Positions 1-64,000 of a DNA stretch of 64,000 bases are shown piece after piece (positions within the stretch are counted from its first letter, which is position 1; each line of letters opens with the position of its first letter). Under the pieces are notes generated by a model. That model was not told where the DNA came from. It did no database searches and saw only the letters and a list, made by a program, of their open reading frames with translations. Source of the stretch: a virus; the IMG/VR virus record IMGVR_UViG_3300033064_006579, positions 48,459-112,458 of that record. One strand, 5' to 3'. The translations under genes and the position numbers were made by a program.

Positions 1-248
1 AAATCCTTCAGGGCCTCAGCCGATCCGAACATTTTGATTTGATAATCTCGCTGCGCCTGCGACTCTCGAAATATTAATTCCAGCTCAGCAAGCTCCCCGG
101 ACTGATCAAGTTGTTTGACAGCGAATTTCATCTGCTCAATAAATTGTGCCTTGGTGAATTCCAGCGTCTCTTTCTCGCTCTTATCCATCCAAAATTTATC
201 GGCAATTTTTGTTCCTGCTTTTATAACAGCATCTATAATGGGTATCAT
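1..248 (-). CDS. Probable 3TM/GTA-type holin, N-terminal part (runs off the window start)
   Basis: Own translation from ATG at 248: MIPIIDAVIKAGTKIADKFWMDKSEKETLEFTK...QLDQSGELAELE, resembling the N-terminus of 3TM holins; ATGA overlap with the upstream ORF; distal end of late operon. Confidence 0.55.
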   Translation of the reverse strand, partial: MIPIIDAVIKAGTKIADKFWMDKSEKETLEFTKAQFIEQMKFAVKQLDQSGELAELELIFRESQAQRDYQIKMFGSAEALKD

Positions 249-436
249 TTTTGCACCCTCCTCTTCGATCGGCAATTAATGATCCGTAAAACGATAGGCC
301 AAAGTACCCGCTCGTAAAGAACGCCTACTCTCCTGGCGATTTGACGGCTTAAACCACAGTCTACGAGCCTGCAATAGACGTGTAATGGATTGAGTCGATG
401 AGCAATATATCCTTTTATGTCCCGCCATAGCTCCAT
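245..436 (-). CDS. Small hypothetical protein (HRLNPLHVYCRL motif)
   Basis: 63-aa ORF overlapping both neighbours. Confidence 0.6.
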   Translation of the reverse strand: MELWRDIKGYIAHRLNPLHVYCRLVDCGLSRQIARRVGVLYERVLWPIVLRIINCRSKRRVQK

Positions 437-1011
437 TTTTTAGTCAGATTAAATCCAGCGATTGGCTCGTTTTTATCCAAACACTTTGACGCCTTGAGCA
501 TGGCAGATGTGATACTTCCATTATCCAAAACATAGAAATCCCTGTCTTTGAGGTTGATATACAGACAGGCAAAGGCGTGGCCACTGACGATTACAATCCC
601 GATATGATCGTTAGAAATCCCTTCTTTTCTCAGAAGCGCGTATTTCAAAATTGCCTGCCCCTCACAATCTGCCCTCCCTCGATCAAGGGTTTCCCTTGAG
701 GTTTCCCAGTAATCCCTTTCACCCCAGCCGATAATGTCGGGCTCGTATCTTATCTCAAGATTCACGTGGCGATTAATCCTGCGAGCGATTTCTATCATTT
801 TGTTTTTCGATATCTTTTTTACCGAATAGATATTTGTCGAAGTTTTACCCTTCTCTCTTTTAATCCAGTCATCGATCTTGGCATGGTAATCACCGGCATA
901 AGTGTTTGAAAAACGCCTTGGATTAATCTCGACCTTCTTCCTGAAAAGGGCGAAAATTGTGTCTTTAATTTCTTTGAGTATGAGGATTAAATATTTCATC
1001 TTTTCGCTCAT
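415..1011 (-). CDS. Transglutaminase-like cysteine peptidase (C93/BTLCP, LapG-like)
   Basis: WGERDYWET..ETL..GRADCEGQAILKY..L, GHA and YVLDN motifs give a LapG-type Cys-His-Asp triad. Confidence 0.85.
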   Translation of the reverse strand: MSEKMKYLILILKEIKDTIFALFRKKVEINPRRFSNTYAGDYHAKIDDWIKREKGKTSTNIYSVKKISKNKMIEIARRINRHVNLEIRYEPDIIGWGERDYWETSRETLDRGRADCEGQAILKYALLRKEGISNDHIGIVIVSGHAFACLYINLKDRDFYVLDNGSITSAMLKASKCLDKNEPIAGFNLTKKWSYGGT

Positions 1012-1892
1012 TAATTATTATTATCAATCAAACAGGTGCTATCCCAAATCGACCAGTAAATATCGGCCTTCATCTCTCTATTATTATTCGTGGCATCTCG
1101 ATAGATCTCTGGCGCCGCGTCGCTAAGGGTTAGTGTAAGTGCCGCTGCATGAGAAAGTCTTTTGTTTGCAGGAAAATCAGACCATTTAGTGGGCTGTCCA
1201 CCGGCACCAGACCCGGTGTTCCCTTCAATGAATCCGGCTCTTGTTACACCGTCGGCAGCGCTCGACCACATCGCGATATACAAAATAGTATTCGTAGCGG
1301 GAATATCAGTAGTCCATGTACTAATAGATGTTGTTCCAGCCATAGCCTCAAGATTCGCAGCAACAGCTGTTCTTCTTCTCATTATATCAGACCCGGCCCA
1401 CTGGATGAGGGCTTCGTAATCCTCCGTTGGGTTCCAGTTTTCAACTTTGAAAATAATTGTCCAGGTCGATAAGCCGGAAAGCAAATCCCTAAAACCTGTA
1501 GTCGTGGTGAAATAATAAGTGTTGCCATCCAAAGATCTTGGTATCCCCGCTGGCATGTTACCCACCTCAGTCCACGTTAGGTTAGGTGCGACAACAGTAC
1601 CAGTCGCAGAATAGCCAATATCGTCGTCTCCTATATTTACTGCATCATGAAAAATACAAAAGTCTACTTCTGTGAGGCTCTCTTGACTATCCTGATTCCA
1701 ATCTGCATAAAGGATTCCTCCTTCGACATCTCTACTCAATCTATCGCCAGGCATGAGCCTTGTGCCAAAACCCCGGACAGGATCTTTCGTAACTTCCCAA
1801 ATGTTGCTACGATTACCAAGCTCGATGCATTCCTTATTCGACGGCTTAATAATTCCAGCCCGTCTTGTCAGGGTCGAAGTCATCCTTCCCAT
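1011..1892 (-). CDS. Putative tail-associated/receptor-binding protein (beta-rich, possibly LamG-like C-terminus)
   Basis: Position after tail-tip genes; Thr/Trp/Gly-rich; start refined to ATG at 1892 just after the upstream stop. Confidence 0.5.
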   Translation of the reverse strand: MGRMTSTLTRRAGIIKPSNKECIELGNRSNIWEVTKDPVRGFGTRLMPGDRLSRDVEGGILYADWNQDSQESLTEVDFCIFHDAVNIGDDDIGYSATGTVVAPNLTWTEVGNMPAGIPRSLDGNTYYFTTTTGFRDLLSGLSTWTIIFKVENWNPTEDYEALIQWAGSDIMRRRTAVAANLEAMAGTTSISTWTTDIPATNTILYIAMWSSAADGVTRAGFIEGNTGSGAGGQPTKWSDFPANKRLSHAAALTLTLSDAAPEIYRDATNNNREMKADIYWSIWDSTCLIDNNN

Positions 1893-1893
1893 T

Positions 1894-2292
1894 TTATCGC
1901 TCCTCGCCACCCATAACCATATAACCAATTGTGGTACCGCCGCCAGCGACATCCCCGCTATTCAAATGCCATATCTGAATGCTGTCGTTTTGATCGCCGA
2001 AAATAATTCCCGGCACCCCGCAGTCGATTATAAAGGTTTCGTTAGTAACCAAACTTTTCGTAAAAAATTGATTTGTAACACACGGTTTCCCAAGAGCGGT
2101 CGCGCTATCCGGCACGGCAAATAACTTGACAGATGTCTCGGAGTAATCGAGGCAACCGTCGTAGGGCACGTGAAGCCAAATTTGCCTAACAAAACTGGTG
2201 ACTCCAGATCCATTCTGAAAAATCGCGATCGTTGTCCCTGCCGTAGTAACCCCTGACATCTCAGCCAGAATTTTATGATCGTATGCAGCCAT
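1894..2292 (-). CDS. Putative virion (tail) protein
   Basis: 132 aa, beta-strand-like; SD GGAG upstream; in tail operon. Confidence 0.55.
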   Translation of the reverse strand: MAAYDHKILAEMSGVTTAGTTIAIFQNGSGVTSFVRQIWLHVPYDGCLDYSETSVKLFAVPDSATALGKPCVTNQFFTKSLVTNETFIIDCGVPGIIFGDQNDSIQIWHLNSGDVAGGGTTIGYMVMGGEER

Positions 2293-2304
2293 TTCTATTT
2301 CCTC

Positions 2305-3054
2305 CTATGCTAATCCGTATTTTTTGTGATCTGACAAAGTGTCCGCAGGTGACAGGACCTTTTGAACTGTCACCCCACCCGAACCATCAGCAACCAAGGC
2401 CATGCTCGTCCCAGCATAATCTCTCGATGTCGCCGAGTTCGAGAAAATCCCACGAGTCCACGGTATATTTCTGTGAAAGTTTTCTATGCTCTGACCAAAC
2501 TCTGGCGTCGTCATACTCACGTCGATAACGGCGTCCTTGACGTTGATGGTTGTCGTGGTTGCTGCGTATGTGACCGCCGTGACGTACGAATATTGCGGGG
2601 CATTAGCCACTCCATTGAATTTTATGGCCCTTCCGACTGTGTAGACGGCTCGGACGTCACCACCCTCCTTCCATTGCGTCGTGGAGTGGTAATCCCACGG
2701 AGTCGTCCCCGACGTCCACCAAGCACCGGCTGGCGACGTTCCCGACAGGGTGCCGTCCTCGTTTATCGAAACATCAAGTCTGGCATCAAGAGATGAATGC
2801 GATCCGCGAGCATTGGAAACCTCTGTCTCAATTGGTGTATTCGCATATGTCCACTGCCATGTAGAGCCAGAGTAAACCCTCAAGATTTGATCTGTGCTTT
2901 GAAACCATGGTCTACCTGTCTCTGGAGAACCCGGTTCAGAGGCCCCAACAAATAAGGTGGCACAAGCGTCTATGTGATTCCTGATTATTGCATAGAGCTC
3001 GCCAAAAGTCGTAGTGCCCGTCGCCGGATTTGTATTCGTATAAGTCTGTCCCAT
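2305..3054 (-). CDS. Putative tail fibre protein
   Basis: Follows gpJ-like gene; GRPWF...LRVYSGSTW and EVSNARG.HSSLDARLD motifs typical of fibre N-termini. Confidence 0.6.
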   Translation of the reverse strand: MGQTYTNTNPATGTTTFGELYAIIRNHIDACATLFVGASEPGSPETGRPWFQSTDQILRVYSGSTWQWTYANTPIETEVSNARGSHSSLDARLDVSINEDGTLSGTSPAGAWWTSGTTPWDYHSTTQWKEGGDVRAVYTVGRAIKFNGVANAPQYSYVTAVTYAATTTTINVKDAVIDVSMTTPEFGQSIENFHRNIPWTRGIFSNSATSRDYAGTSMALVADGSGGVTVQKVLSPADTLSDHKKYGLA

Positions 3055-3318
3055 TTATATCCCTCCACATCTAACTATATTTGTCAGGAATTTTTTTACA
3101 GCAATTCCTATTCTATTGATTACCCATGGCTTCATTATTTCAACGTGATAATTAGTGAGTTTATTTTCAATTCTATTGATTACCCATAGCTTCATTATTT
3201 CAGCGTGATAATTAGTGAGTTTATTTTCAATCCTATTATCAACCCAATCCTTGATTTGTTGTCTCGTCGCCTGGTCCTGACTATGAATCATTCGACTTGT
3301 TGCAGATTGAGAAACCAC
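3055..3318 (-). CDS. Hypothetical protein with 20-aa tandem repeat
   Basis: Fills the gap between the J-like and fibre genes exactly. Confidence 0.45.
   Translation of the reverse strand: MVSQSATSRMIHSQDQATRQQIKDWVDNRIENKLTNYHAEIMKLWVINRIENKLTNYHVEIMKPWVINRIGIAVKKFLTNIVRCGGI
3111..3230. repeat. Tandem direct repeat, 2 x 60 bp
   Basis: 3111-3170 and 3171-3230 differ at 2 positions. Confidence 0.9.
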
Positions 3319-3319
3319 C

Positions 3320-6300
3320 TTAATACCCCTTGATAAATAAATCTATCTGTCCACTTTGTTTTGCACCAGCGTCATCGTAAAGCGTGATATAAAAATCTGT
3401 TAGGGTCTTATTTTTAATCATGACGTAATACGGATCTGATACGACCGATGGAGAGACCAAGTAATTGACAAGAAAATTTAAGCTAAAATCAGTTGATAAA
3501 TCAAAAGTCGATCCCGATGCCCCGACAAGCTGGCTGTTAAAGGTATAATTTGTTTCAGGCACATCAATCCATGTATAAATGCTTGTAAATGCGAGAGCAG
3601 TAAAATTACTGTCCAGATTAAACCTATCCTTACGTTGAAAATATCTAAACGACGCCTGCACAGGAGAGGCTTGATATGTCGTCCAGCTCAGGGCTGTCAA
3701 TGGGGATGAGCCTGAAACTCTATAAAAAGTTTGGTGTGACGATTCGTCTGTAATTTCCGTATCCGTATCCGCTGGATAGGTCTGATCCGTCCTGCTCGGA
3801 TAGGTTCGATCTGTGAACCGTAGGATTTCACTCTCATAATCTTTGAATAATCTCAAGGTGCCGGTTATCGATTTCGTCAAGTCTCTTGTCGGCGAAATAT
3901 AATATCCCTCCGTTTTAGTCGTTCCAGTATATTCGGTTAACGACGTGCCTGAATCGACCCACTTAGAAACGCCACTCCCGACATCGAGAAGGGTATGAGG
4001 AACATGGAGGCCGGGGGTGTTTCCAGAGTGAACCCAAACAAGATTGTTTGTGACATTAGACGCCGAAAGGTCACCAGTGACAGAGGAGGCGACTCCGTTT
4101 ACAAAATCATCGAGTTCTTCTTTCTCGTAGACTATATTTATGATGTCCGCTATGCCAGAAACCACCACTGTTATCGTAGACCCGGTAGATGATTTATTGC
4201 CAGAGTTATCTATCGCCTTAATATGCCATTTGAATGTTCCATCATAAGTGAGTTTGTGAGTATATGTGTTTGCAGAAACCTCCTTTACGATCACGACTCC
4301 ACTCATCCACGTCGGCCCCTCTCTGATTTCATATCCTCGCCTGTCGACGTCGGCAACATGATCCCACCTCATAATCAAACTCATGCCATCTTGAACACCA
4401 ATAAAACCAGTGACATTCGCTGGAGGAGCGTACTTCCATAGAATCGTAATCACACTTTTTATTACATTATTCGAATCGGGAGAATGTCCCCTATCTGCAA
4501 GGATATCGCTACCGCAAATCGCAATCTGATATGCATGTTGATATTGCCATGCATGAGTCGATATATATCCCAAATTTTTAGTCGCGCCGAGAAATTCCCA
4601 GACAGAGTCTGTCACAGAGGAATCTTTACGATATATATCCCACTTTGCAAGCTTGCGCTCATCATAGACTACGTAATCCCAAGTCATGTGAACCTCGGAA
4701 CTATAAACTCCGGCGACTTCCGACTTCAAAACTTCATTAATGTGAACATTAGTAGCGATTGGAATTGCTTGAAGAGCACTTGAATTCCAAGTTGTCGGAA
4801 GCGATTCCGTATAAAGACTCGCGTTATACTCAACGGCACTTATAGTCCTTTTCAGGTCCTGAGAGCGAGAGATTCCAATTACCTTAAACAACTTAAATTC
4901 AGAATTCTGAACGCCGAATGTAAATAAATCGTTCTCGGCCGGATTAGATGTCCAATTCGAACTAACCGTCAGTTTATTAGTTGTCGCGCTCGAAGTGGTG
5001 ACGGTCCTATTTTCAACAGTGTCGTCGGCATGACGAATATAAACAATATAAGTAGACGAGCCATCCAGCGTAAGTTGCTGATCGATTGTCACTGTATTAT
5101 TAGTTGAGTCTAAAACTCTGCCACCATATCCCCACTGCGGCAAATCATGTTGGACCCGAATCACATCTCCTAATTGACAGGCGATCGCGTCAACGTCGAC
5201 ACCAAACTCAATGGAACGAACTAAATATTTGTTTAGGTTTAGCCTATAAACCGCCTCTCTGTAGGCCTGTTGGTATGACGTGCACCCGTATAAAACTAAC
5301 GATGCCTTTTTCTCAACGCCACCCTCTACCCAATCGTTGCCGTAAACTTGTATAATCTCTCGTTGGAAATCTCTCGCTTTATCGAAATAAGTTACCTCAA
5401 AGATATTCGCTCGGTCTTCGAGCGCGAGAAAAGTCTCTTTGAACGAATCCCGAACAATGTTCGAAACATTGAACATCTGGACAGGATCGCCACTTTTATC
5501 TACGACACAAGAAAATTTAGTCCCCCTCATTATTACAATGCCACGTCCGACTTGAGCAACATGTACCAAAGCATCCCACATACTCATTTGCGAATCAAAT
5601 ACTATGTTGATGATCGCCCTCGGCACCCCATTAATTTTTACATTGCACCAATCTGCCCATTCTGAAAAGGCAGTATAATCCATCCTCGCCGGAGCAACAC
5701 CGTCATAACCTTTGACTTGAAGATTATATACGCTACCATCATAACTAATATCGAGAGTATAATATGGGCGAACAAGCATGTCATAGCAAGCCCACGCCGG
5801 ATTATCTGCTGGTTTTGGCTCCCAAACTCCGGTTGTTGGGTTGTAAATAGGCACAATGTTTCTAATCACTTCGCAGGTTACGTTCGGAACCGCTCCCGCC
5901 AGTTGGTTGGTTGCAAGAGCGCGAACACCAAGGAGGGCAGTATATGGATATGCAAAATCATCGGGGATTATCTGCGCGATCCCACCAAGATACAACGTGT
6001 TTTCATATCGCCCACCAGTCCCGGCAACGGCAAGTTTTTTAAGCCTTACTTCATATGATCCGGCAGAAAGATCTCTCACATCGAAGCTACGCCTCAAAGG
6101 GCCTCTTCGAGCACCGATGATATTAATAGCTCCAAGAGCGCCACCCGTATTGACAGTTCTTGTAATGCTCGAAAACCATTCCTCGACGTCGGCAAGAAAG
6201 GCGCCAGAATCCATCTTGTTTCTAACCTCTACAACCTGCCTATTGAGACCAGTGATTTCAACCCACACACCCATTGTATCGTAAGTTCCGAAATCTTGCC

Positions 6301-7585
6301 AACCACCCGACTGGTCGGGGTAACCACTTCCGACTCTATATTGAATCGTTGCCGTAAGCGCGGGGTTCCAGACTGGTTCCAGATCGACTTGCATATACGG
6401 GGTGCGGATTGGGAAAGACCACCATCCCGGCTTTATCTTTGGGCAACTCGGGCAATTTGGCAATCCATATTGAGAAGCATATTGAAATTTAACCGATTGA
6501 CATTGACTCGTAAATTTAAAGCCCTGCGCGGTATAGACAAAATCAGAATAGGTTTCCTTTCCACCCTCACCGGCAACTATCGAAGTCCAAGCTGCATCGC
6601 CCACCATACGGTATTCAATTGACATCTCGATATTGGTACTATCTAACCCACCCTGCCCGTTAACATAATATAGGCCGTTGGGGCAAACTATATCGATTCT
6701 CAGCCCCTCTGTGGCGTCGCCCTCGACAGTCGCGGTGACATATGCATCGGTCGTGATTTCTCTCGAATACGACTTGTAATTATAAGTGTCGCCAAAATAT
6801 TCAACCGGCTCTTGATTCCTAACCCCTAATTTAATCCTCTGCCAAACATTATCAAAATTTTCGATTGCCTCGTCGTTAATTTTAATATTTGCTACGCCTT
6901 GAATACAACCATCGTGCAATGCGAGTAAAACGTTATAATATTGATCGTCGCCAACGGTATCGATATAACGATTTATAATGGTTCCGCCGACTCTGCGGGT
7001 TCCATAGATTCTCGGCAAAGGGTGACCTTGGGTAGTCATATTTCTCATGTCGCCCCACCCATAAGTATCAGTTTGCGCTTCCATTGATCCGGCACCAATC
7101 CCGGATGCTCCTCCAATACCGGGCAACGCCGGATATGAAGGTGGCGCATTAGGAAACAGAGCGTTAATTGCAAACGAGCCCATCATTCCAATCGCCATTA
7201 TCGCAACTGCACCCCAACCTGCTCCGAGAGCGGCTGGTGCCGTTAGGTATGGAGCGACAACCATGAGGACAACCATGAGGACAACCATCGCGATCGTCCT
7301 ACCCCAGTTCTTATCCCCCTCCCCCTCTCCTCCGCCTCCTCTTGGCACTGGTACGACGACTATATGATCATTAATATTCGGACAAACCGCGATTAGTTCA
7401 GAATCATCAAGCACTCTTCCGTTGATGCTGTATTTTACATCGACATCTCTCATAGAAACGATATTTTTATCAGCGACATACTCGGAAATCGGCTTGGCGA
7501 CCTCGTGCTCAAGCCAATAATCGGTCCTCTTCGAGATATCGAACATACTGCTTACGACAGTTAATTTTACTTTGTTATACGACAT
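3320..7585 (-). CDS. Tail tip/host-specificity protein (lambda gpJ-like, with gpI-like N-terminal part)
   Basis: PLPRIYGTRRVGG, NPAWACYDML, GDVIRVQH, AVEYN motifs and FN3-like repeats; start refined to MSYNKV at 7585. Confidence 0.9.
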   Translation of the reverse strand: MSYNKVKLTVVSSMFDISKRTDYWLEHEVAKPISEYVADKNIVSMRDVDVKYSINGRVLDDSELIAVCPNINDHIVVVPVPRGGGGEGEGDKNWGRTIAMVVLMVVLMVVAPYLTAPAALGAGWGAVAIMAIGMMGSFAINALFPNAPPSYPALPGIGGASGIGAGSMEAQTDTYGWGDMRNMTTQGHPLPRIYGTRRVGGTIINRYIDTVGDDQYYNVLLALHDGCIQGVANIKINDEAIENFDNVWQRIKLGVRNQEPVEYFGDTYNYKSYSREITTDAYVTATVEGDATEGLRIDIVCPNGLYYVNGQGGLDSTNIEMSIEYRMVGDAAWTSIVAGEGGKETYSDFVYTAQGFKFTSQCQSVKFQYASQYGLPNCPSCPKIKPGWWSFPIRTPYMQVDLEPVWNPALTATIQYRVGSGYPDQSGGWQDFGTYDTMGVWVEITGLNRQVVEVRNKMDSGAFLADVEEWFSSITRTVNTGGALGAINIIGARRGPLRRSFDVRDLSAGSYEVRLKKLAVAGTGGRYENTLYLGGIAQIIPDDFAYPYTALLGVRALATNQLAGAVPNVTCEVIRNIVPIYNPTTGVWEPKPADNPAWACYDMLVRPYYTLDISYDGSVYNLQVKGYDGVAPARMDYTAFSEWADWCNVKINGVPRAIINIVFDSQMSMWDALVHVAQVGRGIVIMRGTKFSCVVDKSGDPVQMFNVSNIVRDSFKETFLALEDRANIFEVTYFDKARDFQREIIQVYGNDWVEGGVEKKASLVLYGCTSYQQAYREAVYRLNLNKYLVRSIEFGVDVDAIACQLGDVIRVQHDLPQWGYGGRVLDSTNNTVTIDQQLTLDGSSTYIVYIRHADDTVENRTVTTSSATTNKLTVSSNWTSNPAENDLFTFGVQNSEFKLFKVIGISRSQDLKRTISAVEYNASLYTESLPTTWNSSALQAIPIATNVHINEVLKSEVAGVYSSEVHMTWDYVVYDERKLAKWDIYRKDSSVTDSVWEFLGATKNLGYISTHAWQYQHAYQIAICGSDILADRGHSPDSNNVIKSVITILWKYAPPANVTGFIGVQDGMSLIMRWDHVADVDRRGYEIREGPTWMSGVVIVKEVSANTYTHKLTYDGTFKWHIKAIDNSGNKSSTGSTITVVVSGIADIINIVYEKEELDDFVNGVASSVTGDLSASNVTNNLVWVHSGNTPGLHVPHTLLDVGSGVSKWVDSGTSLTEYTGTTKTEGYYISPTRDLTKSITGTLRLFKDYESEILRFTDRTYPSRTDQTYPADTDTEITDESSHQTFYRVSGSSPLTALSWTTYQASPVQASFRYFQRKDRFNLDSNFTALAFTSIYTWIDVPETNYTFNSQLVGASGSTFDLSTDFSLNFLVNYLVSPSVVSDPYYVMIKNKTLTDFYITLYDDAGAKQSGQIDLFIKGY

Positions 7586-7973
7586 ATCTATAGTAACCGT
7601 GAATCTTTCTTTTCCAATACGGATGATCGAACTTCTCAATTATCGACATAGTTTTTTCCATAGTGTGAATAAAGGTTTTTTCATCTATGCAAACCCCAAA
7701 ATGATGATCGAAGCCTGGGTTTATTCTTAAAACAACTAGGCAGCCCTTCTCTGGCCCGCCGAGCTTGACCCATTTTCCGCTATCTCTTTCCTCTTTGAAT
7801 TTAGATGAAATAACCTTCTTACAAAAAGCCCCTATATCAAAATCAGGCATTTTCACGTCACTAAGGATTTCGGATGCACATATCACCAAGCCCCAACAGT
7901 CAAGGCCGGTCTTAGGGTTGCGGCCACTATCGACAAATGGGATGCCAATCAAATCGAAAATATTACTACTCAT
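7575..7973 (-). CDS. NlpC/P60 tail-tip protein (gpK-like)
   Basis: LIGIPF..GR....GLDCWGL...HHFGV...FIH. Confidence 0.85.
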   Translation of the reverse strand: MSSNIFDLIGIPFVDSGRNPKTGLDCWGLVICASEILSDVKMPDFDIGAFCKKVISSKFKEERDSGKWVKLGGPEKGCLVVLRINPGFDHHFGVCIDEKTFIHTMEKTMSIIEKFDHPYWKRKIHGYYRYVV

Positions 7974-8626
7974 TATTTTAATCCCTTTAGATATACTCCG
8001 CCCTCTGGAATGCCAGGGAAGGCTCCGAAATATCTTATATTCCCATATTTTCTACAATCATCTATCGTTTTGGAACAAACTGTTCCGGGCGTCGAGCCAG
8101 AGTAACCACATTTATTCCCGCGGAAACTCCATCGACAAAAATTCTTGATATATCGATTTGGAGGATGCATAACTGACGATTGGTTTCTCGCAGACAACCC
8201 AAAAGTCGCCCACTGCGTATCGGCGTAGGATGTAGTGCAAATAAACGACTCTTCGATCTCCGCCGAAGTTAGACCAAGGTGATCGCTATGAACGACATAT
8301 AGAGTGACTTCAGAACCAACACCACCTTTTGCTCCATCCATCTCCATGTAGGCCTGCATTGTTCGATTGGCATTGCCTATCCTAATATTGGCGACGGTCT
8401 GTTCGCCCATCCCCTCCTCTTTGGTATCGTCAATATCGAAGGGGAAAGCGTGCCAGGTATAGGTAGTGCCGCTTGTGGGCCAAACGATGCTCTCGGTGTT
8501 TCGACAAAATCGCAGAGTCGTGCTGTTAGGATCCGGGAAAATTACTTTTGCCAGTAATAGCCACGCTCCGCTGGCCTGTAATTTGTTTTTTTCTAGAATC
8601 GCCGCACTACTTAAACTAAGAGCCAC
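7973..8626 (-). CDS. Minor tail protein (gpL-like/DUF1833)
   Basis: AFPFDI motif; C-terminal four-Cys CRW...CGY...CSKT..DC followed by FGAFPGI. Confidence 0.8.
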   Translation of the reverse strand: MALSLSSAAILEKNKLQASGAWLLLAKVIFPDPNSTTLRFCRNTESIVWPTSGTTYTWHAFPFDIDDTKEEGMGEQTVANIRIGNANRTMQAYMEMDGAKGGVGSEVTLYVVHSDHLGLTSAEIEESFICTTSYADTQWATFGLSARNQSSVMHPPNRYIKNFCRWSFRGNKCGYSGSTPGTVCSKTIDDCRKYGNIRYFGAFPGIPEGGVYLKGLK

Positions 8627-8629
8627 GCA

Positions 8630-8995
8630 TTATACCTCTCTTAAATCAATAGATCCGCTAAAGTAATTTTGATTGTAATTCGTAAAACTTATTGAATCGC
8701 TTAAAAATCTGACCTCATATGTCGAGCCACTCGTCGGTTCTGAAAAATTAAAACTTGAAGATCCACCAGTCACGCCACTTTCAAAAAAAGTCTGTAATGA
8801 CACGTAGGAATTCTTTGACATATCTCTCCACGACAATGTAAATTCTTTTCTTGCTCTTGTGAATTTGCCCCTTGTCTGTACGTAACCAGACTCGAACAGC
8901 GTTCTAATCGCAGGCATGTGAGTTGTGATTTTGATTGAATCGTATGCCCTTGAGATTCCGGTCGTACCTGATGGAAAATCTATTGCGCTCGTCAC
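8630..8995 (-). CDS. Distal tail protein (gpM-like)
   Basis: Directly after tape measure; RTLFESGYVQ.R...F.LSW, VRF and REV pattern. Confidence 0.7.
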   Translation of the reverse strand: MTSAIDFPSGTTGISRAYDSIKITTHMPAIRTLFESGYVQTRGKFTRARKEFTLSWRDMSKNSYVSLQTFFESGVTGGSSSFNFSEPTSGSTYEVRFLSDSISFTNYNQNYFSGSIDLREV

Positions 8996-8996
8996 C

Positions 8997-11255
8997 TTAT
9001 GCGCTCCTTATAGCTTGTCGAAAACCTTGACTCTGCTGAAGATTAGTTAAAACCATCTCCATCACCCATTTTTTCCCGTCGAATTTTGCTTCCCCTCTCT
9101 GCTCGGCTTTAACATCCTGGCCCTGATTGACGATATTAATTTGTATATTCGGCCCTCCACCTTTCGGCGTCACTGTTTCTCCACGCTGTAGGATCGCTGG
9201 GAATTCATCGGGCTGCAATCCTTCGTGAAGGCGAGAAGCATTGTCAAAGAGAGATGTTGGCACCATTCTCGTTGGCATCAAAGTCTGCCCGACAACACCG
9301 CCTCTGTGCCCAACAGACGCTGGACTGTAATAATCAGGCATATCCATAGCGGCATAAGATCCGGGAGCACCCATACCGTAGGGGCTCCACCAATCACTGA
9401 CTGCCGTCATGGCAGCCTTCACACCAGCCGACAACACTTTTGATAGCCTCTCGTAAACAACGATCCTCATTATCTCGCTAATGATACTTGAAGCCATCGC
9501 TCTGAAAGCTTCTTTGAAAGACCTTGTCCCCTCTATCCAACCCCTCGTCGCATCAACAAAACTATTCGCGATATTGTCAGAAAACGCCTTCCATTTCCTC
9601 TGCTCTTCCTTCCTCATGTCATCCCAAGCCTTGGCGTAACGCTTCGCCGCCTTTTCCGCTGCCTCAGCCCCCAGATCGCCTTGCATCTTATCAGTATCAC
9701 GAGTGAACTTCTTAGGTTCTTTCTTACTAATGTAAAACGGACTATAAATATCGGTCGTCTCATAAGCCGATTGCAATACCTCTGCTTCCTTTTTAAACTT
9801 GCTGAAACTTTCCCGCGCACTATCGATTGCCTTCGCAAATTTTGCTGGTTGATCGTAAAGAGCAATGGCACTTTTTTCAAGTTCGTCCATCAATTCTGTT
9901 GTTTCTCTAATTGTCTTTTTATACCCTTCGAGTCGAACAATAGCGGCTTTATACGTATCACTGCCTGGCAAGCCATATCTACCTTCCGCCAACCCTTTTT
10001 GGATCGTAGACTCAAATGACATCGCAAGTTCCTGTCTCGTTTGAGCAAGTCCTCTTTGAATAACCTTCCAACCCGCCCACGCCCGCGTAATCTGCTTGTG
10101 CAACCACAAAAAAGCATTTGCTACCGATTCGACAGTAGATAGAAAGGCGTCCTCAATCACCTTAGCATTATCGACCAAAAATTCTGTGATATGGTCGACA
10201 ACCTCGCCGATCGTGTTAAAGGCCGCGATGCCAGCGGATTCAAACGTCTTGAAAAATTTAAGGAACATGGCCTCGATCTTCGACAGCATTGTCTTCCAAG
10301 CGCCCCAGAAGGACTCTCTAATCGCCTCTGCGAGAGACTTTGCTCTCCCCTCTGCTGCGTACATCACATTGATAAACTCAATGACTTCCTCTGATGTCAT
10401 ACTAAAAATCGCAGCCAATTGCCCAGCTCTCGCCCCCAAAATTTTAGCTGCATCTTGAGCAGACATTTTCGCGTCAACCATGTCAAGGATGACATCTGTA
10501 AAATTCCTCAACGAGCCATCTGTTTTCTTTATTATAATACCGTAATCCTCAAGGGCTTCGGCTGCTTTTTTCGATGGATTAAGCATCTTCATCATTGCCT
10601 GTCTAAGCGTCGTCCCAGCAAGTGATGCCTTAATACCTCTGTTGGCAAGAAGACCAACGATGCCAGCAACCTGCTCGATATCCATTCCAAACTGCGTCGC
10701 CATGGTGCCACCATAAATAAATGCCTGCGACGCCTCCTCGATATTAGTGTTCGCCCTCGATTGAACCTGCGCGAGAACGTCCGAAACCCTTGAAAGTTCA
10801 CTGACTTCCATGCCGAATTGGAGGAGGATATTAGTAGCGATGTCAGCCGCCCTACCAAGGTCGAGCATCCCAGCCGTAGCAAGGTCTAACATCTGTGGAA
10901 GAGCTTCGATTGTCTGCCCAGCATCAAGGCCCGCCATACCTAAGAATCTCAACCCCTCTGCGGCCTGACGAGCGGTGAACTCAGTAGTCCTGCCCATCTC
11001 CTCGGCAATGGCGGTCATCTGCTCAAATTCTTTTTCGGTGGCCTGAGTAATCTCCCGCACAAATCGCATCTCTTTATCAAACTTGGCACCGATTACGGCC
11101 GCGGTCAGTACGACCCCTGCGAAGGAGGCACCGATAATCATGGCGTGTCGCTTCACAGACTGAGCGAACTTGCCAACGCTTCTCTGAGCGCCCGCGAGTG
11201 CGGTGGTTAGCCCTACTATATTCCCGCCTACCCTAACCCTGAGATCTTCTTGCAC
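8997..11255 (-). CDS. Tape measure protein (TP901-type core)
   Basis: 752 aa, Ala-rich helical; GRTTEFTARQAAEGL..LGMAG and GIKASLAGTTLR motifs. Confidence 0.95.
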   Translation of the reverse strand: MQEDLRVRVGGNIVGLTTALAGAQRSVGKFAQSVKRHAMIIGASFAGVVLTAAVIGAKFDKEMRFVREITQATEKEFEQMTAIAEEMGRTTEFTARQAAEGLRFLGMAGLDAGQTIEALPQMLDLATAGMLDLGRAADIATNILLQFGMEVSELSRVSDVLAQVQSRANTNIEEASQAFIYGGTMATQFGMDIEQVAGIVGLLANRGIKASLAGTTLRQAMMKMLNPSKKAAEALEDYGIIIKKTDGSLRNFTDVILDMVDAKMSAQDAAKILGARAGQLAAIFSMTSEEVIEFINVMYAAEGRAKSLAEAIRESFWGAWKTMLSKIEAMFLKFFKTFESAGIAAFNTIGEVVDHITEFLVDNAKVIEDAFLSTVESVANAFLWLHKQITRAWAGWKVIQRGLAQTRQELAMSFESTIQKGLAEGRYGLPGSDTYKAAIVRLEGYKKTIRETTELMDELEKSAIALYDQPAKFAKAIDSARESFSKFKKEAEVLQSAYETTDIYSPFYISKKEPKKFTRDTDKMQGDLGAEAAEKAAKRYAKAWDDMRKEEQRKWKAFSDNIANSFVDATRGWIEGTRSFKEAFRAMASSIISEIMRIVVYERLSKVLSAGVKAAMTAVSDWWSPYGMGAPGSYAAMDMPDYYSPASVGHRGGVVGQTLMPTRMVPTSLFDNASRLHEGLQPDEFPAILQRGETVTPKGGGPNIQINIVNQGQDVKAEQRGEAKFDGKKWVMEMVLTNLQQSQGFRQAIRSA

Positions 11256-11287
11256 GCCTATTTACTCCCTTTCTATATCTGAGATCC

Positions 11288-11500
11288 TCATTCGTTTCGT
11301 GGCAACTCCATTTCCTCGCGTTCCCTCTTTATCTTCAAACTCTTGACATATGCAAATAATTGTAATTTTTTTCTTTCTGTCTTCGGCAATCTTAAAAACT
11401 CCTGGTGAGAACATCCTAAGAACTCAGTGCAAACCGACATCTCTGCATACAATTTGGTGGTGGAGTCGAGATCGTTCTCCCCCATCAAATCGGCAAAAAA
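11288..11500 (-). CDS. Tail assembly chaperone extension (gpT-like, made by -1 frameshift)
   Basis: -1 frame ORF between the chaperone and tape measure, entered at T-TTT-TTG. Confidence 0.6.
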   Translation of the reverse strand, partial: FFADLMGENDLDSTTKLYAEMSVCTEFLGCSHQEFLRLPKTERKKLQLFAYVKSLKIKREREEMELPRNE

Positions 11501-12021
11501 TCGTCCTCCTCCGCCTCCTTCCACCTGGTGAGCATCCCAATGTCCCTCACGATTTGAGTAAATTGCTCGCCGCTCAATCCGATGCTCTGGAGAATCTCAA
11601 CCCTCTTGTCATCATTCTCGACGAGATTGCCGCTCTTGTCTTTTAAGGACACGTTGATTCCGCGAAGGACAATCTTGATACCGATATCCGATTCATATTT
11701 AACTCGCTCTTTCAGATACACTTCATCGGCATAGTCCAAAAGGAACACCCATTGTTTTTTTCTGATACCCATATCCCTCGCAATCTGCTTGTCGTCGGGA
11801 TTAGCGGGATCGATAAGACACTTCCTCGTCGGTGGCGTAGGAGCATTTTTTTGCAACTGATCCATCAACTCAGAAATACCGCTCGACCTGATGGGAATCC
11901 TAACGGGTTTCTCGATTCCGCCCTTCGTCACCTTCACGACAGAGTAGCCATCGCTCTGAAAGATCTGCTGCCCCTCCACGATCTCGTCGAGAAGTTCGGC
12001 CCCTTCAATATTATTGCTCAT
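11485..12021 (-). CDS. Tail assembly chaperone (gpG-like)
   Basis: Between tail tube and tape measure; ends in a slippery sequence. Confidence 0.65.
   Translation of the reverse strand: MSNNIEGAELLDEIVEGQQIFQSDGYSVVKVTKGGIEKPVRIPIRSSGISELMDQLQKNAPTPPTRKCLIDPANPDDKQIARDMGIRKKQWVFLLDYADEVYLKERVKYESDIGIKIVLRGINVSLKDKSGNLVENDDKRVEILQSIGLSGEQFTQIVRDIGMLTRWKEAEEDDFLPI
11494..11500 (-). other. -1 programmed frameshift heptamer T TTT TTG
   Basis: GAC GAT TTT TTG CCG fits X XXY YYZ, close to the chaperone stop codon. Confidence 0.6.
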
Positions 12022-12042
12022 TACACGCTCTCCTCTCCTATA

Positions 12043-12636
12043 CTAATTTTGAACGGTTGTTCCACTGGTCATCGAAGTGATTCTTGTCACGTCGCCATAT
12101 ACAAGGCCGGCGGCATTAATTGTAACTTCGTCCTCTCCTTCGTTTACTACCAACTGATCACCAGGGAAGAAAACTTCTCTCCAGCGAAAGCCTATATCAG
12201 TACCAGTACCATCCCAAAGCACCTCGACATCCCATGCTTGTTTAGTCACATCGCTAAACAATGGCGTAGACACCCCGTCGATCATACTCTCACCCTTAGA
12301 GCTATACAAGCGGTGCCCATTAATAGTAACCGGCGACGTCCCGCTCAACATCCTCACGAGATATTGAGTGCTGGTATCATCGATGAGCTTGAAGGTGAAC
12401 GATAATGGTAATGGCACTAATTTCTCCTCGTCCATCCCTTGTCGGTACTCCGCATTGCCATCATACACGCCCCTATCCATTACGAGCGTTTCGGAAGGTC
12501 TTGCCCTCGAAATTGGAGCGTTGAAGCCAGCGTTGACAAAGAGTGCTTGTATGTAGAATGGACCGGTAGCTGGATACGGAGCGGCCGATACTCCACTAAA
12601 TAGACGCAATTCTCCATCTCTATGTTGCAGGATCAT
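12043..12636 (-). CDS. Major tail tube protein, paralogue 2
   Basis: 197 aa, beta-rich; canonical position before the chaperones. Confidence 0.7.
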   Translation of the reverse strand: MILQHRDGELRLFSGVSAAPYPATGPFYIQALFVNAGFNAPISRARPSETLVMDRGVYDGNAEYRQGMDEEKLVPLPLSFTFKLIDDTSTQYLVRMLSGTSPVTINGHRLYSSKGESMIDGVSTPLFSDVTKQAWDVEVLWDGTGTDIGFRWREVFFPGDQLVVNEGEDEVTINAAGLVYGDVTRITSMTSGTTVQN

Positions 12637-12664
12637 GATTTTTATTCCTCCTTTCCATCAAATT

Positions 12665-13252
12665 TTAACATTGAACGGTTGTTCCACTGGTCATCGAAAT
12701 GATTCTTGTCACATCACCATAGACCAAACCACTGGCGGTGATGGTAACCTCGTCCTCCCCCTCGTTTACAATTAATTGATCGCCGGGGAAGAAGACTTCT
12801 CTCCAGCGGAAGCCCAAGCTTACACCGCCTTCCCAAATCGCTTCGACATCCCACGCCATCTTCGAAGTGTCGCTGAATAATGGTGTAGACACCCCGTCGA
12901 TCATGCTCTCGCCTTTCACGCTTCTTAGAACATGACTATTAACCGTCAACGGCGATGTCCCACTCAACATCCTTACAAGGTATTGAGTAGTTGTATCGTC
13001 AATCAGTTTAAAGGTGAACGATAACGGCAAGGGGGCGAGTTTCTCTTCATCCATCCCCTGACGATACTCTGCGTCGACCGTATAATTACCCCTATCCATT
13101 ACGAGTTCTTCCGACGGCCTTGTTCGAGCAATTGGAGCACTGAACCCTGCGTTTACGAAAAGCACCTCCACATAAAAGGGAAATGTTGCCTTTGCAGCAG
13201 TGGTCTGTCCGCTGAGTAGCCTCATCTCTCCGTCCCGGTGTTGTAGAATCAT
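12665..13252 (-). CDS. Major tail tube protein, paralogue 1
   Basis: 195 aa, roughly three-quarters identical to 12043-12636 by eye. Confidence 0.7.
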   Translation of the reverse strand: MILQHRDGEMRLLSGQTTAAKATFPFYVEVLFVNAGFSAPIARTRPSEELVMDRGNYTVDAEYRQGMDEEKLAPLPLSFTFKLIDDTTTQYLVRMLSGTSPLTVNSHVLRSVKGESMIDGVSTPLFSDTSKMAWDVEAIWEGGVSLGFRWREVFFPGDQLIVNEGEDEVTITASGLVYGDVTRIISMTSGTTVQC

Positions 13253-13255
13253 AAC

Positions 13256-13420
13256 TTACCCCTCCTCCCTTCTGCTAACTACCTCAGCGATATCTTTTTC
13301 CTCCACCTCTTCGATTGTGATATCACCATTAGCGATTTCTTTTGCAAGGTCTTTGCTTCTACGACTCGAAAGACCTTTACCCATAAGGATTTCTTTAATC
13401 TTTCCCTCGTCAATTTTCAT
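13256..13420 (-). CDS. Small hypothetical protein (54 aa)
   Basis: Own translation MKIDEGKIKEILMGKGLSSRR...; strong SD GGAGG. Confidence 0.55.
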   Translation of the reverse strand: MKIDEGKIKEILMGKGLSSRRSKDLAKEIANGDITIEEVEEKDIAEVVSRREEG

Positions 13421-13432
13421 TTTGTTTCCTCC

Positions 13433-13912
13433 CTACGTCCATTTTTGTATCCACTCGATCCCAACAGTGTAATTGTACTGGCGAAAATCATCATTTGGAA
13501 TTGGCGAATCTGTTATGATTTCCTTCACCGTTAATTCTTGTAAAACATTGGTAAAATCCTCGCTCGCAAAATCGTAAAAATCTATCTGTGATCCGAGTTC
13601 GAAGTAACCCGCTACGATGTCTCGGATTTGGTAGTGTCTATTCGATTTCGTCGTGCTCTCCGGCTTTACAAATACGTTGAAATTCACTATCGGTTGTGCG
13701 ATCTTTTTTCTCGTACTACTGCTCCTGTGAAGATCCTCCCAATTACCCGTCCCGATGATCCTCACCTGAACCCACTCGTTGTAATCCGCCTCTTCGAAAG
13801 GCACCCCTTCGTAATCAATAGCCAACTGTTCCGTGACGACGAGATTCGCATTGACGTAATTCTCGAGCGACGCCTTGAAATTCTGGTACTTTCCCTCGGC
13901 AGATAAAGCCAC
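13433..13912 (-). CDS. Putative tail terminator protein
   Basis: IDYEGVPF...EWVQVRI pattern; position before tail tube. Confidence 0.6.
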   Translation of the reverse strand: MALSAEGKYQNFKASLENYVNANLVVTEQLAIDYEGVPFEEADYNEWVQVRIIGTGNWEDLHRSSSTRKKIAQPIVNFNVFVKPESTTKSNRHYQIRDIVAGYFELGSQIDFYDFASEDFTNVLQELTVKEIITDSPIPNDDFRQYNYTVGIEWIQKWT

Positions 13913-13913
13913 C

Positions 13914-13987
13914 TATATCCCCCTAAAACTAATTCTCGCCGCTCTAATCGCCACGACAGTAGGTTTTCTTTCTAAAGCAATAGTAAT
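13914..13987. repeat. Dispersed 74-bp intergenic repeat, copy A
   Basis: Identical to 28367-28440. Confidence 0.95.
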
Positions 13988-13998
13988 ATATAGGGTCA

Positions 13999-14502
13999 TT
14001 AAAATCTCATTGCTCCCGCGCCTGGCGTAAGATAGAATTTCTTCCATTCGTCTCTGTATTTCTCAGCCATGTCCTGCGGTAATTTCTTTTTCCCAATCTC
14101 TCTCATGGATACGCGCACCATCCCGTACGCCGCTTGTTTGGAAAATCCGTATTCGAGAAAGACGATATAAGAAACCCCATTGATTATCTCGATATATTTG
14201 TTCATGTGCATCGGTCCGGTGTGATCGGTAAGCCTACCCTCGCTTCTACCCTGCGAAACCTTATCCGTCCTCTCCGTACTGGGGTGCCTCATAGCGACCG
14301 CACGGCCATCTCCGAGTTTATCCATTGCGACAAACCAACCAGCCCTCGCCCTGCCAAGATCTACAGGCATCTTCTTTATGATTCGAGCCACCAGATCGAA
14401 GGCGAATTTCTTCAAAACCAAATCCGTAGCGATGGATGAACCTTTCATAAAATGTCTAATGTGTTTATTAAAATTCTTAGTCTCGACGGTCATCTCGAAC
14501 AT
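13999..14502 (-). CDS. HK97 gp10-like tail completion/neck protein
   Basis: MPVDLGRARAGW, NGVSYIVFLEYG.SKQA..GMVR motifs. Confidence 0.75.
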   Translation of the reverse strand: MFEMTVETKNFNKHIRHFMKGSSIATDLVLKKFAFDLVARIIKKMPVDLGRARAGWFVAMDKLGDGRAVAMRHPSTERTDKVSQGRSEGRLTDHTGPMHMNKYIEIINGVSYIVFLEYGFSKQAAYGMVRVSMREIGKKKLPQDMAEKYRDEWKKFYLTPGAGAMRF

Positions 14503-14503
14503 C

Positions 14504-14887
14504 TCAAGCCGCCTCCCCGAAAATAACATACGCAATTCCGAGCGGGTCCGACTTAATAGCCTTCAAATTATAGGTGTTACCGCTCTCAACGATGAGGTCG
14601 GAGGTCGTCAGTGTATTGCTTACAGAGCTCTGCATAAAAACAAACTTCGCGTCCCCCAATTCGATCCCCTTTTGAATCTCATTCTGCGTCACCACTCCTT
14701 TGATTGCCGATACGCCGGACCAGTCAGTGTAAACATCTGAAAAAACCTGTTTGTCAATGTCGTAGTTGATCGTACTCCCACTCGTGTACTGACGGTATTT
14801 CAATATCGTATTGATACTCGTATCGATGACGACATTATTCACGTCTGCTTTTATTTGAGCCAAATCCGCTGTCGATAGCAATGGCAA
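14504..14887 (-). CDS. Putative head closure/stopper protein
   Basis: 127 aa, beta-rich; position in neck module. Confidence 0.55.
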   Translation of the reverse strand: MPLLSTADLAQIKADVNNVVIDTSINTILKYRQYTSGSTINYDIDKQVFSDVYTDWSGVSAIKGVVTQNEIQKGIELGDAKFVFMQSSVSNTLTTSDLIVESGNTYNLKAIKSDPLGIAYVIFGEAA

Positions 14888-14888
14888 C

Positions 14889-15224
14889 TTAGATTACCGC
14901 CTTGTCGACTATGATCGAGATGTCCTTGCTCTTGTCGATGTTGCTCGTCGACCACTGGATCTTCAGTTCTCCAATGTGGCTCCCAGCCGCTTGAGTCGTT
15001 TGAGAGGCTGCGAGGGCGAGCGTAACGATGCCGTATGCCTCACTGGTCCGTGAAAAATTCGTATCGCTCGCCATTATGACGCTGTAAACCGTCGTCGCGT
15101 GTGACGCCTTGACCTTGAATGTCAGTGTCGAGCCAGCGAGGTTTGCCGCCGATGTCCCACTCGAATCAGTCACGGTGAACGTAATCGCCTTCGCCTCTCC
15201 CTGCTTCCACCTTAGATCCGCCAT
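14889..15224 (-). CDS. Putative virion protein (BppU N-terminal-like Ig fold)
   Basis: QGE...ITFTVTD.SG...NLAGSTL.F pattern. Confidence 0.5.
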   Translation of the reverse strand: MADLRWKQGEAKAITFTVTDSSGTSAANLAGSTLTFKVKASHATTVYSVIMASDTNFSRTSEAYGIVTLALAASQTTQAAGSHIGELKIQWSTSNIDKSKDISIIVDKAVI

Positions 15225-15225
15225 C

Positions 15226-15432
15226 TTATGATACCCCTACTTTAAAATCATTTATTTCCAGCCAAATTTTAGTTTTCTGATCGTGTACCCCTACTTTAAA
15301 AGAAGGGTTCAAAGAAAGCGCGAGCGACATTTCCCGTCGTATAATTTCAATAACGCCTACATGAGAAAATTCCGGATCTGCGCCAAGAGGGATTGAATTC
15401 CGTGGATAATCTCCATATATTATCTTTCCCAT
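15226..15432 (-). CDS. Hypothetical protein
   Basis: Tightly coupled 68-aa ORF. Confidence 0.5.
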   Translation of the reverse strand: MGKIIYGDYPRNSIPLGADPEFSHVGVIEIIRREMSLALSLNPSFKVGVHDQKTKIWLEINDFKVGVS

Positions 15433-16565
15433 TATGCTCCGTCTAAGACAACTGCAGATCTGTTTCCGCTCGAATCAACCGTTTTTACGATTCTATCCTT
15501 TGAATCTGCATTATCTCTGAAAGCGATTGTTGTTGTTCCTCCACCAGAAGCTTTTCCTGCTGCATCAGCCAATAAGATTCTGAGAACCTGTTCTAAAGTA
15601 AGCGCGCCTTCGACAACTCCGGCCAGAATGTTTGCTACGGAAATATCGTTAAGGCCATTGATAGCAGCCGGTGTATCATCCCCCTGAAGTTCATTTGTAT
15701 CTGCTTCAATGGCAATTAGCCTGTTTTCAAGCGTGGTTCCTGTGTCTGTTAGAATCTCGTTTATATCCGCTCCATTATCATTCGCCGTCTGTGCCGTTCC
15801 GTTTACCTCTTTCACATTTACATGAAATCCGGTGGGATCTGCTTGCGATTGGGTTTCAAAATCGTCTATGATTTTTGTAACCGCATCAGCTTTTAATGAC
15901 GCTGCATCAATGACATTAGCCCCGATTGCGGATACAGTAGCGAAAACCGAAGTGGCAATAATCTCCACACTATCCCCGACAGCCATGGTAAAATTGGTCT
16001 GAAGCGGCGCATTATGTAGAGTTACCGTTCTTGTCGCTCCGGTATAATCTGAAATATGCCCTATCGCCTTTTGGATCTTGGTAACCTGATCTGTGACTAT
16101 AATCGTACAGCCATTGTAGGCGTCGTTATCGGCGGAAGCTTCACCCGTGGTAAGGGTAAAGGAAGTTTGGCTTGCCAGTGACTCGATGCTACTCACACAC
16201 ATCTGTCCGGCTACCCGGCGATTTGCTATACTGAAAGTGCCGACGCAAGCATTGACCGTTGCCGCATCAATCGTTGTTCCTTCAACTACTACGGCATAAT
16301 CATGCCCCGCTTCGTAGAAATCGGCAACCGTGTTATCTGCAGTGTCGATGGTGAGCTTGTGGACGCCCACAAAAGTATCAACATCGATATCCACCGCAGT
16401 ACCGGCAGCGTTTTGCCTTTGAGTCAGGCCGTCATCCTTATAGATGTGGATGTCCGTATCAATAAGATTAGTCATGGTGACAGAGGCACTTGGATCGTCC
16501 GAGGTGAACGTATTAAACCAGATAAATACATTCGACCCTACAGCGAAATCTCCCACGTAATTCAT
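15432..16565 (-). CDS. Putative virion structural/fibre protein
   Basis: 377 aa, Thr/Asp/Ala-rich; in late operon. Confidence 0.55.
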   Translation of the reverse strand: MNYVGDFAVGSNVFIWFNTFTSDDPSASVTMTNLIDTDIHIYKDDGLTQRQNAAGTAVDIDVDTFVGVHKLTIDTADNTVADFYEAGHDYAVVVEGTTIDAATVNACVGTFSIANRRVAGQMCVSSIESLASQTSFTLTTGEASADNDAYNGCTIIVTDQVTKIQKAIGHISDYTGATRTVTLHNAPLQTNFTMAVGDSVEIIATSVFATVSAIGANVIDAASLKADAVTKIIDDFETQSQADPTGFHVNVKEVNGTAQTANDNGADINEILTDTGTTLENRLIAIEADTNELQGDDTPAAINGLNDISVANILAGVVEGALTLEQVLRILLADAAGKASGGGTTTIAFRDNADSKDRIVKTVDSSGNRSAVVLDGA

Positions 16566-16745
16566 TTATATTGGCCCCCTTAACGGACCGTATAATGATC
16601 CGAATATTATTCCTGTCGGAGCAGAAATCGTCTGCTCGTGCACCACATAAATTGATCCATCTTCCCACACAGGTGTTACAACTGCCCCTGAAGAGGAGAT
16701 AAGAACAGGTGCTCCATTTATCCACTTTATGTCTTTAACTGCCAT
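16566..16745 (-). CDS. Small hypothetical protein (59 aa)
   Basis: Own translation MAVKDIKWINGAPVLISS...YGPLRGPI; abuts both neighbours. Confidence 0.55.
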   Translation of the reverse strand: MAVKDIKWINGAPVLISSSGAVVTPVWEDGSIYVVHEQTISAPTGIIFGSLYGPLRGPI

Positions 16746-18667
16746 TACTGTGCCCTCGGTATGGGATCTATCCAGACTTCGTCCCCGGCTTGATACTCGC
16801 CGAATTCAAGATCGAAGCTAACCCACCCTTCCGTCGCCTGTGTGAATGTGACTTCTACATATTGTGTCCAATCCGTATCGTTTGCTCTTACATTGATTGC
16901 TGGAGCGTGAGTGGTTTCGGCAGTATTTCCACTGGAGCCCGTATCTAAATAAAAAGCACGTAAAGTCAAATTACCCGCTGTTATCCCGGAATAGGTTGTC
17001 TGCACATAGAAACGATAGGTGTAGGTGCCTGTAGGAAGCCATAATTTTATATCCTCAAAATCAAAGACAAAAACCGGCAAATATTTTGTGCACTTGGATT
17101 GCACTGTAGATACCTCAATGATCGGATTATTCCCACCATCAGAATCTCCATCTGGTCTACCACTCGTATCATCTGCATCGACCTTTATGACTTCGCCCAT
17201 GACCTGAACACTTTTGTGGGTATCCAAGACTTGATCGAAATGTGCAAAATACAACCCTCCGCCGCTGCTGTTTGCTGTATTCTGGCCAGTATAACGATAT
17301 CCAGCGAGAGGGGCTTTACAGTTGATAAAAGCTGATCGACTCCAGTTATAAGAGTAGGATAGCGTCAAGTCCACGGTTGAAGCAGGTCGTGATCTTCCAC
17401 CTGGATCGTAGCCAAATTCACAATTAATAAATCTGGTAGACCCAAGCATTGAACCAAAGAAGAGCGCATATCCCCCGTATATATAGCAATCTCGCATTTC
17501 GATGTTAAATGGCGCATTAGTGCCGTATGTTCCAACAGAAATATCACAGTTGATAAGCGTACAATTATGGGCGCGGTTAAGGGTGTAATTACATCCCTGA
17601 AATTTTGTTCCCGTGCATGTTACAGATTTCGCCGGCATTAATCCAGCGACAGCGTTAGCGCAAATAGAAAACAACCCATCTGTTACTACCGATCCCTGAC
17701 AATTCGCGTGGAGGCCTGTTGAACAAGACAACATAACTATATCTGTAATAGTAGATGCTTTTGACCGAATTCCATTCTGGCAGTTAAAAAAGGAGCAGTT
17801 GACGAAATTTGCACCTCCCCCGGTAGTGGAAATAAAGTATGTGCCTTTAAAATAAACATCATGCAACTCTATATTATCATTTCCGAAAGTATTCCTATTA
17901 TCCATGTAGGGGATGGTGGTAGTAGCAAACGTGCCTATAGTATCGCTTGTGCCGGTACGTAAGAATATAATATTTCTATTAACGTGACCTACATAAGAAA
18001 GCCAAGTATCTCCGACACCGGCATCGCAAGTCACATTACTGTCAATAGTTATCGAAGTACCGCTGAATGACTGAATCGTTCCAACGATAGAATCAAGCAA
18101 GTATCCAGCGGTATACTGCTTAATTAAACGAAAACCGATAATGTCTCCGACATGCCATTTGGCCGACATATCATCGACGGTCTTAATTACCATATCGCCA
18201 TTGGTGTTTTCGGCATCATTAGCAAGTGACGTTATGTACTGAGAACCGTAATAAGCCGGATCTCCATACATATCCACCGATCCGCCTGCGTAAACATATA
18301 TCCCTCGACTACTGGTTACTGTATCAAATTCCAAGGTGGCGGTCACAGAGGCGGCAATCGGGGTTACTGAAGATCCAACTTGCAGCAAACCACCACTTCT
18401 AATAATAATATAGGCACTCCCTGGAGTGCTTCCCAACACAACCCTCGTGTCTATTGTCGTGTCCCAATCGAGCGTTCCATATGTATCAATTGTGAGAAGT
18501 TTGTTACTCTCATTAACGTTATATGTTACCGTATGTCCGACAGAAACGATCGCATCGTCCCCAACAGCTCCAGGCCAATCAGTGCCTTTAACGCCAGGAG
18601 ATGTATTCCCCCATGTTGCTCCATCATTCCAATTACCTGTTCCTGTACTTGTAAAAGTAGCAGCCAT
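16745..18667 (-). CDS. G8-like N-terminal domain plus right-handed beta-helix protein (spike/fibre-like)
   Basis: TSTGTGNWNDGATWG...PG..DDAIV..GHTVTY start; Cys/Asn ladder repeats (NC.F.NC..GI). Confidence 0.6.
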   Translation of the reverse strand: MAATFTSTGTGNWNDGATWGNTSPGVKGTDWPGAVGDDAIVSVGHTVTYNVNESNKLLTIDTYGTLDWDTTIDTRVVLGSTPGSAYIIIRSGGLLQVGSSVTPIAASVTATLEFDTVTSSRGIYVYAGGSVDMYGDPAYYGSQYITSLANDAENTNGDMVIKTVDDMSAKWHVGDIIGFRLIKQYTAGYLLDSIVGTIQSFSGTSITIDSNVTCDAGVGDTWLSYVGHVNRNIIFLRTGTSDTIGTFATTTIPYMDNRNTFGNDNIELHDVYFKGTYFISTTGGGANFVNCSFFNCQNGIRSKASTITDIVMLSCSTGLHANCQGSVVTDGLFSICANAVAGLMPAKSVTCTGTKFQGCNYTLNRAHNCTLINCDISVGTYGTNAPFNIEMRDCYIYGGYALFFGSMLGSTRFINCEFGYDPGGRSRPASTVDLTLSYSYNWSRSAFINCKAPLAGYRYTGQNTANSSGGGLYFAHFDQVLDTHKSVQVMGEVIKVDADDTSGRPDGDSDGGNNPIIEVSTVQSKCTKYLPVFVFDFEDIKLWLPTGTYTYRFYVQTTYSGITAGNLTLRAFYLDTGSSGNTAETTHAPAINVRANDTDWTQYVEVTFTQATEGWVSFDLEFGEYQAGDEVWIDPIPRAQ

Positions 18668-18921
18668 TATTCAATCGCTTCCTTTTCGTCGGTATCAGCC
18701 TTAATTCGAGCTACAATGGATTCAAATCTTGCAATCATGTCTTCAATAGCAGGACGTTCTTTGAATCTTGTAACTACATTATGTTCATCGCCCGTTACTG
18801 TGTCATAGATCGTTACTTGAATCTCACATCCCCAAGGTCGTTGTCTATGGTGATGAGCGAGGTATTTATAGCGGGGGTCTTTTTCGTATATAACTTGATG
18901 ATCGATCGATTGTGATGGCAT
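18667..18921 (-). CDS. Hypothetical protein
   Basis: Start refined to MPSQSID at 18921. Confidence 0.5.
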   Translation of the reverse strand: MPSQSIDHQVIYEKDPRYKYLAHHHRQRPWGCEIQVTIYDTVTGDEHNVVTRFKERPAIEDMIARFESIVARIKADTDEKEAIE

Positions 18922-18922
18922 T

Positions 18923-19312
18923 TTAAATATCCCCCACATACTCGGAATTATCTCGACCGAGAGCGTCAACGTCAATATCGAAAGAATCGATGTACTCGAC
19001 CACGCCACCAACCCCGGTCGACGCCCTCTGCTCATACTGCTTCGCGAGCGACAGGTAGAAAGACGCTACCTTCTTCTTGTCTATCTCAAGCGCTCCCGGC
19101 AGTCTCAAGAGGTATGCGGTAGGGCCGGCCTTCGCGGCGAGAGATCTGCAGGCGTCTGCGGCGGCGAGCCAAATGTCGCCGCTATTCTGTTCGAGAAAGG
19201 CGTCGATATCTGCGTCGGTAAAATCGTAGTCGGTGCCGAGAGTGCCATCGGTCGTATCATGACAATATAGACGTACTTTCCCACGATCTCCCGTTACATC
19301 ATACGTGAACAT
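18923..19312 (-). CDS. Head-tail adaptor/connector protein
   Basis: FTYD....GKVRL...DT......FTDADIDAFL......LAAA pattern. Confidence 0.7.
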   Translation of the reverse strand: MFTYDVTGDRGKVRLYCHDTTDGTLGTDYDFTDADIDAFLEQNSGDIWLAAADACRSLAAKAGPTAYLLRLPGALEIDKKKVASFYLSLAKQYEQRASTGVGGVVEYIDSFDIDVDALGRDNSEYVGDI

Positions 19313-19314
19313 TT

Positions 19315-20328
19315 TTATCCTCCTATTATAGCTTGTTGATAAAGCTCTTGCCAGAAATTACGATCGTGATTGGCTCTTGAATTACAACTTGTGCAAAGAG
19401 TTATCAAATTATTTGGATGGCAATTCTTTTTATCATAATCAATATGGTGAATACACAATCTTTTGCTATTCCCCAAACATTCAGGGTTCTGGCATTTATA
19501 ACCATCTCTCTCTTTCATGTCTTCTTTGAACTCCTTGTCTGCCCAAGCGTCACAATACGGCTCGCACGATATTCCACCTTTCCAGGTTGAACTTTTATCG
19601 CCAGAAAAAGCCAACGACAATTTTCTTTTAGTTTCTTCTGTATGTTGCCTTCCAGTCATTCCATGAGATTTCGCATTTCTACAAGCTGTGGATATTTTTC
19701 GCCTTGTTTCGTTTGTATGCCTCTTGCCTTTCATTCCACATGAAGGGTTTTGTTTCTGTGTTTCTGACATCTTCTTCTTAGTTTTTTCCGAATGCCTCCT
19801 GCCTTTCCACGCGCTTGGCCTCCCTTTCAACGACGCACTTATTTTTCTTTTAGTTTCTTCAGACAGTGGTATACCTTTCCTCATAGACTTCTGTCCAATG
19901 TGTGATTTAGATAGTTTCATTTTATGTTCGTCGGACATTTTCTTCCCCTCGCACCAAACAGAAATCTCGCCATTCCTATAACGCCTTTTCAGTGTTTCTG
20001 ATACTTTTCTCGCGTGTTCACCACACATAAATCCTTTAGGTTTCGGCCTGCCTTTGAGCGCCTTGGAAACTTTTAATTTAAACTCATCAGTGTGTTTTCT
20101 CCCTCTACCATTGTGCCCAACAATATATTCGTTGCCTGGCTCGGCATACTCTTCGCAACCACATCCACATAATATCTTCATCGGAGATTGTGGCCATCTG
20201 CCATGAGCACTGAAGTGTTGCTTAACTACATGCTCATAAGAGGGCTTCTTTCCTTTCCTGTTATGGCCATGAACATACTTTAGCCCAAACTTAACTCTAT
20301 GTTCGCAACCACAATGACACAAGGCCAT
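19315..20328 (-). CDS. HNH homing endonuclease with NUMOD3 repeats
   Basis: CxCGC motifs, multiple H[ST]EETKRK repeats, C-terminal RD.YKCQ...IHHIDYDKKN...NLITLC.SCN. Confidence 0.9.
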   Translation of the reverse strand: MALCHCGCEHRVKFGLKYVHGHNRKGKKPSYEHVVKQHFSAHGRWPQSPMKILCGCGCEEYAEPGNEYIVGHNGRGRKHTDEFKLKVSKALKGRPKPKGFMCGEHARKVSETLKRRYRNGEISVWCEGKKMSDEHKMKLSKSHIGQKSMRKGIPLSEETKRKISASLKGRPSAWKGRRHSEKTKKKMSETQKQNPSCGMKGKRHTNETRRKISTACRNAKSHGMTGRQHTEETKRKLSLAFSGDKSSTWKGGISCEPYCDAWADKEFKEDMKERDGYKCQNPECLGNSKRLCIHHIDYDKKNCHPNNLITLCTSCNSRANHDRNFWQELYQQAIIGG

Positions 20329-20565
20329 TTAATTTTTTCTCCTTCTTATTTTTTTATCGTCGTCACCAAGCATTTTTTTAATCTCTTTTAGCTCCTTCAA
20401 TATGAGAATATTCGACAACGATGAGGCCAAAAGCCAGGCTTCGTAACGAGATGTTGGAACGCAAAATTCCTTTCCAACAAAATACCTCTCGTGCCGATTC
20501 ATAAGTCCCACAAGAGCATCCTCGAATTTATCACCACTCCCCTCCTGCTCTCCCATCTCGCTCAT
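20329..20565 (-). CDS. Hypothetical protein
   Basis: Coupled 78-aa ORF. Confidence 0.5.
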   Translation of the reverse strand: MSEMGEQEGSGDKFEDALVGLMNRHERYFVGKEFCVPTSRYEAWLLASSLSNILILKELKEIKKMLGDDDKKIRRRKN

Positions 20566-22574
20566 TTCATATTCCTCTTTTCTTCCTCCGACATCTCTGC
20601 GGGATCAAGGAACATCCCTTTGTCGACATTAAACACCCAGTTATCCGGCAAACTCAAGCGCTTCTTTTCGGTAAGCAAGGTGTTCTCAATGTTTGCTCCG
20701 GCGAGTTGTTGTTGGGCCTTCAGAGATTCTATTTGCAGAGACATTTTTTCAGTCTCGCTCTGAATCAGTCTAATCTGAAGATCCATCTTGTCTCGCTCGC
20801 TAAACATAGTCCGAACTTTCCAAAGAACTCCGTCTTCCACGATTCTCATGACTGCTCTCCCTCCATGATAAGTTGATCGAACACCGACCCCCTCGATCCT
20901 ATCGTTGAGAAGTTGTAACGACGGTTCGAACGTCGGTAAAATATAATGAGACGATTTAAAGAATAACTGCGCCTCGTCAAAAACATTTCTCATCTTATAG
21001 CGACTGAGACCCACGTTGAAAAGCGCAACCTGGAGCGGAGTCATACCATCGAAATGTTGATATATTTTCATTGCATGCGTGAACGACATCAATGGCTCAC
21101 TGTCCATTGTTGCAACACACATGTGAGTATTGTAAATGGTATCGTTAGGAGCGTATTTAAGCGCCTTCATCATGTTCCCATGCTTCTCGTTTGGTCGCCT
21201 ACTCTGACAAAACCTCGCGAAATGATAGGAGGCCAAAATCCTCTTGATAAGACAAAACCATATAAAGGTTATAGCGAATATAGCGACAACGATCGCAAGA
21301 GGGACGCTTCCGTTCAACTCTAAAATTCCTCCGACCGAATGCCGTGAAAGTGCAACAATTGCGCCACAGACAATCCAAAACATCGATGCTGTCGATGGTA
21401 TCCTCAGGGCAAAGAAAAATATGGAATCAACAAGAAATGCCGTCATTGCAGATAAAAGAATCAACATAAACACAAAGCTTTTGCTGCCAGCAACGTCATT
21501 CAAATATTGAAATCCGCAGTAATACATCGCGCCAACAAATGCCATCCACAATGCAAAACCGATCAATCCATATTCAACAATATTTTCGAGAAAATCATTA
21601 TGCACCTCTCTCGGCTGAGGAGTCAAATATCTCTCTGGATCAAGAAAGCCGGGGTATTTATCATTCAGTGCTGCCTGTGCTCGATAGACATCTTTTCTAT
21701 AATGAAGAGGGCCGCCTCCACAAAACAATCTTTCTTTTATCAATACAAGGGCAGAAGCCCAATAGCAGAAACGGTAACGAAGGGTCGCATACCACACCTG
21801 AGCACCCTTCGGATCGATTTTTTTATTCCAAAATGTATCCCAACCTACAATCAATAGATAAACGACTGCAAAAAGACCGAAGATAACCGCGGCAAGGATT
21901 GCATGAAAAATAAATCCAGATATTAATCCATACCTCGATGCGACCGCTGCAAAAAATAGGGCAGAAGCAGCGAATCCTATTTGACCACCCCTCGATCTCG
22001 TTTTAAAAAGAACGTAAATCGCAAACATCGGGATTATAAGGAGCGCTGAATCGTAAGTGAATCCAGCATAGATACCAAGCCATATCATTCCACAAAGCCA
22101 AGAGGCGAGAAAGTTCGGGTTGCCAATTGTCCCAATCGGATTATCTACAGGCCCGCCGCCCTTCAAAGCATTCGGGAATAAATGGTCAACCCCATGCCTC
22201 TGACAATTGGCGTATATAGCGCAAAACGCAAGTGACCAGGCGGCGATGACCGACATCGATCTGATAGAGTCTTCGTTGAAATAAGTGCAGGCGAGTAAAA
22301 AGGTTATAAGCAGTGGGATTTGAAGCCCGATTTCCTTACGAGCATTATGAAGAGGATCAGACCATAGAACGGACATTGAAATGTAAATCGCGAAAAGAAT
22401 GATAATAGTGCTCGGAACGGTTACTGGTACAAGCCCATTCACCGCCCCAAGCACTATACCCGTGGCGGAGAGCAGGGAGACCACGAGCAACTGTGGAAGT
22501 GCGAATCCGTTGAATAGCGTCCTCGGAAGAAATATTAGTGATGCTAATGGCATAGCTGCCAAGACCCATTCCAT
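20562..22574 (-). CDS. O-antigen ligase/O-oligosaccharyltransferase-like (Wzy_C) membrane protein with TPR-like and coiled-coil C-terminus
   Basis: About 12 hydrophobic segments; GTIGNPNFLA, TRSRGG, R...W..A..LIKE..FCGGG and EVHNDFLE..VEYGLIG motifs. Confidence 0.85.
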   Translation of the reverse strand: MEWVLAAMPLASLIFLPRTLFNGFALPQLLVVSLLSATGIVLGAVNGLVPVTVPSTIIILFAIYISMSVLWSDPLHNARKEIGLQIPLLITFLLACTYFNEDSIRSMSVIAAWSLAFCAIYANCQRHGVDHLFPNALKGGGPVDNPIGTIGNPNFLASWLCGMIWLGIYAGFTYDSALLIIPMFAIYVLFKTRSRGGQIGFAASALFFAAVASRYGLISGFIFHAILAAVIFGLFAVVYLLIVGWDTFWNKKIDPKGAQVWYATLRYRFCYWASALVLIKERLFCGGGPLHYRKDVYRAQAALNDKYPGFLDPERYLTPQPREVHNDFLENIVEYGLIGFALWMAFVGAMYYCGFQYLNDVAGSKSFVFMLILLSAMTAFLVDSIFFFALRIPSTASMFWIVCGAIVALSRHSVGGILELNGSVPLAIVVAIFAITFIWFCLIKRILASYHFARFCQSRRPNEKHGNMMKALKYAPNDTIYNTHMCVATMDSEPLMSFTHAMKIYQHFDGMTPLQVALFNVGLSRYKMRNVFDEAQLFFKSSHYILPTFEPSLQLLNDRIEGVGVRSTYHGGRAVMRIVEDGVLWKVRTMFSERDKMDLQIRLIQSETEKMSLQIESLKAQQQLAGANIENTLLTEKKRLSLPDNWVFNVDKGMFLDPAEMSEEEKRNMK

Positions 22575-22609
22575 CTCTTTTCTGCTCTCCTATTAAACAG
22601 TTGAAACTG

Positions 22610-22999
22610 CTACCCACCAATAGCAACGGGACCACCGAAAAAAATTACTTTGATCACGACAGAGATGATCGCCGTCGACAATATAATGAGTAACCCCCAA
22701 AGGCGTCTAACCGACTTCTGGTTCATCAACACCTTTGATACCAACCCTACGTTCTGTTTACCATCTCCCTTGATGGCAATAGCGATGTCATCTATCGACC
22801 GCTTAATTTCCTTCTGAAAATCAGTAACGGTCGATAGATTTCCGTCAATCTTTTCTACTAACCTCTTCTCAAGATCATTAATTTGTATTGTAAACCTTGG
22901 AACACTGTCTTTGAGAAGAGCAATATTGACTGTTTGAATACAATCATGTGAGTTTTCTTTTTTCGCCGATGAATTCATGATATATCGCTCCGCAATCAA
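22610..22999 (-). CDS. Coiled-coil protein with C-terminal transmembrane helix
   Basis: IKGDGK..VGLVSKV followed by a hydrophobic LWGLLIILSTAIISVVIKVIFF segment. Confidence 0.55.
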   Translation of the reverse strand: MIAERYIMNSSAKKENSHDCIQTVNIALLKDSVPRFTIQINDLEKRLVEKIDGNLSTVTDFQKEIKRSIDDIAIAIKGDGKQNVGLVSKVLMNQKSVRRLWGLLIILSTAIISVVIKVIFFGGPVAIGG

Positions 23000-23045
23000 T
23001 TTTGTTTATCGCCTCTCGAACCTATGGCGGGTGGTCCAACGGCGT

Positions 23046-23453
23046 TTACTCCACAATCAATGCCCAACGAACAGAAAAAGTATTCGTTGTACCAGTTCCG
23101 TGTTGAGTCGATCCTGACTTCGACACAGAAGCCTCCAGTTTGATGAACGGCATGACGGGATTGAATTTTTTTAGATAGGCTCCGTTGGACTGAGGTCCAC
23201 TGACGGATGTGCCAGACTTGACGAGAAAGACGTCGTCCTCCATTGCATAAGTAACGCCTGTCCTCGTGTAGCAACCCTTCCAATAAACGGCTACACTCCC
23301 ACCAGTTCTCCCGCTGTCCCCCTCAACACTGGCAAAGAAATAAGCCTCAGAAATGTCCCTCTTGGCATTGATTAAATTGACAATGGCAGAGCTGACCCCT
23401 GAACCAGGCGTCGCTCCTGTTATACCAGATAAAGTTCCTACTTCGATCAGCAT
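23046..23453 (-). CDS. Putative head-associated structural protein (Ser/Gly/Thr-rich)
   Basis: Downstream of the major capsid gene; five SGx[ST] motifs. Confidence 0.55.
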   Translation of the reverse strand: MLIEVGTLSGITGATPGSGVSSAIVNLINAKRDISEAYFFASVEGDSGRTGGSVAVYWKGCYTRTGVTYAMEDDVFLVKSGTSVSGPQSNGAYLKKFNPVMPFIKLEASVSKSGSTQHGTGTTNTFSVRWALIVE

Positions 23454-23480
23454 AATCTTAACCCCCTTTAATATAAAGCA

Positions 23481-23915
23481 TTAAGTGCCAATCGCAATAT
23501 AATGGACGCTCACCGCCCCAGAATATGTCACTCCAGCCAGATTCAACTTATAAGGAATAAAACAAACTTGAGTTGCACTACCAAACGGTTGACCATGCAT
23601 TGGGTAAACAGTAACAGCAAATCCGGTCACGTCGGTAAACCCAGCAACCGATTTTGACGACGCCGAAGCGATCACATTATCAATTGTAGTTAGTCCGCAA
23701 CCCTGCCTATCTATCGAACCGCCAGAAACGTCGAGAACTCCAGCCGTCATCTTCTTACCTTGCGCCGTAGCATAGGGCAATGCATAACCATCGGCCATAT
23801 CGACCCTGTTTTTATAGATCGTGACGCCAGAGGGACTGGTAACAAATGTCACTCCAGACGCGATACCCCAGTTCCTCGAATACCTTGTGGTTGCTCCACT
23901 TCTTCTTCTTGCCAT
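23481..23915 (-). CDS. Putative head fibre/decoration protein
   Basis: First gene after the major capsid gene; GLTTIDNVIA...VHYIAIGT; SD GGAGG. Confidence 0.6.
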   Translation of the reverse strand: MARRRSGATTRYSRNWGIASGVTFVTSPSGVTIYKNRVDMADGYALPYATAQGKKMTAGVLDVSGGSIDRQGCGLTTIDNVIASASSKSVAGFTDVTGFAVTVYPMHGQPFGSATQVCFIPYKLNLAGVTYSGAVSVHYIAIGT

Positions 23916-23947
23916 GACTTTTAATCCTCCATTTTCTCATTATTTTC

Positions 23948-23993
23948 AAAATCGGGGCGGGGGAGAGAAAATGTAACCGTCCTCTCCCACCCC
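23948..23993 (-). terminator. Probable intrinsic terminator/attenuator after the major capsid gene
   Basis: GGGGTGGGAGAG...CTCTCCCCCGCCCC stem followed by GATTTT. Confidence 0.6.
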
Positions 23994-24019
23994 ACATTCA
24001 CTCACACGAAGTGAAAGTC

Positions 24020-25111
24020 TTACGCGGTCAACTTCAAGCAATGCTTGTCGTCGGTCGCTCCAATCTGCCCATAGAATCGCACTTTGTATTTGAATTTAAT
24101 ATCTCTGTGAAACTCGTCCTCGTGCCCGGCTTTGGCGGTGAAGGTTTGGAGATCCCAAACCTGCGACCAAACATAATCCTCCATGAAATCACCGAGATAC
24201 CAAGTAGAAGTACTCTGGTTGGTGATGTAAGGGCTTGTAAGGGGAGTAAAGGCACCCTTCCAAATATTAACTGCATTCTCAGTTCCCTCAGGTACGAGAG
24301 TTGATTTCTGCATCTGCACAGCCTGAACCCAAAGATCAAACGGGAACAGGGCATAGACATTGGCAGGATCGACGAGAATGTAATCGTCTTCCTCATCTGT
24401 CATATTGTGAAACAGTTTATTCGCCTCAAGTAATCCTTCCTCGCCGAAAGGGGTACTTACTCTCGAATTGATTTTTCTATCACCGGTGGCGGCAACCCTA
24501 TAGAAAGCAGTGGCCACGCCTTCCGGCCTAAATACATTGCTATTAATATCCTGAACCCCCTCGACAATAAGTCTCTCTTTCTTTTGAGCAGCCTTCTTAC
24601 CAATACCCTTGGCTCTGGTAATGACCTGTCCAGTTTTATCGAAATAAATCATTTCCTCGGTCACATCGATGATGCGACCCCACTTAGTATGAGGAACCGT
24701 CACATACTTCTCGGCCATGGTTGCCCGGTTGTACGCCTGACCCTGGACAACTTCGTCCGGGCTTTCAGAGGCATCAAAACCAGCATACGTTTCGACCTCC
24801 ATTTTCGATGGAGAAACCGTAACGAGATTTTGGCCAATCGTAGGAACGGCGTCATACGCCTTGATCAACGTAGAGTTGATCAGCTCTCCCGTGATTTTTG
24901 GGAAGAGGTCGGAAGACACAGCTTCCGAAACGGGTTTTACAAAACCCTGCGCATCGCGCTCGAAAGCATCCCAAATCTCGCGGAGAGAGAAATCGTTTGG
25001 GGTAATATCACCCTTAGAGATCATTTTCCTGATCGTCGCAACCGTTCCGTCGACGCCAAGAGATTCCGCCATATCCCTGAGAGCAACTCCCAATCTATTT
25101 ATCAACGCCAT
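24020..25111 (-). CDS. Major capsid protein (Mu gpT-like, HK97 fold)
   Basis: 363 aa; KWGRIIDVTEEMIYFD, SPYI....WYLGD and KYKVRFYG motifs; follows protease and decoration genes. Confidence 0.85.
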   Translation of the reverse strand: MALINRLGVALRDMAESLGVDGTVATIRKMISKGDITPNDFSLREIWDAFERDAQGFVKPVSEAVSSDLFPKITGELINSTLIKAYDAVPTIGQNLVTVSPSKMEVETYAGFDASESPDEVVQGQAYNRATMAEKYVTVPHTKWGRIIDVTEEMIYFDKTGQVITRAKGIGKKAAQKKERLIVEGVQDINSNVFRPEGVATAFYRVAATGDRKINSRVSTPFGEEGLLEANKLFHNMTDEEDDYILVDPANVYALFPFDLWVQAVQMQKSTLVPEGTENAVNIWKGAFTPLTSPYITNQSTSTWYLGDFMEDYVWSQVWDLQTFTAKAGHEDEFHRDIKFKYKVRFYGQIGATDDKHCLKLTA

Positions 25112-25138
25112 AACTATTTTTCTCCTTCCATAATTTTT

Positions 25139-25660
25139 TTAGGGAACGTCTATGACATTCCCGAATATCCGACTCCACATCCGCATCAGCACTGAGCTCC
25201 GAAAATTGCCGCCGTCCCCGGCGACTCCGATCCAATCTGAGGTAGAACTCGTAATCGCAACTTTCTGGTTGTACAACGTCACCCCCGAACCGGCAGGTAT
25301 GATATAATATAACACCTTGGTGGAGCGTGAATTTCTGAGTGGATATCTGAAAAAACCATCGATATAAACCCCTAATTCCTCAGTCACTCCGCTATCGGAG
25401 TGCCATGCAGCAACACCAAGAAAATTACTGGCCGCAAGCTTCCTATTGCTGGTAAGCGTAAGGATTGAACCCGACACTTTATCAAATGGATAGCCATACC
25501 AATTAGCAGTAGAAGCGCCTCTTTCCCGCAATGCATCGGTTTTATCAAGAAAGACAAAGTCACCCTTATCAATCTCGACATTACCACGAATCTTGACGGT
25601 ACAGATTGGAAAACTGTGCTCCCAAGATTCATTGATATTTCTTCTATCGTAATCGCTCAT
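25139..25660 (-). CDS. Capsid decoration/cement protein
   Basis: I.KGDFVFL...NFLGVA...SGVTE...GFFR; paralogous to 25660-26175. Confidence 0.6.
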   Translation of the reverse strand: MSDYDRRNINESWEHSFPICTVKIRGNVEIDKGDFVFLDKTDALRERGASTANWYGYPFDKVSGSILTLTSNRKLAASNFLGVAAWHSDSGVTEELGVYIDGFFRYPLRNSRSTKVLYYIIPAGSGVTLYNQKVAITSSTSDWIGVAGDGGNFRSSVLMRMWSRIFGNVIDVP

Positions 25661-26175
25661 TAGACCAAAGTGATCATTGAACTTCCAGAGAGCAGGGTCA
25701 TCAGCATGAAATCGACATGCGTTGCGCTTGGCTCATGTTTGACAGCTCTCCCAACTCGGCAACTGTCATGATCCCCACCGTGGCCGATGGAGACGGTAGT
25801 GTTCGAGATAGAAACCCCACCGGTAAAAATGGTTGACGCAGCAACAGTGAGTCCGACTTTACTGAACATACTCGTCGCACTGGTGCCGAGCTTTACCTGA
25901 GCCCTGAAGATTCCAGCGGTAGCAATCGGGATATCCTCTGTAGTTCCAGAGATACTTCCCTTCATCGAAACACCGAGAAAATTCTGCTCGAAGTACGCCG
26001 GTGAAGTGCCATTAAGCTTGGGGTACACAGGGTAGACATAAGAATCGCCAGTTCCACCAACTATGGCATTACCGCGACCCAAAAATATGAACTCTCCTTT
26101 ATTAATCACGTCGTTGCCGTGAACCTTCCCTTTGATCTCTTGGGTATCACCCCTCAAATGTTTTACAACAGGCAT
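25660..26175 (-). CDS. Capsid decoration/cement protein
   Basis: INKGEFIFL...NFLGVS..SGTTE...AGIFR; between scaffold and capsid genes. Confidence 0.6.
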   Translation of the reverse strand: MPVVKHLRGDTQEIKGKVHGNDVINKGEFIFLGRGNAIVGGTGDSYVYPVYPKLNGTSPAYFEQNFLGVSMKGSISGTTEDIPIATAGIFRAQVKLGTSATSMFSKVGLTVAASTIFTGGVSISNTTVSIGHGGDHDSCRVGRAVKHEPSATHVDFMLMTLLSGSSMITLV

Positions 26176-26211
26176 TTTAATTTCTCCTCCTTCTCGTTAA
26201 ATTACTATTGA

Positions 26212-27780
26212 TTACCCACCAATAGTGTCGATCATCTTCTTTCTTGCAGCCTCCATTTTTTCTTCCGAGACTTTACCTTTACCCCTATCTACATCATCAC
26301 CGGTATGGTCGTCGCCGAGATTTTTGACATTTCCAGAACCCTTAAACCACGCATCCTTACGATCAGTCAGGGCTTCGGTAATCTCATCATCAGTCATACC
26401 CATCAAGGTCTTTTTGAAGAAGTCAGAAATTGCTTCTGCCGGCAACTTCAACTCTTCGATCTTCTCGCCAATGAAAGACTCTTTCTTCGAGGCCTTGGTA
26501 TTGGTCTCAAACTCGTCGACCTTCAACTTCAGGGCGTCGCGCTCCTTAGAGAGCTCCTCGTTAGCGGCCTTCAGGTCATCATGAGCTTTGGTAAGCTCAT
26601 CGAGCTTCGCCTTCATCGCCTCAAAATCCTCAGCCAACTTCTTCACCTTCTCGTCGCCATCGGCCTCGGCTTTGATGGCAGCTATGAGAGCCGGATTTCC
26701 CTTCGCCAGATCGGCGATTGTAATTTCGTCAATTTTCATTTCGTCATCCTCCTCAATTAAATCGTTTTCTTTAATAAGATCGCTTTTACCAGACAAAATC
26801 TTGTTAATCTCACCCTCAAGATCGTCTAAAACAGATGCAATCTGCGCCTTTTTATCGGCAAACTTCTTGCCCTTCTCTCGCAAGATCTCATCAATAACCT
26901 CACCGGCATCCCACTGAATCCTATTAACCGCCTGTGATATCTTCCTGTCTTTGATTCGATCCTTAAGAAGCCCCTCTTGACCATCCTTTGGGTTGGTAAT
27001 CAAGAGATTAGTCAACCTCTTGATCATATCCATCTCGTCGAGTTCGTCGTCGAGTTCGTCGTCCTCAGGATAGGATTCAAAAAGGCTTGTAGTGGTCGCC
27101 GCAGCGGCAACGAGATCGATAGACTTCAAAACATCGATATCGAGTACGTTCTCCTTACCGTTGGCATCCTTGAAGACCTTGACTCGGCTGTTGATAGAAT
27201 TACCAATACCAACAGGTTTCATGATAGCCACGTCCTGAGCGAGAGGCCAGAATGCCTCTCTTACCATGAGATCGGCAAAAACTTTATCTCCAATCTGATG
27301 AGCATTGGCAAAAATACCGCCCCAATCTTTCATGTCGCGGACACCATCGCGATCCTTTGCCTCACTTTTGCTCGGGTGGTTGACAAACCACTTCGCGCCT
27401 TCGGCCAACGACGCCAGTTTAGTGATAGCCGGGTCGAGGTAGGTATAGCCATTTTTACTGTGTCGAGTACCAAAAACACAGACATTTTTAATCATCCTGG
27501 TTTCGGCATCAATTCCAGCTTCGTCAACGTCGGCAAAGGGATTCTCTTCTCTAACATCTTTGAATTCCTCTGTCCTAATCAAATGTCCTTCAAATGTTTT
27601 TTTCTTAGCCATTGTTATTTCCTCTCCACCAGTCTGCTTTGTAATTGCAGCTCCTTGAATATGAGCTTTCTGTTTCGCCCTATTCCTTCCACTTTTATCA
27701 CCGCATGCATAATAATATTTCTTCTGACTACCCCATTGAGCGAAACAACCCTTAGAATCTTTTCCTGTTTTAACCGGCAT
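26212..27780 (-). CDS. Prohead protease-scaffold protein
   Basis: SKNGYTY, FVNHP, GNSIN and SIDLVAAAATT protease region followed by a long acidic coiled coil. Confidence 0.8.
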   Translation of the reverse strand: MPVKTGKDSKGCFAQWGSQKKYYYACGDKSGRNRAKQKAHIQGAAITKQTGGEEITMAKKKTFEGHLIRTEEFKDVREENPFADVDEAGIDAETRMIKNVCVFGTRHSKNGYTYLDPAITKLASLAEGAKWFVNHPSKSEAKDRDGVRDMKDWGGIFANAHQIGDKVFADLMVREAFWPLAQDVAIMKPVGIGNSINSRVKVFKDANGKENVLDIDVLKSIDLVAAAATTTSLFESYPEDDELDDELDEMDMIKRLTNLLITNPKDGQEGLLKDRIKDRKISQAVNRIQWDAGEVIDEILREKGKKFADKKAQIASVLDDLEGEINKILSGKSDLIKENDLIEEDDEMKIDEITIADLAKGNPALIAAIKAEADGDEKVKKLAEDFEAMKAKLDELTKAHDDLKAANEELSKERDALKLKVDEFETNTKASKKESFIGEKIEELKLPAEAISDFFKKTLMGMTDDEITEALTDRKDAWFKGSGNVKNLGDDHTGDDVDRGKGKVSEEKMEAARKKMIDTIGG

Positions 27781-27797
27781 TAGTTCACTTTCTATCT

Positions 27798-27826
27798 ATT
27801 ATATAATATCGCTATCCCTAAAACAA
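27798..27826 (-). promoter_or_regulatory. Sigma70-like promoter upstream of the protease/capsid genes
   Basis: TTGTTT-N17-TATAAT. Confidence 0.55.
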
Positions 27827-27831
27827 AATCC

Positions 27832-28116
27832 TCAATCTATGATTGCCATACTCTTGCATTTCATCAATGTGGCAACAAGGTTAGACGCCACTTCGTTATA
27901 ACCATCAACGGTAGGCCAATCAATAGTTTCGACCTCTTCAACGGCTCTACGAATATCAATCGTGAAGCCAAGATCGAAAAAGTTTTTTAACGAGCGGAGC
28001 TTATTGTTCTCGGCAACCTGAGCAAAAAACTCCATTGTTTCTATGGAGCCAAACTCTCCCCTGATATCATCTTCATCGTAAATAAGTATCAAGATTCGGC
28101 CTCCCAATGAACCCAT
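27832..28116 (-). CDS. Hypothetical protein downstream of MuF
   Basis: 94-aa acidic ORF. Confidence 0.5.
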   Translation of the reverse strand: MGSLGGRILILIYDEDDIRGEFGSIETMEFFAQVAENNKLRSLKNFFDLGFTIDIRRAVEEVETIDWPTVDGYNEVASNLVATLMKCKSMAIID

Positions 28117-28367
28117 ACTCCAATATCTGCATGCAATGTGCAGAGGGCGAGTTCAAAATATGTAAGGTTTTCGGTTGGAATAGCATTGTCAACCCTAAAG
28201 TCATCGATTCTGTCGCTCTCTGGAATTTTGAACTCTCTTTTTGTAGTTAAATAATTCTCGATCTCTTTCCTGGTTGCCTCATTGGCAAAAGAAACTTCAA
28301 AGGTTTTATCCTTCTCAAGGTAATTTATATACCCTCTCTTTTTTCCCTTACTAATTTCTACTCTCAT
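28089..28367 (-). CDS. Hypothetical protein downstream of MuF
   Basis: 92-aa ORF; SD supplied by the dispersed repeat. Confidence 0.6.
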   Translation of the reverse strand: MRVEISKGKKRGYINYLEKDKTFEVSFANEATRKEIENYLTTKREFKIPESDRIDDFRVDNAIPTENLTYFELALCTLHADIGVWVHWEAES

Positions 28368-28440
28368 ATATCCCCCTAAAACTAATTCTCGCCGCTCTAA
28401 TCGCCACGACAGTAGGTTTTCTTTCTAAAGCAATAGTAAT
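28367..28440. repeat. Dispersed 74-bp intergenic repeat, copy B
   Basis: Identical to 13914-13987. Confidence 0.95.
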
Positions 28441-28617
28441 TTACCTTTGTTTAAATTTCGGGCAGTTCTCAGTGACATTCTCAACGAAATCCGGGATTGC
28501 TTCTGGATACTCTTCGCAAGTAAATCTCCCGATATCTCTGAAATCACTATCGTCCTCCGGAGGCTCCCACGCAAGGTTGAACTTGCATTTCCCGCACTGT
28601 AGAATTGGTATTGTCAT
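28441..28617 (-). CDS. Small Cys-rich protein (CxxC...C..YP..IP), candidate MuF immunity protein
   Basis: Own translation MTIPILQCGKCKF...FTCEEYPEAIPDFVENVTENCPKFKQR. Confidence 0.55.
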   Translation of the reverse strand: MTIPILQCGKCKFNLAWEPPEDDSDFRDIGRFTCEEYPEAIPDFVENVTENCPKFKQR

Positions 28618-28820
28618 TTGCCCTCCTTATCGTAGACAATTTTATTGTCTTGATCTTCCCTGACTTTTAAATGCAAATATTCACCATAAGCTATTTCATT
28701 AGGTATCCCATTTGGATAAGCCCTACAAATCACTCGTTCTGTCATTTCTGTGCTATCAGGCTGATCTACACCAATAAAATGCTTACATTTTCTTTTAAAA
28801 CAATTGGGTTCTTGCAGCAT
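28614..28820 (-). CDS. Small Cys-rich protein (C...CKH...CRAYPNGIP), candidate MuF immunity protein
   Basis: Directly downstream of MuF; related to 28441-28617. Confidence 0.6.
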   Translation of the reverse strand: MLQEPNCFKRKCKHFIGVDQPDSTEMTERVICRAYPNGIPNEIAYGEYLHLKVREDQDNKIVYDKEGK

Positions 28821-28848
28821 AATTTACTCCGTGAACATATTATCAAAT

Positions 28849-31800
28849 TTAGGCGTTAGTTTTCTTATTAAAAATCGGAGATTTAATAACATCGTCGATT
28901 GTTTCCTCTTTCGGAATCGCTTTCATAAAATCGTCGAAAAAACTCTCTACTTCTTTAGGAAGCATGCCTCTTTTATATTTCGGAGACGTAAATGCAGAAA
29001 AACTCTCTGCGAACGCTTCGTCATAGCTTGTTTCAGAATACATACTCACATTTTCTGCGAACCAACCAGATCCCTTTTTATTATACAAATCTTCCCACCT
29101 GCCGAGTATCCTCCACTCTTGAACACCGAAATTGTGACCTATTTCATGCCTCAAGATTCCTTGTAAACTCTCATCAATATTAAAAGTATAATCGCCAATT
29201 TTCGGAACAAGGCTTGAAATCGTCCGCCCTTTACCAAAACCAACGCTCAACTCATTTGACGCAGCTAAAAAAACGCCTCTTTTCCCCCTTTCTCCTTCGA
29301 GAAACCCAGACTCGCTGAAGTTAAAATGAATTTCTACACGATTTGGAGCAACTCTCTGTGCTCTTCTAAGCGAAGGGAACCTTTTAAACAAATCGTCAAA
29401 AACTTCTCCAACTACATTAGAAACTTCGACGCCCTCGCCCGTAGCGAACTTGCCTTTTGCAACAAAAGATCTAATGTTAAATAAATCGCCAAGTTGTTTT
29501 TCAAGCTCTTTTAATGTTTTGGAATTCTTCCAGCCAACAGAAACCTTATCGTAATGAACTATTTTAGTTCCCATTTTTTTATGCAGCTCAAGAGCCCTTT
29601 TTGCAATCTCCTGAGCATCGGGATGAATATTCGTGCTTCTAACGTTTGCAACAACCTTATATAAATCATTAAGATCGTTAACAAAATTATCGCCGTACTT
29701 AGACCGAGCTTGCTTCATTAAATCGCTAAATTCGACCCTCGCTTGCTCTACTTCTGTACCAGTGAATTTCTTCTTTATTGGTTTTTTAATAACTGCTTTC
29801 TTTTTCAAATATATAAATTTTTCGATATCGTCTAAAACATCCTTATCAAATAAACCCTGTTTGATAAGGCCTTCGATATCTTTAACGAGATTGTCAAGTT
29901 CTTTTTGAGTGAATTTGAGAATACTTTTACCGTAGACGTCACTTGTATCAAGCAAGAAATCGAGGTCGTTAGCTAATGCCTTTATTGGCGAAGGCAGTCC
30001 TTTAACCTTCGCAGCCGCGCCTCTGCCCTTCTTCCCAACACTCTTTGCGAGATCCTTCTTGATTCTCCGTTCGATATTAGTCATTACCTTGCGGGCTACG
30101 GGATGAAGAGGTTTGCCGGCCAATAATCGCGCAGTCATTTCAGCATAAAACTCGCCTTCGCTGGACAGAGAATATTTACTGACAAACTTCGGTAAATTTG
30201 CCTTTCCAATCCCCTTTTTAAGCTCTTCCAAAGCCCCCTTCGATAATTTCCTTCCCGAAGAGGCCTCGGTACCACCAAGATTAAAGTACCGTTGATGCCC
30301 AAGCTCATGCCTGAATATATGGCCTTTGCTATCAGTGACAAATTGCCCGGCTCGGAATTGTTCTTTCCCCAAGCGTTCAAGGTCGTCGATAGTTTTGAAG
30401 AATTTAGGATTGAACGCTACGGTACCGTCCTCGAAAGATAGTGCGGCGATTTCTTTGTTTCTACCAACAAAATATGACTCGTCAAAATGAATCGATTTTG
30501 GTTTTACTCCCAGTTCGTCGATAGCGCCCCTTGCATAGCGGTTGAATTCGCGGGAGACAGCAACATCGACCTCATCGTAATCAACCACATCGATGTCGAG
30601 CTGCCGCTTCATCCAGTTCTCGGATTGTTTGAGAGTTTGAGTATTCGGAACCTTCGCCTTTACAGCCCTATCCAATTTAACTTCTTTACGAGATCCCCTT
30701 TTAAGGAGGGCAGTAAGTTTCTTTACTGTCTCGGCATCATCAATGTGGCCAATCTGCTCCATACTTTTGAGACGCCACTTGCCAATATCCGATCTGTAAA
30801 ATACTTGCCCGAAAAAGTCTGAACCGGCATCCGCATCGATGGCAACTTGATGGCCTCTTACCCCATACTTCTTAGAGAAAGTTGCCTTCCTGACTTTAGC
30901 TGCCGCATCAACCTTTAATTGATGATCAAGTCCAGCCTCGTTTCTCAAAACCGTTTTAAACTCGATAAACTCGTTGTCGAGGAAAAAATCAAAGGGTCTG
31001 GTCCCGCCAATGTGCTCGGCGTTTAGCCTCCGAGCCACCTCTCGCTCCCAATACTCTGCAACGCCCCTACTCTGTTTATCTATGACAAAATGGTTGCCGA
31101 CAGCATCAATCTGCCGTTTAGTCATCATTTTTGCTTGTGCAGTCGGGATTGGCTTGATAGGTGCACCTTTACCATAGAGCCTCGCCCGCGACACCTTAGA
31201 ATATTCGGGCATAATAGCCTTTATATCGCGCGTAGAGAAGCCCTCACCAAAAAGGTAGCGCATCACATTGACTTCGTTTAGATTATGTTGAGCATGAGCA
31301 AGAGGATGTCTTGGTAAAACATCGTCAAGATGAGAGGCGACATCATCCCATTTTTTAGATTTAATGGCGGAGACAAAATCGCCCATCGTAATATCGTTAA
31401 TCTGCGTAGCCACCTTCCACTCTGGATGTGTTTGGACAAGCTCGGCAGCCACGCCTTTGGGTTTAGGTATAGTCTTTAGTTTAGTTTCATCCCCCACTTG
31501 CATAATAAACTTCTTATATTTCGTTCCTTTTATAACCACACTCTCTTCGCCTATAATTTCTAACTTTAGACCTCGCCCTAAAAGAACTTCCGACTCACCG
31601 CCCAGGGCCATACCGTGCGCCTTTCCAGGTTTAATATAAGCGCCTTTTGTTCCTTTCGGGATTCTCATCTCAAAAAGAGCACCTTTCTTAGGATCGGCAA
31701 ACTGAGTGGCTGCAGCCACTTCGTCCAAAGAAGTACTTGTAAACCCCTTAGAACCTGGAATTTTTAAACCTACTTTCATTCCGCCCCTGACAGGCGTTCC

Positions 31801-33942
31801 TCTATAAACTACAATATTTTCTGGAATCACCCCGAGGGCATCGTCCACTCTCTTCACAATATCGCCTAAGGCCTCATCCACACCTCCAAACCTAAGATAC
31901 TTATTAATGTCCTCAAATCCCTCAGTCAGATAATAATCGACAGCCTCTCGTTCGTGGGCGGGAAGATCTCTCCTCCAATTTGCAAAATGCTTATCTCCCC
32001 ACTCCGTTGGATCATCTATTTTCTTATAAGTAGGTTTAACAACCGCCTTTGGCTTTGGCTTTGGTAATTTCTGATAAATACGTCGATCAATCGGAAATTT
32101 CTCTTCAATAAAGTTAGCAAATTCTTTATATTTGCGAACAACATTCTTTTTCCACATAAGCGCAGCTTGTGTTAATTCTGCAGCTTCTTTACCCTCGTTT
32201 ATAACGGCCATCCTATAATCCGCCCACCTCTGGACATTCATCGACCACCATTCAAGAGCTTCGCCGAGGGGATCAGAATATATTCTTCCTTCATAATCAT
32301 CTATCCAATTATTCTTCCAAAAAGACCCTCCATCGTCATACTTACCCGCCTCCCCACTGTGTTGATTTTTAAACCATTTACGATACACTGTTGCCTCTTT
32401 TTCCGTCGCGTATTTTACATCTCCCCAATATCCGTACTTACCTTTAATTCCCCCAAAAAAATCGTCAATGGCGTGGGCCATCTCATGTGAAATTGCCAGC
32501 CCTCGCCTCAAATCTGACTCAAAAAGATAACATACCTTCCCATAATAGTACGCTCTATTATCCTCCCAGTTTCCATGCAATCTAATCTTTACACCAGCCT
32601 TATTCATATCATCGAGCAAATCGTAGGGTATAAAACGCGTAGCCTTTTCAGTCAATTCTTCAAATTCAGCCAAAGTTTTAAGTTCAACAGAATGATGAAG
32701 CTCGATCATGTCTCCAATTATTTTTTTTCTTTCTTCCAAGTACGCAGCATCGTCAAGTTCTACGATTTTGTAGAGGTGTTCAAGGTCCGGATCAACGATC
32801 TTCTTTGGTTCAAGTTCAGGTTTAGGTTTAATAATTGCCTTCTTCTTCATTAATTCGTCAAGTTCATCAAGAGATAGGATTCTATTGCTCTTAACCATCT
32901 CTCTTAATTCGAGCTTCCCGGCCTTCCAGGGATCATACCTTTTGCCGAGGATGCCCTTGACAAAAGCGTTATCTTCGACATCCATTTTTCTAAGCCAAGA
33001 CGGGTAATCTAACACAGAAGGAATTTGTCCGGTGAAGGAGGCCCGTGTACCAAGAGGAACTTCCCCTTTTGTCTTGTCTCCCAATTCTTTCCAGGATTTA
33101 GTTATAGGACTGAGTACACACCGGCACAGTGGGTGGATTGGTGGAATATCCCCCACAGTAGGAGGGTTCTTTTTGAAATAATAGACATTGCCATCTCTGA
33201 CTGCGCACGCCAAACATGTCCTTGCGTCAAGGGTGCTAATATGCTCCATCCCCTTCAATATATCTTGATTAGCATCATAGATAGCTTTTTGTGTGGCAAC
33301 CGAGGCTCGCATGATCTCGGTACGCGCAATGACATTACTCTGCGTCATGATGCGCTTACCCATCGTACCCCCCATCCCCTCGCCGACACCAAAGACCCGT
33401 CGACCTGCCTTCGCCATATCCTCGCCACGAATCATCGACTGGGCAAGCTCGTCTCTCATTGTCACTAACGACTCGCGATAGCGATTGACAAAGCGATTCT
33501 GCCAATCATACATTCCTGTTGGCCCGCCAAGGGGGCTGGAAACCAATGTGTCGAGTTGCTCATAGGGAATGCGGGCAATATCTATGCCAATTTTTTCAAA
33601 CTTAGAGTTGAGGAGTTGTTCGTAATACTCCTTCTCGCTCATTGCAAACTGGCTCAGGTTATAGGAGAGGCCATCTACTGCACCAGTAGTAGCGGTGTCG
33701 AGGATCGCAGCCATCTCCCCAATCTGCGCATTCAGCCTATCGATGCGCCATTGCAGAGTATAACCGCTGCGATAAGTGCCTGTTGCAAGCTTCTTCTCAA
33801 GCGTCGCCAACTGGGCGATCATTGCTGGCTTCGCCCGGTTATAATGGGAGACAACCTCATTCACCGTGCCGTTTTCGAAACGATGAATATAATGTGTTCT
33901 TTTAAGAAGAGTGTCGCGGAGGGTTTCGTTTATGTCGGCCAT
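28849..33942 (-). CDS. MuF (SPP1 gp7-like) minor head protein with multiple C-terminal toxin-like domains
   Basis: IARTE...STLDARTC..C..RDG...PPIHPLCRC MuF core; HEMAH, HELGH and HEIGH zincin motifs; VYRG/FTSTS/ESEVLL ADP-ribosyltransferase motifs; PFD...IEFK nuclease-like motif. Confidence 0.9.
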   Translation of the reverse strand: MADINETLRDTLLKRTHYIHRFENGTVNEVVSHYNRAKPAMIAQLATLEKKLATGTYRSGYTLQWRIDRLNAQIGEMAAILDTATTGAVDGLSYNLSQFAMSEKEYYEQLLNSKFEKIGIDIARIPYEQLDTLVSSPLGGPTGMYDWQNRFVNRYRESLVTMRDELAQSMIRGEDMAKAGRRVFGVGEGMGGTMGKRIMTQSNVIARTEIMRASVATQKAIYDANQDILKGMEHISTLDARTCLACAVRDGNVYYFKKNPPTVGDIPPIHPLCRCVLSPITKSWKELGDKTKGEVPLGTRASFTGQIPSVLDYPSWLRKMDVEDNAFVKGILGKRYDPWKAGKLELREMVKSNRILSLDELDELMKKKAIIKPKPELEPKKIVDPDLEHLYKIVELDDAAYLEERKKIIGDMIELHHSVELKTLAEFEELTEKATRFIPYDLLDDMNKAGVKIRLHGNWEDNRAYYYGKVCYLFESDLRRGLAISHEMAHAIDDFFGGIKGKYGYWGDVKYATEKEATVYRKWFKNQHSGEAGKYDDGGSFWKNNWIDDYEGRIYSDPLGEALEWWSMNVQRWADYRMAVINEGKEAAELTQAALMWKKNVVRKYKEFANFIEEKFPIDRRIYQKLPKPKPKAVVKPTYKKIDDPTEWGDKHFANWRRDLPAHEREAVDYYLTEGFEDINKYLRFGGVDEALGDIVKRVDDALGVIPENIVVYRGTPVRGGMKVGLKIPGSKGFTSTSLDEVAAATQFADPKKGALFEMRIPKGTKGAYIKPGKAHGMALGGESEVLLGRGLKLEIIGEESVVIKGTKYKKFIMQVGDETKLKTIPKPKGVAAELVQTHPEWKVATQINDITMGDFVSAIKSKKWDDVASHLDDVLPRHPLAHAQHNLNEVNVMRYLFGEGFSTRDIKAIMPEYSKVSRARLYGKGAPIKPIPTAQAKMMTKRQIDAVGNHFVIDKQSRGVAEYWEREVARRLNAEHIGGTRPFDFFLDNEFIEFKTVLRNEAGLDHQLKVDAAAKVRKATFSKKYGVRGHQVAIDADAGSDFFGQVFYRSDIGKWRLKSMEQIGHIDDAETVKKLTALLKRGSRKEVKLDRAVKAKVPNTQTLKQSENWMKRQLDIDVVDYDEVDVAVSREFNRYARGAIDELGVKPKSIHFDESYFVGRNKEIAALSFEDGTVAFNPKFFKTIDDLERLGKEQFRAGQFVTDSKGHIFRHELGHQRYFNLGGTEASSGRKLSKGALEELKKGIGKANLPKFVSKYSLSSEGEFYAEMTARLLAGKPLHPVARKVMTNIERRIKKDLAKSVGKKGRGAAAKVKGLPSPIKALANDLDFLLDTSDVYGKSILKFTQKELDNLVKDIEGLIKQGLFDKDVLDDIEKFIYLKKKAVIKKPIKKKFTGTEVEQARVEFSDLMKQARSKYGDNFVNDLNDLYKVVANVRSTNIHPDAQEIAKRALELHKKMGTKIVHYDKVSVGWKNSKTLKELEKQLGDLFNIRSFVAKGKFATGEGVEVSNVVGEVFDDLFKRFPSLRRAQRVAPNRVEIHFNFSESGFLEGERGKRGVFLAASNELSVGFGKGRTISSLVPKIGDYTFNIDESLQGILRHEIGHNFGVQEWRILGRWEDLYNKKGSGWFAENVSMYSETSYDEAFAESFSAFTSPKYKRGMLPKEVESFFDDFMKAIPKEETIDDVIKSPIFNKKTNA

Positions 33943-34235
33943 TATAAATCACAGAGGTTCACATCATCAGGAATGTCTTTGAACTCATCTTTAAAATCAG
34001 TATTGCCGGGCTCTTTAAAATCGACCCTTTTCGATTCCTTAAAATCCAGTTGGTCGCCGCGAAGCTTTGCTCTCAGCGCGGTCATCCTCTTTGATCTCTC
34101 GCGAGCAAGGCGCTTATTGCATTCTTTGCATATACTCTGATAGCCGTCCTTCGTTTTGCTATGGAGCGAGAACTCAGAGATCGGCAGTTCTTTCTTGCCC
34201 TTGTGTTTTTTATGGGTGCATTTTTTTGTTTTCAT
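33942..34235 (-). CDS. Hypothetical zinc-finger protein
   Basis: KKC...SEF....TKDGYQSICKEC, like N-termini of phage endonucleases, but no nuclease domain. Confidence 0.55.
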   Translation of the reverse strand: MKTKKCTHKKHKGKKELPISEFSLHSKTKDGYQSICKECNKRLARERSKRMTALRAKLRGDQLDFKESKRVDFKEPGNTDFKDEFKDIPDDVNLCDL

Positions 34236-34250
34236 TTAACCCTCGATATA

Positions 34251-34475
34251 TTAAGCATATGCTGCAGGCGTCAACGTTGTACCAATAAAAACAGGGGTGA
34301 TCTCTATGACCGTCACAGCGCCGTCTTCATGGATTAGAGACATTCTGCCAGTTTCCTTTAATTCCTTCATATCTCGACTACAAATAAAATTATATTTGAG
34401 AGGGAGGCCAAGATAAAATTCACTCAGTCTTTCCTCCGACAATAATCTCTTCGTTGTCGTAGTTATCTCTAACAC
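34251..34475 (-). CDS. Hypothetical protein
   Basis: 74-aa ORF, GTG start. Confidence 0.4.
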   Translation of the reverse strand: MLEITTTTKRLLSEERLSEFYLGLPLKYNFICSRDMKELKETGRMSLIHEDGAVTVIEITPVFIGTTLTPAAYA

Positions 34476-34492
34476 AATTCACCTTCGTATCC

Positions 34493-34792
34493 CTACTCTC
34501 CGCATGAATAATGATTGCCATCGGGCCACTTAAAGCGCCCGCCCCAAGTTCCGCCAATACCCTCCCAGAACTCTCCGAGCGGCAGGTGGTCGATAGTTTC
34601 TCTAAGGTACGCACCGTCTTTAAAAAGATTCAGGTCGATAGCCAACCGCCTGTAATGGAAGCTCCCGTCCTTATGTCCCCTTGAGGCCCAGGCGTCTCCG
34701 AATGTCAACTCATACCCGCTCTCATATGCGAAAAGTATCAACCTCGCAACCATGTAAACAAATTTACTTTGTTTTTCCCTGACTGCCCCCAT
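34493..34792 (-). CDS. M15-family peptidase (probable endolysin)
   Basis: S.H..RLAIDLNL...WGGRF..DGNHYS zinc-peptidase motifs. Confidence 0.85.
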   Translation of the reverse strand: MGAVREKQSKFVYMVARLILFAYESGYELTFGDAWASRGHKDGSFHYRRLAIDLNLFKDGAYLRETIDHLPLGEFWEGIGGTWGGRFKWPDGNHYSCGE

Positions 34793-34826
34793 AATTATTC
34801 CTCATCCCTCCATTCATCTTCATCCT

Positions 34827-35708
34827 CTAAAATAGCGTTGGCACAGCCTCTCGATATAACTTTGTCCAAAACTTTTTATCGGCATTCGCTCTTGCATTAC
34901 AACTCCTACATAATGTTATCAAATTATCAGGGTGACAATTTTTCTTGTCGTAATCAATATGATGAATTACTAAATCGCAATTTTTATCCCAACAATCAGG
35001 ATTTTGACACTTATAATTATCTCTTTCTTTTATGTCTTCTTTAAACTCCTTGTCTCCCCAAACATGACAATACTCTTCTTTAGAACTCCCGCCTTTCCAC
35101 CTTGGATGGTTACAAGGGGCAGAAAATCTTTCAAAACTTGCCAAACTCATTTTCAATCTTGTTTTTTCAGAGAATTTTCTTCCTTTATTTGCCAAACTTA
35201 TTTTTTCTCTAACTTCAGATCGTTTAGCAGGATTATCGTCACCATATAATCTTGTTGTTTTTATTTTAGCCTTTGTTTCTTCAGAATGTTTCATCCCTTT
35301 ATGAGCATTAGATATTTTCTCTCGCCATTCTTTTGTTATAACCCTGCCTTTCATTTTCTCACTTATTTTTTCTCTAACTTCAGATCGTTTAGCAGGATTA
35401 TCATCACCACGAAGAGCTGATTTTTTCAAATTTTCAATGTGAAGTTTGCTTAATTTTTTACCCTTGTGAGCGTTAGATATTTTCTCTATCGACTCTTTAG
35501 AATGAGCCTTGCCATAAAAATGATTTTTCTCGCCTTTGTGAGATTCGCTTAATTTCATTTTATGTTCTTTTGAAAGAGACTTTCCAGAATGGCTTTTACT
35601 TATCTTTTCTCTAACCCACTTCATTCTTGATGAATGGCCTTTTAAAAATCGATTCCCCAACTTGGCATACTCACCACAACCACATTCACATAGAGTTTTA
35701 TTCTTCAT
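34827..35708 (-). CDS. HNH homing endonuclease with NUMOD3 repeats
   Basis: CECGC, H[ST].E.K.KIS repeats and C-terminal HHIDYDKKNCHP.NLITLC; paralogue of 19315-20328. Confidence 0.9.
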   Translation of the reverse strand: MKNKTLCECGCGEYAKLGNRFLKGHSSRMKWVREKISKSHSGKSLSKEHKMKLSESHKGEKNHFYGKAHSKESIEKISNAHKGKKLSKLHIENLKKSALRGDDNPAKRSEVREKISEKMKGRVITKEWREKISNAHKGMKHSEETKAKIKTTRLYGDDNPAKRSEVREKISLANKGRKFSEKTRLKMSLASFERFSAPCNHPRWKGGSSKEEYCHVWGDKEFKEDIKERDNYKCQNPDCWDKNCDLVIHHIDYDKKNCHPDNLITLCRSCNARANADKKFWTKLYREAVPTLF

Positions 35709-37182
35709 CTGACCATTCACTCTCATTGCCCTCATCAATTGCGCCCCACTGGTTGGCGGGCGCAATGGGTAGATTAAAAGGCACTTTATAAATATCCATG
35801 CCGTCCTCTTCAATAATATTCTGCTCCTCTTCCTCGCTATTAAGTCCCTCTTTATGTCGCCATGTTTTGCGGGAAAGTATTTTACTCTCGTGTTGAATTT
35901 TCCTTGCTTGATTATTCTTCATAATATCTGCAAGGATGAGGGGCGGCCATTCAAGTGCGCAGCCCTCTTCTTCGTCTTTTGGGATCTCACCATAATCCTT
36001 GCCTGCGGAGATAACCCAAACGAATATTTCATTATAATACCAACCGAAGAAGTCCTGCCAGTCCTCGATCTCTCTGACAAACGGATTCTGTGCAGTAACA
36101 GACGAACTATAATTGGCATTCGAGTAATCAGCGGTGAGCATCATTTCGGGCATCCCACACCCAGCCGCCACCGCCAATAGCATGGCCCTGCCGTCATCCT
36201 TGACATCCGGAGCATTAATATTTGGCGACACCATCTCATACTCAATCCCCTCGCTGGCCGTAATAACGGTACCAGCGGCAAAAGCCTGCTGTTTATTGCG
36301 ATCTGCACTTTGGTGCTGCGCCATTTGGGCCTCGCGCAAACTCTCTACCGTATTGCTCGTGCCCTTCACGGTTTTGATGAGCGCAATCGCCGAACGCACT
36401 TTATTAAGGATAATCCTGTCGTCGAGCCAGTTAAGATACTTCGCAATCATCGGCAATGCCGTCAATAGTGCGCTCATGCCTCGCTTTACATCACTATCGA
36501 CGAATATTTTAATGTGGATAATCTCATCGGCCTCGATTGCTTCAATCAGGTTTCCCTCTGCATCACAGTGATAATACGTCCTCACGTCCTCAACGTCATT
36601 CGGATCGGTACCAATACCAAAAGTCACCTGCTCGCCAGCCCGTAAATCCCCTTCTTTTACGGGATTACGTATTTTTTCAGCCCGCATAAAACGTATTTTC
36701 ACGTCTCCGTTGTTCTTGTCAACAAAGCGCCGTATAAAAATCTCCCCATCTCTGAAAACCCTCTTGACGAGTTCCTTCTCTCGCAGTGACCATTTATTCA
36801 TCTTGGCAAAATTATCCCAAGTATCTTTCACCTTCTCGTTCTCACTATCAGGCTTAATAGTCGGTCCCTTGCCAAGAACGAATTTACTCAAGTTCCGAAC
36901 AATAGCTTTTGCATAGAGGTTTGTGGCGAAAGCCTTATAAGCCACTGCAAGCATTTCATAGTGGTTATAACCAGTGACATCGCTAATATCACCGCTCTCT
37001 GCCCCTATCATAATCCAATTACTATCGCCAGGTTCAGTCGGAACAGGGCGTTGCGACGGATCTGCCTCTTTCTTAAAAATATTACTGAGTTGTTCTGTAG
37101 CAAGTTCGATCCTCGCGAGTTCGAATTTATCCTGCTGTATTTTTAAACTTCTTCTCGTTCTAAACCCCTCTAAGAGTTTCAT
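35698..37182 (-). CDS. Portal protein
   Basis: About 490 aa after terL; FRDGEIF, IIHIK....KRG.S.L and ANYSSS motifs. Confidence 0.85.
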   Translation of the reverse strand: MKLLEGFRTRRSLKIQQDKFELARIELATEQLSNIFKKEADPSQRPVPTEPGDSNWIMIGAESGDISDVTGYNHYEMLAVAYKAFATNLYAKAIVRNLSKFVLGKGPTIKPDSENEKVKDTWDNFAKMNKWSLREKELVKRVFRDGEIFIRRFVDKNNGDVKIRFMRAEKIRNPVKEGDLRAGEQVTFGIGTDPNDVEDVRTYYHCDAEGNLIEAIEADEIIHIKIFVDSDVKRGMSALLTALPMIAKYLNWLDDRIILNKVRSAIALIKTVKGTSNTVESLREAQMAQHQSADRNKQQAFAAGTVITASEGIEYEMVSPNINAPDVKDDGRAMLLAVAAGCGMPEMMLTADYSNANYSSSVTAQNPFVREIEDWQDFFGWYYNEIFVWVISAGKDYGEIPKDEEEGCALEWPPLILADIMKNNQARKIQHESKILSRKTWRHKEGLNSEEEEQNIIEEDGMDIYKVPFNLPIAPANQWGAIDEGNESEWSDEE

Positions 37183-37200
37183 ATCGCGCCATCCTCTCAA

Positions 37201-37249
37201 AATATCAAGTTTTACTTGATATTATAACTTATCGAGACCATGTTAACAA
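37201..37249 (-). promoter_or_regulatory. Sigma70-like promoter with overlapping palindromic operator
   Basis: TTGTTA-N17-TATAAT (37249-37221); inverted repeat AATATCAAGT-ttt-ACTTGATATT at 37201-37223. Confidence 0.6.
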
Positions 37250-37251
37250 AA

Positions 37252-39117
37252 TTACCTTTTCCTTCTCCTATACCAAAACCCCTCTTGCTCGACCACTTCC
37301 TCTGGAGGTATGATAAGGGGCAGGATAATTTGATAGCAGGACTGAATGATATATCGAGTAGTGTCGCAACCATGATCGTCAATTTTTAGGGGAACCTTAC
37401 TTGAAATCTTTCCCTCGTCGGTCCTCGGGTACCTATAGCGACCCATCTCGACATCGGTCCCTACCAATTCCTCATCTTGACAATCAAGGTAATTCTCAAG
37501 GATATAATAATTGCTTTTAAGAGCGCCACCCTCCTCATAGTCAGGCCACGTCTCCATGTGCGCGCGCACGAGCTCTATGCCATTCTCAACATCGTTGATT
37601 GCAGAGTATGTATTAATTTTATAGAGATTTAGGAGATCGATGCGGGCCTGCTTGGCAGAGGGATCGGCGAAGATGATCTCCTGCGCCGCCCACGCGGGCG
37701 AGGCCTTAATCCTCCGACTATGTCCCTCGATAGTATCTGCACCTGAGCGGTATTCATAAAAAATATAGAATGTCAATTTATATGACAATTCTCTACCTGG
37801 TTCGGTATCGTCAAGGGCTCTAAAGATATCGCTATAATCCACATACGCCTTCTGATAGACAAATGGGTGCCCTGGAGACGAACCAAAGTCGATCGCCGAC
37901 ATGACGAGAACATTACTCATCGGTACAATGCTGAGGCTATTACCAAAATGGACTTCCCTATTCCACTGCGCTCCGTAGACTAACTCGACAGTGGAGGGCC
38001 TTTTACAGAACCACTGTGCATCAAGGACGGGGGTGCTAATACTCCTCGCCTTATCGATCCAGTCGTCAATCTTATAGTGCCCTGAGCAGTGGTGGGCCAT
38101 CCCCCTACATTTCTCGAAGATCGGGCAGTCACCGCGCACCTCGTCACCCCTACACTCACGCTCGCACTTCTCAAGGATCTCCCATATACACCAGCAATAG
38201 ATCTTCCACCCCTTATCCTCCGCCTCGTTTAGGAGTCGTTGAAACGTGCCGACGTCGTACTTCCTCGTCGACAGAAAGGTGTTCTGCCCCATGATGTCCC
38301 TGCCATCCTCAGTGGTTTTAGACATCGACATCGATAGGCCCTCCTGCAGAACTCCCCAGTCCATTAGTTCAACCTCGTCGATGCGCGCCTTCTGCGGATG
38401 TGGACTGTTCAGCCCTTTAATCGACCCCGTGACCACCTCCTGGAAGGAGTTATTGACATAGGTAGTTGAGCCCCTCGTTGGCGGCCTCTCGCACATCGCT
38501 GAGATAGTAGGGTGACGGTGAAACGCGACGAAATATTTATACACCTTTCCGGCTTGATCGAGGGTCGAGCCGGCAGACGCTACCTCACAATCCGCTTTGA
38601 ACGCCATGTCAAGGTGATTGAGGATGGCCACCTCCGTCGTCTTCCCACCCGTTCTATTAGCGAAGGCAATAGAGTTTCGCGTCCGCTCAAAGAACATGTC
38701 GCTAATATAATCAAATGGAGCGGCGTGAGGGTAGTCGAATTTATCGAATTCCTCATTGTGTAGCTTGCATACCGCGCGTCGCTGTATCTTAAAGCCGAGA
38801 AATTCTAGAATATACCACCACAGTATCTCGTCGTCCCCTATCCCATACTTCAACAGCGCCCTGAATAGTCGCGGATGGCTGTTCCTCCTGCGATGCCTCA
38901 GGTCAAAGTCCTCCCTCAGAAGTCGCGTGAAGTACTGGAACTTCAGCGCATCCGCGATGACCCCACCTCCGTCAAACCAGCTGTCTGGCAGGTGGAGGTG
39001 CTCGATGTAATACTCTATCGACGAGCAGAGAGCTTTCCAATGTGGAATGCCCTCGACACCCTCCAGAAACTCCCTAGACACTCCGATCTCAGGCATCGTC
39101 GTCGACGTCCTCTGCAA
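37252..39117 (-). CDS. terL: Terminase large subunit
   Basis: Walker A NRTGGKT, Walker B ARIDEVE, nuclease IDFG, ADPSA and DDHGCD. Confidence 0.9.
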
Positions 39118-39505
39118 GTATGCGTACGATAGGCAGTTGCTCCCCCTCTTCCGTGTCTATAAACTCGTCGTGTGTCATCATCACCTCGATGCACTCGAAT
39201 AGGAAGTCGCACCTATACCTCCTAACCTTCGCATCAATGGGTAGAAGGGTGTCGTCCTTGAGCTTCCCTCTCAGCTTGCCCATAGCCGTCTTGATGGAGC
39301 CGTCGTAGTAGTCACCGCTCTCTATCGCTTCGATCATCCTCTCCGCGCCCTTAGAGCCGAGCGCCCTCGCAAGTGCCACATTCGTAATGCTGTAGATTTT
39401 CTTTCCCATCATTATTCTCCTCCCTTCATAATCTTTGGGTATACAAATTCGTAGGTGGCTGGCATCTTTATAATGCGCCACTCGCTGCCCGGAATAGTTT
39501 GCCAT
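39089..39505 (-). CDS. Hypothetical protein
   Basis: 138-aa ORF overlapping the terL start. Confidence 0.5.
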
Positions 39506-39630
39506 CCATCACTTTCTACCCGCGGAGTCCAGTAGATCTTTTTCAGTCGATCCCCAATGAGTCCTATCAATTCATCATCCTCGTTTAAAAGTCTTTTCAG
39601 CCTATCGATATCCATAGTGCCGTCCTCCAT
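39412..39630 (-). CDS. Hypothetical protein
   Basis: 72-aa ORF, SD GGAGG before MDIDRL. Confidence 0.45.
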   Translation of the reverse strand: MEDGTMDIDRLKRLLNEDDELIGLIGDRLKKIYWTPRVESDGWQTIPGSEWRIIKMPATYEFVYPKIMKGGE

Positions 39631-39945
39631 GATTTAAAAAATAAGAGTAAAAAACAGTTACGATATATTTGGGATGCCCCCAATCCACCCCCGCCCCCCA
39701 CCCTCTGTTTCGAATGTAGGGCGCCCGCCCCTTACCCTGCAATAGTTTGTACCTCACTACCCGCATTGGCTATTGGCTGTCAGCGGATCCAGTGGGGCTG
39801 TGACAGGGCTTGGTTGGCCAATGAATGAAAGGGAATCCCCTCCACCTTCCCTCCTCCCTCTTCCCTACTCCTCCCCTCTTCTCTCTTCCCATCGCTATTC
39901 CTCCCTGCCAACCATCATTATACGCCAACGCCAACACCACGCTCC

Positions 39946-40500
39946 TCATCTCCTCTCTGTCTCCCCCTTAACCTCCATTCTCCTAAAAATAGATTTCTTC
40001 CCCTCCTCCTTTCTGTCTCCCCCCGGCTGCGTAGTCTCCTCAAGCTCTAACGTCACCGTCCTCCTATCCCTCTGCTCTATTGGATCGTACCGTTCCAGCA
40101 ACTCCATCAAATGCTTCCACGGTACTCTTCCCTCATTCACTGCTCTCACTGCGGCTCTAAAGCTCGCCTCTCCTAACTCAGTCCTCAGCAGATCAAATCG
40201 ATAGAGGGGCTCTCCTCTAAGCAGCCTTATCCTCTGCTGCACGAGGGGGACGCTCTGCAAATATCTAACTACCTTATCTGTACCTATCCGCAGAGCGTCG
40301 GCGATCTCAGAGGGAGAATACCCTGCGTGAGTCCTCTGCGCTACCTCCTCCATCTCGGGGGTCAATATAGTAGCATCCTCGAGGGTAGGCCTCCCTGGCC
40401 TCTTCGCTCTACCAGCGACAACCTCCGCTACTCGAGGAGGCTCAATGATGGAGGGGCTGCTCTCTTTTCTCCGCTTGATTTTAGGTCTCTCATCAGCCAT
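39946..40500 (-). CDS. Probable terminase small subunit (HTH)
   Basis: RPGRP and GYSPSEIADALRIG..KVVRYL helix-turn-helix; upstream of terL. Confidence 0.55.
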   Translation of the reverse strand: MADERPKIKRRKESSPSIIEPPRVAEVVAGRAKRPGRPTLEDATILTPEMEEVAQRTHAGYSPSEIADALRIGTDKVVRYLQSVPLVQQRIRLLRGEPLYRFDLLRTELGEASFRAAVRAVNEGRVPWKHLMELLERYDPIEQRDRRTVTLELEETTQPGGDRKEEGKKSIFRRMEVKGETERR

Positions 40501-40637
40501 TTTTATTCCTTTAAAACCCTTTTTATCCTAGGGGGCTGAATTAATTGGCATTTATTTTCCATCTCTTTGAGTATTCCTGATAATTAAGCGGCCATTTTTA
40601 AGTGAGCGAGAGGGAATCTCCTCCCCCTGCACATAGC

Positions 40638-41009
40638 CTACTCCTCCACGAGAAAGAGGCTGTCCTCCTCGAGGTCGAGTAGCACGCCCCGTGAAGGAGT
40701 ATCATCACATTTAATGCAATGTGATATTAATCTCTTCACTTCAATTGCCCTCATCACTCGGCCCCCCACTCCATCCCCCGCTCTCTTTATTAGAATCCTC
40801 AATTCCTCAATATTAGCGCCAAACCCCCTGCAGATATCGGAGAACAGTATTTCACTATCCTGAGAGTCGAGGAATAGCCAATTAAAAGCACTCTGGTATT
40901 CCCCTAAAACCCCCTTCGATTGGCTATCACTGCTCCGACAACCGTAGAGGTAATCGTTTATCGCTCTCTCTACTATCTTAATCCAAATCGTTTCGTTGAA
41001 TGCTGTCAT
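40638..41009 (-). CDS. Hypothetical phage protein
   Basis: W..IV.RAI.DY...SA..WLF....F.DIC pattern. Confidence 0.55.
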   Translation of the reverse strand: MTAFNETIWIKIVERAINDYLYGCRSSDSQSKGVLGEYQSAFNWLFLDSQDSEILFSDICRGFGANIEELRILIKRAGDGVGGRVMRAIEVKRLISHCIKCDDTPSRGVLLDLEEDSLFLVEE

Positions 41010-41061
41010 TTCATTTCATTCTGCGAATCCGTGGTTGGGTGTCCCAGCATAGCCAACGCCA

Positions 41062-41271
41062 TCAATTTCCTCCACCTCTTCTATTTATCTCAGGCAAATG
41101 CACACTTCTTCCAGTAGCACCAGACTGTTTCGTTAAATCATCGTTAGAATGTCCGAGTTTGCATTCTCTATTTATCTCAGCCTCCAACATTTCTATTCGC
41201 TCAATCTGCCAATCGGCGAGGATATCAAACACCATTTCGCCGGAGGTGCCTCTAATTAGAGCCTCGTCCAT
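41062..41271 (-). CDS. Hypothetical protein
   Basis: 69-aa ORF. Confidence 0.4.
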   Translation of the reverse strand: MDEALIRGTSGEMVFDILADWQIERIEMLEAEINRECKLGHSNDDLTKQSGATGRSVHLPEINRRGGGN

Positions 41272-41366
41272 CCATGCAACTCATGCAATTATCGGGGAGC
41301 GGGAACTTCACATCATGTTTACAACTCCAACAACTTTTTTCTGACGACATCTCATATTCCTTTCAA

Positions 41367-41421
41367 GCCGAATGGTTAGATCAGCGGCGCTTTTCGCGTC
41401 GGCTGAATCAACTTGTTATGC
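41367..41421 (-). mobile_element. attC-like site 5 (55 bp)
   Basis: GCATAAC-AAGTTGATTCAGCCGACGCG-AAAA-GCGCCGCTGATCTAACC-ATTCGGC imperfect hairpin. Confidence 0.7.
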
Positions 41422-41422
41422 T

Positions 41423-41644
41423 TTAATTTGCATGCGGCAATGATTCATGTCTAATTACACCACGCCAATTTTGACCTCTACCTTGACCATAAGAAACTGC
41501 GTTTTCATGTTTTACTATTTTGAGATCCAATATGCGTAACACCGCTTCTAATTGCTTAATGTGCTTTCCATTTCAAGATCCCTTGCATAATTCACCAACC
41601 TTACTTCCGCAATGGTGACACTCTACCTTTAAATTCATGCCCAT
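41423..41644 (-). pseudogene. Cassette ORF interrupted by one in-frame TGA (41573-41575)
   Basis: MGMNLKVECHHCGSKVGELCKGS*NGKHIKQLE...HAN; the frame ends just before attC-like site 5. Confidence 0.45.
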
Positions 41645-41658
41645 CAGCATCTCCTGAA

Positions 41659-41781
41659 GCATAATGGTGAAGTGAGCGGTTGCGGGGCCGTGTCACGGGT
41701 ATGGAATTGAACCATATTGAGCACTATTACCCACCAGGGATTCCCGCTAACCCCGCAATCCGCTCGACTGACTTGTTAGAT
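41659..41781 (-). mobile_element. attC-like site 4 (123 bp)
   Basis: ATCTAAC-AAGTCAGTCGAGCGGATTGCGGGG...CCCCGCAACCGCTCACTTCACC-ATTATGC. Confidence 0.7.
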
Positions 41782-41987
41782 TTTATTTTCATTTCAAGAT
41801 CCCTTATTTTCATCTCAAGACCCCTTATTTTGTCTTCATCTCGAATGGCTTCAAGTGTGGCTTCTACAGCATATTTCTGTAAAGCAGCACAATATTGACC
41901 CATATTTATCAGTCCCGGGATTGGCTCATTATTGTGATCCCATCCTAAAGGTGTGCCCCGAAAATCTTCCTTATGTGGTATTTCCAT
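41727..41987 (-). CDS. Cassette-borne hypothetical protein
   Basis: SD AAGGAGG just after site 3; C-terminus reads into site 4. Confidence 0.65.
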   Translation of the reverse strand: MEIPHKEDFRGTPLGWDHNNEPIPGLINMGQYCAALQKYAVEATLEAIRDEDKIRGLEMKIRDLEMKIKSNKSVERIAGLAGIPGG

Positions 41988-42000
41988 AAAACCTCCTTAA

Positions 42001-42058
42001 ACATAATGTTTAGCTGACCTGCCGTTCGTCTCCGGTCGGGTCTGGCGGCTTGTTAGAT
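42001..42058 (-). mobile_element. attC-like site 3 (58 bp)
   Basis: ATCTAAC-AAGCCGCCAGACCCGACCG-GAGACGAA-CGGCAGGTCAGCTAAAC-ATTATGT. Confidence 0.65.
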
Positions 42059-42213
42059 TGCTTAAAGTGCTCGCCTCCACATGGTGGCCTATACGGAAAA
42101 ACAATATACCTTGCCGAGCCACGTTTTAGACATCTCATGCTGGATGGTTCATCTTCGCGTTTATCGAAAACGGTAAACCATATACAATTCTTACAATTCA
42201 TGCTCATCCTCAA
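42010..42213 (-). CDS. Cassette-borne Cys-rich hypothetical protein
   Basis: CKNC..F...C...C pattern; reads into site 3. Confidence 0.6.
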   Translation of the reverse strand: MRMSMNCKNCIWFTVFDKREDEPSSMRCLKRGSARYIVFPYRPPCGGEHFKQSNKPPDPTGDERQVS

Positions 42214-42216
42214 GCA

Positions 42217-42340
42217 GCCTAATGGTTAGATCAGCGGCGGGCTACTGATATGCCCCACAATCAGGGCAGTAGCGATGACCACCAACCTTCATCATACGAT
42301 GATGCGAACATTTACCGTCCGCTGAATCGGCAGGTTGGGG
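42217..42340 (-). mobile_element. attC-like site 2 (124 bp)
   Basis: CCCCAAC-CTGCCGATTCAGCGGACGG...CCGCCGCTGATCTAACC-ATTAGGC. Confidence 0.7.
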
Positions 42341-42489
42341 GCATCAGGCGACAAGATACCCCGGCAAAAAGTTATTGCCTCCCTCGCATCGTCTTGTGCT
42401 TGTTCGTGCTTCATTTCCATAGAACTTTCAAGCTGTTTGATAGTGTCTATTAAAAATCGCTTAACAGCTTCAATATATGGGTTATACAT
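42292..42489 (-). CDS. Cassette-borne hypothetical protein
   Basis: SD GGGAGG overlaps the end of site 1; reads into site 2. Confidence 0.6.
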   Translation of the reverse strand: MYNPYIEAVKRFLIDTIKQLESSMEMKHEQAQDDAREAITFCRGILSPDAPNLPIQRTVNVRIIV

Positions 42490-42496
42490 TTCAGCC

Positions 42497-42615
42497 TCCC
42501 AATGGTTAGATCAGCGGCGGGCTACGCTGAAAAGGCACCCGCAATCACTAAGAGCTTTTTGGCATCCAGTACACAAACCGTCAATAACCTCGTCCGCTGA
42601 ATCGGGTTGTTGGTT
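42497..42615 (-). mobile_element. attC-like site 1 (119 bp)
   Basis: AACCAAC-AACCCGATTCAGCGGACGAG...CCCGCCGCTGATCTAACC-ATTGGGA. Confidence 0.7.
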
Positions 42616-42747
42616 TTCCATTTCGACTACCTTAACTTGGACGTTCATAGTGCACGTTTTTGAAAATAGACACGCCTCCAGGTTCTCTTTGCTCATCCAA
42701 TCTTCGCCGTAATCATCACGCCACTCAATGCTAAATGTTCTTTTCAT
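42511..42747 (-). CDS. Hypothetical protein reading through attC-like site 1
   Basis: Start refined to MKRTFSIEW with SD GGAGG. Confidence 0.6.
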   Translation of the reverse strand: MKRTFSIEWRDDYGEDWMSKENLEACLFSKTCTMNVQVKVVEMENQQPDSADEVIDGLCTGCQKALSDCGCLFSVARR

Positions 42748-42748
42748 T

Positions 42749-42991
42749 TTACCCTCCTTTCCCGCACTTTTTCCAGTACGGTTTCTCCGAAATAAACTTA
42801 AATTTTCCCAACACCCTGGGATGAAACAAAATGAAACAATCCTCACAGAAGACTTTATACAAACTTGGCTTGTTGTCCTGGTAAACAATAGCCCTGCCTG
42901 TGCCATCATAAACACGGCTACGAATCCCCGAGGTGACAATAATCAACCCTCCACAGACCGGACATCTCAACATCTCACTCTCCTTCCCCAC
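42749..42991 (-). CDS. Zinc-ribbon hypothetical protein
   Basis: CPVCGG...CEDC. Confidence 0.55.
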   Translation of the reverse strand: MGKESEMLRCPVCGGLIIVTSGIRSRVYDGTGRAIVYQDNKPSLYKVFCEDCFILFHPRVLGKFKFISEKPYWKKCGKGG

Positions 42992-43439
42992 ACTTGCACC
43001 TGGACGGCTGGCGTCCGAACCAAAGTGCCATTGCTGTACTGAACTCGCTCCAATCTCCGAACCACTCTCTCTTTAGCGGACAAGTTGAGAACCACGCCTC
43101 CCACTCATCCACCGGTTCCGGTTCCGGCTCAGGCTCAGGCTCAGGCTCAACAAAGCCTGCTCCCCAATATCTTTCCTTGTGTTCAGGCTCTGGAGCGGGC
43201 GGGTCGATGATAAGATACCCCTCACTTGTTGGAGAATAATCTATGGTGGCAATGTTCCAACAGTTGGTGACGGTATTCCAAAACTTTTCCCCATATTTGG
43301 GAAAGCCAATCCGCAGCGTCCACCCGCCCTCTCTCACCAACGTGAAAGCCTCATGTAGCATCTGCGGCAAGGTGCGTAGGACTGCCCCTGGGAACCGCTC
43401 TCCTTCCTTATAAATTACATACTTGTCGTCACTCATCAT
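42975..43439 (-). CDS. Hypothetical protein with (EP)n linker
   Basis: 154-aa ORF with SD. Confidence 0.55.
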   Translation of the reverse strand: MMSDDKYVIYKEGERFPGAVLRTLPQMLHEAFTLVREGGWTLRIGFPKYGEKFWNTVTNCWNIATIDYSPTSEGYLIIDPPAPEPEHKERYWGAGFVEPEPEPEPEPEPVDEWEAWFSTCPLKREWFGDWSEFSTAMALWFGRQPSRCKCGEGE

Positions 43440-43465
43440 TTTCTCCTTTCATGGCGCAGGGCCGG

Positions 43466-43837
43466 TTAGTCGTCGTCAAAAACTCGCTGAATCATGTCGC
43501 ATACAATTCCTTGAGCTTCGCGGGTTAACCTCGAAATACAATCCTCCGGGATTTCGCCTTGCGTGTCCCAGACGTGTTCCCACAGGTCGTCCCGGAGCAT
43601 TTCAAAGTTAAAGCCGTCGCAGAAAAACGCATTGCGAATAGAGAGGCAGTCCAGGCAAGTCTTGAAGCGGCTGAAATCGCCGTCCCACATGCCGGAAACA
43701 TGCTCGTATTCTTCTCTTATCCCTATGGTCCGTCCACACTCAGAGCATTTATGTTCCTTTCCCGCCCTTCTGTGTTCGGCAGCATGAAACTCTGCCTGGC
43801 TGTCAACGTCTACGGTAACGCAAGCACAGGATTCCAT
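43466..43837 (-). CDS. Cys-rich phage protein
   Basis: A.KEHKCSECG..I..RE.YE..SG.WDG.F..FKTCLDC. Confidence 0.65.
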   Translation of the reverse strand: MESCACVTVDVDSQAEFHAAEHRRAGKEHKCSECGRTIGIREEYEHVSGMWDGDFSRFKTCLDCLSIRNAFFCDGFNFEMLRDDLWEHVWDTQGEIPEDCISRLTREAQGIVCDMIQRVFDDD

Positions 43838-43857
43838 CTCACTCTCCTTTCATGGCT

Positions 43858-44238
43858 TTAAAGTTCCTTCATCTCAAAGGCAGTCGGGATAACATCGTAG
43901 GTGCACTTATAATCAAAGAAGCCATCATACATCATCCTCTTCCTAACACTTTTGGCGATACTGACTGCTTCGACGCGTCTAACCGGCAGATCATCATTAC
44001 ATCGATTGAATGCCCTGAACATTCTGCGACGCGATATCTCTATCCCCACTTTCTCAATAAACCCACTCTCTCTAAGTTCGCTATCGGAGCAGAGGGAAAA
44101 ACCGCGAGCATAGACCCCACCAATCTCACCAATCGCGACAGTTGCTCGTGGCGTCCCCCTATTACTGAGTAAATGGTAAATGAAAATCCTCATTCCCTTC
44201 GGCTTACTTCTGTCGTGAATTTTAGTCTCCCTACCCAT
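43858..44238 (-). CDS. Hypothetical phage protein
   Basis: ATV...ARG.SLCS..E....F.EKVG..I...R pattern. Confidence 0.6.
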   Translation of the reverse strand: MGRETKIHDRSKPKGMRIFIYHLLSNRGTPRATVAIGEIGGVYARGFSLCSDSELRESGFIEKVGIEISRRRMFRAFNRCNDDLPVRRVEAVSIAKSVRKRMMYDGFFDYKCTYDVIPTAFEMKEL

Positions 44239-44269
44239 AATCCTACCCTCCTTATAGCAAACCCTTAGC

Positions 44270-44323
44270 TTAGAAAGAAAACCTACTGTCGTGGCGATCT
44301 GAACGCTTAGAATTGGTTTTAGG
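44270..44323. repeat. Dispersed repeat, copy C (inverted, diverged)
   Basis: TTAGAAAGAAAACCTACTGTCGTGGCGAT is the exact reverse complement of the core of copies A and B. Confidence 0.85.
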
Positions 44324-44355
44324 CTGTCACCACTTCTAAAATATTCGCCTCAATA

Positions 44356-44431
44356 TGGAGCGGAGAGAAGGAATCGAACCTCCGATACTTCTGGCCGGAA
44401 GCCAGATGCCATACCACTTGGCTATCCCCGC
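44356..44431 (-). tRNA. tRNA-Gly (TCC)
   Basis: GCGGGGA/TCTCCGC acceptor stem, U discriminator, encoded CCA, TCTGG-CTTCCGG-CCAGA anticodon arm, GGTTCGATTCC T-arm. Confidence 0.9.
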
Positions 44432-44479
44432 ACAACTTCATATTCCTCCGAGCCTTTTAAATGGCTAAACAATTGAGGG

Positions 44480-46042
44480 TTAATAACCTTTATCACGATA
44501 CTGGATTCTCTTTACAAATCTATATAATCTGGTTTTATGAAGGACCCACAATAAAAACGTCTTTGGTATATCTTTAACCCAACATTTTAAATATTGCTTT
44601 TTTCTCGTAGATCTCAATATAGCCTTCCAATATAATTTCTGGAATGGTTTCATTGCCCACATACGCTCAAAGGTTGGGGTAGCCCGAAAACGAATGTTCC
44701 ATTTATCCCATAATCTCTCTAAGTCAATATCGTGTTCTGCCATTCGGAAGCGTTCTATTGGATTTAACCTGTTTCCGATCAGCCTTGAGTACTCCGCGAC
44801 GGTAAGCTTTGGGGTGCAATAGTCTTCGTATATCTTGGTACCTGGATATGGGGTGGTGACTCCGAAGATCACGCCGGCACTTGGTTTCAATTCCTTCAGC
44901 AAGTCGTAGGTAAGTTTCAAATCGTCTCTGTTCTCTGAAGGCAAATTCAAAAGCATCGTAGCAAAAGATCGTAGTTTGTGCTTTGAGCACCACCCAAACA
45001 CCTGTCGAATCTGATCGATCGTAATCCCCTTGTTCACAGTGTCCAGTAGCCGTTGCGAACCAGACTCTACCCCAATGTCGAGCTGAATACATCCCGTCTC
45101 CTTCAACCCCCTTATCATTTCTTCGGTTACTATATCTGCCCTCGTCTGACAAGCATATGGCACTTCATCCTGCGGATAATAGTTTGCTTTTTTATCGAAC
45201 CACTCGTCCATCCATTTCTTACTCATTCCAAACATATCATCAAATAGGTAGAAAAAGTCAAGGTGGTGGTGTCTTATCAGATGGGATATTTCTTGTATAA
45301 CATTATCGACTGGTCTTAATCGGCAGGCTTTTCCTTTATTGGCTTGCCAAACAACATTCGCTGCACAAAAATCGCAATCGAAAGGACAACCACGACCAGC
45401 GAACACACATATCATCGAACAATAAATACGTCGGATAATAAGTTTTTGTGGTTTTAGATAATAACTATGCATATTTTCTTCTATTAAATCATAAGCTGAC
45501 ATAGGAAGATTCGTAAGATCCATGAAGTGACGCGGTTCTGTTTTGATAAATTCTCTTTTTTCATCTAAGTAACCTATTCCATTCACCCTGTCAAGGGCAT
45601 CCATGTCGTTTATATCCCACTCATCATACCATTTCCACAATTCCCAGCAAGTCTCCTCCCCTTCACCAATAACAGCGATGTCGAAGGGGCTCTCCGGAAA
45701 TATGAAGTCCTCTGGATTGATTGTCGAATGAGCATTGCCAACAAGCAAAGTAGTATCTGGTTGATGGAATTTGACCATCTGTCCGAGTTCATAAATCATT
45801 GGATAATCAGAATGAAATGCGGCAAGGCCAACAAAGCGTGCTCGATTAGAACCATCGACCAGGGCTGAGGCTATCTTTTGTTTGTGTGCCTTCATATCAG
45901 CAGGCCTGTCGCCCCCCTTCTGATCGATGATCCTAACAGAGCACCCTTTGCCCCTAAGATATGCTGCCAACGACATGAAATAGTAGGGTGGGTGCGGATT
46001 GCGAGCATTTGTAGGGCTCGTTATGAATAGAAAATCAAGCAT
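44480..46042 (-). CDS. B12-binding radical SAM enzyme (class B methyltransferase-like)
   Basis: N-terminal cobalamin-binding domain (GEGE), GRGCPFDCDFC, GVESGSQRLL. Confidence 0.9.
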   Translation of the reverse strand: MLDFLFITSPTNARNPHPPYYFMSLAAYLRGKGCSVRIIDQKGGDRPADMKAHKQKIASALVDGSNRARFVGLAAFHSDYPMIYELGQMVKFHQPDTTLLVGNAHSTINPEDFIFPESPFDIAVIGEGEETCWELWKWYDEWDINDMDALDRVNGIGYLDEKREFIKTEPRHFMDLTNLPMSAYDLIEENMHSYYLKPQKLIIRRIYCSMICVFAGRGCPFDCDFCAANVVWQANKGKACRLRPVDNVIQEISHLIRHHHLDFFYLFDDMFGMSKKWMDEWFDKKANYYPQDEVPYACQTRADIVTEEMIRGLKETGCIQLDIGVESGSQRLLDTVNKGITIDQIRQVFGWCSKHKLRSFATMLLNLPSENRDDLKLTYDLLKELKPSAGVIFGVTTPYPGTKIYEDYCTPKLTVAEYSRLIGNRLNPIERFRMAEHDIDLERLWDKWNIRFRATPTFERMWAMKPFQKLYWKAILRSTRKKQYLKCWVKDIPKTFLLWVLHKTRLYRFVKRIQYRDKGY

Positions 46043-46292
46043 GGCTTATGAAGGAGCGCATAGAAAGTGTTTCTTTTAATTTAGTTACTAAAATATTAAT
46101 TTCTTTCTCTACGATCTTCTTACATCTATCACAAAGTTCACCGTCCCAAATGAGAGTCCTTTTTTTACTCCACGAAGAGTTGGTAAAATAAATCATATCC
46201 GTCGTCCCAACAGGCCTGTCGATCTTCGACGATATCATCCTACCACAAATATCACACTCTACGATTATCCTTCTCATTGATTTCCTCCTCAA
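46035..46292 (-). CDS. Hypothetical protein (CxxC...CxxC)
   Basis: CDICG...LCDRC. Confidence 0.55.
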   Translation of the reverse strand: MRRKSMRRIIVECDICGRMISSKIDRPVGTTDMIYFTNSSWSKKRTLIWDGELCDRCKKIVEKEINILVTKLKETLSMRSFISHA

Positions 46293-46513
46293 TCCACAAA
46301 AACTCGTGCAGAAACGATAATAAGCGCTGCACCATTAATTTCCAAAGTCGCGTAGGTAAGCTCAACATCCATTACGCGATAGCATCTCCTAACATCGTCA
46401 ATCCTATTATCTAAGACAACCAGCGTGCCTTTCTCCGGTACAATATCTATCTCCATTGCTGCAATAAGCTTACCAATCTCGTTATTACTCTTTTTCAAAA
46501 ACGTAACGTGCAT
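46289..46513 (-). CDS. Hypothetical protein
   Basis: Coupled 74-aa ORF. Confidence 0.5.
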   Translation of the reverse strand: MHVTFLKKSNNEIGKLIAAMEIDIVPEKGTLVVLDNRIDDVRRCYRVMDVELTYATLEINGAALIIVSARVFVD

Positions 46514-46514
46514 A

Positions 46515-47264
46515 TTACAGATCCATCTTTGTCAAATCATCTCTAAATTGACAGAGCATCTTTAATTCTTTGGCGTCGATTGAGCACACATGATCGGGGC
46601 CAGGAACTTTTTTATCGTAAGTGAAATGTTTCTCGACAATTTTTGCCCCCAATACCATCGCTACCTTGGCGGCAGTAACGCCAACAGTGTGATCTGAGAA
46701 TCCAAAATCCATTGAAAAAGGATTGTGCCTAAAATTCAAGCGGTCGAGAGGAGTAGGATACTCCGAAACGCAGTATAAAACATGTATATCTTTCTCGTCA
46801 TAGTGAAGATCTCTCGCCATCACTCTCCAGAAATCGCCAGTCGCGATCTTCCCACTTGTTACCAAACCATTACTCACCAATATCGGTTTATTGATATCTT
46901 CGAAAAGACGGAGATAATCCTCGTCGGCAATACTCCTACTTGCTATTTTATGTCTCTCGACATTCATGCTCTCAAGCCAATTAAGACGTTTCTCGTCAAA
47001 AGCGCTGGCCATGAACTCTATCCCGACATCGTCGCAATGACATTTCAATTCAAATGTCTGATCATAAGTTAATTGAGCATCAAGTATGCAAGCCCAGTCT
47101 TCGGGACTGAAATCAGTAGGGTGCAATAACTTTTTAGGATCATAGAGTTGAAATTTAACGACATCAGCACCACAGATCTTCGCAGATTCACTCAATTTCT
47201 TGGCAATGAGCATATCGCCCTGGTGGTTGATTCCGATTTCCGCGATAATTTCACATCTTTGCAT
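46515..47264 (-). CDS. neuB: Nonulosonic acid synthase (NeuB/PseI family), lacking the C-terminal SAF domain
   Basis: IIAEIGINHQGD, GADVVKFQ, KIAS, CVSEYP, GFSDHT, EKHFT and GPDH motifs. Confidence 0.9.
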   Translation of the reverse strand: MQRCEIIAEIGINHQGDMLIAKKLSESAKICGADVVKFQLYDPKKLLHPTDFSPEDWACILDAQLTYDQTFELKCHCDDVGIEFMASAFDEKRLNWLESMNVERHKIASRSIADEDYLRLFEDINKPILVSNGLVTSGKIATGDFWRVMARDLHYDEKDIHVLYCVSEYPTPLDRLNFRHNPFSMDFGFSDHTVGVTAAKVAMVLGAKIVEKHFTYDKKVPGPDHVCSIDAKELKMLCQFRDDLTKMDL

Positions 47265-47412
47265 TTTGTTCTGCCTCCGGGCACACAACGGCTAAACCAA
47301 TAAACAATACGGCTCCGTATATCAAGGCCATTATAATCGCATCGATGCCAAATATAAGGCCCATCATCGCCAGCCCGCCAAATAAATTAAATATCCATAT
47401 TACTTTTGCCAT
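47251..47412 (-). CDS. Small membrane protein, copy 2 (53 aa)
   Basis: Own translation MAKVIWIFNLFGGLAMMGLIFGIDAIIMALIYGAVLFIGLAVVCPEAEQNAKM. Confidence 0.55.
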   Translation of the reverse strand: MAKVIWIFNLFGGLAMMGLIFGIDAIIMALIYGAVLFIGLAVVCPEAEQNAKM

Positions 47413-47504
47413 CTACTTTATCCCTTATTTTAAAGGTTAATCGCATTTTACCCTATCCATTGTGATACAAGCGTCAACAAAGAAATCGTCTGGACGCGCG
47501 GATT

Positions 47505-47666
47505 TCACATCTTTGCATTTCGTTTTGCCTCCGGGCATTCAACAGTGCCATATAGAGCTAAACCAACCAACAATATTAAAGACATTATCAACGCGTCGAG
47601 GTGGAGGATAAGGGCCAACATGAGCAGCCCGCCAAATAAATTAAATATCCATATTACTTTTGCCAT
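47505..47666 (-). CDS. Small membrane protein, copy 1 (53 aa)
   Basis: Own translation MAKVIWIFNLFGGLLMLALILHLDALIMSLILLVGLALYGTVECPEAKRNAKM. Confidence 0.55.
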   Translation of the reverse strand: MAKVIWIFNLFGGLLMLALILHLDALIMSLILLVGLALYGTVECPEAKRNAKM

Positions 47667-47690
47667 CTACTTTATCCCTTATTTTAAAGG

Positions 47691-47891
47691 TTAATCGCAT
47701 TTTACCCTATCCATTATTGCAGAATAGCCAATTGTAGAGCCGCTGAAGTGGATTTCTTGGCAAGTCGGGTTCGTGTAAACCATATCAAATCTCTCTTCAA
47801 CAATTTCCAATTTGCCGCAAACCGGGCACCTATAAACCACCTGATTTCGCCGAGTCGTCATTTGGTAACTTTGTTTGAATTCAATTACCAT
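47691..47891 (-). CDS. Hypothetical zinc-ribbon protein
   Basis: YRCPVCG...PTC. Confidence 0.5.
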   Translation of the reverse strand: MVIEFKQSYQMTTRRNQVVYRCPVCGKLEIVEERFDMVYTNPTCQEIHFSGSTIGYSAIMDRVKCD

Positions 47892-48073
47892 CCTATTTTA
47901 TCCCTTATTTTAAAGATCAAGGTTCTAAGAAAAAGGAAATCGAATTTCCAGTGACCCATATCATACTCAATATGGAGGAGCGCATAGAAATTGTCAGAGC
48001 TAATATCTAAAAACGATATCCAATAACGATCGTCTTGGATTACAATTTCAAATGGTCTGAATTCAAATCTCAT
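47885..48073 (-). CDS. Hypothetical protein
   Basis: Coupled 62-aa ORF. Confidence 0.5.
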   Translation of the reverse strand: MRFEFRPFEIVIQDDRYWISFLDISSDNFYALLHIEYDMGHWKFDFLFLRTLIFKIRDKIGW

Positions 48074-48294
48074 TAATCAACATACTCCCAGCTAATCATA
48101 AATTTATCACCGATCTTGCCCCATTTCCCTTGAAGTTTATGTCGCTCTCCAGTTTCGTCTTCAACAATTGTACGCCAATCATCAGCTCCCATTCGATGTG
48201 TTGGCTCTAAGTAAACATCCTTAACCTCAACCCTTTTGTCAGAACATCCAATAAGGACTAAAAGAATTGCAGTGATAAGAATTAATTTTTTCAT
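48073..48294 (-). CDS. Putative small lipoprotein
   Basis: MKKLILITAILLVLIGC signal peptide with lipobox. Confidence 0.6.
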   Translation of the reverse strand: MKKLILITAILLVLIGCSDKRVEVKDVYLEPTHRMGADDWRTIVEDETGERHKLQGKWGKIGDKFMISWEYVD

Positions 48295-49112
48295 TTATAT
48301 TTCTCCTGATTATACCACCTTCGCCTGATCCGCTCCTGCCACGATCGAGGAAGGATGTCAAATACTTCCATCATGTAGTAGTAAAGCATAATCTTACGAT
48401 ACCACATGCCATCGACATAACTCAGCCATTTTCGAACGATAGTCCGACACTCTTTTCTACGTTTATGAACCTCGCTAATCACCGATCCCTCGTGCATCCT
48501 GAGAGTACCGAGGACGCTGTTACAATAAAGAATATTATGTTGGAAGGCTATCCTCAACCACAGGTCCCAATCGTGACTGATATCAAGGCTCATGTCCATC
48601 CTACCAAAGTACTCATACATCCACCGCTCCATCAGTACCGATGATGTCGGGATGAAATTCTTTTTCAACAATACCTGGAAAACCTTATCGCTATGACAGC
48701 CTGCCGTTTTACTCCAAAGCTCCTCCCTCCCGTCATCATAAGCAAGTTGCATATTGTGATAACTAAATTTAGCACCGGTCATTTTCATGAGATTAAGTTG
48801 AGTCTCAAGTTTATTAATCTCCCAACTGTCGTCAGAATCAAGGAACGCAAGGTACTTACCAGTCGCAAGAGAGACGCCGAAGTTCCTCGGGATGACTGGC
48901 GATCCACTATTTTGATGGCATTTATAGAGCTTGAGTCTTGGTTCATTCAACATCCAGGAATTAAGCATCTCCCATGTATTATTTGTCGAGCAATCGTCAA
49001 CTACGACAATCTCGATATTTTTGAATGTCTGCATCCGAGCAGATAGGACTGCCTGGTGGACTCTGTCGACCCGGTTATAAGTGGGAATTATAACTGATAT
49101 TTCAGGATTCAT
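48291..49112 (-). CDS. Glycosyltransferase family 2
   Basis: SVIIPTYNR, VVDDCST, RN.G, AFLDSDD and DWDLWLR motifs. Confidence 0.9.
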   Translation of the reverse strand: MNPEISVIIPTYNRVDRVHQAVLSARMQTFKNIEIVVVDDCSTNNTWEMLNSWMLNEPRLKLYKCHQNSGSPVIPRNFGVSLATGKYLAFLDSDDSWEINKLETQLNLMKMTGAKFSYHNMQLAYDDGREELWSKTAGCHSDKVFQVLLKKNFIPTSSVLMERWMYEYFGRMDMSLDISHDWDLWLRIAFQHNILYCNSVLGTLRMHEGSVISEVHKRRKECRTIVRKWLSYVDGMWYRKIMLYYYMMEVFDILPRSWQERIRRRWYNQEKYK

Positions 49113-49114
49113 TT

Positions 49115-49378
49115 TTAAATTCCAACCCCTCCAGGCATACACATTCCTGGATGACTATCTGAGCCATCCCACTCCTCCCACTCCGTTCCTGAACCTTTAT
49201 AGGTCTGATTTCCAAACTGCATACAATGTCTGTTTGGACACGTATACTCATCCGACGTTATTTTTAACTCCCAATCAACATGAATTTTTTTAACCAAATT
49301 ACCTCCACAGCTCGAGCAAGTCGGCCAACCTTTGATCTCAGAAATTGTTTTTTGCTTGGTTCTTTCATGAATTTTCAT
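49115..49378 (-). CDS. Hypothetical zinc-ribbon protein
   Basis: CSSCGG...YTCPNRHC. Confidence 0.5.
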   Translation of the reverse strand: MKIHERTKQKTISEIKGWPTCSSCGGNLVKKIHVDWELKITSDEYTCPNRHCMQFGNQTYKGSGTEWEEWDGSDSHPGMCMPGGVGI

Positions 49379-49387
49379 TCTGCCCCC

Positions 49388-49801
49388 TCATAGATTAGCT
49401 CTGCTCCATGATCCTTTAAGCGTTATTTCTTTCTTCCATTCTGGCATATCATTCAGTTGTGAAGCATGAACGCATCCTAAATGGCCAACTACACATCCTT
49501 TATATTGTGCTGATTCTGGATTAGAACAGACATAAGTTCCAGGGATTATAACTTCTGTCACAGTCTTGTATTTTCTTTTACACCCATTCAACAATTCCCA
49601 AAAGGTTCGTCTTATGGGTACTTCTTTGTAATATTCTGCTGTATTATAAACATCAGAATAAGTGCAGAAATCACAATTGATACAAAGTGATCCAACACCA
49701 TCTCGATCAGGATAAATTTCGTTCATTTCCAACTCCTTGAAATTGTTAATGCCCAATATAATTGTTTTGGAATCTGTCTCAAATGGCGTCGACATATCCA
49801 A
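49388..49801 (-). CDS. Cys-rich hypothetical protein
   Basis: CINCDFC...C.NPES...C. Confidence 0.5.
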   Translation of the reverse strand: MDMSTPFETDSKTIILGINNFKELEMNEIYPDRDGVGSLCINCDFCTYSDVYNTAEYYKEVPIRRTFWELLNGCKRKYKTVTEVIIPGTYVCSNPESAQYKGCVVGHLGCVHASQLNDMPEWKKEITLKGSWSRANL

Positions 49802-50077
49802 TTAGCCCGCTCTGCTCGCTTAAAATGCTTCCATGCAGACAAAAGAAACATCATCGACCCAGCAAAATGGAATAGTTTTCTATTTGGTATCAGAAATAAA
49901 CGGCTTGTTAATTCTGAAATCATCATTAGACTAACCAATACTTTCTAATCGGTTCGGGATTTACAATTTCTCTTTTAGTGTCATCCCAAGGCTTCACCTC
50001 TCCGGGGCAACGTTTGTGGTTACTGCCCTTGCGATTAGCCCCAGTGACCCTTACCTTTTTCCCGCATCTGCTACATT

Positions 50078-50284
50078 TCATGATTCTTCCTCCTCATCTT
50101 CGTCTGGACTTATAGTTATACAGAGGCAATTATGGGATGAAACAAATATCTCTGTACCGTGCTTATTATTAATCCTAAACCAATTATGATCACTTCTTAG
50201 AAGGTTACAATCTACAACATCGTCGATTGCAATCGCTTCTCCATTAATAAATGTAATCCCTGCTTTTCTCATTACTCGCTCCAT
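50078..50284 (-). CDS. Hypothetical protein
   Basis: Short coupled ORF. Confidence 0.45.
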   Translation of the reverse strand: MERVMRKAGITFINGEAIAIDDVVDCNLLRSDHNWFRINNKHGTEIFVSSHNCLCITISPDEDEEEES

Positions 50285-51639
50285 AGCTTGATGTACCGTT
50301 TGATAATCTTTTCTGTTCCATAACGCTCGTTATAACAATCAAGGGCATTATGACCAATCCATTTAATCCCGTCGAGCTCTTGTCCAAGCCCTTGTGGAAT
50401 CTTCACATTAGACTGGTCAATAAGTTTAGCAATTGCCGCAGTCAAATTCTTTCTAAATCCATTTTCGAGGCTCACTTTAAAACCGGCATCAGGGCAAACC
50501 AATTCCGGTATTCCACCGATGGCAGAGGCTATGACAGGCTTTCCATACATCATAGCGATAAGTAGGACATTTGGAAAATCCTCGTCACAAAGACTCGGCA
50601 GAACAAAAGCATCGCAGGCATTTATAAGTGAGTAGTCATCGATAGAATAGCCAGAGTAAATCGTCGCCAGTCCTCTCTTCATATTATCTGCAAGATCTTG
50701 CAATTCACCCCTCATCTCGCCTTGTCCCGCTACAATAAGGTGGGCAGGAACTTCTCGTGATGGTAAGTCGTCCCAAGCCCTAATCAACTCATGAAACCCC
50801 TTACGATACTCGAGTTTACCGAGAGCAAGAAACATCAGTGTCGATGGATAAATATCAAACTTTTTTCTAACAGAGGCTTTGCTAATTGCTACCGGCCTAC
50901 GGATGACTGTATTTGGAATGACAATCCAATTCTTAACAGCCGACCAATAATCCTTTTCTTTTGCCTCAGCAGTAGTGTGTTTTGGAAATACGTGGAGAAA
51001 ATCAGAGTTGGCCGCCAGTTTCCACGATGCCGTAATAAATCTCGTGACATACTTTTTGACTAATGTAGTTATCGGCTTTTCCCACCAGAGGTTCCTGACT
51101 GTCGAATTGATCATATAAGTTATCTTAGATATCTTAGCCAGCCCACCAGCTATGGCGGCGCTATTGCACGACATGGCGGCAGGATAACCGCCATTGTTAA
51201 TATGAAGAATATCCGGTTTAAGCTCTTTAAACAGTCTGTAGAGCGTCAATATCTCTTGGTCAATAGTAAGGTATTTAAGCGCCATTAGAGGCTTTAGAAA
51301 TGGCGATTTGGCGGCAATTCGATAGAGTTTCGTAATAGGGAAGTCCTGCGGGTAAAGTCGAGCTCTATGCACTGGGGCAATTCTCAAACAGGCATATGGA
51401 GTCAATGGCTTTGGTTTGCCCACTCCGCTGCAAACGTCGCTATGGCATAACTCACAGTCGTCTTTAGAAAGATCTGGCACCCACTTCGCCATTCCATCTA
51501 AATATTCTTTAGTACTCCGAAAACTGAATGAAACATCAAACTCTCGATTAATATCTGGATTTGCAAGGAATATACCTGGCATATTCTCGCACCCAGCCCA
51601 CTCGGCATTGTCACTATGGATGTGCAGTTTCTTTTTCAT
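50272..51639 (-). CDS. Glycosyltransferase family 4
   Basis: PDILHINNGGYP, GKLEYRKG, DAFVLPS..DEDFPNVLL.AM..GKPVIAS.IGGIPE. Confidence 0.9.
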   Translation of the reverse strand: MKKKLHIHSDNAEWAGCENMPGIFLANPDINREFDVSFSFRSTKEYLDGMAKWVPDLSKDDCELCHSDVCSGVGKPKPLTPYACLRIAPVHRARLYPQDFPITKLYRIAAKSPFLKPLMALKYLTIDQEILTLYRLFKELKPDILHINNGGYPAAMSCNSAAIAGGLAKISKITYMINSTVRNLWWEKPITTLVKKYVTRFITASWKLAANSDFLHVFPKHTTAEAKEKDYWSAVKNWIVIPNTVIRRPVAISKASVRKKFDIYPSTLMFLALGKLEYRKGFHELIRAWDDLPSREVPAHLIVAGQGEMRGELQDLADNMKRGLATIYSGYSIDDYSLINACDAFVLPSLCDEDFPNVLLIAMMYGKPVIASAIGGIPELVCPDAGFKVSLENGFRKNLTAAIAKLIDQSNVKIPQGLGQELDGIKWIGHNALDCYNERYGTEKIIKRYIKLWSE

Positions 51640-52004
51640 TAAAATCCTTTCCTATGATTTGTTGAGGAATCGACATCCATTCAACAAATTTGTCGCCCAA
51701 AGCTTTTCGCAATGCCTCATTCTGCTCTCTTTCTATCGCTCTCCACACTTCGGTTTTAGTCGGTCGAATCATTAAGTTCCTCCTATTCTCCTGATAAGAA
51801 CTCTTTTATTACTTAAATCTATAAACGGCTGTCTTCGTCCCAGGATTTTCCAACCACAAAACAACAATATAAGAAAAATACAATGCCAGCTCCAATGACA
51901 ATCCAATATAATATATTTAAAACTATCTCCTCCATCTCAGATCCCTCCTTGTTGTTTTTATAAATATTAGTCTCAAGATCACAATAGCTCTCCATACAGT
52001 TATC

Positions 52005-52547
52005 TTAGCCGATCGAATCATCAAACTCCTTTCCTATCAGCCAAGCGCTGACTCTCTTCCCAAGACTCCAAGACAAATCTATATGGATGCTTCTGTATTC
52101 TTCCCTCTCTGTAACGGTCTGCGCTGCTTGCATCATGTCCATTGCAATAAGATATGCCTTGTGCTCGGCATATCCCTTTGGTGTGCTAATAATAAAGTCA
52201 TCGAGAGCTCTTCTACATTGATTACAAAGATTAGACATGCAAGCCCCATACGGGTTGACTGTCCAGGAGTAACCTACCCCGCACTTTTCGCAGGGCAGGT
52301 TCGTGAGCCCAGCAGAATTCCTTGGCCAAAAGTCTATTGGAAGTTGAAATGACACTTCACCCTCTAATGAGTTTTTTGAGTCTATTTTTAATTTCCCATC
52401 TGACTTGAGCCGTCGTGACACCAAGGACTCTTGCGACTTTCTTCTTGTTATTCCTCGCAATGAGAAACCACGCAATACTCGTCGCCAAAACCCCGAATCC
52501 GAATCCGACAATTGCATCTGGCATTTTTCATCCTCCTTAGTTTTCAT
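52005..52547 (-). CDS. Hypothetical protein
   Basis: 180-aa ORF with CxxC pairs. Confidence 0.45.
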   Translation of the reverse strand: MKTKEDEKCQMQLSDSDSGFWRRVLRGFSLRGITRRKSQESLVSRRLKSDGKLKIDSKNSLEGEVSFQLPIDFWPRNSAGLTNLPCEKCGVGYSWTVNPYGACMSNLCNQCRRALDDFIISTPKGYAEHKAYLIAMDMMQAAQTVTEREEYRSIHIDLSWSLGKRVSAWLIGKEFDDSIG

Positions 52548-54502
52548 TTATTCCAACCATACCTCTTATAACGCTCAAGCATACTGACTGTCAGCCAGCA
52601 GCCATGAGTACAGAAACAACCCTTTTCTTTCACCGACAGTGGAGAATCAATCCCAGTAATTTTCGCTATCTCAGAAACCTCTCTTCTCATCTCAACATCA
52701 TCCATCGCCTTCGTTAAATCCCAATCAAAATCGTTAAGGTTAACAATTCGATCCCTCATCTCACAAGCCGCAAGATCGCCATTAGGGTAGACGACCATCG
52801 CCTTCTTCCCAGCGAGACAAGTGAATGGCCACCAACGATCAAAAACCAAATTCGTCCACTGAATACCAAATTTCTCATTGTTCAAAAGGTAATGGTGGGG
52901 ATACCGCTTATTGATTACTACCAGCAATTTTGCATAAACTTCTCTCAATATATCGTACTGGCAAATAACCTCCTCGGTTAAATCTTTATCGCCACGAATA
53001 ACCTCAAAATTATGATTATCTACATCAAAGGCATAGGCGATCTCGTTAGCAAACTCTACGACACTATCCAAATTCAATGGCATAATGGTCGTGTTAATAT
53101 TGACTTTCAGACTTGGGTGTTGTTTCCTCAACAAAAGCAGAACTCGCAGAGAATCTAATGCTCGCTCATACGACTTGTTGCTGCCCCTGATTATGTTATG
53201 AACATCTTCAAAACCATCTAACGAGACCGTCACAGTTATATTATGATTGCGCCATTTAAAAACCGTGATTAACGCTTCTTTGATCAAATCAGGATAGAAA
53301 CCATTGGTATTAATCCATACCCGTGCCCCGCCATAATCGTTAATAGCAAATTGTCTGATAATAAGAGCAATATCGTCATGAATAAATGGCTCGCCACCAG
53401 TGAGTAGAACATTCTTCATTTCTCGATTTGTAGAAGCAATCGCTCCAGTCTGGTCAACCGTCATAGAGCTTGGATGATAAAGCGCCCTATCAGAACAATG
53501 TGAACAATGAAGGTTGCAGAAATCGGTGACAAAAAGAATGAGGAGGTCAATGGCGTCGTCACTTCGCATTGCCGGTCTAAACCAATGTTCGTTTTTGTGG
53601 TAAATATTCCTAAGGCCAGCATCAATTCGCTTGACAAGATGTTTTGCATCTTTAACATTCTTTTTTACTTTCTGCCTGCTCGAAAGATAGGAATCAAATT
53701 CTCTGTATGAAGACATATCAGAATGTTTTTTCATATAGGCAAAACAGCGGTCGCGAGCTTGTCCTGTCGCCGATTCTGTATCCCAACTTTTATCTTTAGA
53801 TAAGAACGCTTTTGTTGTATAGGCACTTGGATGAAGCCTATAAAACGTGAATCGTGGCGGGAGAAATGTGAAACCATGGAAAACAGATGCCTTGAGCACG
53901 AACACCCAATCTTCATTCTGATGTATCAGTCCTTCATCAAAACCACCAATCCAATCGATTAATTGTCGTTTGACCATTACAGACGACCAGCATATCGAGT
54001 CTCCATGAGAAAGCAGTGGAAAATAATCTCGCCCATTACTATATAACCGTGCGAGAAACTTCTTGTTCCATTCTTTCTCCCAATCGCTCGGATTGATGTT
54101 GTTTTCCTCACACCAATCGTAGTCAGCAATAACTTTGACGCCAGTATGAACAAGGTGTTGATCGGGGTTATTATCTAATAGTCTGACCTGAGCCGCAAGC
54201 TTATTCTCATGCCAATAGTCATCGGCATCAAGGAAGGCGATGTATTCACCCCCTGCCACCTTCAGGGCTGAGTTACGACTAAACGCCACGCCTTTATTCT
54301 CGTCGTTTGATTTGAGAATGAATTTCTCTTTTCCAAGTTTCTTCTCATAGCCAATGGCAACTTGAAAGGAAGCGTCATCCGAGCAATCATCGATTACAAT
54401 GATCTCCCAATCCTCGAACGTCTGTTTTATCACAGAATCGATTGCTTCAGCAAGATAAGCATCGCAATTATAAACCGGGATTATTACAGATACTTTAGCC
54501 AT
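52544..54502 (-). CDS. GT2 glycosyltransferase fused to a radical SAM/SPASM-like domain
   Basis: N-terminal VSVIIPVYN/DDCS/FLDADD; C-terminal CNLHCSHC, TGGEP, NTNG, SLDG, CLAG....YPNGDLAACE and CFCTHGC. Confidence 0.85.
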   Translation of the reverse strand: MAKVSVIIPVYNCDAYLAEAIDSVIKQTFEDWEIIVIDDCSDDASFQVAIGYEKKLGKEKFILKSNDENKGVAFSRNSALKVAGGEYIAFLDADDYWHENKLAAQVRLLDNNPDQHLVHTGVKVIADYDWCEENNINPSDWEKEWNKKFLARLYSNGRDYFPLLSHGDSICWSSVMVKRQLIDWIGGFDEGLIHQNEDWVFVLKASVFHGFTFLPPRFTFYRLHPSAYTTKAFLSKDKSWDTESATGQARDRCFAYMKKHSDMSSYREFDSYLSSRQKVKKNVKDAKHLVKRIDAGLRNIYHKNEHWFRPAMRSDDAIDLLILFVTDFCNLHCSHCSDRALYHPSSMTVDQTGAIASTNREMKNVLLTGGEPFIHDDIALIIRQFAINDYGGARVWINTNGFYPDLIKEALITVFKWRNHNITVTVSLDGFEDVHNIIRGSNKSYERALDSLRVLLLLRKQHPSLKVNINTTIMPLNLDSVVEFANEIAYAFDVDNHNFEVIRGDKDLTEEVICQYDILREVYAKLLVVINKRYPHHYLLNNEKFGIQWTNLVFDRWWPFTCLAGKKAMVVYPNGDLAACEMRDRIVNLNDFDWDLTKAMDDVEMRREVSEIAKITGIDSPLSVKEKGCFCTHGCWLTVSMLERYKRYGWNK

Positions 54503-55593
54503 TATCTCAAATACTGCCCTTCTTTGTAGACATTAGCCTCAAGATCAATATCGGGCCACTTACCTTGATTCTGCCTATACCACTCGACTGTCTTTTTTAA
54601 TGCATCGTCAAACTCTTCGACACAAAAATAATCGCCTTCACCGCCAATCGTTTTGACCAACTTAGAACTGTTCATTGCATATCTTTGATCATTGCCCGGT
54701 CTGTTTGGAGTGTATTCGATATGGCAATCATAGCCTGTCTTACTAACATTCGGCTCTTTCCAATAATCGATTATCCGATGAATTACCTCTTTATTATCCC
54801 CCCTCTTTCCACTCCCGATATTATAAATTTCACCAACCTTTCCGTGCATCAATACTGCATTAATCGCTACGCAACAGTCCTTGACATAAATCCATTCCCT
54901 GATCTCTTCGCCCTTGCCGTGGAGTAGAATTTTCTCGCCCTTCAATAGTCTTGTTATAGCCATCGGGATAAGCTTCTCAGGATATTGTCGTGGCCCATAA
55001 TTATTGCATGGACGGACGATCATGACTGGAAAATTATATGTCTTGAAATAAGAGAGAAGTAGGAGATCGGCGGCGGCCTTTGATGCAGAATATGGGGAGG
55101 TTGGATTTAAAGGAAAATTTTCACTTGCTTCAGATTTAAACGAAAACCCGAGTTCTACTCTTAGATTAGTAAACTCTTCAGACCTCAACAAAGCCTTGTT
55201 TTCAATCGACCCGTAAACCTCATCGGTGCTGATATGGATGAATCGCTCGACCTTATACTTCCTCGCGAGAAGCACAAGGCTGAAAAGCCCCATAATATCT
55301 GTCTCAAGAAACGACATTGGACTTCTAATAGATCGATCAACATGAGTTTCTGCGGCAAAATTGACAATTACATCCGGTTTGAAATCTATAAGAATCCGCT
55401 CGACCGCGCCAGAACAACCAATATCGCTGTAGGAAAAATTGTTCACGAGATCAAAACCAAACTCGGATAGATTATCAAGACTGCCAGCATAGGTGAGTTT
55501 ATCAATAACAAAGACTTCGTGGTTCAAAGAAATCATCAGTTCAACAAAATGACTTCCCATAAATCCTGCGCCACCCGTGACTAATATTTTCAT
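54502..55593 (-). CDS. rmlB: dTDP-glucose 4,6-dehydratase
   Basis: TGGAGFMGS, DKLTYAG, AAETHVDRSI, STDEVYG, YSASK and NNYGPRQYPEKLIP motifs. Confidence 0.92.
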   Translation of the reverse strand: MKILVTGGAGFMGSHFVELMISLNHEVFVIDKLTYAGSLDNLSEFGFDLVNNFSYSDIGCSGAVERILIDFKPDVIVNFAAETHVDRSIRSPMSFLETDIMGLFSLVLLARKYKVERFIHISTDEVYGSIENKALLRSEEFTNLRVELGFSFKSEASENFPLNPTSPYSASKAAADLLLLSYFKTYNFPVMIVRPCNNYGPRQYPEKLIPMAITRLLKGEKILLHGKGEEIREWIYVKDCCVAINAVLMHGKVGEIYNIGSGKRGDNKEVIHRIIDYWKEPNVSKTGYDCHIEYTPNRPGNDQRYAMNSSKLVKTIGGEGDYFCVEEFDDALKKTVEWYRQNQGKWPDIDLEANVYKEGQYLR

Positions 55594-55784
55594 ATTTCAC
55601 CTATTTTTGTATAGATATAATGATTAATAAAATAGTCGCATTCTTTATACGTATAAAGTTTGTTAAATACATTTATTTCATTGAGGATTATGACAGTCTG
55701 ATGCGTTGTTAAATTAAATTTTTTTGCAAGCTTTTCTACCTCAGCCAGCCAGAATTCGTATCTTCTCGTTTGGTTTTTATCCAT
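55590..55784 (-). CDS. Hypothetical protein
   Basis: 64-aa coupled ORF. Confidence 0.45.
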   Translation of the reverse strand: MDKNQTRRYEFWLAEVEKLAKKFNLTTHQTVIILNEINVFNKLYTYKECDYFINHYIYTKIGEI

Positions 55785-55787
55785 TGC

Positions 55788-55961
55788 TCACACCCTCACT
55801 CCTGCTCTCGCGAGTTTTTTAGCAATTAAATACCGGGCTCTCCTGCCTTTGGGATGGTTGATTATCATGCCACTTGTATGCCGCCCATATTTTCGCTTTG
55901 CATGAATAGAGAAATCGCCATAAACTATTTTTCGAATTGCCTTTGCCTTTTTACCCCTCAT
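55788..55961 (-). CDS. Small basic hypothetical protein (57 aa)
   Basis: Own translation MRGKKAKAIRKIVYG...RARYLIAKK; SD supplied by repeat copy D. Confidence 0.55.
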   Translation of the reverse strand: MRGKKAKAIRKIVYGDFSIHAKRKYGRHTSGMIINHPKGRRARYLIAKKLARAGVRV

Positions 55962-56033
55962 ATATCCCCCTAAAACCGATTCTGACTGCTCTAATCGCCA
56001 GCTGACGAGGTTTTATTTTAAAGTTAATAGTAA
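55961..56033. repeat. Dispersed repeat, copy D (diverged)
   Basis: TATATCCCCCTAAAAC..ATTCT...GCTCTAATCGCCA...AGGTTTT.TTT.AAAG..AATAGTAA aligns to copies A and B. Confidence 0.85.
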
Positions 56034-56073
56034 GGGGGGGCATACTTAAGAGCTTTAACACCCTTATCTATTC

Positions 56074-56107
56074 CTATTATAATAAATTTTTTAGGTTTCT
56101 TGAAAAA
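56074..56107 (-). promoter_or_regulatory. 34-bp repeated promoter-like element
   Basis: Identical to 59700-59733; TTCAAG-N17-TATAAT. Confidence 0.6.
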
Positions 56108-56112
56108 AAATT

Positions 56113-56358
56113 TTAATAATCCCTGCCAATAAACTTTTTTACTTGAATTTCAAAGCCGCCCCTCACCCCTCTGGTTTTGGCAATCACATCCTGAGACTGG
56201 AGGACAAGCCCGAGCATTCTTTTTGCATCAATAATATTACGAGCTTTGCAATGATACTTCGTCTCTTCCCACAACTCTACTGGGCCAGCATAGGGGCTCT
56301 TTGGCGCCTCGGCCTCTGGTTTTGGTTTTTCCTCAACTCTCCTTCTTCTTTGAGCCAT
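56113..56358 (-). CDS. Hypothetical protein
   Basis: 81-aa ORF with SD. Confidence 0.55.
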   Translation of the reverse strand: MAQRRRRVEEKPKPEAEAPKSPYAGPVELWEETKYHCKARNIIDAKRMLGLVLQSQDVIAKTRGVRGGFEIQVKKFIGRDY

Positions 56359-56728
56359 CTTTCCCCTCCTCTATAAAAACGAATGGAATATAAGGCGGAA
56401 ACTTAAAATCCCCGGTTTTAACTCGCGTTATCAATTCATCCAGCTCGGGTTCGCTCGCGCTGGTCAGAAAATTAATCAATTTATCGTCTGGCCTTGTATC
56501 TCCCTTAGCACCCCTAACCAAACTGATAAGACAGTAAGTGTGAAAAAGTTTTGGATAAACTGCAAAGACCTCATTTTTACAATTTACTATATCGTCTTCG
56601 GTCATGCCAAAAAACGGATTCATATTCAATGCTCCGCCAGCGTCTTCAATATATGCTTTCATGCCAAACAAGAGGCTGCGCTGGAAATCCACAACAGACT
56701 CGAGTAGTTCTTTATTCTTGTTTTCCAT
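56333..56728 (-). CDS. Hypothetical protein
   Basis: 131-aa ORF with SD. Confidence 0.55.
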   Translation of the reverse strand: MENKNKELLESVVDFQRSLLFGMKAYIEDAGGALNMNPFFGMTEDDIVNCKNEVFAVYPKLFHTYCLISLVRGAKGDTRPDDKLINFLTSASEPELDELITRVKTGDFKFPPYIPFVFIEEGKDGSKKKES

Positions 56729-57461
56729 CTAACAGAATCCTCCTCCTCAACGGTCGATAGAACGTGAACGCCTCAGCATGATCAAATTCTGCTCCGTCTG
56801 CCCGCGCAGCCTCCCTCTCCATACTATCAACTCTTTCAGCCATCATCTTAAGAGTAATGCCCTGCGTTCTAAAACAACACATTGCATTGATTTTAGCGTC
56901 TATGGCCTCTTCTGTTAATCCGATTAAAATATCGGGTGGCCGAACTATGACTCCCATCCTTGCGCTCTCAGGGCGAAATTGAACGCCGAAAAAATATGCC
57001 ATAGGCACTTTATAGCGATTCTTTCCAGGCCACTTATATGCCGCCTTCATTGCCTTGCAAACCATGAGCCCACACACAGAATGATCAAAATGAGCATACT
57101 CGTTTGGGTGATGTGTTATAATGATATCCGGTTTTTCATGCCTTATTAAATTAACGATTTCATGAAATAAATCTGGACCTTCATAGAGCGGCTCGTCGTC
57201 AGCTTCTAATGTCTTCGAATGCCAATCGCCATGATTAGCAATCGTCTTGACAGCGGCAAAGAATTCGTCCCGCTTTCTTTGCTTGTCCATAGATAGCGTA
57301 TCGGAATGCTCCATATGAGAATTGGCGCCATGTGTGACGGTAACGATAAAAGCCCGCCAGCGATATTCGACCATTTGAAAAATCGTACCACCTGCAAGAT
57401 CGAATGGATCGGCAGGGTGAGCACCTATAACCATCAGTTTCTTAGTCATTATTCCATCCAT
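56712..57461 (-). CDS. PIG-L/LmbE family N-acetyl sugar deacetylase
   Basis: VIGAHPAD...AGGT, T.G, PDIIITH...HFDH and K.NAM.CF.TQ motifs. Confidence 0.8.
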   Translation of the reverse strand: MDGIMTKKLMVIGAHPADPFDLAGGTIFQMVEYRWRAFIVTVTHGANSHMEHSDTLSMDKQRKRDEFFAAVKTIANHGDWHSKTLEADDEPLYEGPDLFHEIVNLIRHEKPDIIITHHPNEYAHFDHSVCGLMVCKAMKAAYKWPGKNRYKVPMAYFFGVQFRPESARMGVIVRPPDILIGLTEEAIDAKINAMCCFRTQGITLKMMAERVDSMEREAARADGAEFDHAEAFTFYRPLRRRILLDGKQE

Positions 57462-57603
57462 TTCCTGTTATAAACTGCTTTCTCTTTCATTTCTTCTTTC
57501 ACTTCCTCCCACCGATGCCATAAAACATTGCCAAGAATAAACAAAATAACAAAGAAGATCCCAACATCCACTCCAATTAATATGTCAGTTATCAGATCAA
57601 ACA

Positions 57604-58977
57604 TTAGTGCTTCTCCTTATTCATCGCACCAGTTTCTTCGATCATCCATCTGTGCCACTCGTGAACCTTATAATCGGGAGAACCAGAGCAATTCCATGCC
57701 ATCTGCTCACCCTGCTCTCCGAGTTGCGATACCCACCATTCAAACCCGTTCATATTGTTGACGATTTTAGCAAAAATGAAGTTCGTTTTTTTCAATTCTT
57801 CAAACAGCGAGGTGCCGGGATAAGGTGTCATATAAAACACGGCGCTTGGAACTATCCCCATTTCCTCACAGAAATTGACGCTCGCCGCAATAGTCTCGTC
57901 TGTTTCGCCAGGCGTGCCGACAATAAACGTATAATCCTCATAGGGAAAGAATCCCTTACTGATTTCAATAGCCCTGCGATAGTCATCTACATTAGCCTTC
58001 TTGTTCATTCTGTCGAGCATCTTTTGACTACCGCTTTCAAGGCCATAGCAAACTCCGACGCATCCTGCCGAGTACATTGCCCCTGCGAGTTCTTCATCCA
58101 TTATCGAGGGCCTACCCGCACAGGACCAGGTAACATCGGCGAGATCGAATTGATGTTTGGTTTTACAGAATTCCATCGTCCATTTTTTACTGCCACAGAA
58201 CAGATCGTCTGTAAAGTGGACGTAGGCAACCTCATATGTATCATTCAAGTATTGCATCTCTTGGAGAATATCAAATATATATCGCCGTCTATACCCTTGT
58301 CCCATATAATGGTGGTAACAATATATGCACCCGAACGGACAACCACGAGTTCCTATCATATTCATCGAGCGAGTAGAGTACTCCGAAAGTTTTGCATGTT
58401 TGCCATCAGACCATTTCTCTTTATTCTGCCAAGCAATAGGATTAAACAAATATTCATCTATTGGGAATAGATCGTATGCTGGCCAAGATAATTCAGAAAT
58501 ATCTTTTATCGGAGGCCTGTCGAAGTTTGCATTTATTATGCTCCCGTTCAACTTAGTGGAACACCCTATTGTATTATCCTTGCAACCATTATTAAGCAAT
58601 TTAACAATCGTCACCTCACCCTCGCCCCTCACGCATATATCGACATCCGTCTTTTTCAGTACCAAATCGGGCACTGACGTAGCTAAAGGGCCACCACATA
58701 TAACAGGGGCAGCCGGATTAATTTCCCTGCTCATTCTGGCGATTTCTTTGACTTCTTTATATTGAGTTATGATCCCCGTAATGCCGAGGACATCGTATTG
58801 CTTCGACCTCAATATGCCTTCATAGGTAATGTCCTCCTGTCTAATCGCATTGAAGTCGAATACACCGACATCATGACCAGCACCTCTAATAGTGGAGGCG
58901 ATATATCCGAGTCCAGTCGGAAAGCAATTCGGTTGCGCCCACCGTCTAACAGGAGGGTTGATTAGCAATACTTTCAT
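57604..58977 (-). CDS. B12-binding radical SAM enzyme (class B methyltransferase-like)
   Basis: VLLINPP, PTGLGYIA, GGP, GEGE, TRGCPFGCIYC and GLESGSQKML motifs. Confidence 0.9.
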   Translation of the reverse strand: MKVLLINPPVRRWAQPNCFPTGLGYIASTIRGAGHDVGVFDFNAIRQEDITYEGILRSKQYDVLGITGIITQYKEVKEIARMSREINPAAPVICGGPLATSVPDLVLKKTDVDICVRGEGEVTIVKLLNNGCKDNTIGCSTKLNGSIINANFDRPPIKDISELSWPAYDLFPIDEYLFNPIAWQNKEKWSDGKHAKLSEYSTRSMNMIGTRGCPFGCIYCYHHYMGQGYRRRYIFDILQEMQYLNDTYEVAYVHFTDDLFCGSKKWTMEFCKTKHQFDLADVTWSCAGRPSIMDEELAGAMYSAGCVGVCYGLESGSQKMLDRMNKKANVDDYRRAIEISKGFFPYEDYTFIVGTPGETDETIAASVNFCEEMGIVPSAVFYMTPYPGTSLFEELKKTNFIFAKIVNNMNGFEWWVSQLGEQGEQMAWNCSGSPDYKVHEWHRWMIEETGAMNKEKH

Positions 58978-59680
58978 TACCCATCTCCCATATAGTTTTC
59001 GCCAATAAGAAATCTAAATCAGTATCGATATCAAGTCCAGTTACCTTACCCATCTCATAACCGAGCATTCCATCGATATACTGCTCTTTCTTTTCTCTCA
59101 ATTCTGCGACGTCACAAATCCAAACGGCACCGTTACTTTTATAAATAACCTTATCTTGACCAGCCTTAACAAGCGAAGGTTTCCAATTAACCGACCCACG
59201 TAGCGGGACAAGAGTATTATCGCCAAAATATTTCTCCATCAGAGTATTCGGATTAAAATCGACTTTTGTCACGCTCATCACCGGCTTACGGCCATTATTA
59301 AAAAACATTTCATAAGCCGCAATCATGTGTGTCGGCAAACAGAAGGGAGAGGTGGGAAGTGTCATCATCACTGTGGTGTATCCCTCACCCTCATAAAAAT
59401 TTAAAACATCGACGAGCACTTCCCACACCCTTATATCATCCCCGCAAAGCGACTGCGGCCTCTTGATAACATCAATAAAGCTACCAACATTTGACGTTCT
59501 TAAAACATCATAAACAAGATCGCTTTCAGTCGATACCACAACTTCGCCGATCTTCGAGGTCACTGCTCTCTCTGCAGCTATCTCAACAAGTGATCTGCCA
59601 CCTATCTGCAATAAACTCTTGCCGGGTAACCGCCTGCTCGTCCCTTTTGCGGGGATGACTATAAGAACCTTCTCTCCCAT
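58946..59680 (-). CDS. neuA: CMP-nonulosonic acid synthetase (NeuA/PseF family)
   Basis: IPAKGTSRRLPGK, VVSTES, PTSPF, NGAVW and LDIDTDLDF motifs. Confidence 0.85.
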   Translation of the reverse strand: MGEKVLIVIPAKGTSRRLPGKSLLQIGGRSLVEIAAERAVTSKIGEVVVSTESDLVYDVLRTSNVGSFIDVIKRPQSLCGDDIRVWEVLVDVLNFYEGEGYTTVMMTLPTSPFCLPTHMIAAYEMFFNNGRKPVMSVTKVDFNPNTLMEKYFGDNTLVPLRGSVNWKPSLVKAGQDKVIYKSNGAVWICDVAELREKKEQYIDGMLGYEMGKVTGLDIDTDLDFLLAKTIWEMGNESIANQPSC

Positions 59681-59699
59681 TTCAATCTTTCCTCTATCT

Positions 59700-59733
59700 C
59701 TATTATAATAAATTTTTTAGGTTTCTTGAAAAA
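59700..59733 (-). promoter_or_regulatory. 34-bp repeated promoter-like element
   Basis: Identical to 56074-56107; directly upstream of the neuA-like gene. Confidence 0.6.
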
Positions 59734-60712
59734 TATTTTCGATCATCTCTTTAAGCCACTCAACATTATCGTCGCGAGCAATATTTTCAGAGCAGTAATG
59801 CCAATTATCGGGTACGGGGTTTCCAAATGTCTTTGGCTTGAATTCAAAAAACTCGTTGTCTGGAGCTACCATATAAGCCCACCCACAATCATAAGTCCTA
59901 CTCGACTCGTCTGGCGCGACAAGGAATTCGTGAAGTTTCTCGCCGGGTCTTATCCCGATTTCCTTGACCCTACAATGAGGACAGACGGCTGAGGCAAGAT
60001 CTCTTACGGAGGCCGATTCAATTTTTGGAACAAACACCTCACCACCAACCATAAGTTCCAATGCAGTAATCGCAAAGTCAACAGATTGTGGCAACGTCCA
60101 CCAAAACCTTGTCATTCTTTTATCAGTAATAAAAATCTCCCCACTTTTTGCCTGCTCAATAAATTCCTGTAAAACCGAACCGCGAGATGCGAGAACATTG
60201 CCATAGCGTATTGCAGAAAACGAAGTTCGACGACCGCCAAGGACATTAGAAGAAGTGAACATCTTCTCGGCAACCAGTTTTGTCGCCCCATAAAGATTGA
60301 TAGGCGCAACAGCCTTGTCGCTACTGAGGGCAACCACCCTCTTGACCCCGCGAGATATTGCCGTCTCTATTACATTCTGCGCGCCAAGAATATTGGTCTT
60401 CACACACTCAAAAGTGTTATACTCACAAAGTGGGACCTGCTTCAAAGCCGCAGCATGAAAAACATAGTCGACACCCTTCATAGCCGCATAGAGTCTTGCC
60501 TTATCTCTGACATCACCAATGAAAAACCTCAGTATCGGGTTAGGAAAAGCACCATAGTGACTAATCATTTGTACCTGCTTAAACTCGTCCCTACTATAAA
60601 TTATGATTTTATCCGGAACACCATCGCTTCCAGACATCAGATGCCTGACCATTTCTTGACCAAAGCTCCCAGTGCCACCAGTTATCATAATTGTTTTCCC
60701 GCTGAATGTCAT
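59717..60712 (-). CDS. pseB: UDP-N-acetylglucosamine 4,6-dehydratase (inverting)
   Basis: ITGGTGSFG, SRDEFKQ, HAAALKQVP..EYN, DKA..PINLYGATKL, RYGNV..SRGSV, MTRFW and GIRPGEKLHE motifs. Confidence 0.9.
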   Translation of the reverse strand: MTFSGKTIMITGGTGSFGQEMVRHLMSGSDGVPDKIIIYSRDEFKQVQMISHYGAFPNPILRFFIGDVRDKARLYAAMKGVDYVFHAAALKQVPLCEYNTFECVKTNILGAQNVIETAISRGVKRVVALSSDKAVAPINLYGATKLVAEKMFTSSNVLGGRRTSFSAIRYGNVLASRGSVLQEFIEQAKSGEIFITDKRMTRFWWTLPQSVDFAITALELMVGGEVFVPKIESASVRDLASAVCPHCRVKEIGIRPGEKLHEFLVAPDESSRTYDCGWAYMVAPDNEFFEFKPKTFGNPVPDNWHYCSENIARDDNVEWLKEMIENIFQET

Positions 60713-60975
60713 CGCAACACCTCTTTAAGATTATCAATTGCTTTTATATGAAAATTTATCTCTTCTTTCATAGTAGGCGATAGATTTTCTTTTAATTTCG
60801 GATCGATATTTACAAACAAGTTTTTTAAATCATCAATCATTCCAGGAGTTATTTCACAATCTCCCTGACTCTTACCAAGAGGGTTATTACAGCCAGGGCA
60901 ATACTCTTGGTACTCTTTAGGTTGCCAACGATGACAAGTATCGCACCACCTTGGATATAAATGCCGGCCACTCAT
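60709..60975 (-). CDS. Hypothetical zinc-ribbon protein
   Basis: CDTC...YCPGC. Confidence 0.5.
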   Translation of the reverse strand: MSGRHLYPRWCDTCHRWQPKEYQEYCPGCNNPLGKSQGDCEITPGMIDDLKNLFVNIDPKLKENLSPTMKEEINFHIKAIDNLKEVLR

Positions 60976-61475
60976 CGCAACACCTCTTTAATTTGTTTCA
61001 TCAAATTGCACGGAATAAGAACGTTATCGGATATTGGCCACAAACCGCCATGGAGAACCAATTCTTCGATCAAATCCTTGACATGTTTAATATTGTCCAC
61101 ACCAAACATCGACGTGAGCCTACCATAATCATCTCTGACCAAATCCCAATCGGTAGTCAAACATACAGTTGACAACCCGGCATTTATAGCATCAAACATT
61201 GGAGTTGATGGAAAATCTACGAGAGCAAAATCGGCTTTCTTCAATTCTCTTTCGAGCTTCCTTATGCTATACCGGATATTCTTAGCCCTCCAATCTCTAA
61301 TGGGATCTTCTGGGAAGCTTCGGCGACCAGCCTTCCATATCACTTTGATAGGTAATGTTTTAAAGAACTCGTACAACTCCTTCTGCCACTTGAAATACCA
61401 AGTGTTCGGACAAGTCGGAGGCCAAAGTCCCATCTCATTTCTATACAAAAGCGGGATATATATTAGAGTTTTCAT
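60972..61475 (-). CDS. Single Rossmann-like domain resembling the C-terminal half of a GT-B transferase
   Basis: KVIWK, LKKADFALVDFPSTPMFDAI..G pattern. Confidence 0.5.
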   Translation of the reverse strand: MKTLIYIPLLYRNEMGLWPPTCPNTWYFKWQKELYEFFKTLPIKVIWKAGRRSFPEDPIRDWRAKNIRYSIRKLERELKKADFALVDFPSTPMFDAINAGLSTVCLTTDWDLVRDDYGRLTSMFGVDNIKHVKDLIEELVLHGGLWPISDNVLIPCNLMKQIKEVLR

Positions 61476-61666
61476 TTAGAAGCCTCCTCCCACGCATTTC
61501 GTGAGCACTCCTCGCTACAAAGGTGCCCATGGAAAGAAATATCGATCCATTTTGTCATTTCTTTGCACATAAAACATTGCCCTTCAATCTCACTCCTTAT
61601 TAAACTCGACCCTTCGAATTGATATTCTTTGTAACAATTGTCTGACCACTTATCATCGAATTTCAT
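61472..61666 (-). CDS. Hypothetical zinc-finger protein
   Basis: CFMC..TKWIDISF...LCSEEC. Confidence 0.55.
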   Translation of the reverse strand: MKFDDKWSDNCYKEYQFEGSSLIRSEIEGQCFMCKEMTKWIDISFHGHLCSEECSRNAWEEASK

Positions 61667-62892
61667 TACAGCACCATTATGTCGTGAACTTGATGGATCA
61701 TCGGCATCGAGAAAAACTTGGCTGCTTTAGTCTCCTCATCAAAAAGGTAAAACCCAGCATTCATCCCTATATGCTTCCGCTCGCCCCGATGAAGATTGAA
61801 ATACCTATTCTCGCTCTGCCCAACATAATAATATTTACCATCATAAGCGAGGCCCCTTGTAAAACCAGGAAACTCGCCAATAACTCGACTACCTTTATAA
61901 AACAGTCCATTCATGCTGTCAAGATAGTGAATCGCCCCGTTGAAAAATCTGACAGAATGAGGCATCCAAAGCCTCTCTGCAACAACAGTGCCAGTCCAGG
62001 ATTCCTCGCTTCCGACCCTTATTATGCCACCATCATACATCCCCTCGGACTGCAAACCCGACAGTGAAAACATAGAGGCATAAACTTCACCATCCTTCAC
62101 GACGAGGTCGTTAACCCAATGACTTCTCTTTGAATTAAAAATCAAATTGCTATCCCCAATATGGAGGCCGTCGCCAGTCAATTCCATCCTGATAATCTGA
62201 TTTTTGTTTGTAGCGGCAAGAAATAAGCGCTCGTTTTCTTCACAATAAGCCAAGCCATGCGGTCTTAATTCTTTATCGATATGAATCCAGCCATTGTTAA
62301 AATAATCACCCTTACCAATCAATATTCCTCTCGCCTCATCCAAAATATAAATCAAATCATCTTTCCCCTTGACCATCTGACGAAAAGTGCCTGTAGCCAC
62401 TTTATTGCACTCATTTGTGCCAATATTGTAAATGTAAAGTCCACCGCCGATATTACTGTTCCTATCCATGTCAGAATAAATAAGATGATCCGGCGAGCTG
62501 ATCAAGAGTCTCGCCCCGTGAGAATGGATGTCAGAAATTACTTTAAGATCGTTCATGGCAGGCGTTATACAAAAATCAATACCAGGTTCAAACTCTTTAC
62601 CAACAAGCTCCTCGTAAATGCTTTCATACGAGAGGCTCGTAATGATAATAAAGTCCTCCTCAAGATAAATTCTGTCATCCGGCTCATGTATCGGAAGATC
62701 GCTGTACTCGCATGCTTGTCCCTGAAAATTTTCGCTATTATCGACGACGGTAAATCTTAATGTCGAACTAATATGGGGAAGGGTTTTATCGATCCAATAC
62801 TTAGAATATCCAAAAAAGATAACTTTTCCTTTATAGCGATCGATTCTTGTCCAAACGTCACTCCACGTCATCCACGCTCTTTCATCAATCAT
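61666..62892 (-). CDS. Beta-propeller protein (DUF4915-like) with N-terminal Rossmann-like domain
   Basis: PHGLA, HWVNDL, LWMPHS, GFTRGLA.D and VHDI motifs. Confidence 0.65.
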   Translation of the reverse strand: MIDERAWMTWSDVWTRIDRYKGKVIFFGYSKYWIDKTLPHISSTLRFTVVDNSENFQGQACEYSDLPIHEPDDRIYLEEDFIIITSLSYESIYEELVGKEFEPGIDFCITPAMNDLKVISDIHSHGARLLISSPDHLIYSDMDRNSNIGGGLYIYNIGTNECNKVATGTFRQMVKGKDDLIYILDEARGILIGKGDYFNNGWIHIDKELRPHGLAYCEENERLFLAATNKNQIIRMELTGDGLHIGDSNLIFNSKRSHWVNDLVVKDGEVYASMFSLSGLQSEGMYDGGIIRVGSEESWTGTVVAERLWMPHSVRFFNGAIHYLDSMNGLFYKGSRVIGEFPGFTRGLAYDGKYYYVGQSENRYFNLHRGERKHIGMNAGFYLFDEETKAAKFFSMPMIHQVHDIMVL

Positions 62893-64000
62893 TTTACATA
62901 CTCCCTCACAGGTAGGCCTTTATAAATCGGATCTTTCAAAGCCCACCGCCAATTTTTCTGCTCAAAAATATCAGTATTCCAAAACTGATCGACAATACCC
63001 CAAAACTCAAGATGAGTGTAACCAAGGAAATCGCAAAAGACGTCGAGCCCGCGCCTGTCAAGTTTATGATCATAATCGCGCACGAGCCTGATTGCCTCGT
63101 CTCTCGTAATAAGCCCCTCCCTAACCCGGCGAGCGGCAATGTTTGTCGCCCGCTGATAGCCAAACTTTGGATACTTCAGCCAATAGTAGACCATATAGGC
63201 AAACGAATCGATCTGCTCGAACGCATCAATGCAGCCCTCGCGATCCCACTCGTGGTGAAGATCTTTAAATCCGTAGCGCTTGGCAACCTCGTGATGTTTA
63301 ACGCTCGACCACGGATCATAATGACTGAGATAAACAGACTTCAAAAGTCCTTTGCCAATATGATCTTGAGCTGTATTTGTTAGTGGCATGACGCTGACGA
63401 GTTCTTCAAGTCTAATTCCTCTGTCCAACCAATACTTTAAGTTAACTGTTTTGTTATCAATACTCTGCCTTAAAGAATTTCCATCGCCACGCATATGTTC
63501 GCCATACTCATGAGGACCATCCTCGCCATCGACGATCAGTGGTATCCTTAATTTCAAAGCGATATGAATTGGAATTATTGCTATCGAATCTTCCAGAAAT
63601 TTAAAGGCGTCGAGGTTTTCCTCAAAAGAAATTCTCGTTGTCCTTCTAAACAAGTCGGCAGAATAATTAAACATCATGTGGTCGACATTAAATGCCACAC
63701 TCATGTTTCTGAGGTTATACTCACCAGCCTCGGTGCCAGGAAAAGGATCGGTAATGGTTAGAAGAAGTGGATTCATCTTCATTACTTCTTTCATGTACCA
63801 TACCTGATAATGACTGTCCTTCCCACCACTCACTGGGATAAGACAATCCCAATTTGTCGACGGCGATCTTACAGAATCACAGATGTCTCTAAACATTTTG
63901 TGCCTTAGAACCCAATCGATATGTTCCCTCGCCTCCCAATTTCCACAAGCAAAGCAAACTCCACAATTATGAAACTTGACATTCGGCCTCGTATCGGGCT
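62889..64000 (-). CDS. N-acetyl sugar amidotransferase (PseA/WbuX-like PP-loop ATPase), start beyond window end
   Basis: DCLIPVSGGKDSHYQ and LKYPKFGYQRAT...R.G.ITRDEA; the frame stays open to 64000 with PDTRPNV.F..CGVCFAC. Confidence 0.88.
   Translation of the reverse strand, partial: PDTRPNVKFHNCGVCFACGNWEAREHIDWVLRHKMFRDICDSVRSPSTNWDCLIPVSGGKDSHYQVWYMKEVMKMNPLLLTITDPFPGTEAGEYNLRNMSVAFNVDHMMFNYSADLFRRTTRISFEENLDAFKFLEDSIAIIPIHIALKLRIPLIVDGEDGPHEYGEHMRGDGNSLRQSIDNKTVNLKYWLDRGIRLEELVSVMPLTNTAQDHIGKGLLKSVYLSHYDPWSSVKHHEVAKRYGFKDLHHEWDREGCIDAFEQIDSFAYMVYYWLKYPKFGYQRATNIAARRVREGLITRDEAIRLVRDYDHKLDRRGLDVFCDFLGYTHLEFWGIVDQFWNTDIFEQKNWRWALKDPIYKGLPVREYVK

What the first reader, a model, noticed from the sequence alone, without database searches (positions are those of the whole stretch)
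1011..26175. S-G-x-[S/T] motif saturates surface virion proteins: candidate sequon for phage-encoded virion glycosylation
Seen (hand count, approximate): about 40 SGx[ST] sites in about 15 structural proteins. Examples: 5 in the 135-aa ORF 23046; 4 in ORF 23481; 2 in each decoration protein; 3 in each tail tube paralogue; 3 each in the distal tail protein, head-closure protein, fibre 2305 and beta-helix protein; 5 clustered in the C-terminal part of gpJ. The tape measure, major capsid, portal, terminase and ligase-like proteins have none, and MuF, protease and chaperone have one each. The two tail tubes keep the motif even where flanks diverge (FSGVSA versus LSGQTT). Known: Ser/Thr O-glycosylation with pseudaminic acid occurs on flagellins, and glycosylated virions are described for some actinobacteriophages. 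Inference: the cytoplasmic transferases and sugar pathway at 44-64 kb attach a glycan at this motif, giving the particle a glycan coat.
Basis: partly seen in the sequence, partly recalled or inferred. Interest (0 to 1): 0.9.

Follow-up and report, generated by a model that had tools for sequence, protein, structure and literature searches.

The report
Sugar-attachment motif saturating phage virion proteins
A four-residue motif, S-G-x-S/T, is about five times over-represented on the outer particle proteins of an uncultured 112-kb phage and all its relatives, and it most likely marks where a phage-encoded membrane sugar-transferase, sitting among the particle genes, attaches a phage-made glycan.

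Summary
The structural module has 43 S-G-x-[S/T] sites against 8.9 expected (z≈12), and the rest of the genome is at baseline. It is the top hit of an unbiased scan of about 48,000 patterns. Ser codons are mixed, so it is not a DNA word, and scrambled orders are not enriched. Lambda, HK97, T5 and Che8 show no comparable excess.

A 50%-identical relative shows 51 against 10.8. All 17 further viral contigs found through the same enzyme, and six more found through the capsid gene, show it too, including in proteins with no homologue here.

It holds a fixed slot in the particle operon across the clade. The published PglS sequon contains S-G-A-S, with the last Ser glycosylated.

The enzyme's lysine/arginine bias is reversed relative to bacterial homologues, and the candidate targets lack export signals. 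This predicts a cytoplasm-facing active site.

Everything is computational; no glycan has been seen. Earlier scan notes reported WaaL-like genes in other phages' head-tail modules, but no sequon.

The parts
20562..22574 (-). Wzy_C-family membrane enzyme, 670 aa, WaaL/PglL/PglS-like. It is the candidate O-oligosaccharyltransferase. It has about 13 TM segments, a large loop at residues 243-336 and a soluble C-terminal domain at 444-670.
   Evidence: Pfam PF04932 scores 59.8 bits against a cut-off of 31.7. TM layout. The equivalents of WaaL R215, R288 and H338 and the HNx9GxxG motif are conserved. K+R bias is reversed in all 27 family members. The C-terminal domain is TPR-like by the Atlas only. 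It has 0 motif sites.
23046..23453 (-). Jellyroll capsid cement/decoration-like protein, 135 aa, 5 sites. It is the most motif-dense protein.
   Evidence: Sites at residues 9, 18, 47, 80 and 113, P 1e-4. AF2 model pLDDT 78, with all sites at a strand end entering a loop. Best TM-score 0.60 to the BPP-1 cement protein 3j4u_H, and matches to the KHP30/40 cement proteins. Family alignment A2.
23481..23915 (-). Small head-associated protein of unknown fold, 144 aa, 4 sites.
   Evidence: P 4.5e-4. No PHROG hit.
25139..26175 (-). Two paralogous decoration-like proteins (25139-25660 and 25660-26175), 2 sites each, just upstream of the capsid gene.
   Evidence: Orthologues in the relative carry 5, 4 and 3 sites, and those in distant clade members 2-3 each.
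24020..25111 (-). HK97-like major capsid protein, 363 aa, 0 sites (0.16 expected).
   Evidence: PHROG 133/4523/371..
12043..13252 (-). Two tail tube paralogues (12043-12636 and 12665-13252), 3 sites each.
   Evidence: AF2 model pLDDT 77 with an Hcp/gpV-type fold. The sites lie at the loop after strand 8-13, at the C-cap of helix 88-98 and in the C-terminal tail. In 22 homologues S14, G15 and T17 are near-invariant while x varies.
14504..15224 (-). Head-tail connector-region proteins (14504-14887 with 3 sites; 14889-15224 with 1 site).
   Evidence: P 5e-4 for 14504-14887.
16745..18667 (-). 640-aa G8-domain (beta-helix type) protein, 3 sites.
   Evidence: Pfam G8 PF10162..
3320..7639 (-). gpJ-like central tail fibre, 1439 aa, with 5 sites confined to residues 1205-1375, beyond the conserved J core.
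   Evidence: phrog_31 over residues 32-1216.. Four of the 5 sites are shared with the relative.
1011..3054 (-). Distal fibre/tail accessory proteins (1011-1952 with 1 site; 1894-2292 with 2; 2305-3054 with 3).
7973..8995 (-). Minor tail proteins (7973-8626 with 2 sites; 8630-8995 with 3).
   Evidence: phrog_18 and phrog_384..
44480..64000 (-). Sugar module, which continues across the contig junction into contig bases 1-6606. It holds PseB-like (59717-60712), PseF-like cytidylyltransferase (58946-59680), NeuB/PseI-like (46515-47288), WbuX amidotransferase (62889-63896), RmlB-like (54502-55593) and PIG-L deacetylase (56712-57461). It also holds GT2 (48291-49142), GT4 (50272-51639), a GT2-radical SAM/SPASM fusion (52544-54502), two B12-radical SAM enzymes (44480-46042, 57604-58977) and a DUF4915 protein (61666-62892).
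   Evidence: Pfam and NCBIfam. A DegT aminotransferase, a GNAT and a sulfotransferase-like protein lie at L011:5422-6606, 3810-4352 and 1512-2678. Orthologues are present in the relative.

Best explanation
S-G-x-[S/T], with x mostly V, T, A or S and uncharged flanks, is the acceptor sequon of a phage-encoded Wzy_C-family O-oligosaccharyltransferase (window 20562-22574). The phage sugar module makes a pseudaminic-acid-like nonulosonic acid and a 6-deoxyhexose. Its soluble GT2, GT4 and GT2-rSAM enzymes assemble a glycan on a lipid carrier at the inner face of the cytoplasmic membrane, with the first sugar-phosphate probably added by a host enzyme. The Wzy_C enzyme then transfers the glycan en bloc onto Ser/Thr of the motif in exposed loops of decoration, cement, connector, tail tube and fibre proteins.

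The targets have no export signals, and the enzyme's charge bias is the reverse of bacterial WaaL-type proteins. So the catalytic loop and the C-terminal domain are predicted to face the cytoplasm, and no flippase is needed.

Shown: the motif statistics, its clade-wide association with the enzyme, the enzyme's family and catalytic residues, the reversed charge bias and the sugar genes. Inferred: that a glycan is attached at all, that this enzyme does it, the topology, the donor, and which hydroxyl is the acceptor.
For: Motif statistics:
- 43 versus 8.8 (z 12), the top of about 48,000 patterns, and not a DNA word.
- Control siphophages of equal S/G/T content have 1.2-2.0 sites per 1000 aa, against 5.2 and 6.4 here. 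SG[TVS][ST] is 32 versus 2.3 here.
- The relative has 51 versus 10.8. In orthologue pairs 19 of 34 sites are shared in register, against a 19% background.
- Clade-wide there are 409 versus 89. SGxT is 6.0x and SGxS 3.2x, single-change variants 1.2-1.7x, and scrambled orders 0.9x.

Exposure:
- All 8 sites in the two models lie at the end of a strand or helix entering a loop.
- The densest protein resembles outer capsid cement proteins.

Enzyme:
- It matches Pfam Wzy_C. The WaaL R215/R288/H338 equivalents are invariant or nearly so in 27 homologues.
- These residues are the ones shared by WaaL and PglL, and pglL genes typically lie next to co-oriented target genes outside LPS loci (PMC3643930).
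- It is the only polytopic membrane protein in the genome.

Association:
- All 17 viral contigs found through the enzyme show the enrichment (z 3.9-12). It also holds in neighbours with no homologue here (74 versus 20.6).
- Every capsid-anchored locus with enough downstream DNA has the enzyme.
- NeuB and GT2 co-occur on the long contigs, while the GT complement varies.

Sequon precedent:
- The PglS minimal sequon is IASGASAATTN with Ser82 glycosylated. The Cys71-Cys93 numbering makes this S79-G80-A81-S82 (PMC8457361; PMC9829042).

Topology:
- K+R on the catalytic side averages 13.0 against 2.0 on the other side in all 27 members. Four bacterial Wzy_C proteins give 9 v 18, 17 v 28, 7 v 17 and 12 v 28.
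- No motif-bearing protein has a signal-peptide-like N-terminus.
Against: - No glycan, glycopeptide or enzyme activity has been observed; the phage is uncultured.
- The link between enzyme and motif is a one-sided correlation within a single clade, because no OTase-less relative exists to test.
- Every characterised Wzy_C-family ligase or OTase acts in the periplasm (PMC9829042). The cytoplasmic orientation rests only on the positive-inside rule applied with a crude hydropathy segmentation, and no dedicated topology predictor or structure model of the enzyme was available.
- No initiating phosphoglycosyltransferase is encoded by any clade member.
- The enzyme lacks the PglL_A motif and has no NCBIfam or PDB sequence match.
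- Thr is preferred over Ser at position 4, whereas the characterised PglS acceptor is a Ser.
- Three soluble GTs are available for a direct route.
- The resemblance to the PglS sequon rests on one example.
Confidence: 0.5

Rival explanations
1. One of the soluble phage glycosyltransferases (GT2, GT4 or GT2-rSAM) glycosylates Ser/Thr of the motif directly from nucleotide sugars in the cytoplasm, as in flagellin or mycobacteriophage virion glycosylation. The Wzy_C protein does something else.
For: Three soluble GTs without TM segments and a complete-looking CMP-nonulosonic acid pathway are encoded. The targets are cytoplasmic. Mycobacteriophage capsid and tail tube subunits are reported to be glycosylated by phage GTs (as cited in PMC12619734). 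This route needs no lipid carrier or initiating enzyme, and none is phage-encoded.
Against: The GT complement varies across the clade (one GT2 in G003; GT2 plus GT4 in G004; three GTs here), while motif and Wzy_C enzyme are constant. No Maf-type transferase is present. The GTs resemble ordinary polysaccharide-chain GTs and lie 25-30 kb from the targets. This route leaves unexplained a catalytically intact, charge-inverted Wzy_C enzyme fixed inside the particle operon.
Confidence: 0.2
2. The motif is recognised by something other than a glycosylation enzyme, or is an intrinsic folding or assembly element favoured in this lineage. The recogniser could be another modification such as phosphorylation, acylation or sulfation, or a chaperone or decoration-binding site.
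For: No chemistry has been observed. The sites sit at a stereotyped structural position, the end of a strand or helix followed by a loop. Several sites lie in generally well-conserved segments. A sulfotransferase-like protein and several radical SAM enzymes are encoded.
Against: The motif occurs in unrelated folds: Hcp-like tube, jellyroll, the gpJ C-terminus and a beta-helix protein. It also occurs in lineage-specific proteins. It is absent from four control siphophages of the same composition. A purely structural turn motif would not be lineage-specific. About a quarter of the genome is glycan biosynthesis, and a protein-glycosylating type of enzyme sits among the targets.
Confidence: 0.15
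3. The Wzy_C enzyme has the normal periplasmic orientation. It either glycosylates virions only after holin lesions open the membrane, or it remodels host LPS or surface proteins, in which case the motif on virion proteins is unrelated to it.
For: All characterised family members act in the periplasm (PMC9829042). Phage-borne Wzy-type enzymes that alter host O-antigen are known (PMC4815439, title and abstract listed). An earlier scan note on another phage lineage favoured envelope remodelling (e1-1069836, unchecked).
Against: The K+R bias is reversed in all 27 members, with a K/R cluster directly after the last TM segment, whereas four bacterial homologues show the normal bias. The phage encodes no flippase. 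The enzyme co-occurs with the motif without exception. Its fixed slot in the particle operon is unlike a serotype-conversion moron.
Confidence: 0.1

Closest known systems
PglS-ComP O-glycosylation of Acinetobacter (minimal sequon IASGASAATTN; PMC8457361, PMC9829042)
   Same: Both are Wzy_C-family enzymes with a large C-terminal soluble domain, which those authors suggest may recognise internal sequons. Both sequons are short and internal, made of small uncharged residues, and contain S-G-x-S, with the last Ser the acceptor in ComP. In both, the enzyme gene lies next to the target gene.
   Different: PglS has a single natural target, acts in the periplasm, and its site is flanked by a disulfide. 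Here there are dozens of sites on at least 16 virion proteins, no export signals, and a reversed charge bias. Thr is preferred at position 4, and no sequence similarity was detectable by phmmer against the PDB or by NCBIfam.
PglL general O-glycosylation systems (Neisseria, Burkholderia, Acinetobacter; PMC3643930)
   Same: One OTase modifies many proteins at Ser/Thr in exposed, low-complexity or loop regions. The catalytic Arg/Arg/His residues are conserved, and the gene lies outside LPS loci.
   Different: The PglL_A (PF15864) signature is absent in all 27 family members. PglL targets are periplasmic or secreted proteins with a loosely defined sequon, whereas here there is a sharp four-residue motif on cytoplasmically assembled virion proteins.
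WaaL O-antigen ligase (E. coli K-12)
   Same: It has the same Pfam domain and a 12-13 TM architecture with a roughly 90-aa loop between TM9 and TM10. R215, R288, H338 and the HNx9GxxG motif align.
   Different: WaaL is about 420 aa with no C-terminal domain, its acceptor is lipid A-core in the periplasm, and its K+R bias is normal (6-9 on the catalytic side against 18). The phage enzyme is 670 aa with a 227-aa tail and the reversed bias.
Mycobacteriophage virion glycosylation (Freeman et al. 2023, as cited in PMC12619734; paper not held)
   Same: It is phage-encoded glycosylation of capsid-associated and tail tube subunits that gives the particle a glycan coat.
   Different: There, soluble GTs are reported to act on C-terminal tails, with no defined sequon and no Wzy_C enzyme. 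Che8 structural proteins show no SGx[ST] excess (14 versus 9.8).
Flagellin O-glycosylation with pseudaminic acid (Maf/FlmG type)
   Same: It is cytoplasmic modification of many exposed Ser/Thr residues of a self-assembling structural protein, using a Pse-type sugar made by PseB/C/H/I/F-like enzymes.
   Different: No Maf (PF01973) is present in the genome. From my own knowledge, flagellin sites have no sequence consensus, and transfer is direct from the CMP-sugar.

Membership tests
Wzy_C superfamily (WaaL ligases / PglL, PglS, TfpO O-OTases) | Pfam Wzy_C domain above the gathering score | tested here: met
   PF04932 scores 59.8 bits against a cut-off of 31.7. All 27 homologues match.
Wzy_C superfamily (WaaL ligases / PglL, PglS, TfpO O-OTases) | Polytopic membrane protein (about 12-13 TM) with a large loop between TM9 and TM10 | tested here: met
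   13 hydropathy peaks and a 94-aa loop at residues 243-336. The layout matches E. coli WaaL analysed in the same way.
Wzy_C superfamily (WaaL ligases / PglL, PglS, TfpO O-OTases) | Catalytic residues equivalent to E. coli WaaL R215, R288 and H338 (PglL R224, R298, H349; PMC3643930) | tested here: met
   In the MAFFT alignment R195, R268 and H325 align with them. R268, H325 and N326 are present in 27/27 members and R195 in 25/27.
Wzy_C superfamily (WaaL ligases / PglL, PglS, TfpO O-OTases) | Catalytic loop on the periplasmic side of the membrane | tested here: inconclusive
   The positive-inside rule predicts the opposite: K+R is 13.0 on the catalytic side against 2.0 in 27 members, while four bacterial homologues show the normal bias. 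This is a prediction from a crude segmentation only, with no experimental or dedicated-predictor result.
PglL-type O-OTase | PglL_A (PF15864) motif flanking Wzy_C | tested here: not met
   No hit at E<=0.05 in any of the 27 members. The enzyme is therefore not filed as a PglL.
Protein O-oligosaccharyltransferase (functional class) | Transfer of a lipid-linked glycan to Ser/Thr of a protein | not testable with these tools
   This needs co-expression with a glycan donor and a target, followed by mass spectrometry.
Protein O-oligosaccharyltransferase (functional class) | Gene outside LPS loci, adjacent to and co-oriented with target protein genes (PMC3643930) | tested here: met
   The gene lies in the particle operon, two genes downstream of the 5-site cement protein (with one small ORF, 22610-22999, between them) and four genes downstream of the capsid gene. 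It holds the same slot in all clade members with enough sequence.
Pseudaminic acid pathway (PseB-C-H-G-I-F) | All six enzymes present above equivalog cut-offs | tested here: inconclusive
   PseB scores 399.5 against 407.75, just below cut-off. The NeuB/PseI-like and PseF-like proteins are well below their equivalog cut-offs. A DegT aminotransferase and a GNAT are present, and no PseG was recognised. The product is a nonulosonic acid, but its identity as Pse is not settled.
Maf/flagellin-type Pse glycosylation | Maf (MptE-like, PF01973) transferase | tested here: not met
   No match in the complete genome at E<=0.01.
Mycobacteriophage-type virion glycosylation | Glycans on C-terminal extensions of capsid and tail tube subunits, added by soluble phage GTs | tested here: inconclusive
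   The tail tubes do end in SGTT, but most sites are internal, and the capsid protein has none. The primary paper was not held.

The most novel reading that the evidence does not exclude
This phage clade has turned a WaaL/PglL-type oligosaccharyltransferase inside out. The enzyme faces the cytoplasm, takes lipid-linked glycans from the leaflet where they are built, without flipping, and writes them onto folded virion proteins at a four-residue O-glycosylation sequon, S-G-x-S/T. That would be the first cytoplasmic en bloc protein glycosylation system, the first sharply defined O-sequon used proteome-wide by a virus of bacteria, and a ready-made tag-plus-enzyme pair for cytoplasmic glycoengineering.
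Probability: 0.35. Interest if true: 0.92.

Novelty: new variant of a known kind. Interest (0 to 1): 0.82.

Why it matters
Virion glycosylation in phages is established experimentally only for some mycobacteriophages, and there without a sequence rule. Here a sharp, statistically overwhelming four-residue motif marks the outer proteins of a whole clade of large uncultured phages. It travels with a protein-glycosylating type of membrane enzyme and a nonulosonic-acid pathway.

If confirmed, this gives three things:
- A predictive sequon for phage glycoproteins.
- A way to find glycan-coated phages from sequence alone, by running an unbiased k-mer scan of their structural proteins.
- A possible exception to the rule that Wzy_C-family transferases work only in the periplasm.

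A glycan coat would bear on phage stability, adsorption, recognition by hosts and grazers, and immune recognition in therapy. A short O-sequon with its own enzyme would also interest bioconjugate engineering, where PglS and PglL sequons are already in use.

Tried and rejected
Alternative causes of the enrichment, all rejected:
- A DNA-level cause: Ser codons are mixed TCN/AGY.
- A composition artefact: shuffles and scrambled motifs.
- Cherry-picking: the motif tops an unbiased scan.
- Paralogy: 38 versus 8.3 after collapsing paralogues.
- A generic property of siphophage structural proteins: lambda 12 v 5.7, HK97 7 v 6.1, Che8 14 v 9.8, T5 10 v 9.3.
- Depletion in internal proteins: their zero counts are at baseline.

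Searches that found nothing:
- Deposited phages gave no match by DNA, capsid protein, tail tube or Wzy_C enzyme. The GT4 gave only partial (<=49% of the query), low-identity (24-30%) matches, and the GT2-rSAM fusion matched only in its GT2 domain.
- The Wzy_C enzyme had no NCBIfam or PDB sequence match.
- No initiating phosphoglycosyltransferase (PF02397, PF00953), no Maf, and no second polytopic membrane protein or flippase was found.
- TPR in the C-terminal domain was not confirmed by Pfam and rests on the Atlas lead only.
- The literature searches found no S-G-x-S/T sequon and no phage OTase for virions.

Tests that could not be run:
- The gain/loss test with OTase-less relatives was not possible, because every clade locus with enough sequence has the enzyme.
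- Freeman et al. 2023 is not held.
- Both structure-prediction jobs went on targets, so the enzyme itself was not folded.
- Complex prediction was not used, because enzyme-substrate pairs are poor candidates for it.

Full report
**Context.** The window is the last 64 kb of a complete 112,458-bp phage genome with direct terminal repeats. All long ORFs are on the minus strand. In the direction of transcription the order is:
- a sugar-biosynthesis module (window 64000-44480, continuing from contig bases 6606-1)
- small genes
- terminase, portal, a homing endonuclease, and a 1697-aa MuF-ADP-ribosyltransferase
- a 522-aa scaffold/protease-like protein
- two decoration-like proteins, an HK97-type capsid protein, and two small head proteins
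- a Wzy_C membrane protein
- connector genes, two tail tube paralogues, chaperones and the tape measure
- distal tail proteins, a 1439-aa gpJ-like fibre and accessory fibres.

- Per-protein shuffles give 8.8+-2.8 (z 12). The rest of the window has 7 against 4.7, and the other 48 kb of the genome about 9 sites in roughly 15,000 aa.
- Reordered or near motifs (GSx[ST], [ST]xGS, SAx[ST], SxG[ST], SGx[AG]) are not enriched.
- In a scan of every tripeptide and gapped tripeptide, S-G-x-T ranks first in the structural set (26 v 4.2, P 8e-13). The next hits are its sub-patterns.
- The Ser is encoded by both TCN and AGY codons, so selection acts on the protein.
- The x position is restricted (T 13, V 11, S 8 of 43). 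SG[TVS][ST] is 32 against 2.3 expected.
- Collapsing the two paralogue pairs leaves 38 v 8.3 (P 4e-14).
- The structural proteins of lambda, HK97, T5 and mycobacteriophage Che8 have the same S, G and T content. They show 12 v 5.7, 7 v 6.1, 10 v 9.3 and 14 v 9.8.
- The zero counts in tape measure, capsid, portal, terminase and the Wzy_C protein are simply at baseline (1.3 expected together).

**Relatives.** Deposited phages have no relative. One full-length relative was found as a 111-kb contig, binned once into a Planctomycetota MAG and once into an 'uncultured archaeon' MAG. Its proteins are 35-70% identical to those here.
- Its structural module has 51 sites against 10.8 expected (z 13), and the rest of its genome 17 against 14.1.
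- Between orthologue pairs, 19 of 34 sites are shared in register, three times the 19% background for three-position identity. Both lineages also have private sites, whose counterparts are often near-misses such as SAVT, TGxT or AGTS.
- In 22 tail tube homologues the first site keeps S, G and T while x varies.

**Where the sites are.**
- The tail tube model (pLDDT 77, Hcp/gpV fold) places its three sites at the loop after the first strand, at the C-cap of the single helix and in the C-terminal tail.
- ORF 23046 folds as a jellyroll (pLDDT 78). Its structural matches include the outer capsid cement proteins of Bordetella phage BPP-1 (TM 0.60, the highest of the listed matches) and Helicobacter phages KHP30/40. 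All five of its sites are at a strand end entering a loop.
- In gpJ the five sites lie beyond the conserved J core.
- I could not compute solvent exposure, because coordinates are not returned.

A hydropathy scan shows one polytopic membrane protein in the whole genome, at window 20562-22574.
- It matches Pfam Wzy_C (59.8 bits against a cut-off of 31.7), the family of WaaL O-antigen ligases and the PglL, PglS and TfpO protein O-oligosaccharyltransferases.
- It has about 13 TM segments, a 94-aa loop between TM9 and TM10 and a 227-aa soluble tail.
- Aligned with E. coli WaaL, the residues R215, R288 and H338 correspond to R195, R268 and H325. According to PMC3643930, these are functionally important in WaaL and conserved in PglL. 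The His sits in an HNx9GxxG motif.
- R268, H325 and N326 are invariant, and R195 nearly so, in 27 homologues of 29-47% identity.
- The PglL_A signature is absent, and NCBIfam and PDB sequence searches find nothing, so this is a separate subfamily.
- The tail looks TPR-like in the ESM Atlas only.
- As described for pglL genes (PMC3643930), the gene is outside any LPS locus and co-oriented with its presumptive targets. It lies two genes downstream of the 5-site cement protein, with one small ORF (22610-22999) between them.

**Association across a clade.**
- Scanning viral contigs with the enzyme alignment gave 17 loci with enzymes 27-50% identical. All 17 show the motif excess in neighbouring genes (z 3.9-12).
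- They belong to one wider clade with the same gene order (capsid 40-73% and tail tube 32-44% identical).
- The excess is not only inherited. Neighbours with no detectable homologue in this phage have 74 sites against 20.6 (z 12.7), including a 908-aa protein with 25 sites.
- Anchoring on the capsid gene instead, every locus with at least 4.4 kb downstream contains the enzyme. The five without it end earlier.
- The long distant contigs carry NeuB and a GT2. GT4 is present in only one of them, and none carries an initiating phosphoglycosyltransferase.
- Pooled over 361 proteins there are 409 sites against 89 expected. SGxT is 6.0x, SGxS 3.2x, TGx/AGx/SAx/SSx 1.2-1.7x, and scrambled orders 0.9x. 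V, T and A are favoured at x, and charged residues are depleted around the site.

**A precedent for the sequon.** The minimal sequon for PglS is IASGASAATTN, with Ser82 glycosylated (PMC8457361). From the published Cys71-Cys93 numbering of the 23-residue segment (PMC9829042), Ser82 is the last residue of S79-G80-A81-S82. This fits a reading in which position 4, S or T, is the acceptor. The alternative is that the invariant Ser at position 1 is the acceptor and position 4 is a recognition element, as in N-x-S/T. That alternative cannot be excluded.

**Topology.** Characterised family members act in the periplasm (PMC9829042), but virions assemble in the cytoplasm.
- None of the motif-bearing proteins has a signal-peptide-like N-terminus. 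Earlier scan notes on other phage groups reported export signals on such proteins.
- In E. coli WaaL, short cytoplasmic loops hold about 18 K+R and periplasmic ones 6. In the phage family, the loops homologous to WaaL's cytoplasmic loops hold on average 2.0 K+R. The catalytic-side loops plus the first 25 residues after the last TM hold 13.0, in every one of 27 members.
- With a de novo analysis, four bacterial Wzy_C proteins carrying the His motif give 9 v 18, 17 v 28, 7 v 17 and 12 v 28. Phage members give 14 v 3, 16 v 3, 19 v 3, 19 v 2 and 21 v 4. A few are less clear where the segmentation is poor.
- By the positive-inside rule the catalytic face is cytoplasmic. That would also explain why no flippase is encoded. 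This is a prediction, not a measurement.

**The sugar module.** It encodes:
- a PseB-like dehydratase (just under the equivalog cut-off), a DegT aminotransferase, a GNAT, a NeuB/PseI-like synthase and a PseF-like cytidylyltransferase
- a WbuX-type amidotransferase, an RmlB-like dehydratase, a PIG-L deacetylase and a sulfotransferase-like protein
- two B12-radical SAM enzymes, and GT2, GT4 and a GT2-radical SAM/SPASM fusion.

No Maf-type transferase is present. I did not check that note, but it makes a DNA target for this module less necessary.

**Verdict.** The motif is real, specific and under selection on virion proteins of a whole clade. The best explanation is a sequon for glycosylation by the operon-embedded Wzy_C enzyme, using a phage-built glycan, probably on the cytoplasmic side.

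My estimates are:
- about 0.85 that the motif is a trans-recognised site
- about 0.65-0.7 that the modification is a glycan
- about 0.5 for the full model.

Direct transfer by the soluble GTs (0.2), a non-glycan role (0.15) and a normally oriented enzyme acting after lysis or on the host (0.1) remain open.

Literature searches found no report of such a sequon or of a phage OTase for virions. The scan's own notes record WaaL-like genes in other phages' head-tail modules, but not a sequon.

Noticed in passing
window 28849-33942 (-): A 1697-aa MuF protein fused to an ADP-ribosyltransferase exoenzyme domain (PF03496, residues 646-808), with much further sequence of unknown function. It is probably a capsid-packaged effector.
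   Followed up: no
window 415-1011 (-): A 198-aa transglutaminase-like cysteine protease of the BTLCP/C93 type (PF06035), at the distal end of the late operon.
   Followed up: no
window 52544-54502 (-): A fusion of a GT2 glycosyltransferase with a radical SAM/SPASM-type domain (652 aa), conserved in the relative at 42% identity. Two B12-binding radical SAM enzymes are also in the sugar module. Their chemistry on the glycan is unknown.
   Followed up: partly
window 19315-20328 (-) and 34827-35813 (-): HNH/NUMOD3 homing-endonuclease genes are inserted inside the structural and packaging modules. The first lies two genes downstream of the Wzy_C gene.
   Followed up: no
L045:14996-17722 (+); L006:8216-11029 (-): Clade members carry very large lineage-specific virion-module proteins packed with the motif. 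One is 908 aa with 25 sites; the relative's is 937 aa with 11, mostly SGVT. They look like repeat proteins, possibly glycan-display fibres. This phage's counterpart (15432-16565, 377 aa) shares only a 49-residue stretch and has no sites.
   Followed up: partly
L003 / L004 (VRUG01000009.1 and CAZRLL010000001.1): The same roughly 111-kb phage genome is binned into a Planctomycetota MAG and into an 'uncultured archaeon' MAG. At least one of these is a binning artefact, so neither is reliable evidence of the host.
   Followed up: no
window 22610-22999 (-): A 129-aa ORF with a C-terminal hydrophobic segment lies between the cement protein gene and the Wzy_C gene. It has no BLAST counterpart in the relative.
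   Followed up: no
window 46515-47288 (-): The NeuB/PseI-like synthase is short: 257 aa, matching only about positions 3-250 of the roughly 330-position equivalog models. It appears to lack the usual C-terminal part. Homologues on other clade contigs lie in open frames of 259-368 aa.
   Followed up: no
L027 (phage lambda 1-23000): Lambda structural proteins show a mild SGx[ST] excess (12 v 5.7, z 2.7) but none for SG[TVS][ST] (2 v 1.6). This was treated as noise.
   Followed up: no

Follow-up and report, generated by a model that had tools for sequence, protein, structure and literature searches.

The question raised by this locus is whether a row of hairpins in a phage genome represents integron-type attC sites that bound gene cassettes and, if so, what is to be made of an outer core that reads ATT in place of GTT. 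The preliminary description of the locus took it for an integron-like cassette array with non-canonical cores. It went on to suggest a phage gene-capture and shuffling system, operated either by a host integron integrase or by a variant recombinase with altered core specificity.

Anatomy of the array and its genomic setting

The array is found in a 112,458-bp IMG/VR virus record, which has direct terminal repeats and is rated complete. The window referred to below is the whole stretch of 64,000 nucleotides that was analysed, bases 48459-112458 of this record. The genome is that of a complete freshwater siphovirus-like phage of 112 kb. All genes are on the minus strand; they include those for a tape measure protein, a J-type central tail fibre, a portal and a terminase. 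A search for relatives of the large terminase in IMG/VR returned none. The one match of the large terminase, at 20.6%, is to a Microcystis phage.

The array sits between early/accessory genes and packaging genes, upstream of the latter and downstream of tRNA-Gly. The stretch is present in runs from two studies, all of them freshwater metagenomes or viromes. Contigs from seven runs (two studies) match the window letter for letter throughout the array and extend from it into the neighbouring phage genes. As the array contigs are identical in independent runs, the ATT cores are not an assembly error. Chimeric assembly was considered as well and is ruled out, because independent assemblies join the array to phage genes at its edges. 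GC content did not reveal a foreign island at the array, and the HIP1 count in the phage (1 vs 1 expected) gave no hint of the host. In an Rfam search of the window at gathering thresholds, only tRNA was returned; Rfam is without any attC family.

The array consists of five co-oriented attC-like sites on the minus strand, from 42615 to 41367 (1,249 nt), and each of them trails a small ORF. The five hairpins of the preliminary description were recovered at the same positions on this strand, with the same lengths, boxes and ATT ends.

Site S1: 42497..42615 (119 nt), minus strand; type 1; AAC at 42611-42609; outer core ATT at 42503-42501; 11/11 pairs; read through by ORF A
Site S2: 42217..42340 (124 nt), minus strand; type 1; outer core ATT at 42223-42221; 11/11 pairs
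Site S3: 42001..42058 (58 nt), minus strand; type 3; outer core ATT at 42007-42005; wholly coding (tail of ORF C)
Site S4: 41659..41781 (123 nt), minus strand; type 2, with a branched loop; outer core ATT at 41665-41663; 11/11 pairs
Site S5: 41367..41421 (55 nt), minus strand; a short version of type 1 and the last site of the array; outer core ATT at 41373-41371; 10/11 pairs

The order of elements is the same in each site: a heptamer with AAC at its end, a spacer of 5 nt, a bulged stem, a loop, the 3' arm, a second 5-nt spacer and ATT. All five sites start with xxxxAAC and finish with ATTxxxx. The stem comprises 3 + 6 + at least 2 bp, with two extra bases in the 5' arm that are 6 bp apart, and the loop measures between 7 and about 77 nt. 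The two extra bases read T and, after 6 bp, A, G or T on the bottom strand; the T-6-G arrangement of S4 is also that of the aadA1 attC. In S3, the stem is made of 9 Watson-Crick pairs and 2 that pair solely on the bottom strand. A 19-mer of the 3' arm is common to S1, S2 and S5. Measured against integron attC sites, the L''/L' stem is thus as expected in five of five sites, being imperfect, with extrahelical bottom-strand bases and unpaired 5-nt spacers. The inner core R'' ends in AAC in all five sites, and also in all 18 related sites described below. The canonical outer core GTT (GTTRRRY) is not found, as all five sites have ATT.

The genes of the array are as follows.

ORF A: 42511..42747, minus strand; 78 aa, no family; last 35 codons within S1
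Cassette 2: 42223..42502 (280 nt), minus strand; ORF B at 42292-42489, 65 aa; limits at A/TT of S1 and S2
Cassette 3: 42007..42222 (216 nt), minus strand; ORF C at 42010-42207, 65 aa, CxxC-rich
Cassette 4: 41665..42006 (342 nt), minus strand; ORF D at 41727-41987, 86 aa, coiled-coil-like, with an internal 21-nt tandem repeat
Cassette 5: 41373..41664 (292 nt), minus strand; very short ORFs at 41573-41662 (29 aa) and 41423-41542 (39 aa)

ORF A has no preceding site, and its start overlaps the stop of the upstream gene (42749-42991). The left edge of this first gene is lost, and the sites bound four clear cassettes besides. The earlier observations that four ORFs run into their own sites, and that a Shine-Dalgarno sequence and start codon directly follow each site, both hold, the latter at a distance of 6-20 nt after every site. 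A Pfam search with the cassette ORFs gave nothing above threshold, and a homologue search with ORF D returned only ORF D itself.

Sites on DNA or signals in RNA

The phage sites were reduced to a geometry (AAC, 5 nt, 3 bp, extra base, 6 bp, extra base, 2 bp ... 2-6-3 bp, 5 nt, GTT or ATT), and both strands of the entire 112-kb genome were scanned for it. The five sites form 10-11 of the 11 pairs, and elsewhere only three weaker matches with 5+5 spacing were found. By a Poisson estimate from the background of the scan, the chance of five matches on one strand within 1.25 kb is about 1e-9. Class 1 integron arrays of R100 and of plasmids of Proteus, Enterobacter, Moellerella and Vibrio served as the control set. 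Here, the geometry derived from the phage picks out, at the borders between cassettes, the attCs of aadA1, dfrA14, cmlA5, aac(6')-IIc and aph(3')-XV. As in the phage, the extra base on the loop side of these class 1 attCs is always T on the bottom strand.

For the reverse comparison, a covariance model was trained solely on five clinical class 1 attCs and used in an unfiltered search of the 64-kb window. All five sites were recovered at full length and with exact ends, among the seven best matches in the window. S4 scored 18.7 bits (E = 0.008), followed by S5 (13.0), S2 (10.9), S1 (10.8) and S3 (10.8). The best unrelated match reached 11.8 bits, so that S1, S2 and S3 lie at the noise level and, with this five-sequence surrogate model, S4 is the one site that is significant by itself. 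Held-out real attCs (aac(6')-Ib, dfrA14, arr-3 and arr-2) scored 17-35 bits, and the family sites on other contigs, to which we return below, 9-29 bits. The phage sites are thus at the low end of the score range of real attCs, the A and the 5-nt spacer being penalised. The coincidence of the exact ends predicted by the model with the ends of the sites would nevertheless be hard to explain otherwise.

In the folding of the single-stranded DNA, which had been proposed as a check on the array, the bottom strand forms the L stem with a probability of 0.63-0.89 in S2-S5 (0.77 in S2), but of no more than 0.07 in S1. Of the two strands, the bottom one is the more stable in S2-S5. Relative to shuffled sequence, only S4 folds much better (z = -4.3). 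The long loops of the type 1 sites are unstructured coding sequence, unlike the long attCs of Vibrio arrays, which are well paired. Given the folding of S1 and the unstructured loops, the sites need not all be equally competent.

Could the hairpins act at the level of RNA instead? The preliminary description had itself named terminators and RNA-processing sites as the alternative, and the location of the hairpins at the 3' ends of ORFs, directly before the next ribosome-binding site, would suit such a role, as it would suit generic intergenic repeats without any link to recombination. However, a T-run terminator on the gene strand is absent at all sites. The strand preference of the stems points the same way. 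AAC is kept opposite ATT, and this gives, as had been noted previously, a G:T pair on the bottom strand; the top strand has a C:A mismatch. There are seven positions of this wobble-only kind, the core position in the five sites and two in S3, and at all seven the bases pair on the bottom DNA strand and form a C:A mismatch in the mRNA sense. Moreover, the asymmetric bulges, the 5-nt spacers and the AAC/xTT cores are those of real attCs, and the rule for cassette ends (see below) is obeyed across the attC family. We therefore regard a purely RNA-level or repeat-like nature of the hairpins as very improbable. Conservation of the arms at the protein level was ruled out separately. Most cassettes share one reading frame through the type 1 arm, S2 uses a different one, and in S5 the arm is untranslated. 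An arm that is read in different frames or not at all is conserved as DNA.

Relatives of the array and the crossover footprint

Metagenome contigs were searched with the 19-mer of the S1, S2 and S5 3' arms, allowing A or G at the core. Matches were found on seven short contigs (L044 and L046-L051) from two samples. These contigs carry phage genes, namely a phrog_392 metal-dependent hydrolase (9e-53), a nucleoside deoxyribosyltransferase-like gene, and an M15 endolysin with 70% protein identity to the window gene at 34493-34792. Between their small ORFs lie 18 sites of the same three types as in the phage (S1, S2 and S5 represent type 1, S4 type 2 and S3 type 3). S3 has 82.7% identity over 52 nt to a site on L048. 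Among the related sites with a readable outer core, GTT is present in 14 and ATT in 4, and the two cores are adjacent within single arrays (G-A-A-G in L048, A-G in L046/L051). Across 23 family sites, core position 1 alone varies, being either G or A, and the other five core positions are invariant. A search with the 5'-arm pattern also detected a solo type 1 site with GTT in an unrelated 46-kb phage (97% complete), in which no tyrosine recombinase was found.

When 185,579 species genomes of bacteria and archaea were searched for an exact 18-mer, which diverged versions would escape, 13 loci came up, all of them attributable to chance. These chance loci include a triple match inside a repeated protein domain of Belliella. 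IntI, attI or a bacterial array with this three-type attC family was not found in this search. In IMG/VR, the exact 15-mer of the 3' arm gave 30 single matches, all chance, and the gapped pattern of the short type and a 20-nt cassette leader gave none. Judged by these searches, the three-type attC family appears so far only on phage or phage-like DNA, on at least three unrelated backbones.

If cassettes were joined by an integron integrase, the folded bottom strand (the plus strand of the window) would be cut between bases 1 and 2 of the outer core. With a cut after the first base, the opening TTxxxx of a cassette should complement the inner core of the same cassette, and not the one upstream. 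The preliminary description had pointed to such matches in the phage, and its counts stand: 6/6 in cassette 5, where the 5' end TTATGC is the exact complement of the inner core GCATAA of the same cassette, and 5/6, 4/6 and 4/6 in the others. For the phage alone, the 11 matches at 16 informative positions are equalled by 2 of 24 permutations, and the end-matching is therefore suggestive only and not significant. For the family as a whole, the matter is different. In a set of 15 cassettes, drawn from the phage and from the contigs, of which 3 share one common leader so that independence is incomplete, 45 of 60 informative positions match the cassette's own inner core. The permutation mean is 27.6, and none of 100,000 permutations reached 45. 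Comparison of the cassette ends in place gives 30/72. The family-wide match is the footprint of crossover at (G/A)/TT.

Comparison of cassettes in relatives was another check proposed at the outset. Cassette content varies among the related sequences, sites with GTT and ATT are mixed, and the footprint lies at the core. The variable relatives and the crossover footprint together support the earlier view that integron-type attC sites bound the gene cassettes of this phage. Not all joints lie at the core. A block of 98.4% identity between L049 and L050 begins 23 nt before the core, beside a gene with no more than 73.5% identity. L044 and L047 have a 156-nt block in common, joined to two unrelated ORFs and in different frames; the right end of the block is at GTT, and its left end starts about 28 nt before the inner core. 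With some mosaic breakpoints about 23-28 nt off the core, ordinary homologous recombination shapes the arrays as well. Excised or rearranged forms were not seen in the assembled contigs, which cannot reveal rare excision.

The enzyme, the ATT core and known systems

The statement that there is no integrase in the window proved true, and it extends to the complete genome. Profiles TIGR02249, PF00589, PF13495 and PF00239, which cover the integron integrase, the general tyrosine recombinase domain, the N-terminal SAM-like domain and serine recombinases, identified no candidate in the entire 112 kb. The search of the rest of the phage genome for IntI-like recombinases that had been called for thus found none. 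By the IntegronFinder definition, a CALIN consists of two or more attC sites close together with no intI nearby. Five co-oriented sites in a genome in which no recombinase was found amount to a CALIN, with more than the minimum of two attCs within a few kb and no integron integrase. A complete integron would have intI, attI and Pc beside the array; here, the upstream gene abuts ORF A with no site between them.

Taking the evidence together, we assign a probability of roughly 75% to the reading that the array is a CALIN of genuine integron-type attC sites, that its cassettes were assembled by integron-integrase-type recombination, and that ATT is a G-to-A polymorphism. The A in the five outer cores would have arisen with the inner core left untouched, and the ATT sites would still be usable substrates. 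Present-day movement would require an enzyme provided in trans, the simplest candidate being a host IntI. A gene-capture and shuffling system operated by the phage itself, as in the preliminary description, is no more than a possibility.

The substitution is of interest in view of the work of Frumerie et al. (2009, PMC2811028), of which we draw on the passages that deal with the cleavage triplet. In these passages, the GTT of integron sites is described as absolutely conserved, and the conservation is thought to be upheld by the need for cassette exchange between integrons. It is the first base of the triplet that docks when the strands are exchanged. A change of this base in a single partner lowers activity by a factor of 10^3 to 10^4, and full activity returns when both partners are changed. 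According to the same passages, G1-to-A1 substrates are cleaved in vitro, and in one case tested a mismatch in the cleavage triplet reduced recombination about 400-fold. From the first-base identity rule stated there, an all-A array would be expected to exchange best with other A-type sites. The phage sites have no compensating change, and the inner core AAC is retained in 8/8 ATT sites, which places T opposite G when the bottom strand is folded. A C arriving from a GTT partner would still meet G in an ATT site. ATT is thus probably a tolerated variant that is cross-compatible with GTT sites. The mixed arrays, and the restriction of core variation to position 1 and to A, fit with this view.

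A is present in five of five phage sites of three types, whereas it is the minority elsewhere. This is not expected by chance (about 0.2^5). The uniformity could mean that a host or related-phage integrase has shifted to ATT, and that the phage belongs to a separate A-type exchange pool. The minority status of A in relatives (4 of about 18) would agree with this, and pools of this kind are predicted by the first-base identity rule in the passages cited (PMC2811028). However, GTT stands beside ATT within the L048 and L046/L051 arrays, the inner core is not compensated in any of the eight ATT sites, and no recombinase was found that could carry an altered specificity. We therefore consider a shifted integrase distinctly unlikely. 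The variant recombinase of the preliminary description is not required either, as the same attC types mostly have GTT, the two cores occur side by side, and AAC is kept.

It is also conceivable that freshwater tailed phages have an attC micro-cassette pool of their own. In such a pool, the sites would at the same time encode the tails of proteins, the G-to-A switch would split partly isolated exchange groups, and host integrases would merely be the enzyme. We hold this scheme to be improbable. If it is true, the split into exchange groups would be a natural counterpart of the engineered specificity changes in the cited passages of Frumerie et al. A compatibility-group effect behind the uniform A, taken by itself, appears rather doubtful to us.

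Alternatively, the array may be a fossil. It could have entered by integron-type recombination, or have been copied as a block from another phage, and now be fixed, with the G-to-A change having disabled or strongly damped the sites. They would then persist only as coding sequence (in four cases) and as the ribosome-binding context of the next gene (in all). The identity of the contigs from seven runs of two studies, without any joints, would be expected for a fixed array, and so would the reading of four sites by ORFs and the poor folding of S1 (0.07). The loss of about 400-fold for a triplet mismatch, in the one tested case in the passages cited (PMC2811028), could be counted on the same side. 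However, rare excision events are invisible in contigs, and the same passages report cleavage of G1-to-A1 substrates. The L stems retain 10-11 of 11 pairs with the bulges in place. Moreover, only core position 1 toggles between G and A in the 23 family sites, which resembles tolerated polymorphism and not decay. On balance, a fossil array seems unlikely to us, and we prefer the reading as a CALIN with tolerated ATT cores.

The locus is a well-resolved addition to the short list of phage-borne attC clusters, and bears on the question whether phages merely carry integron cassettes or trade them among themselves. An all-ATT array beside relatives with GTT also offers a natural test of the GTT conservation idea. 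The practical value is modest; the cassette genes are tiny.

With respect to known systems, the sites share with class 1 attCs (aadA1, cmlA5, dfrA14, aac(6')-IIc, aph(3')-XV) the order and spacing of boxes, the range of lengths, two extra bases separated by 6 bp (the one nearer the loop being T on the bottom strand), and a local likeness of the arms around the L stem. They differ in the A at the start of the outer core, and in a 3' spacer of 5 nt, compared with 6 nt in most of the class 1 examples used. Unlike in class 1 arrays, there is no attI, Pc or intI near the phage sites. Sedentary chromosomal integrons (with Vibrio-type repeats) have homogeneous, species-specific attC families. The identical 19-nt arms in three of five phage sites and the lengths of about 120 nt are reminiscent of such arrays. 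In contrast to them, three attC types are interleaved in one short array, and no bacterial genome with this attC family was found by the exact 18-mer search.

The array is most similar to the phage CALINs reported by Qi et al. (2023, PMC9892861), which occur in virulent and temperate phages (Tetrasphaera phage TJE1, Pseudoalteromonas phage PH101 and Polaribacter phage P12002L); in that study, IntI1 recombined attCs of the CALINs of virulent phages. The common features are a co-oriented row of attCs, small cassettes, a phage without intI, and a gene direction as in bacterial arrays. Phage attC clusters had thus already been published (PMC9892861), and the finding is less novel than the preliminary description assumed. 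In contrast to the G/TTRRRY junctions of those CALINs (PMC9892861), all five outer cores are ATT. Furthermore, the sites here are largely coding, and the attC family recurs on phage-like DNA and not in a known host array. The A in place of G at the first position of GTT is also that of engineered variants in the cited passages of Frumerie et al. (PMC2811028). Those mutants had the complementary inner-core base altered as well, whereas the phage sites keep AAC and a G:T wobble. Phage-borne attC arrays are therefore a known class, and the A-for-G core is a new detail of it. The new features, in full, are an A at the cleavage base of every site, an attC family met so far only on phage-like DNA (at least three backbones), and ORFs that systematically read through the sites.

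Site-encoded protein tails

Open reading frames run through the attC-like sites in a fixed frame, both in the phage (window 42497-42615 and 42001-42058, minus strand, the type 1 site S1 and the type 3 site S3) and in L044, L047, L048, L049, L051, short metagenome contigs with phage genes and attC sites of the same three types, and L074 (14739-14986). Therefore, unrelated small proteins have site-encoded tails in common. The type 1 tail reads ..QQ(N/P)DSAD, followed by about 25 variable residues, often Cys-rich, and by RR-stop, with the TGA stop codon located within the 3' arm of the site. The type 3 tail reads ..SNK....(D/E)(A/E)RQVS-stop. The exceptions to the fixed frame are two type 1 sites of the phage: S2 (42217-42340) is read in another frame, and S5 (41367-41421) is untranslated.

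Flanks of the array and the M15 peptidase gene

The following features lie outside the array in the window:
34493-34792, M15 peptidase (endolysin-like) gene, without flanking attC sites
34827-35813, gene directly upstream of the former, for a 328-aa protein with an HNH nuclease end and numerous short repeats rich in lysine (..H(K/S)G(K/E)..)
43112-43149, GAGCCT-type microsatellite in the ORF 42975-43439, encoding a PEPEPE tract
44356-44431, gene strand, tRNA-Gly (anticodon TCC), with the radical SAM gene on one side and, on the other, the block of small genes running up to the array

In each of the four runs compared, the contigs break at the microsatellite. Their loose ends vary by run, so the repeat is common to other sequences in those samples. 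A homologue of the phage M15 peptidase (70% identical) is found in L044 (579-869), as a cassette between two attC sites.

Cassette boundaries and a candidate insertion site

L044 (199-354) and L047 (395-550, reverse) have a 156-nt block in common that is 97% identical and consists of a type 2 attC and about 28 nt upstream of it. The block is joined to two unrelated ORFs in differing reading frames, and the shared part stops exactly at the GTT of the core.

In cassette 4 of the phage, ORF D (86 aa) contains a 21-nt unit in tandem (41775-41840), and one further copy is present in cassette 5 (within 41545-41600), where the sequence after it looks like the decayed inner arm of a type 2 site. Cassette 5 may represent two cassettes that were fused once a site was lost.

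In the related contigs L049 (743-765) and L050 (402-424), a conserved 23-nt non-hairpin sequence just 3' of a phage metal-dependent hydrolase gene ends at GTT and is followed by the first cassette. Next to the same gene, L044 carries a type 2 attC in its place. The 23-nt sequence could be an attI-like or a secondary insertion site.
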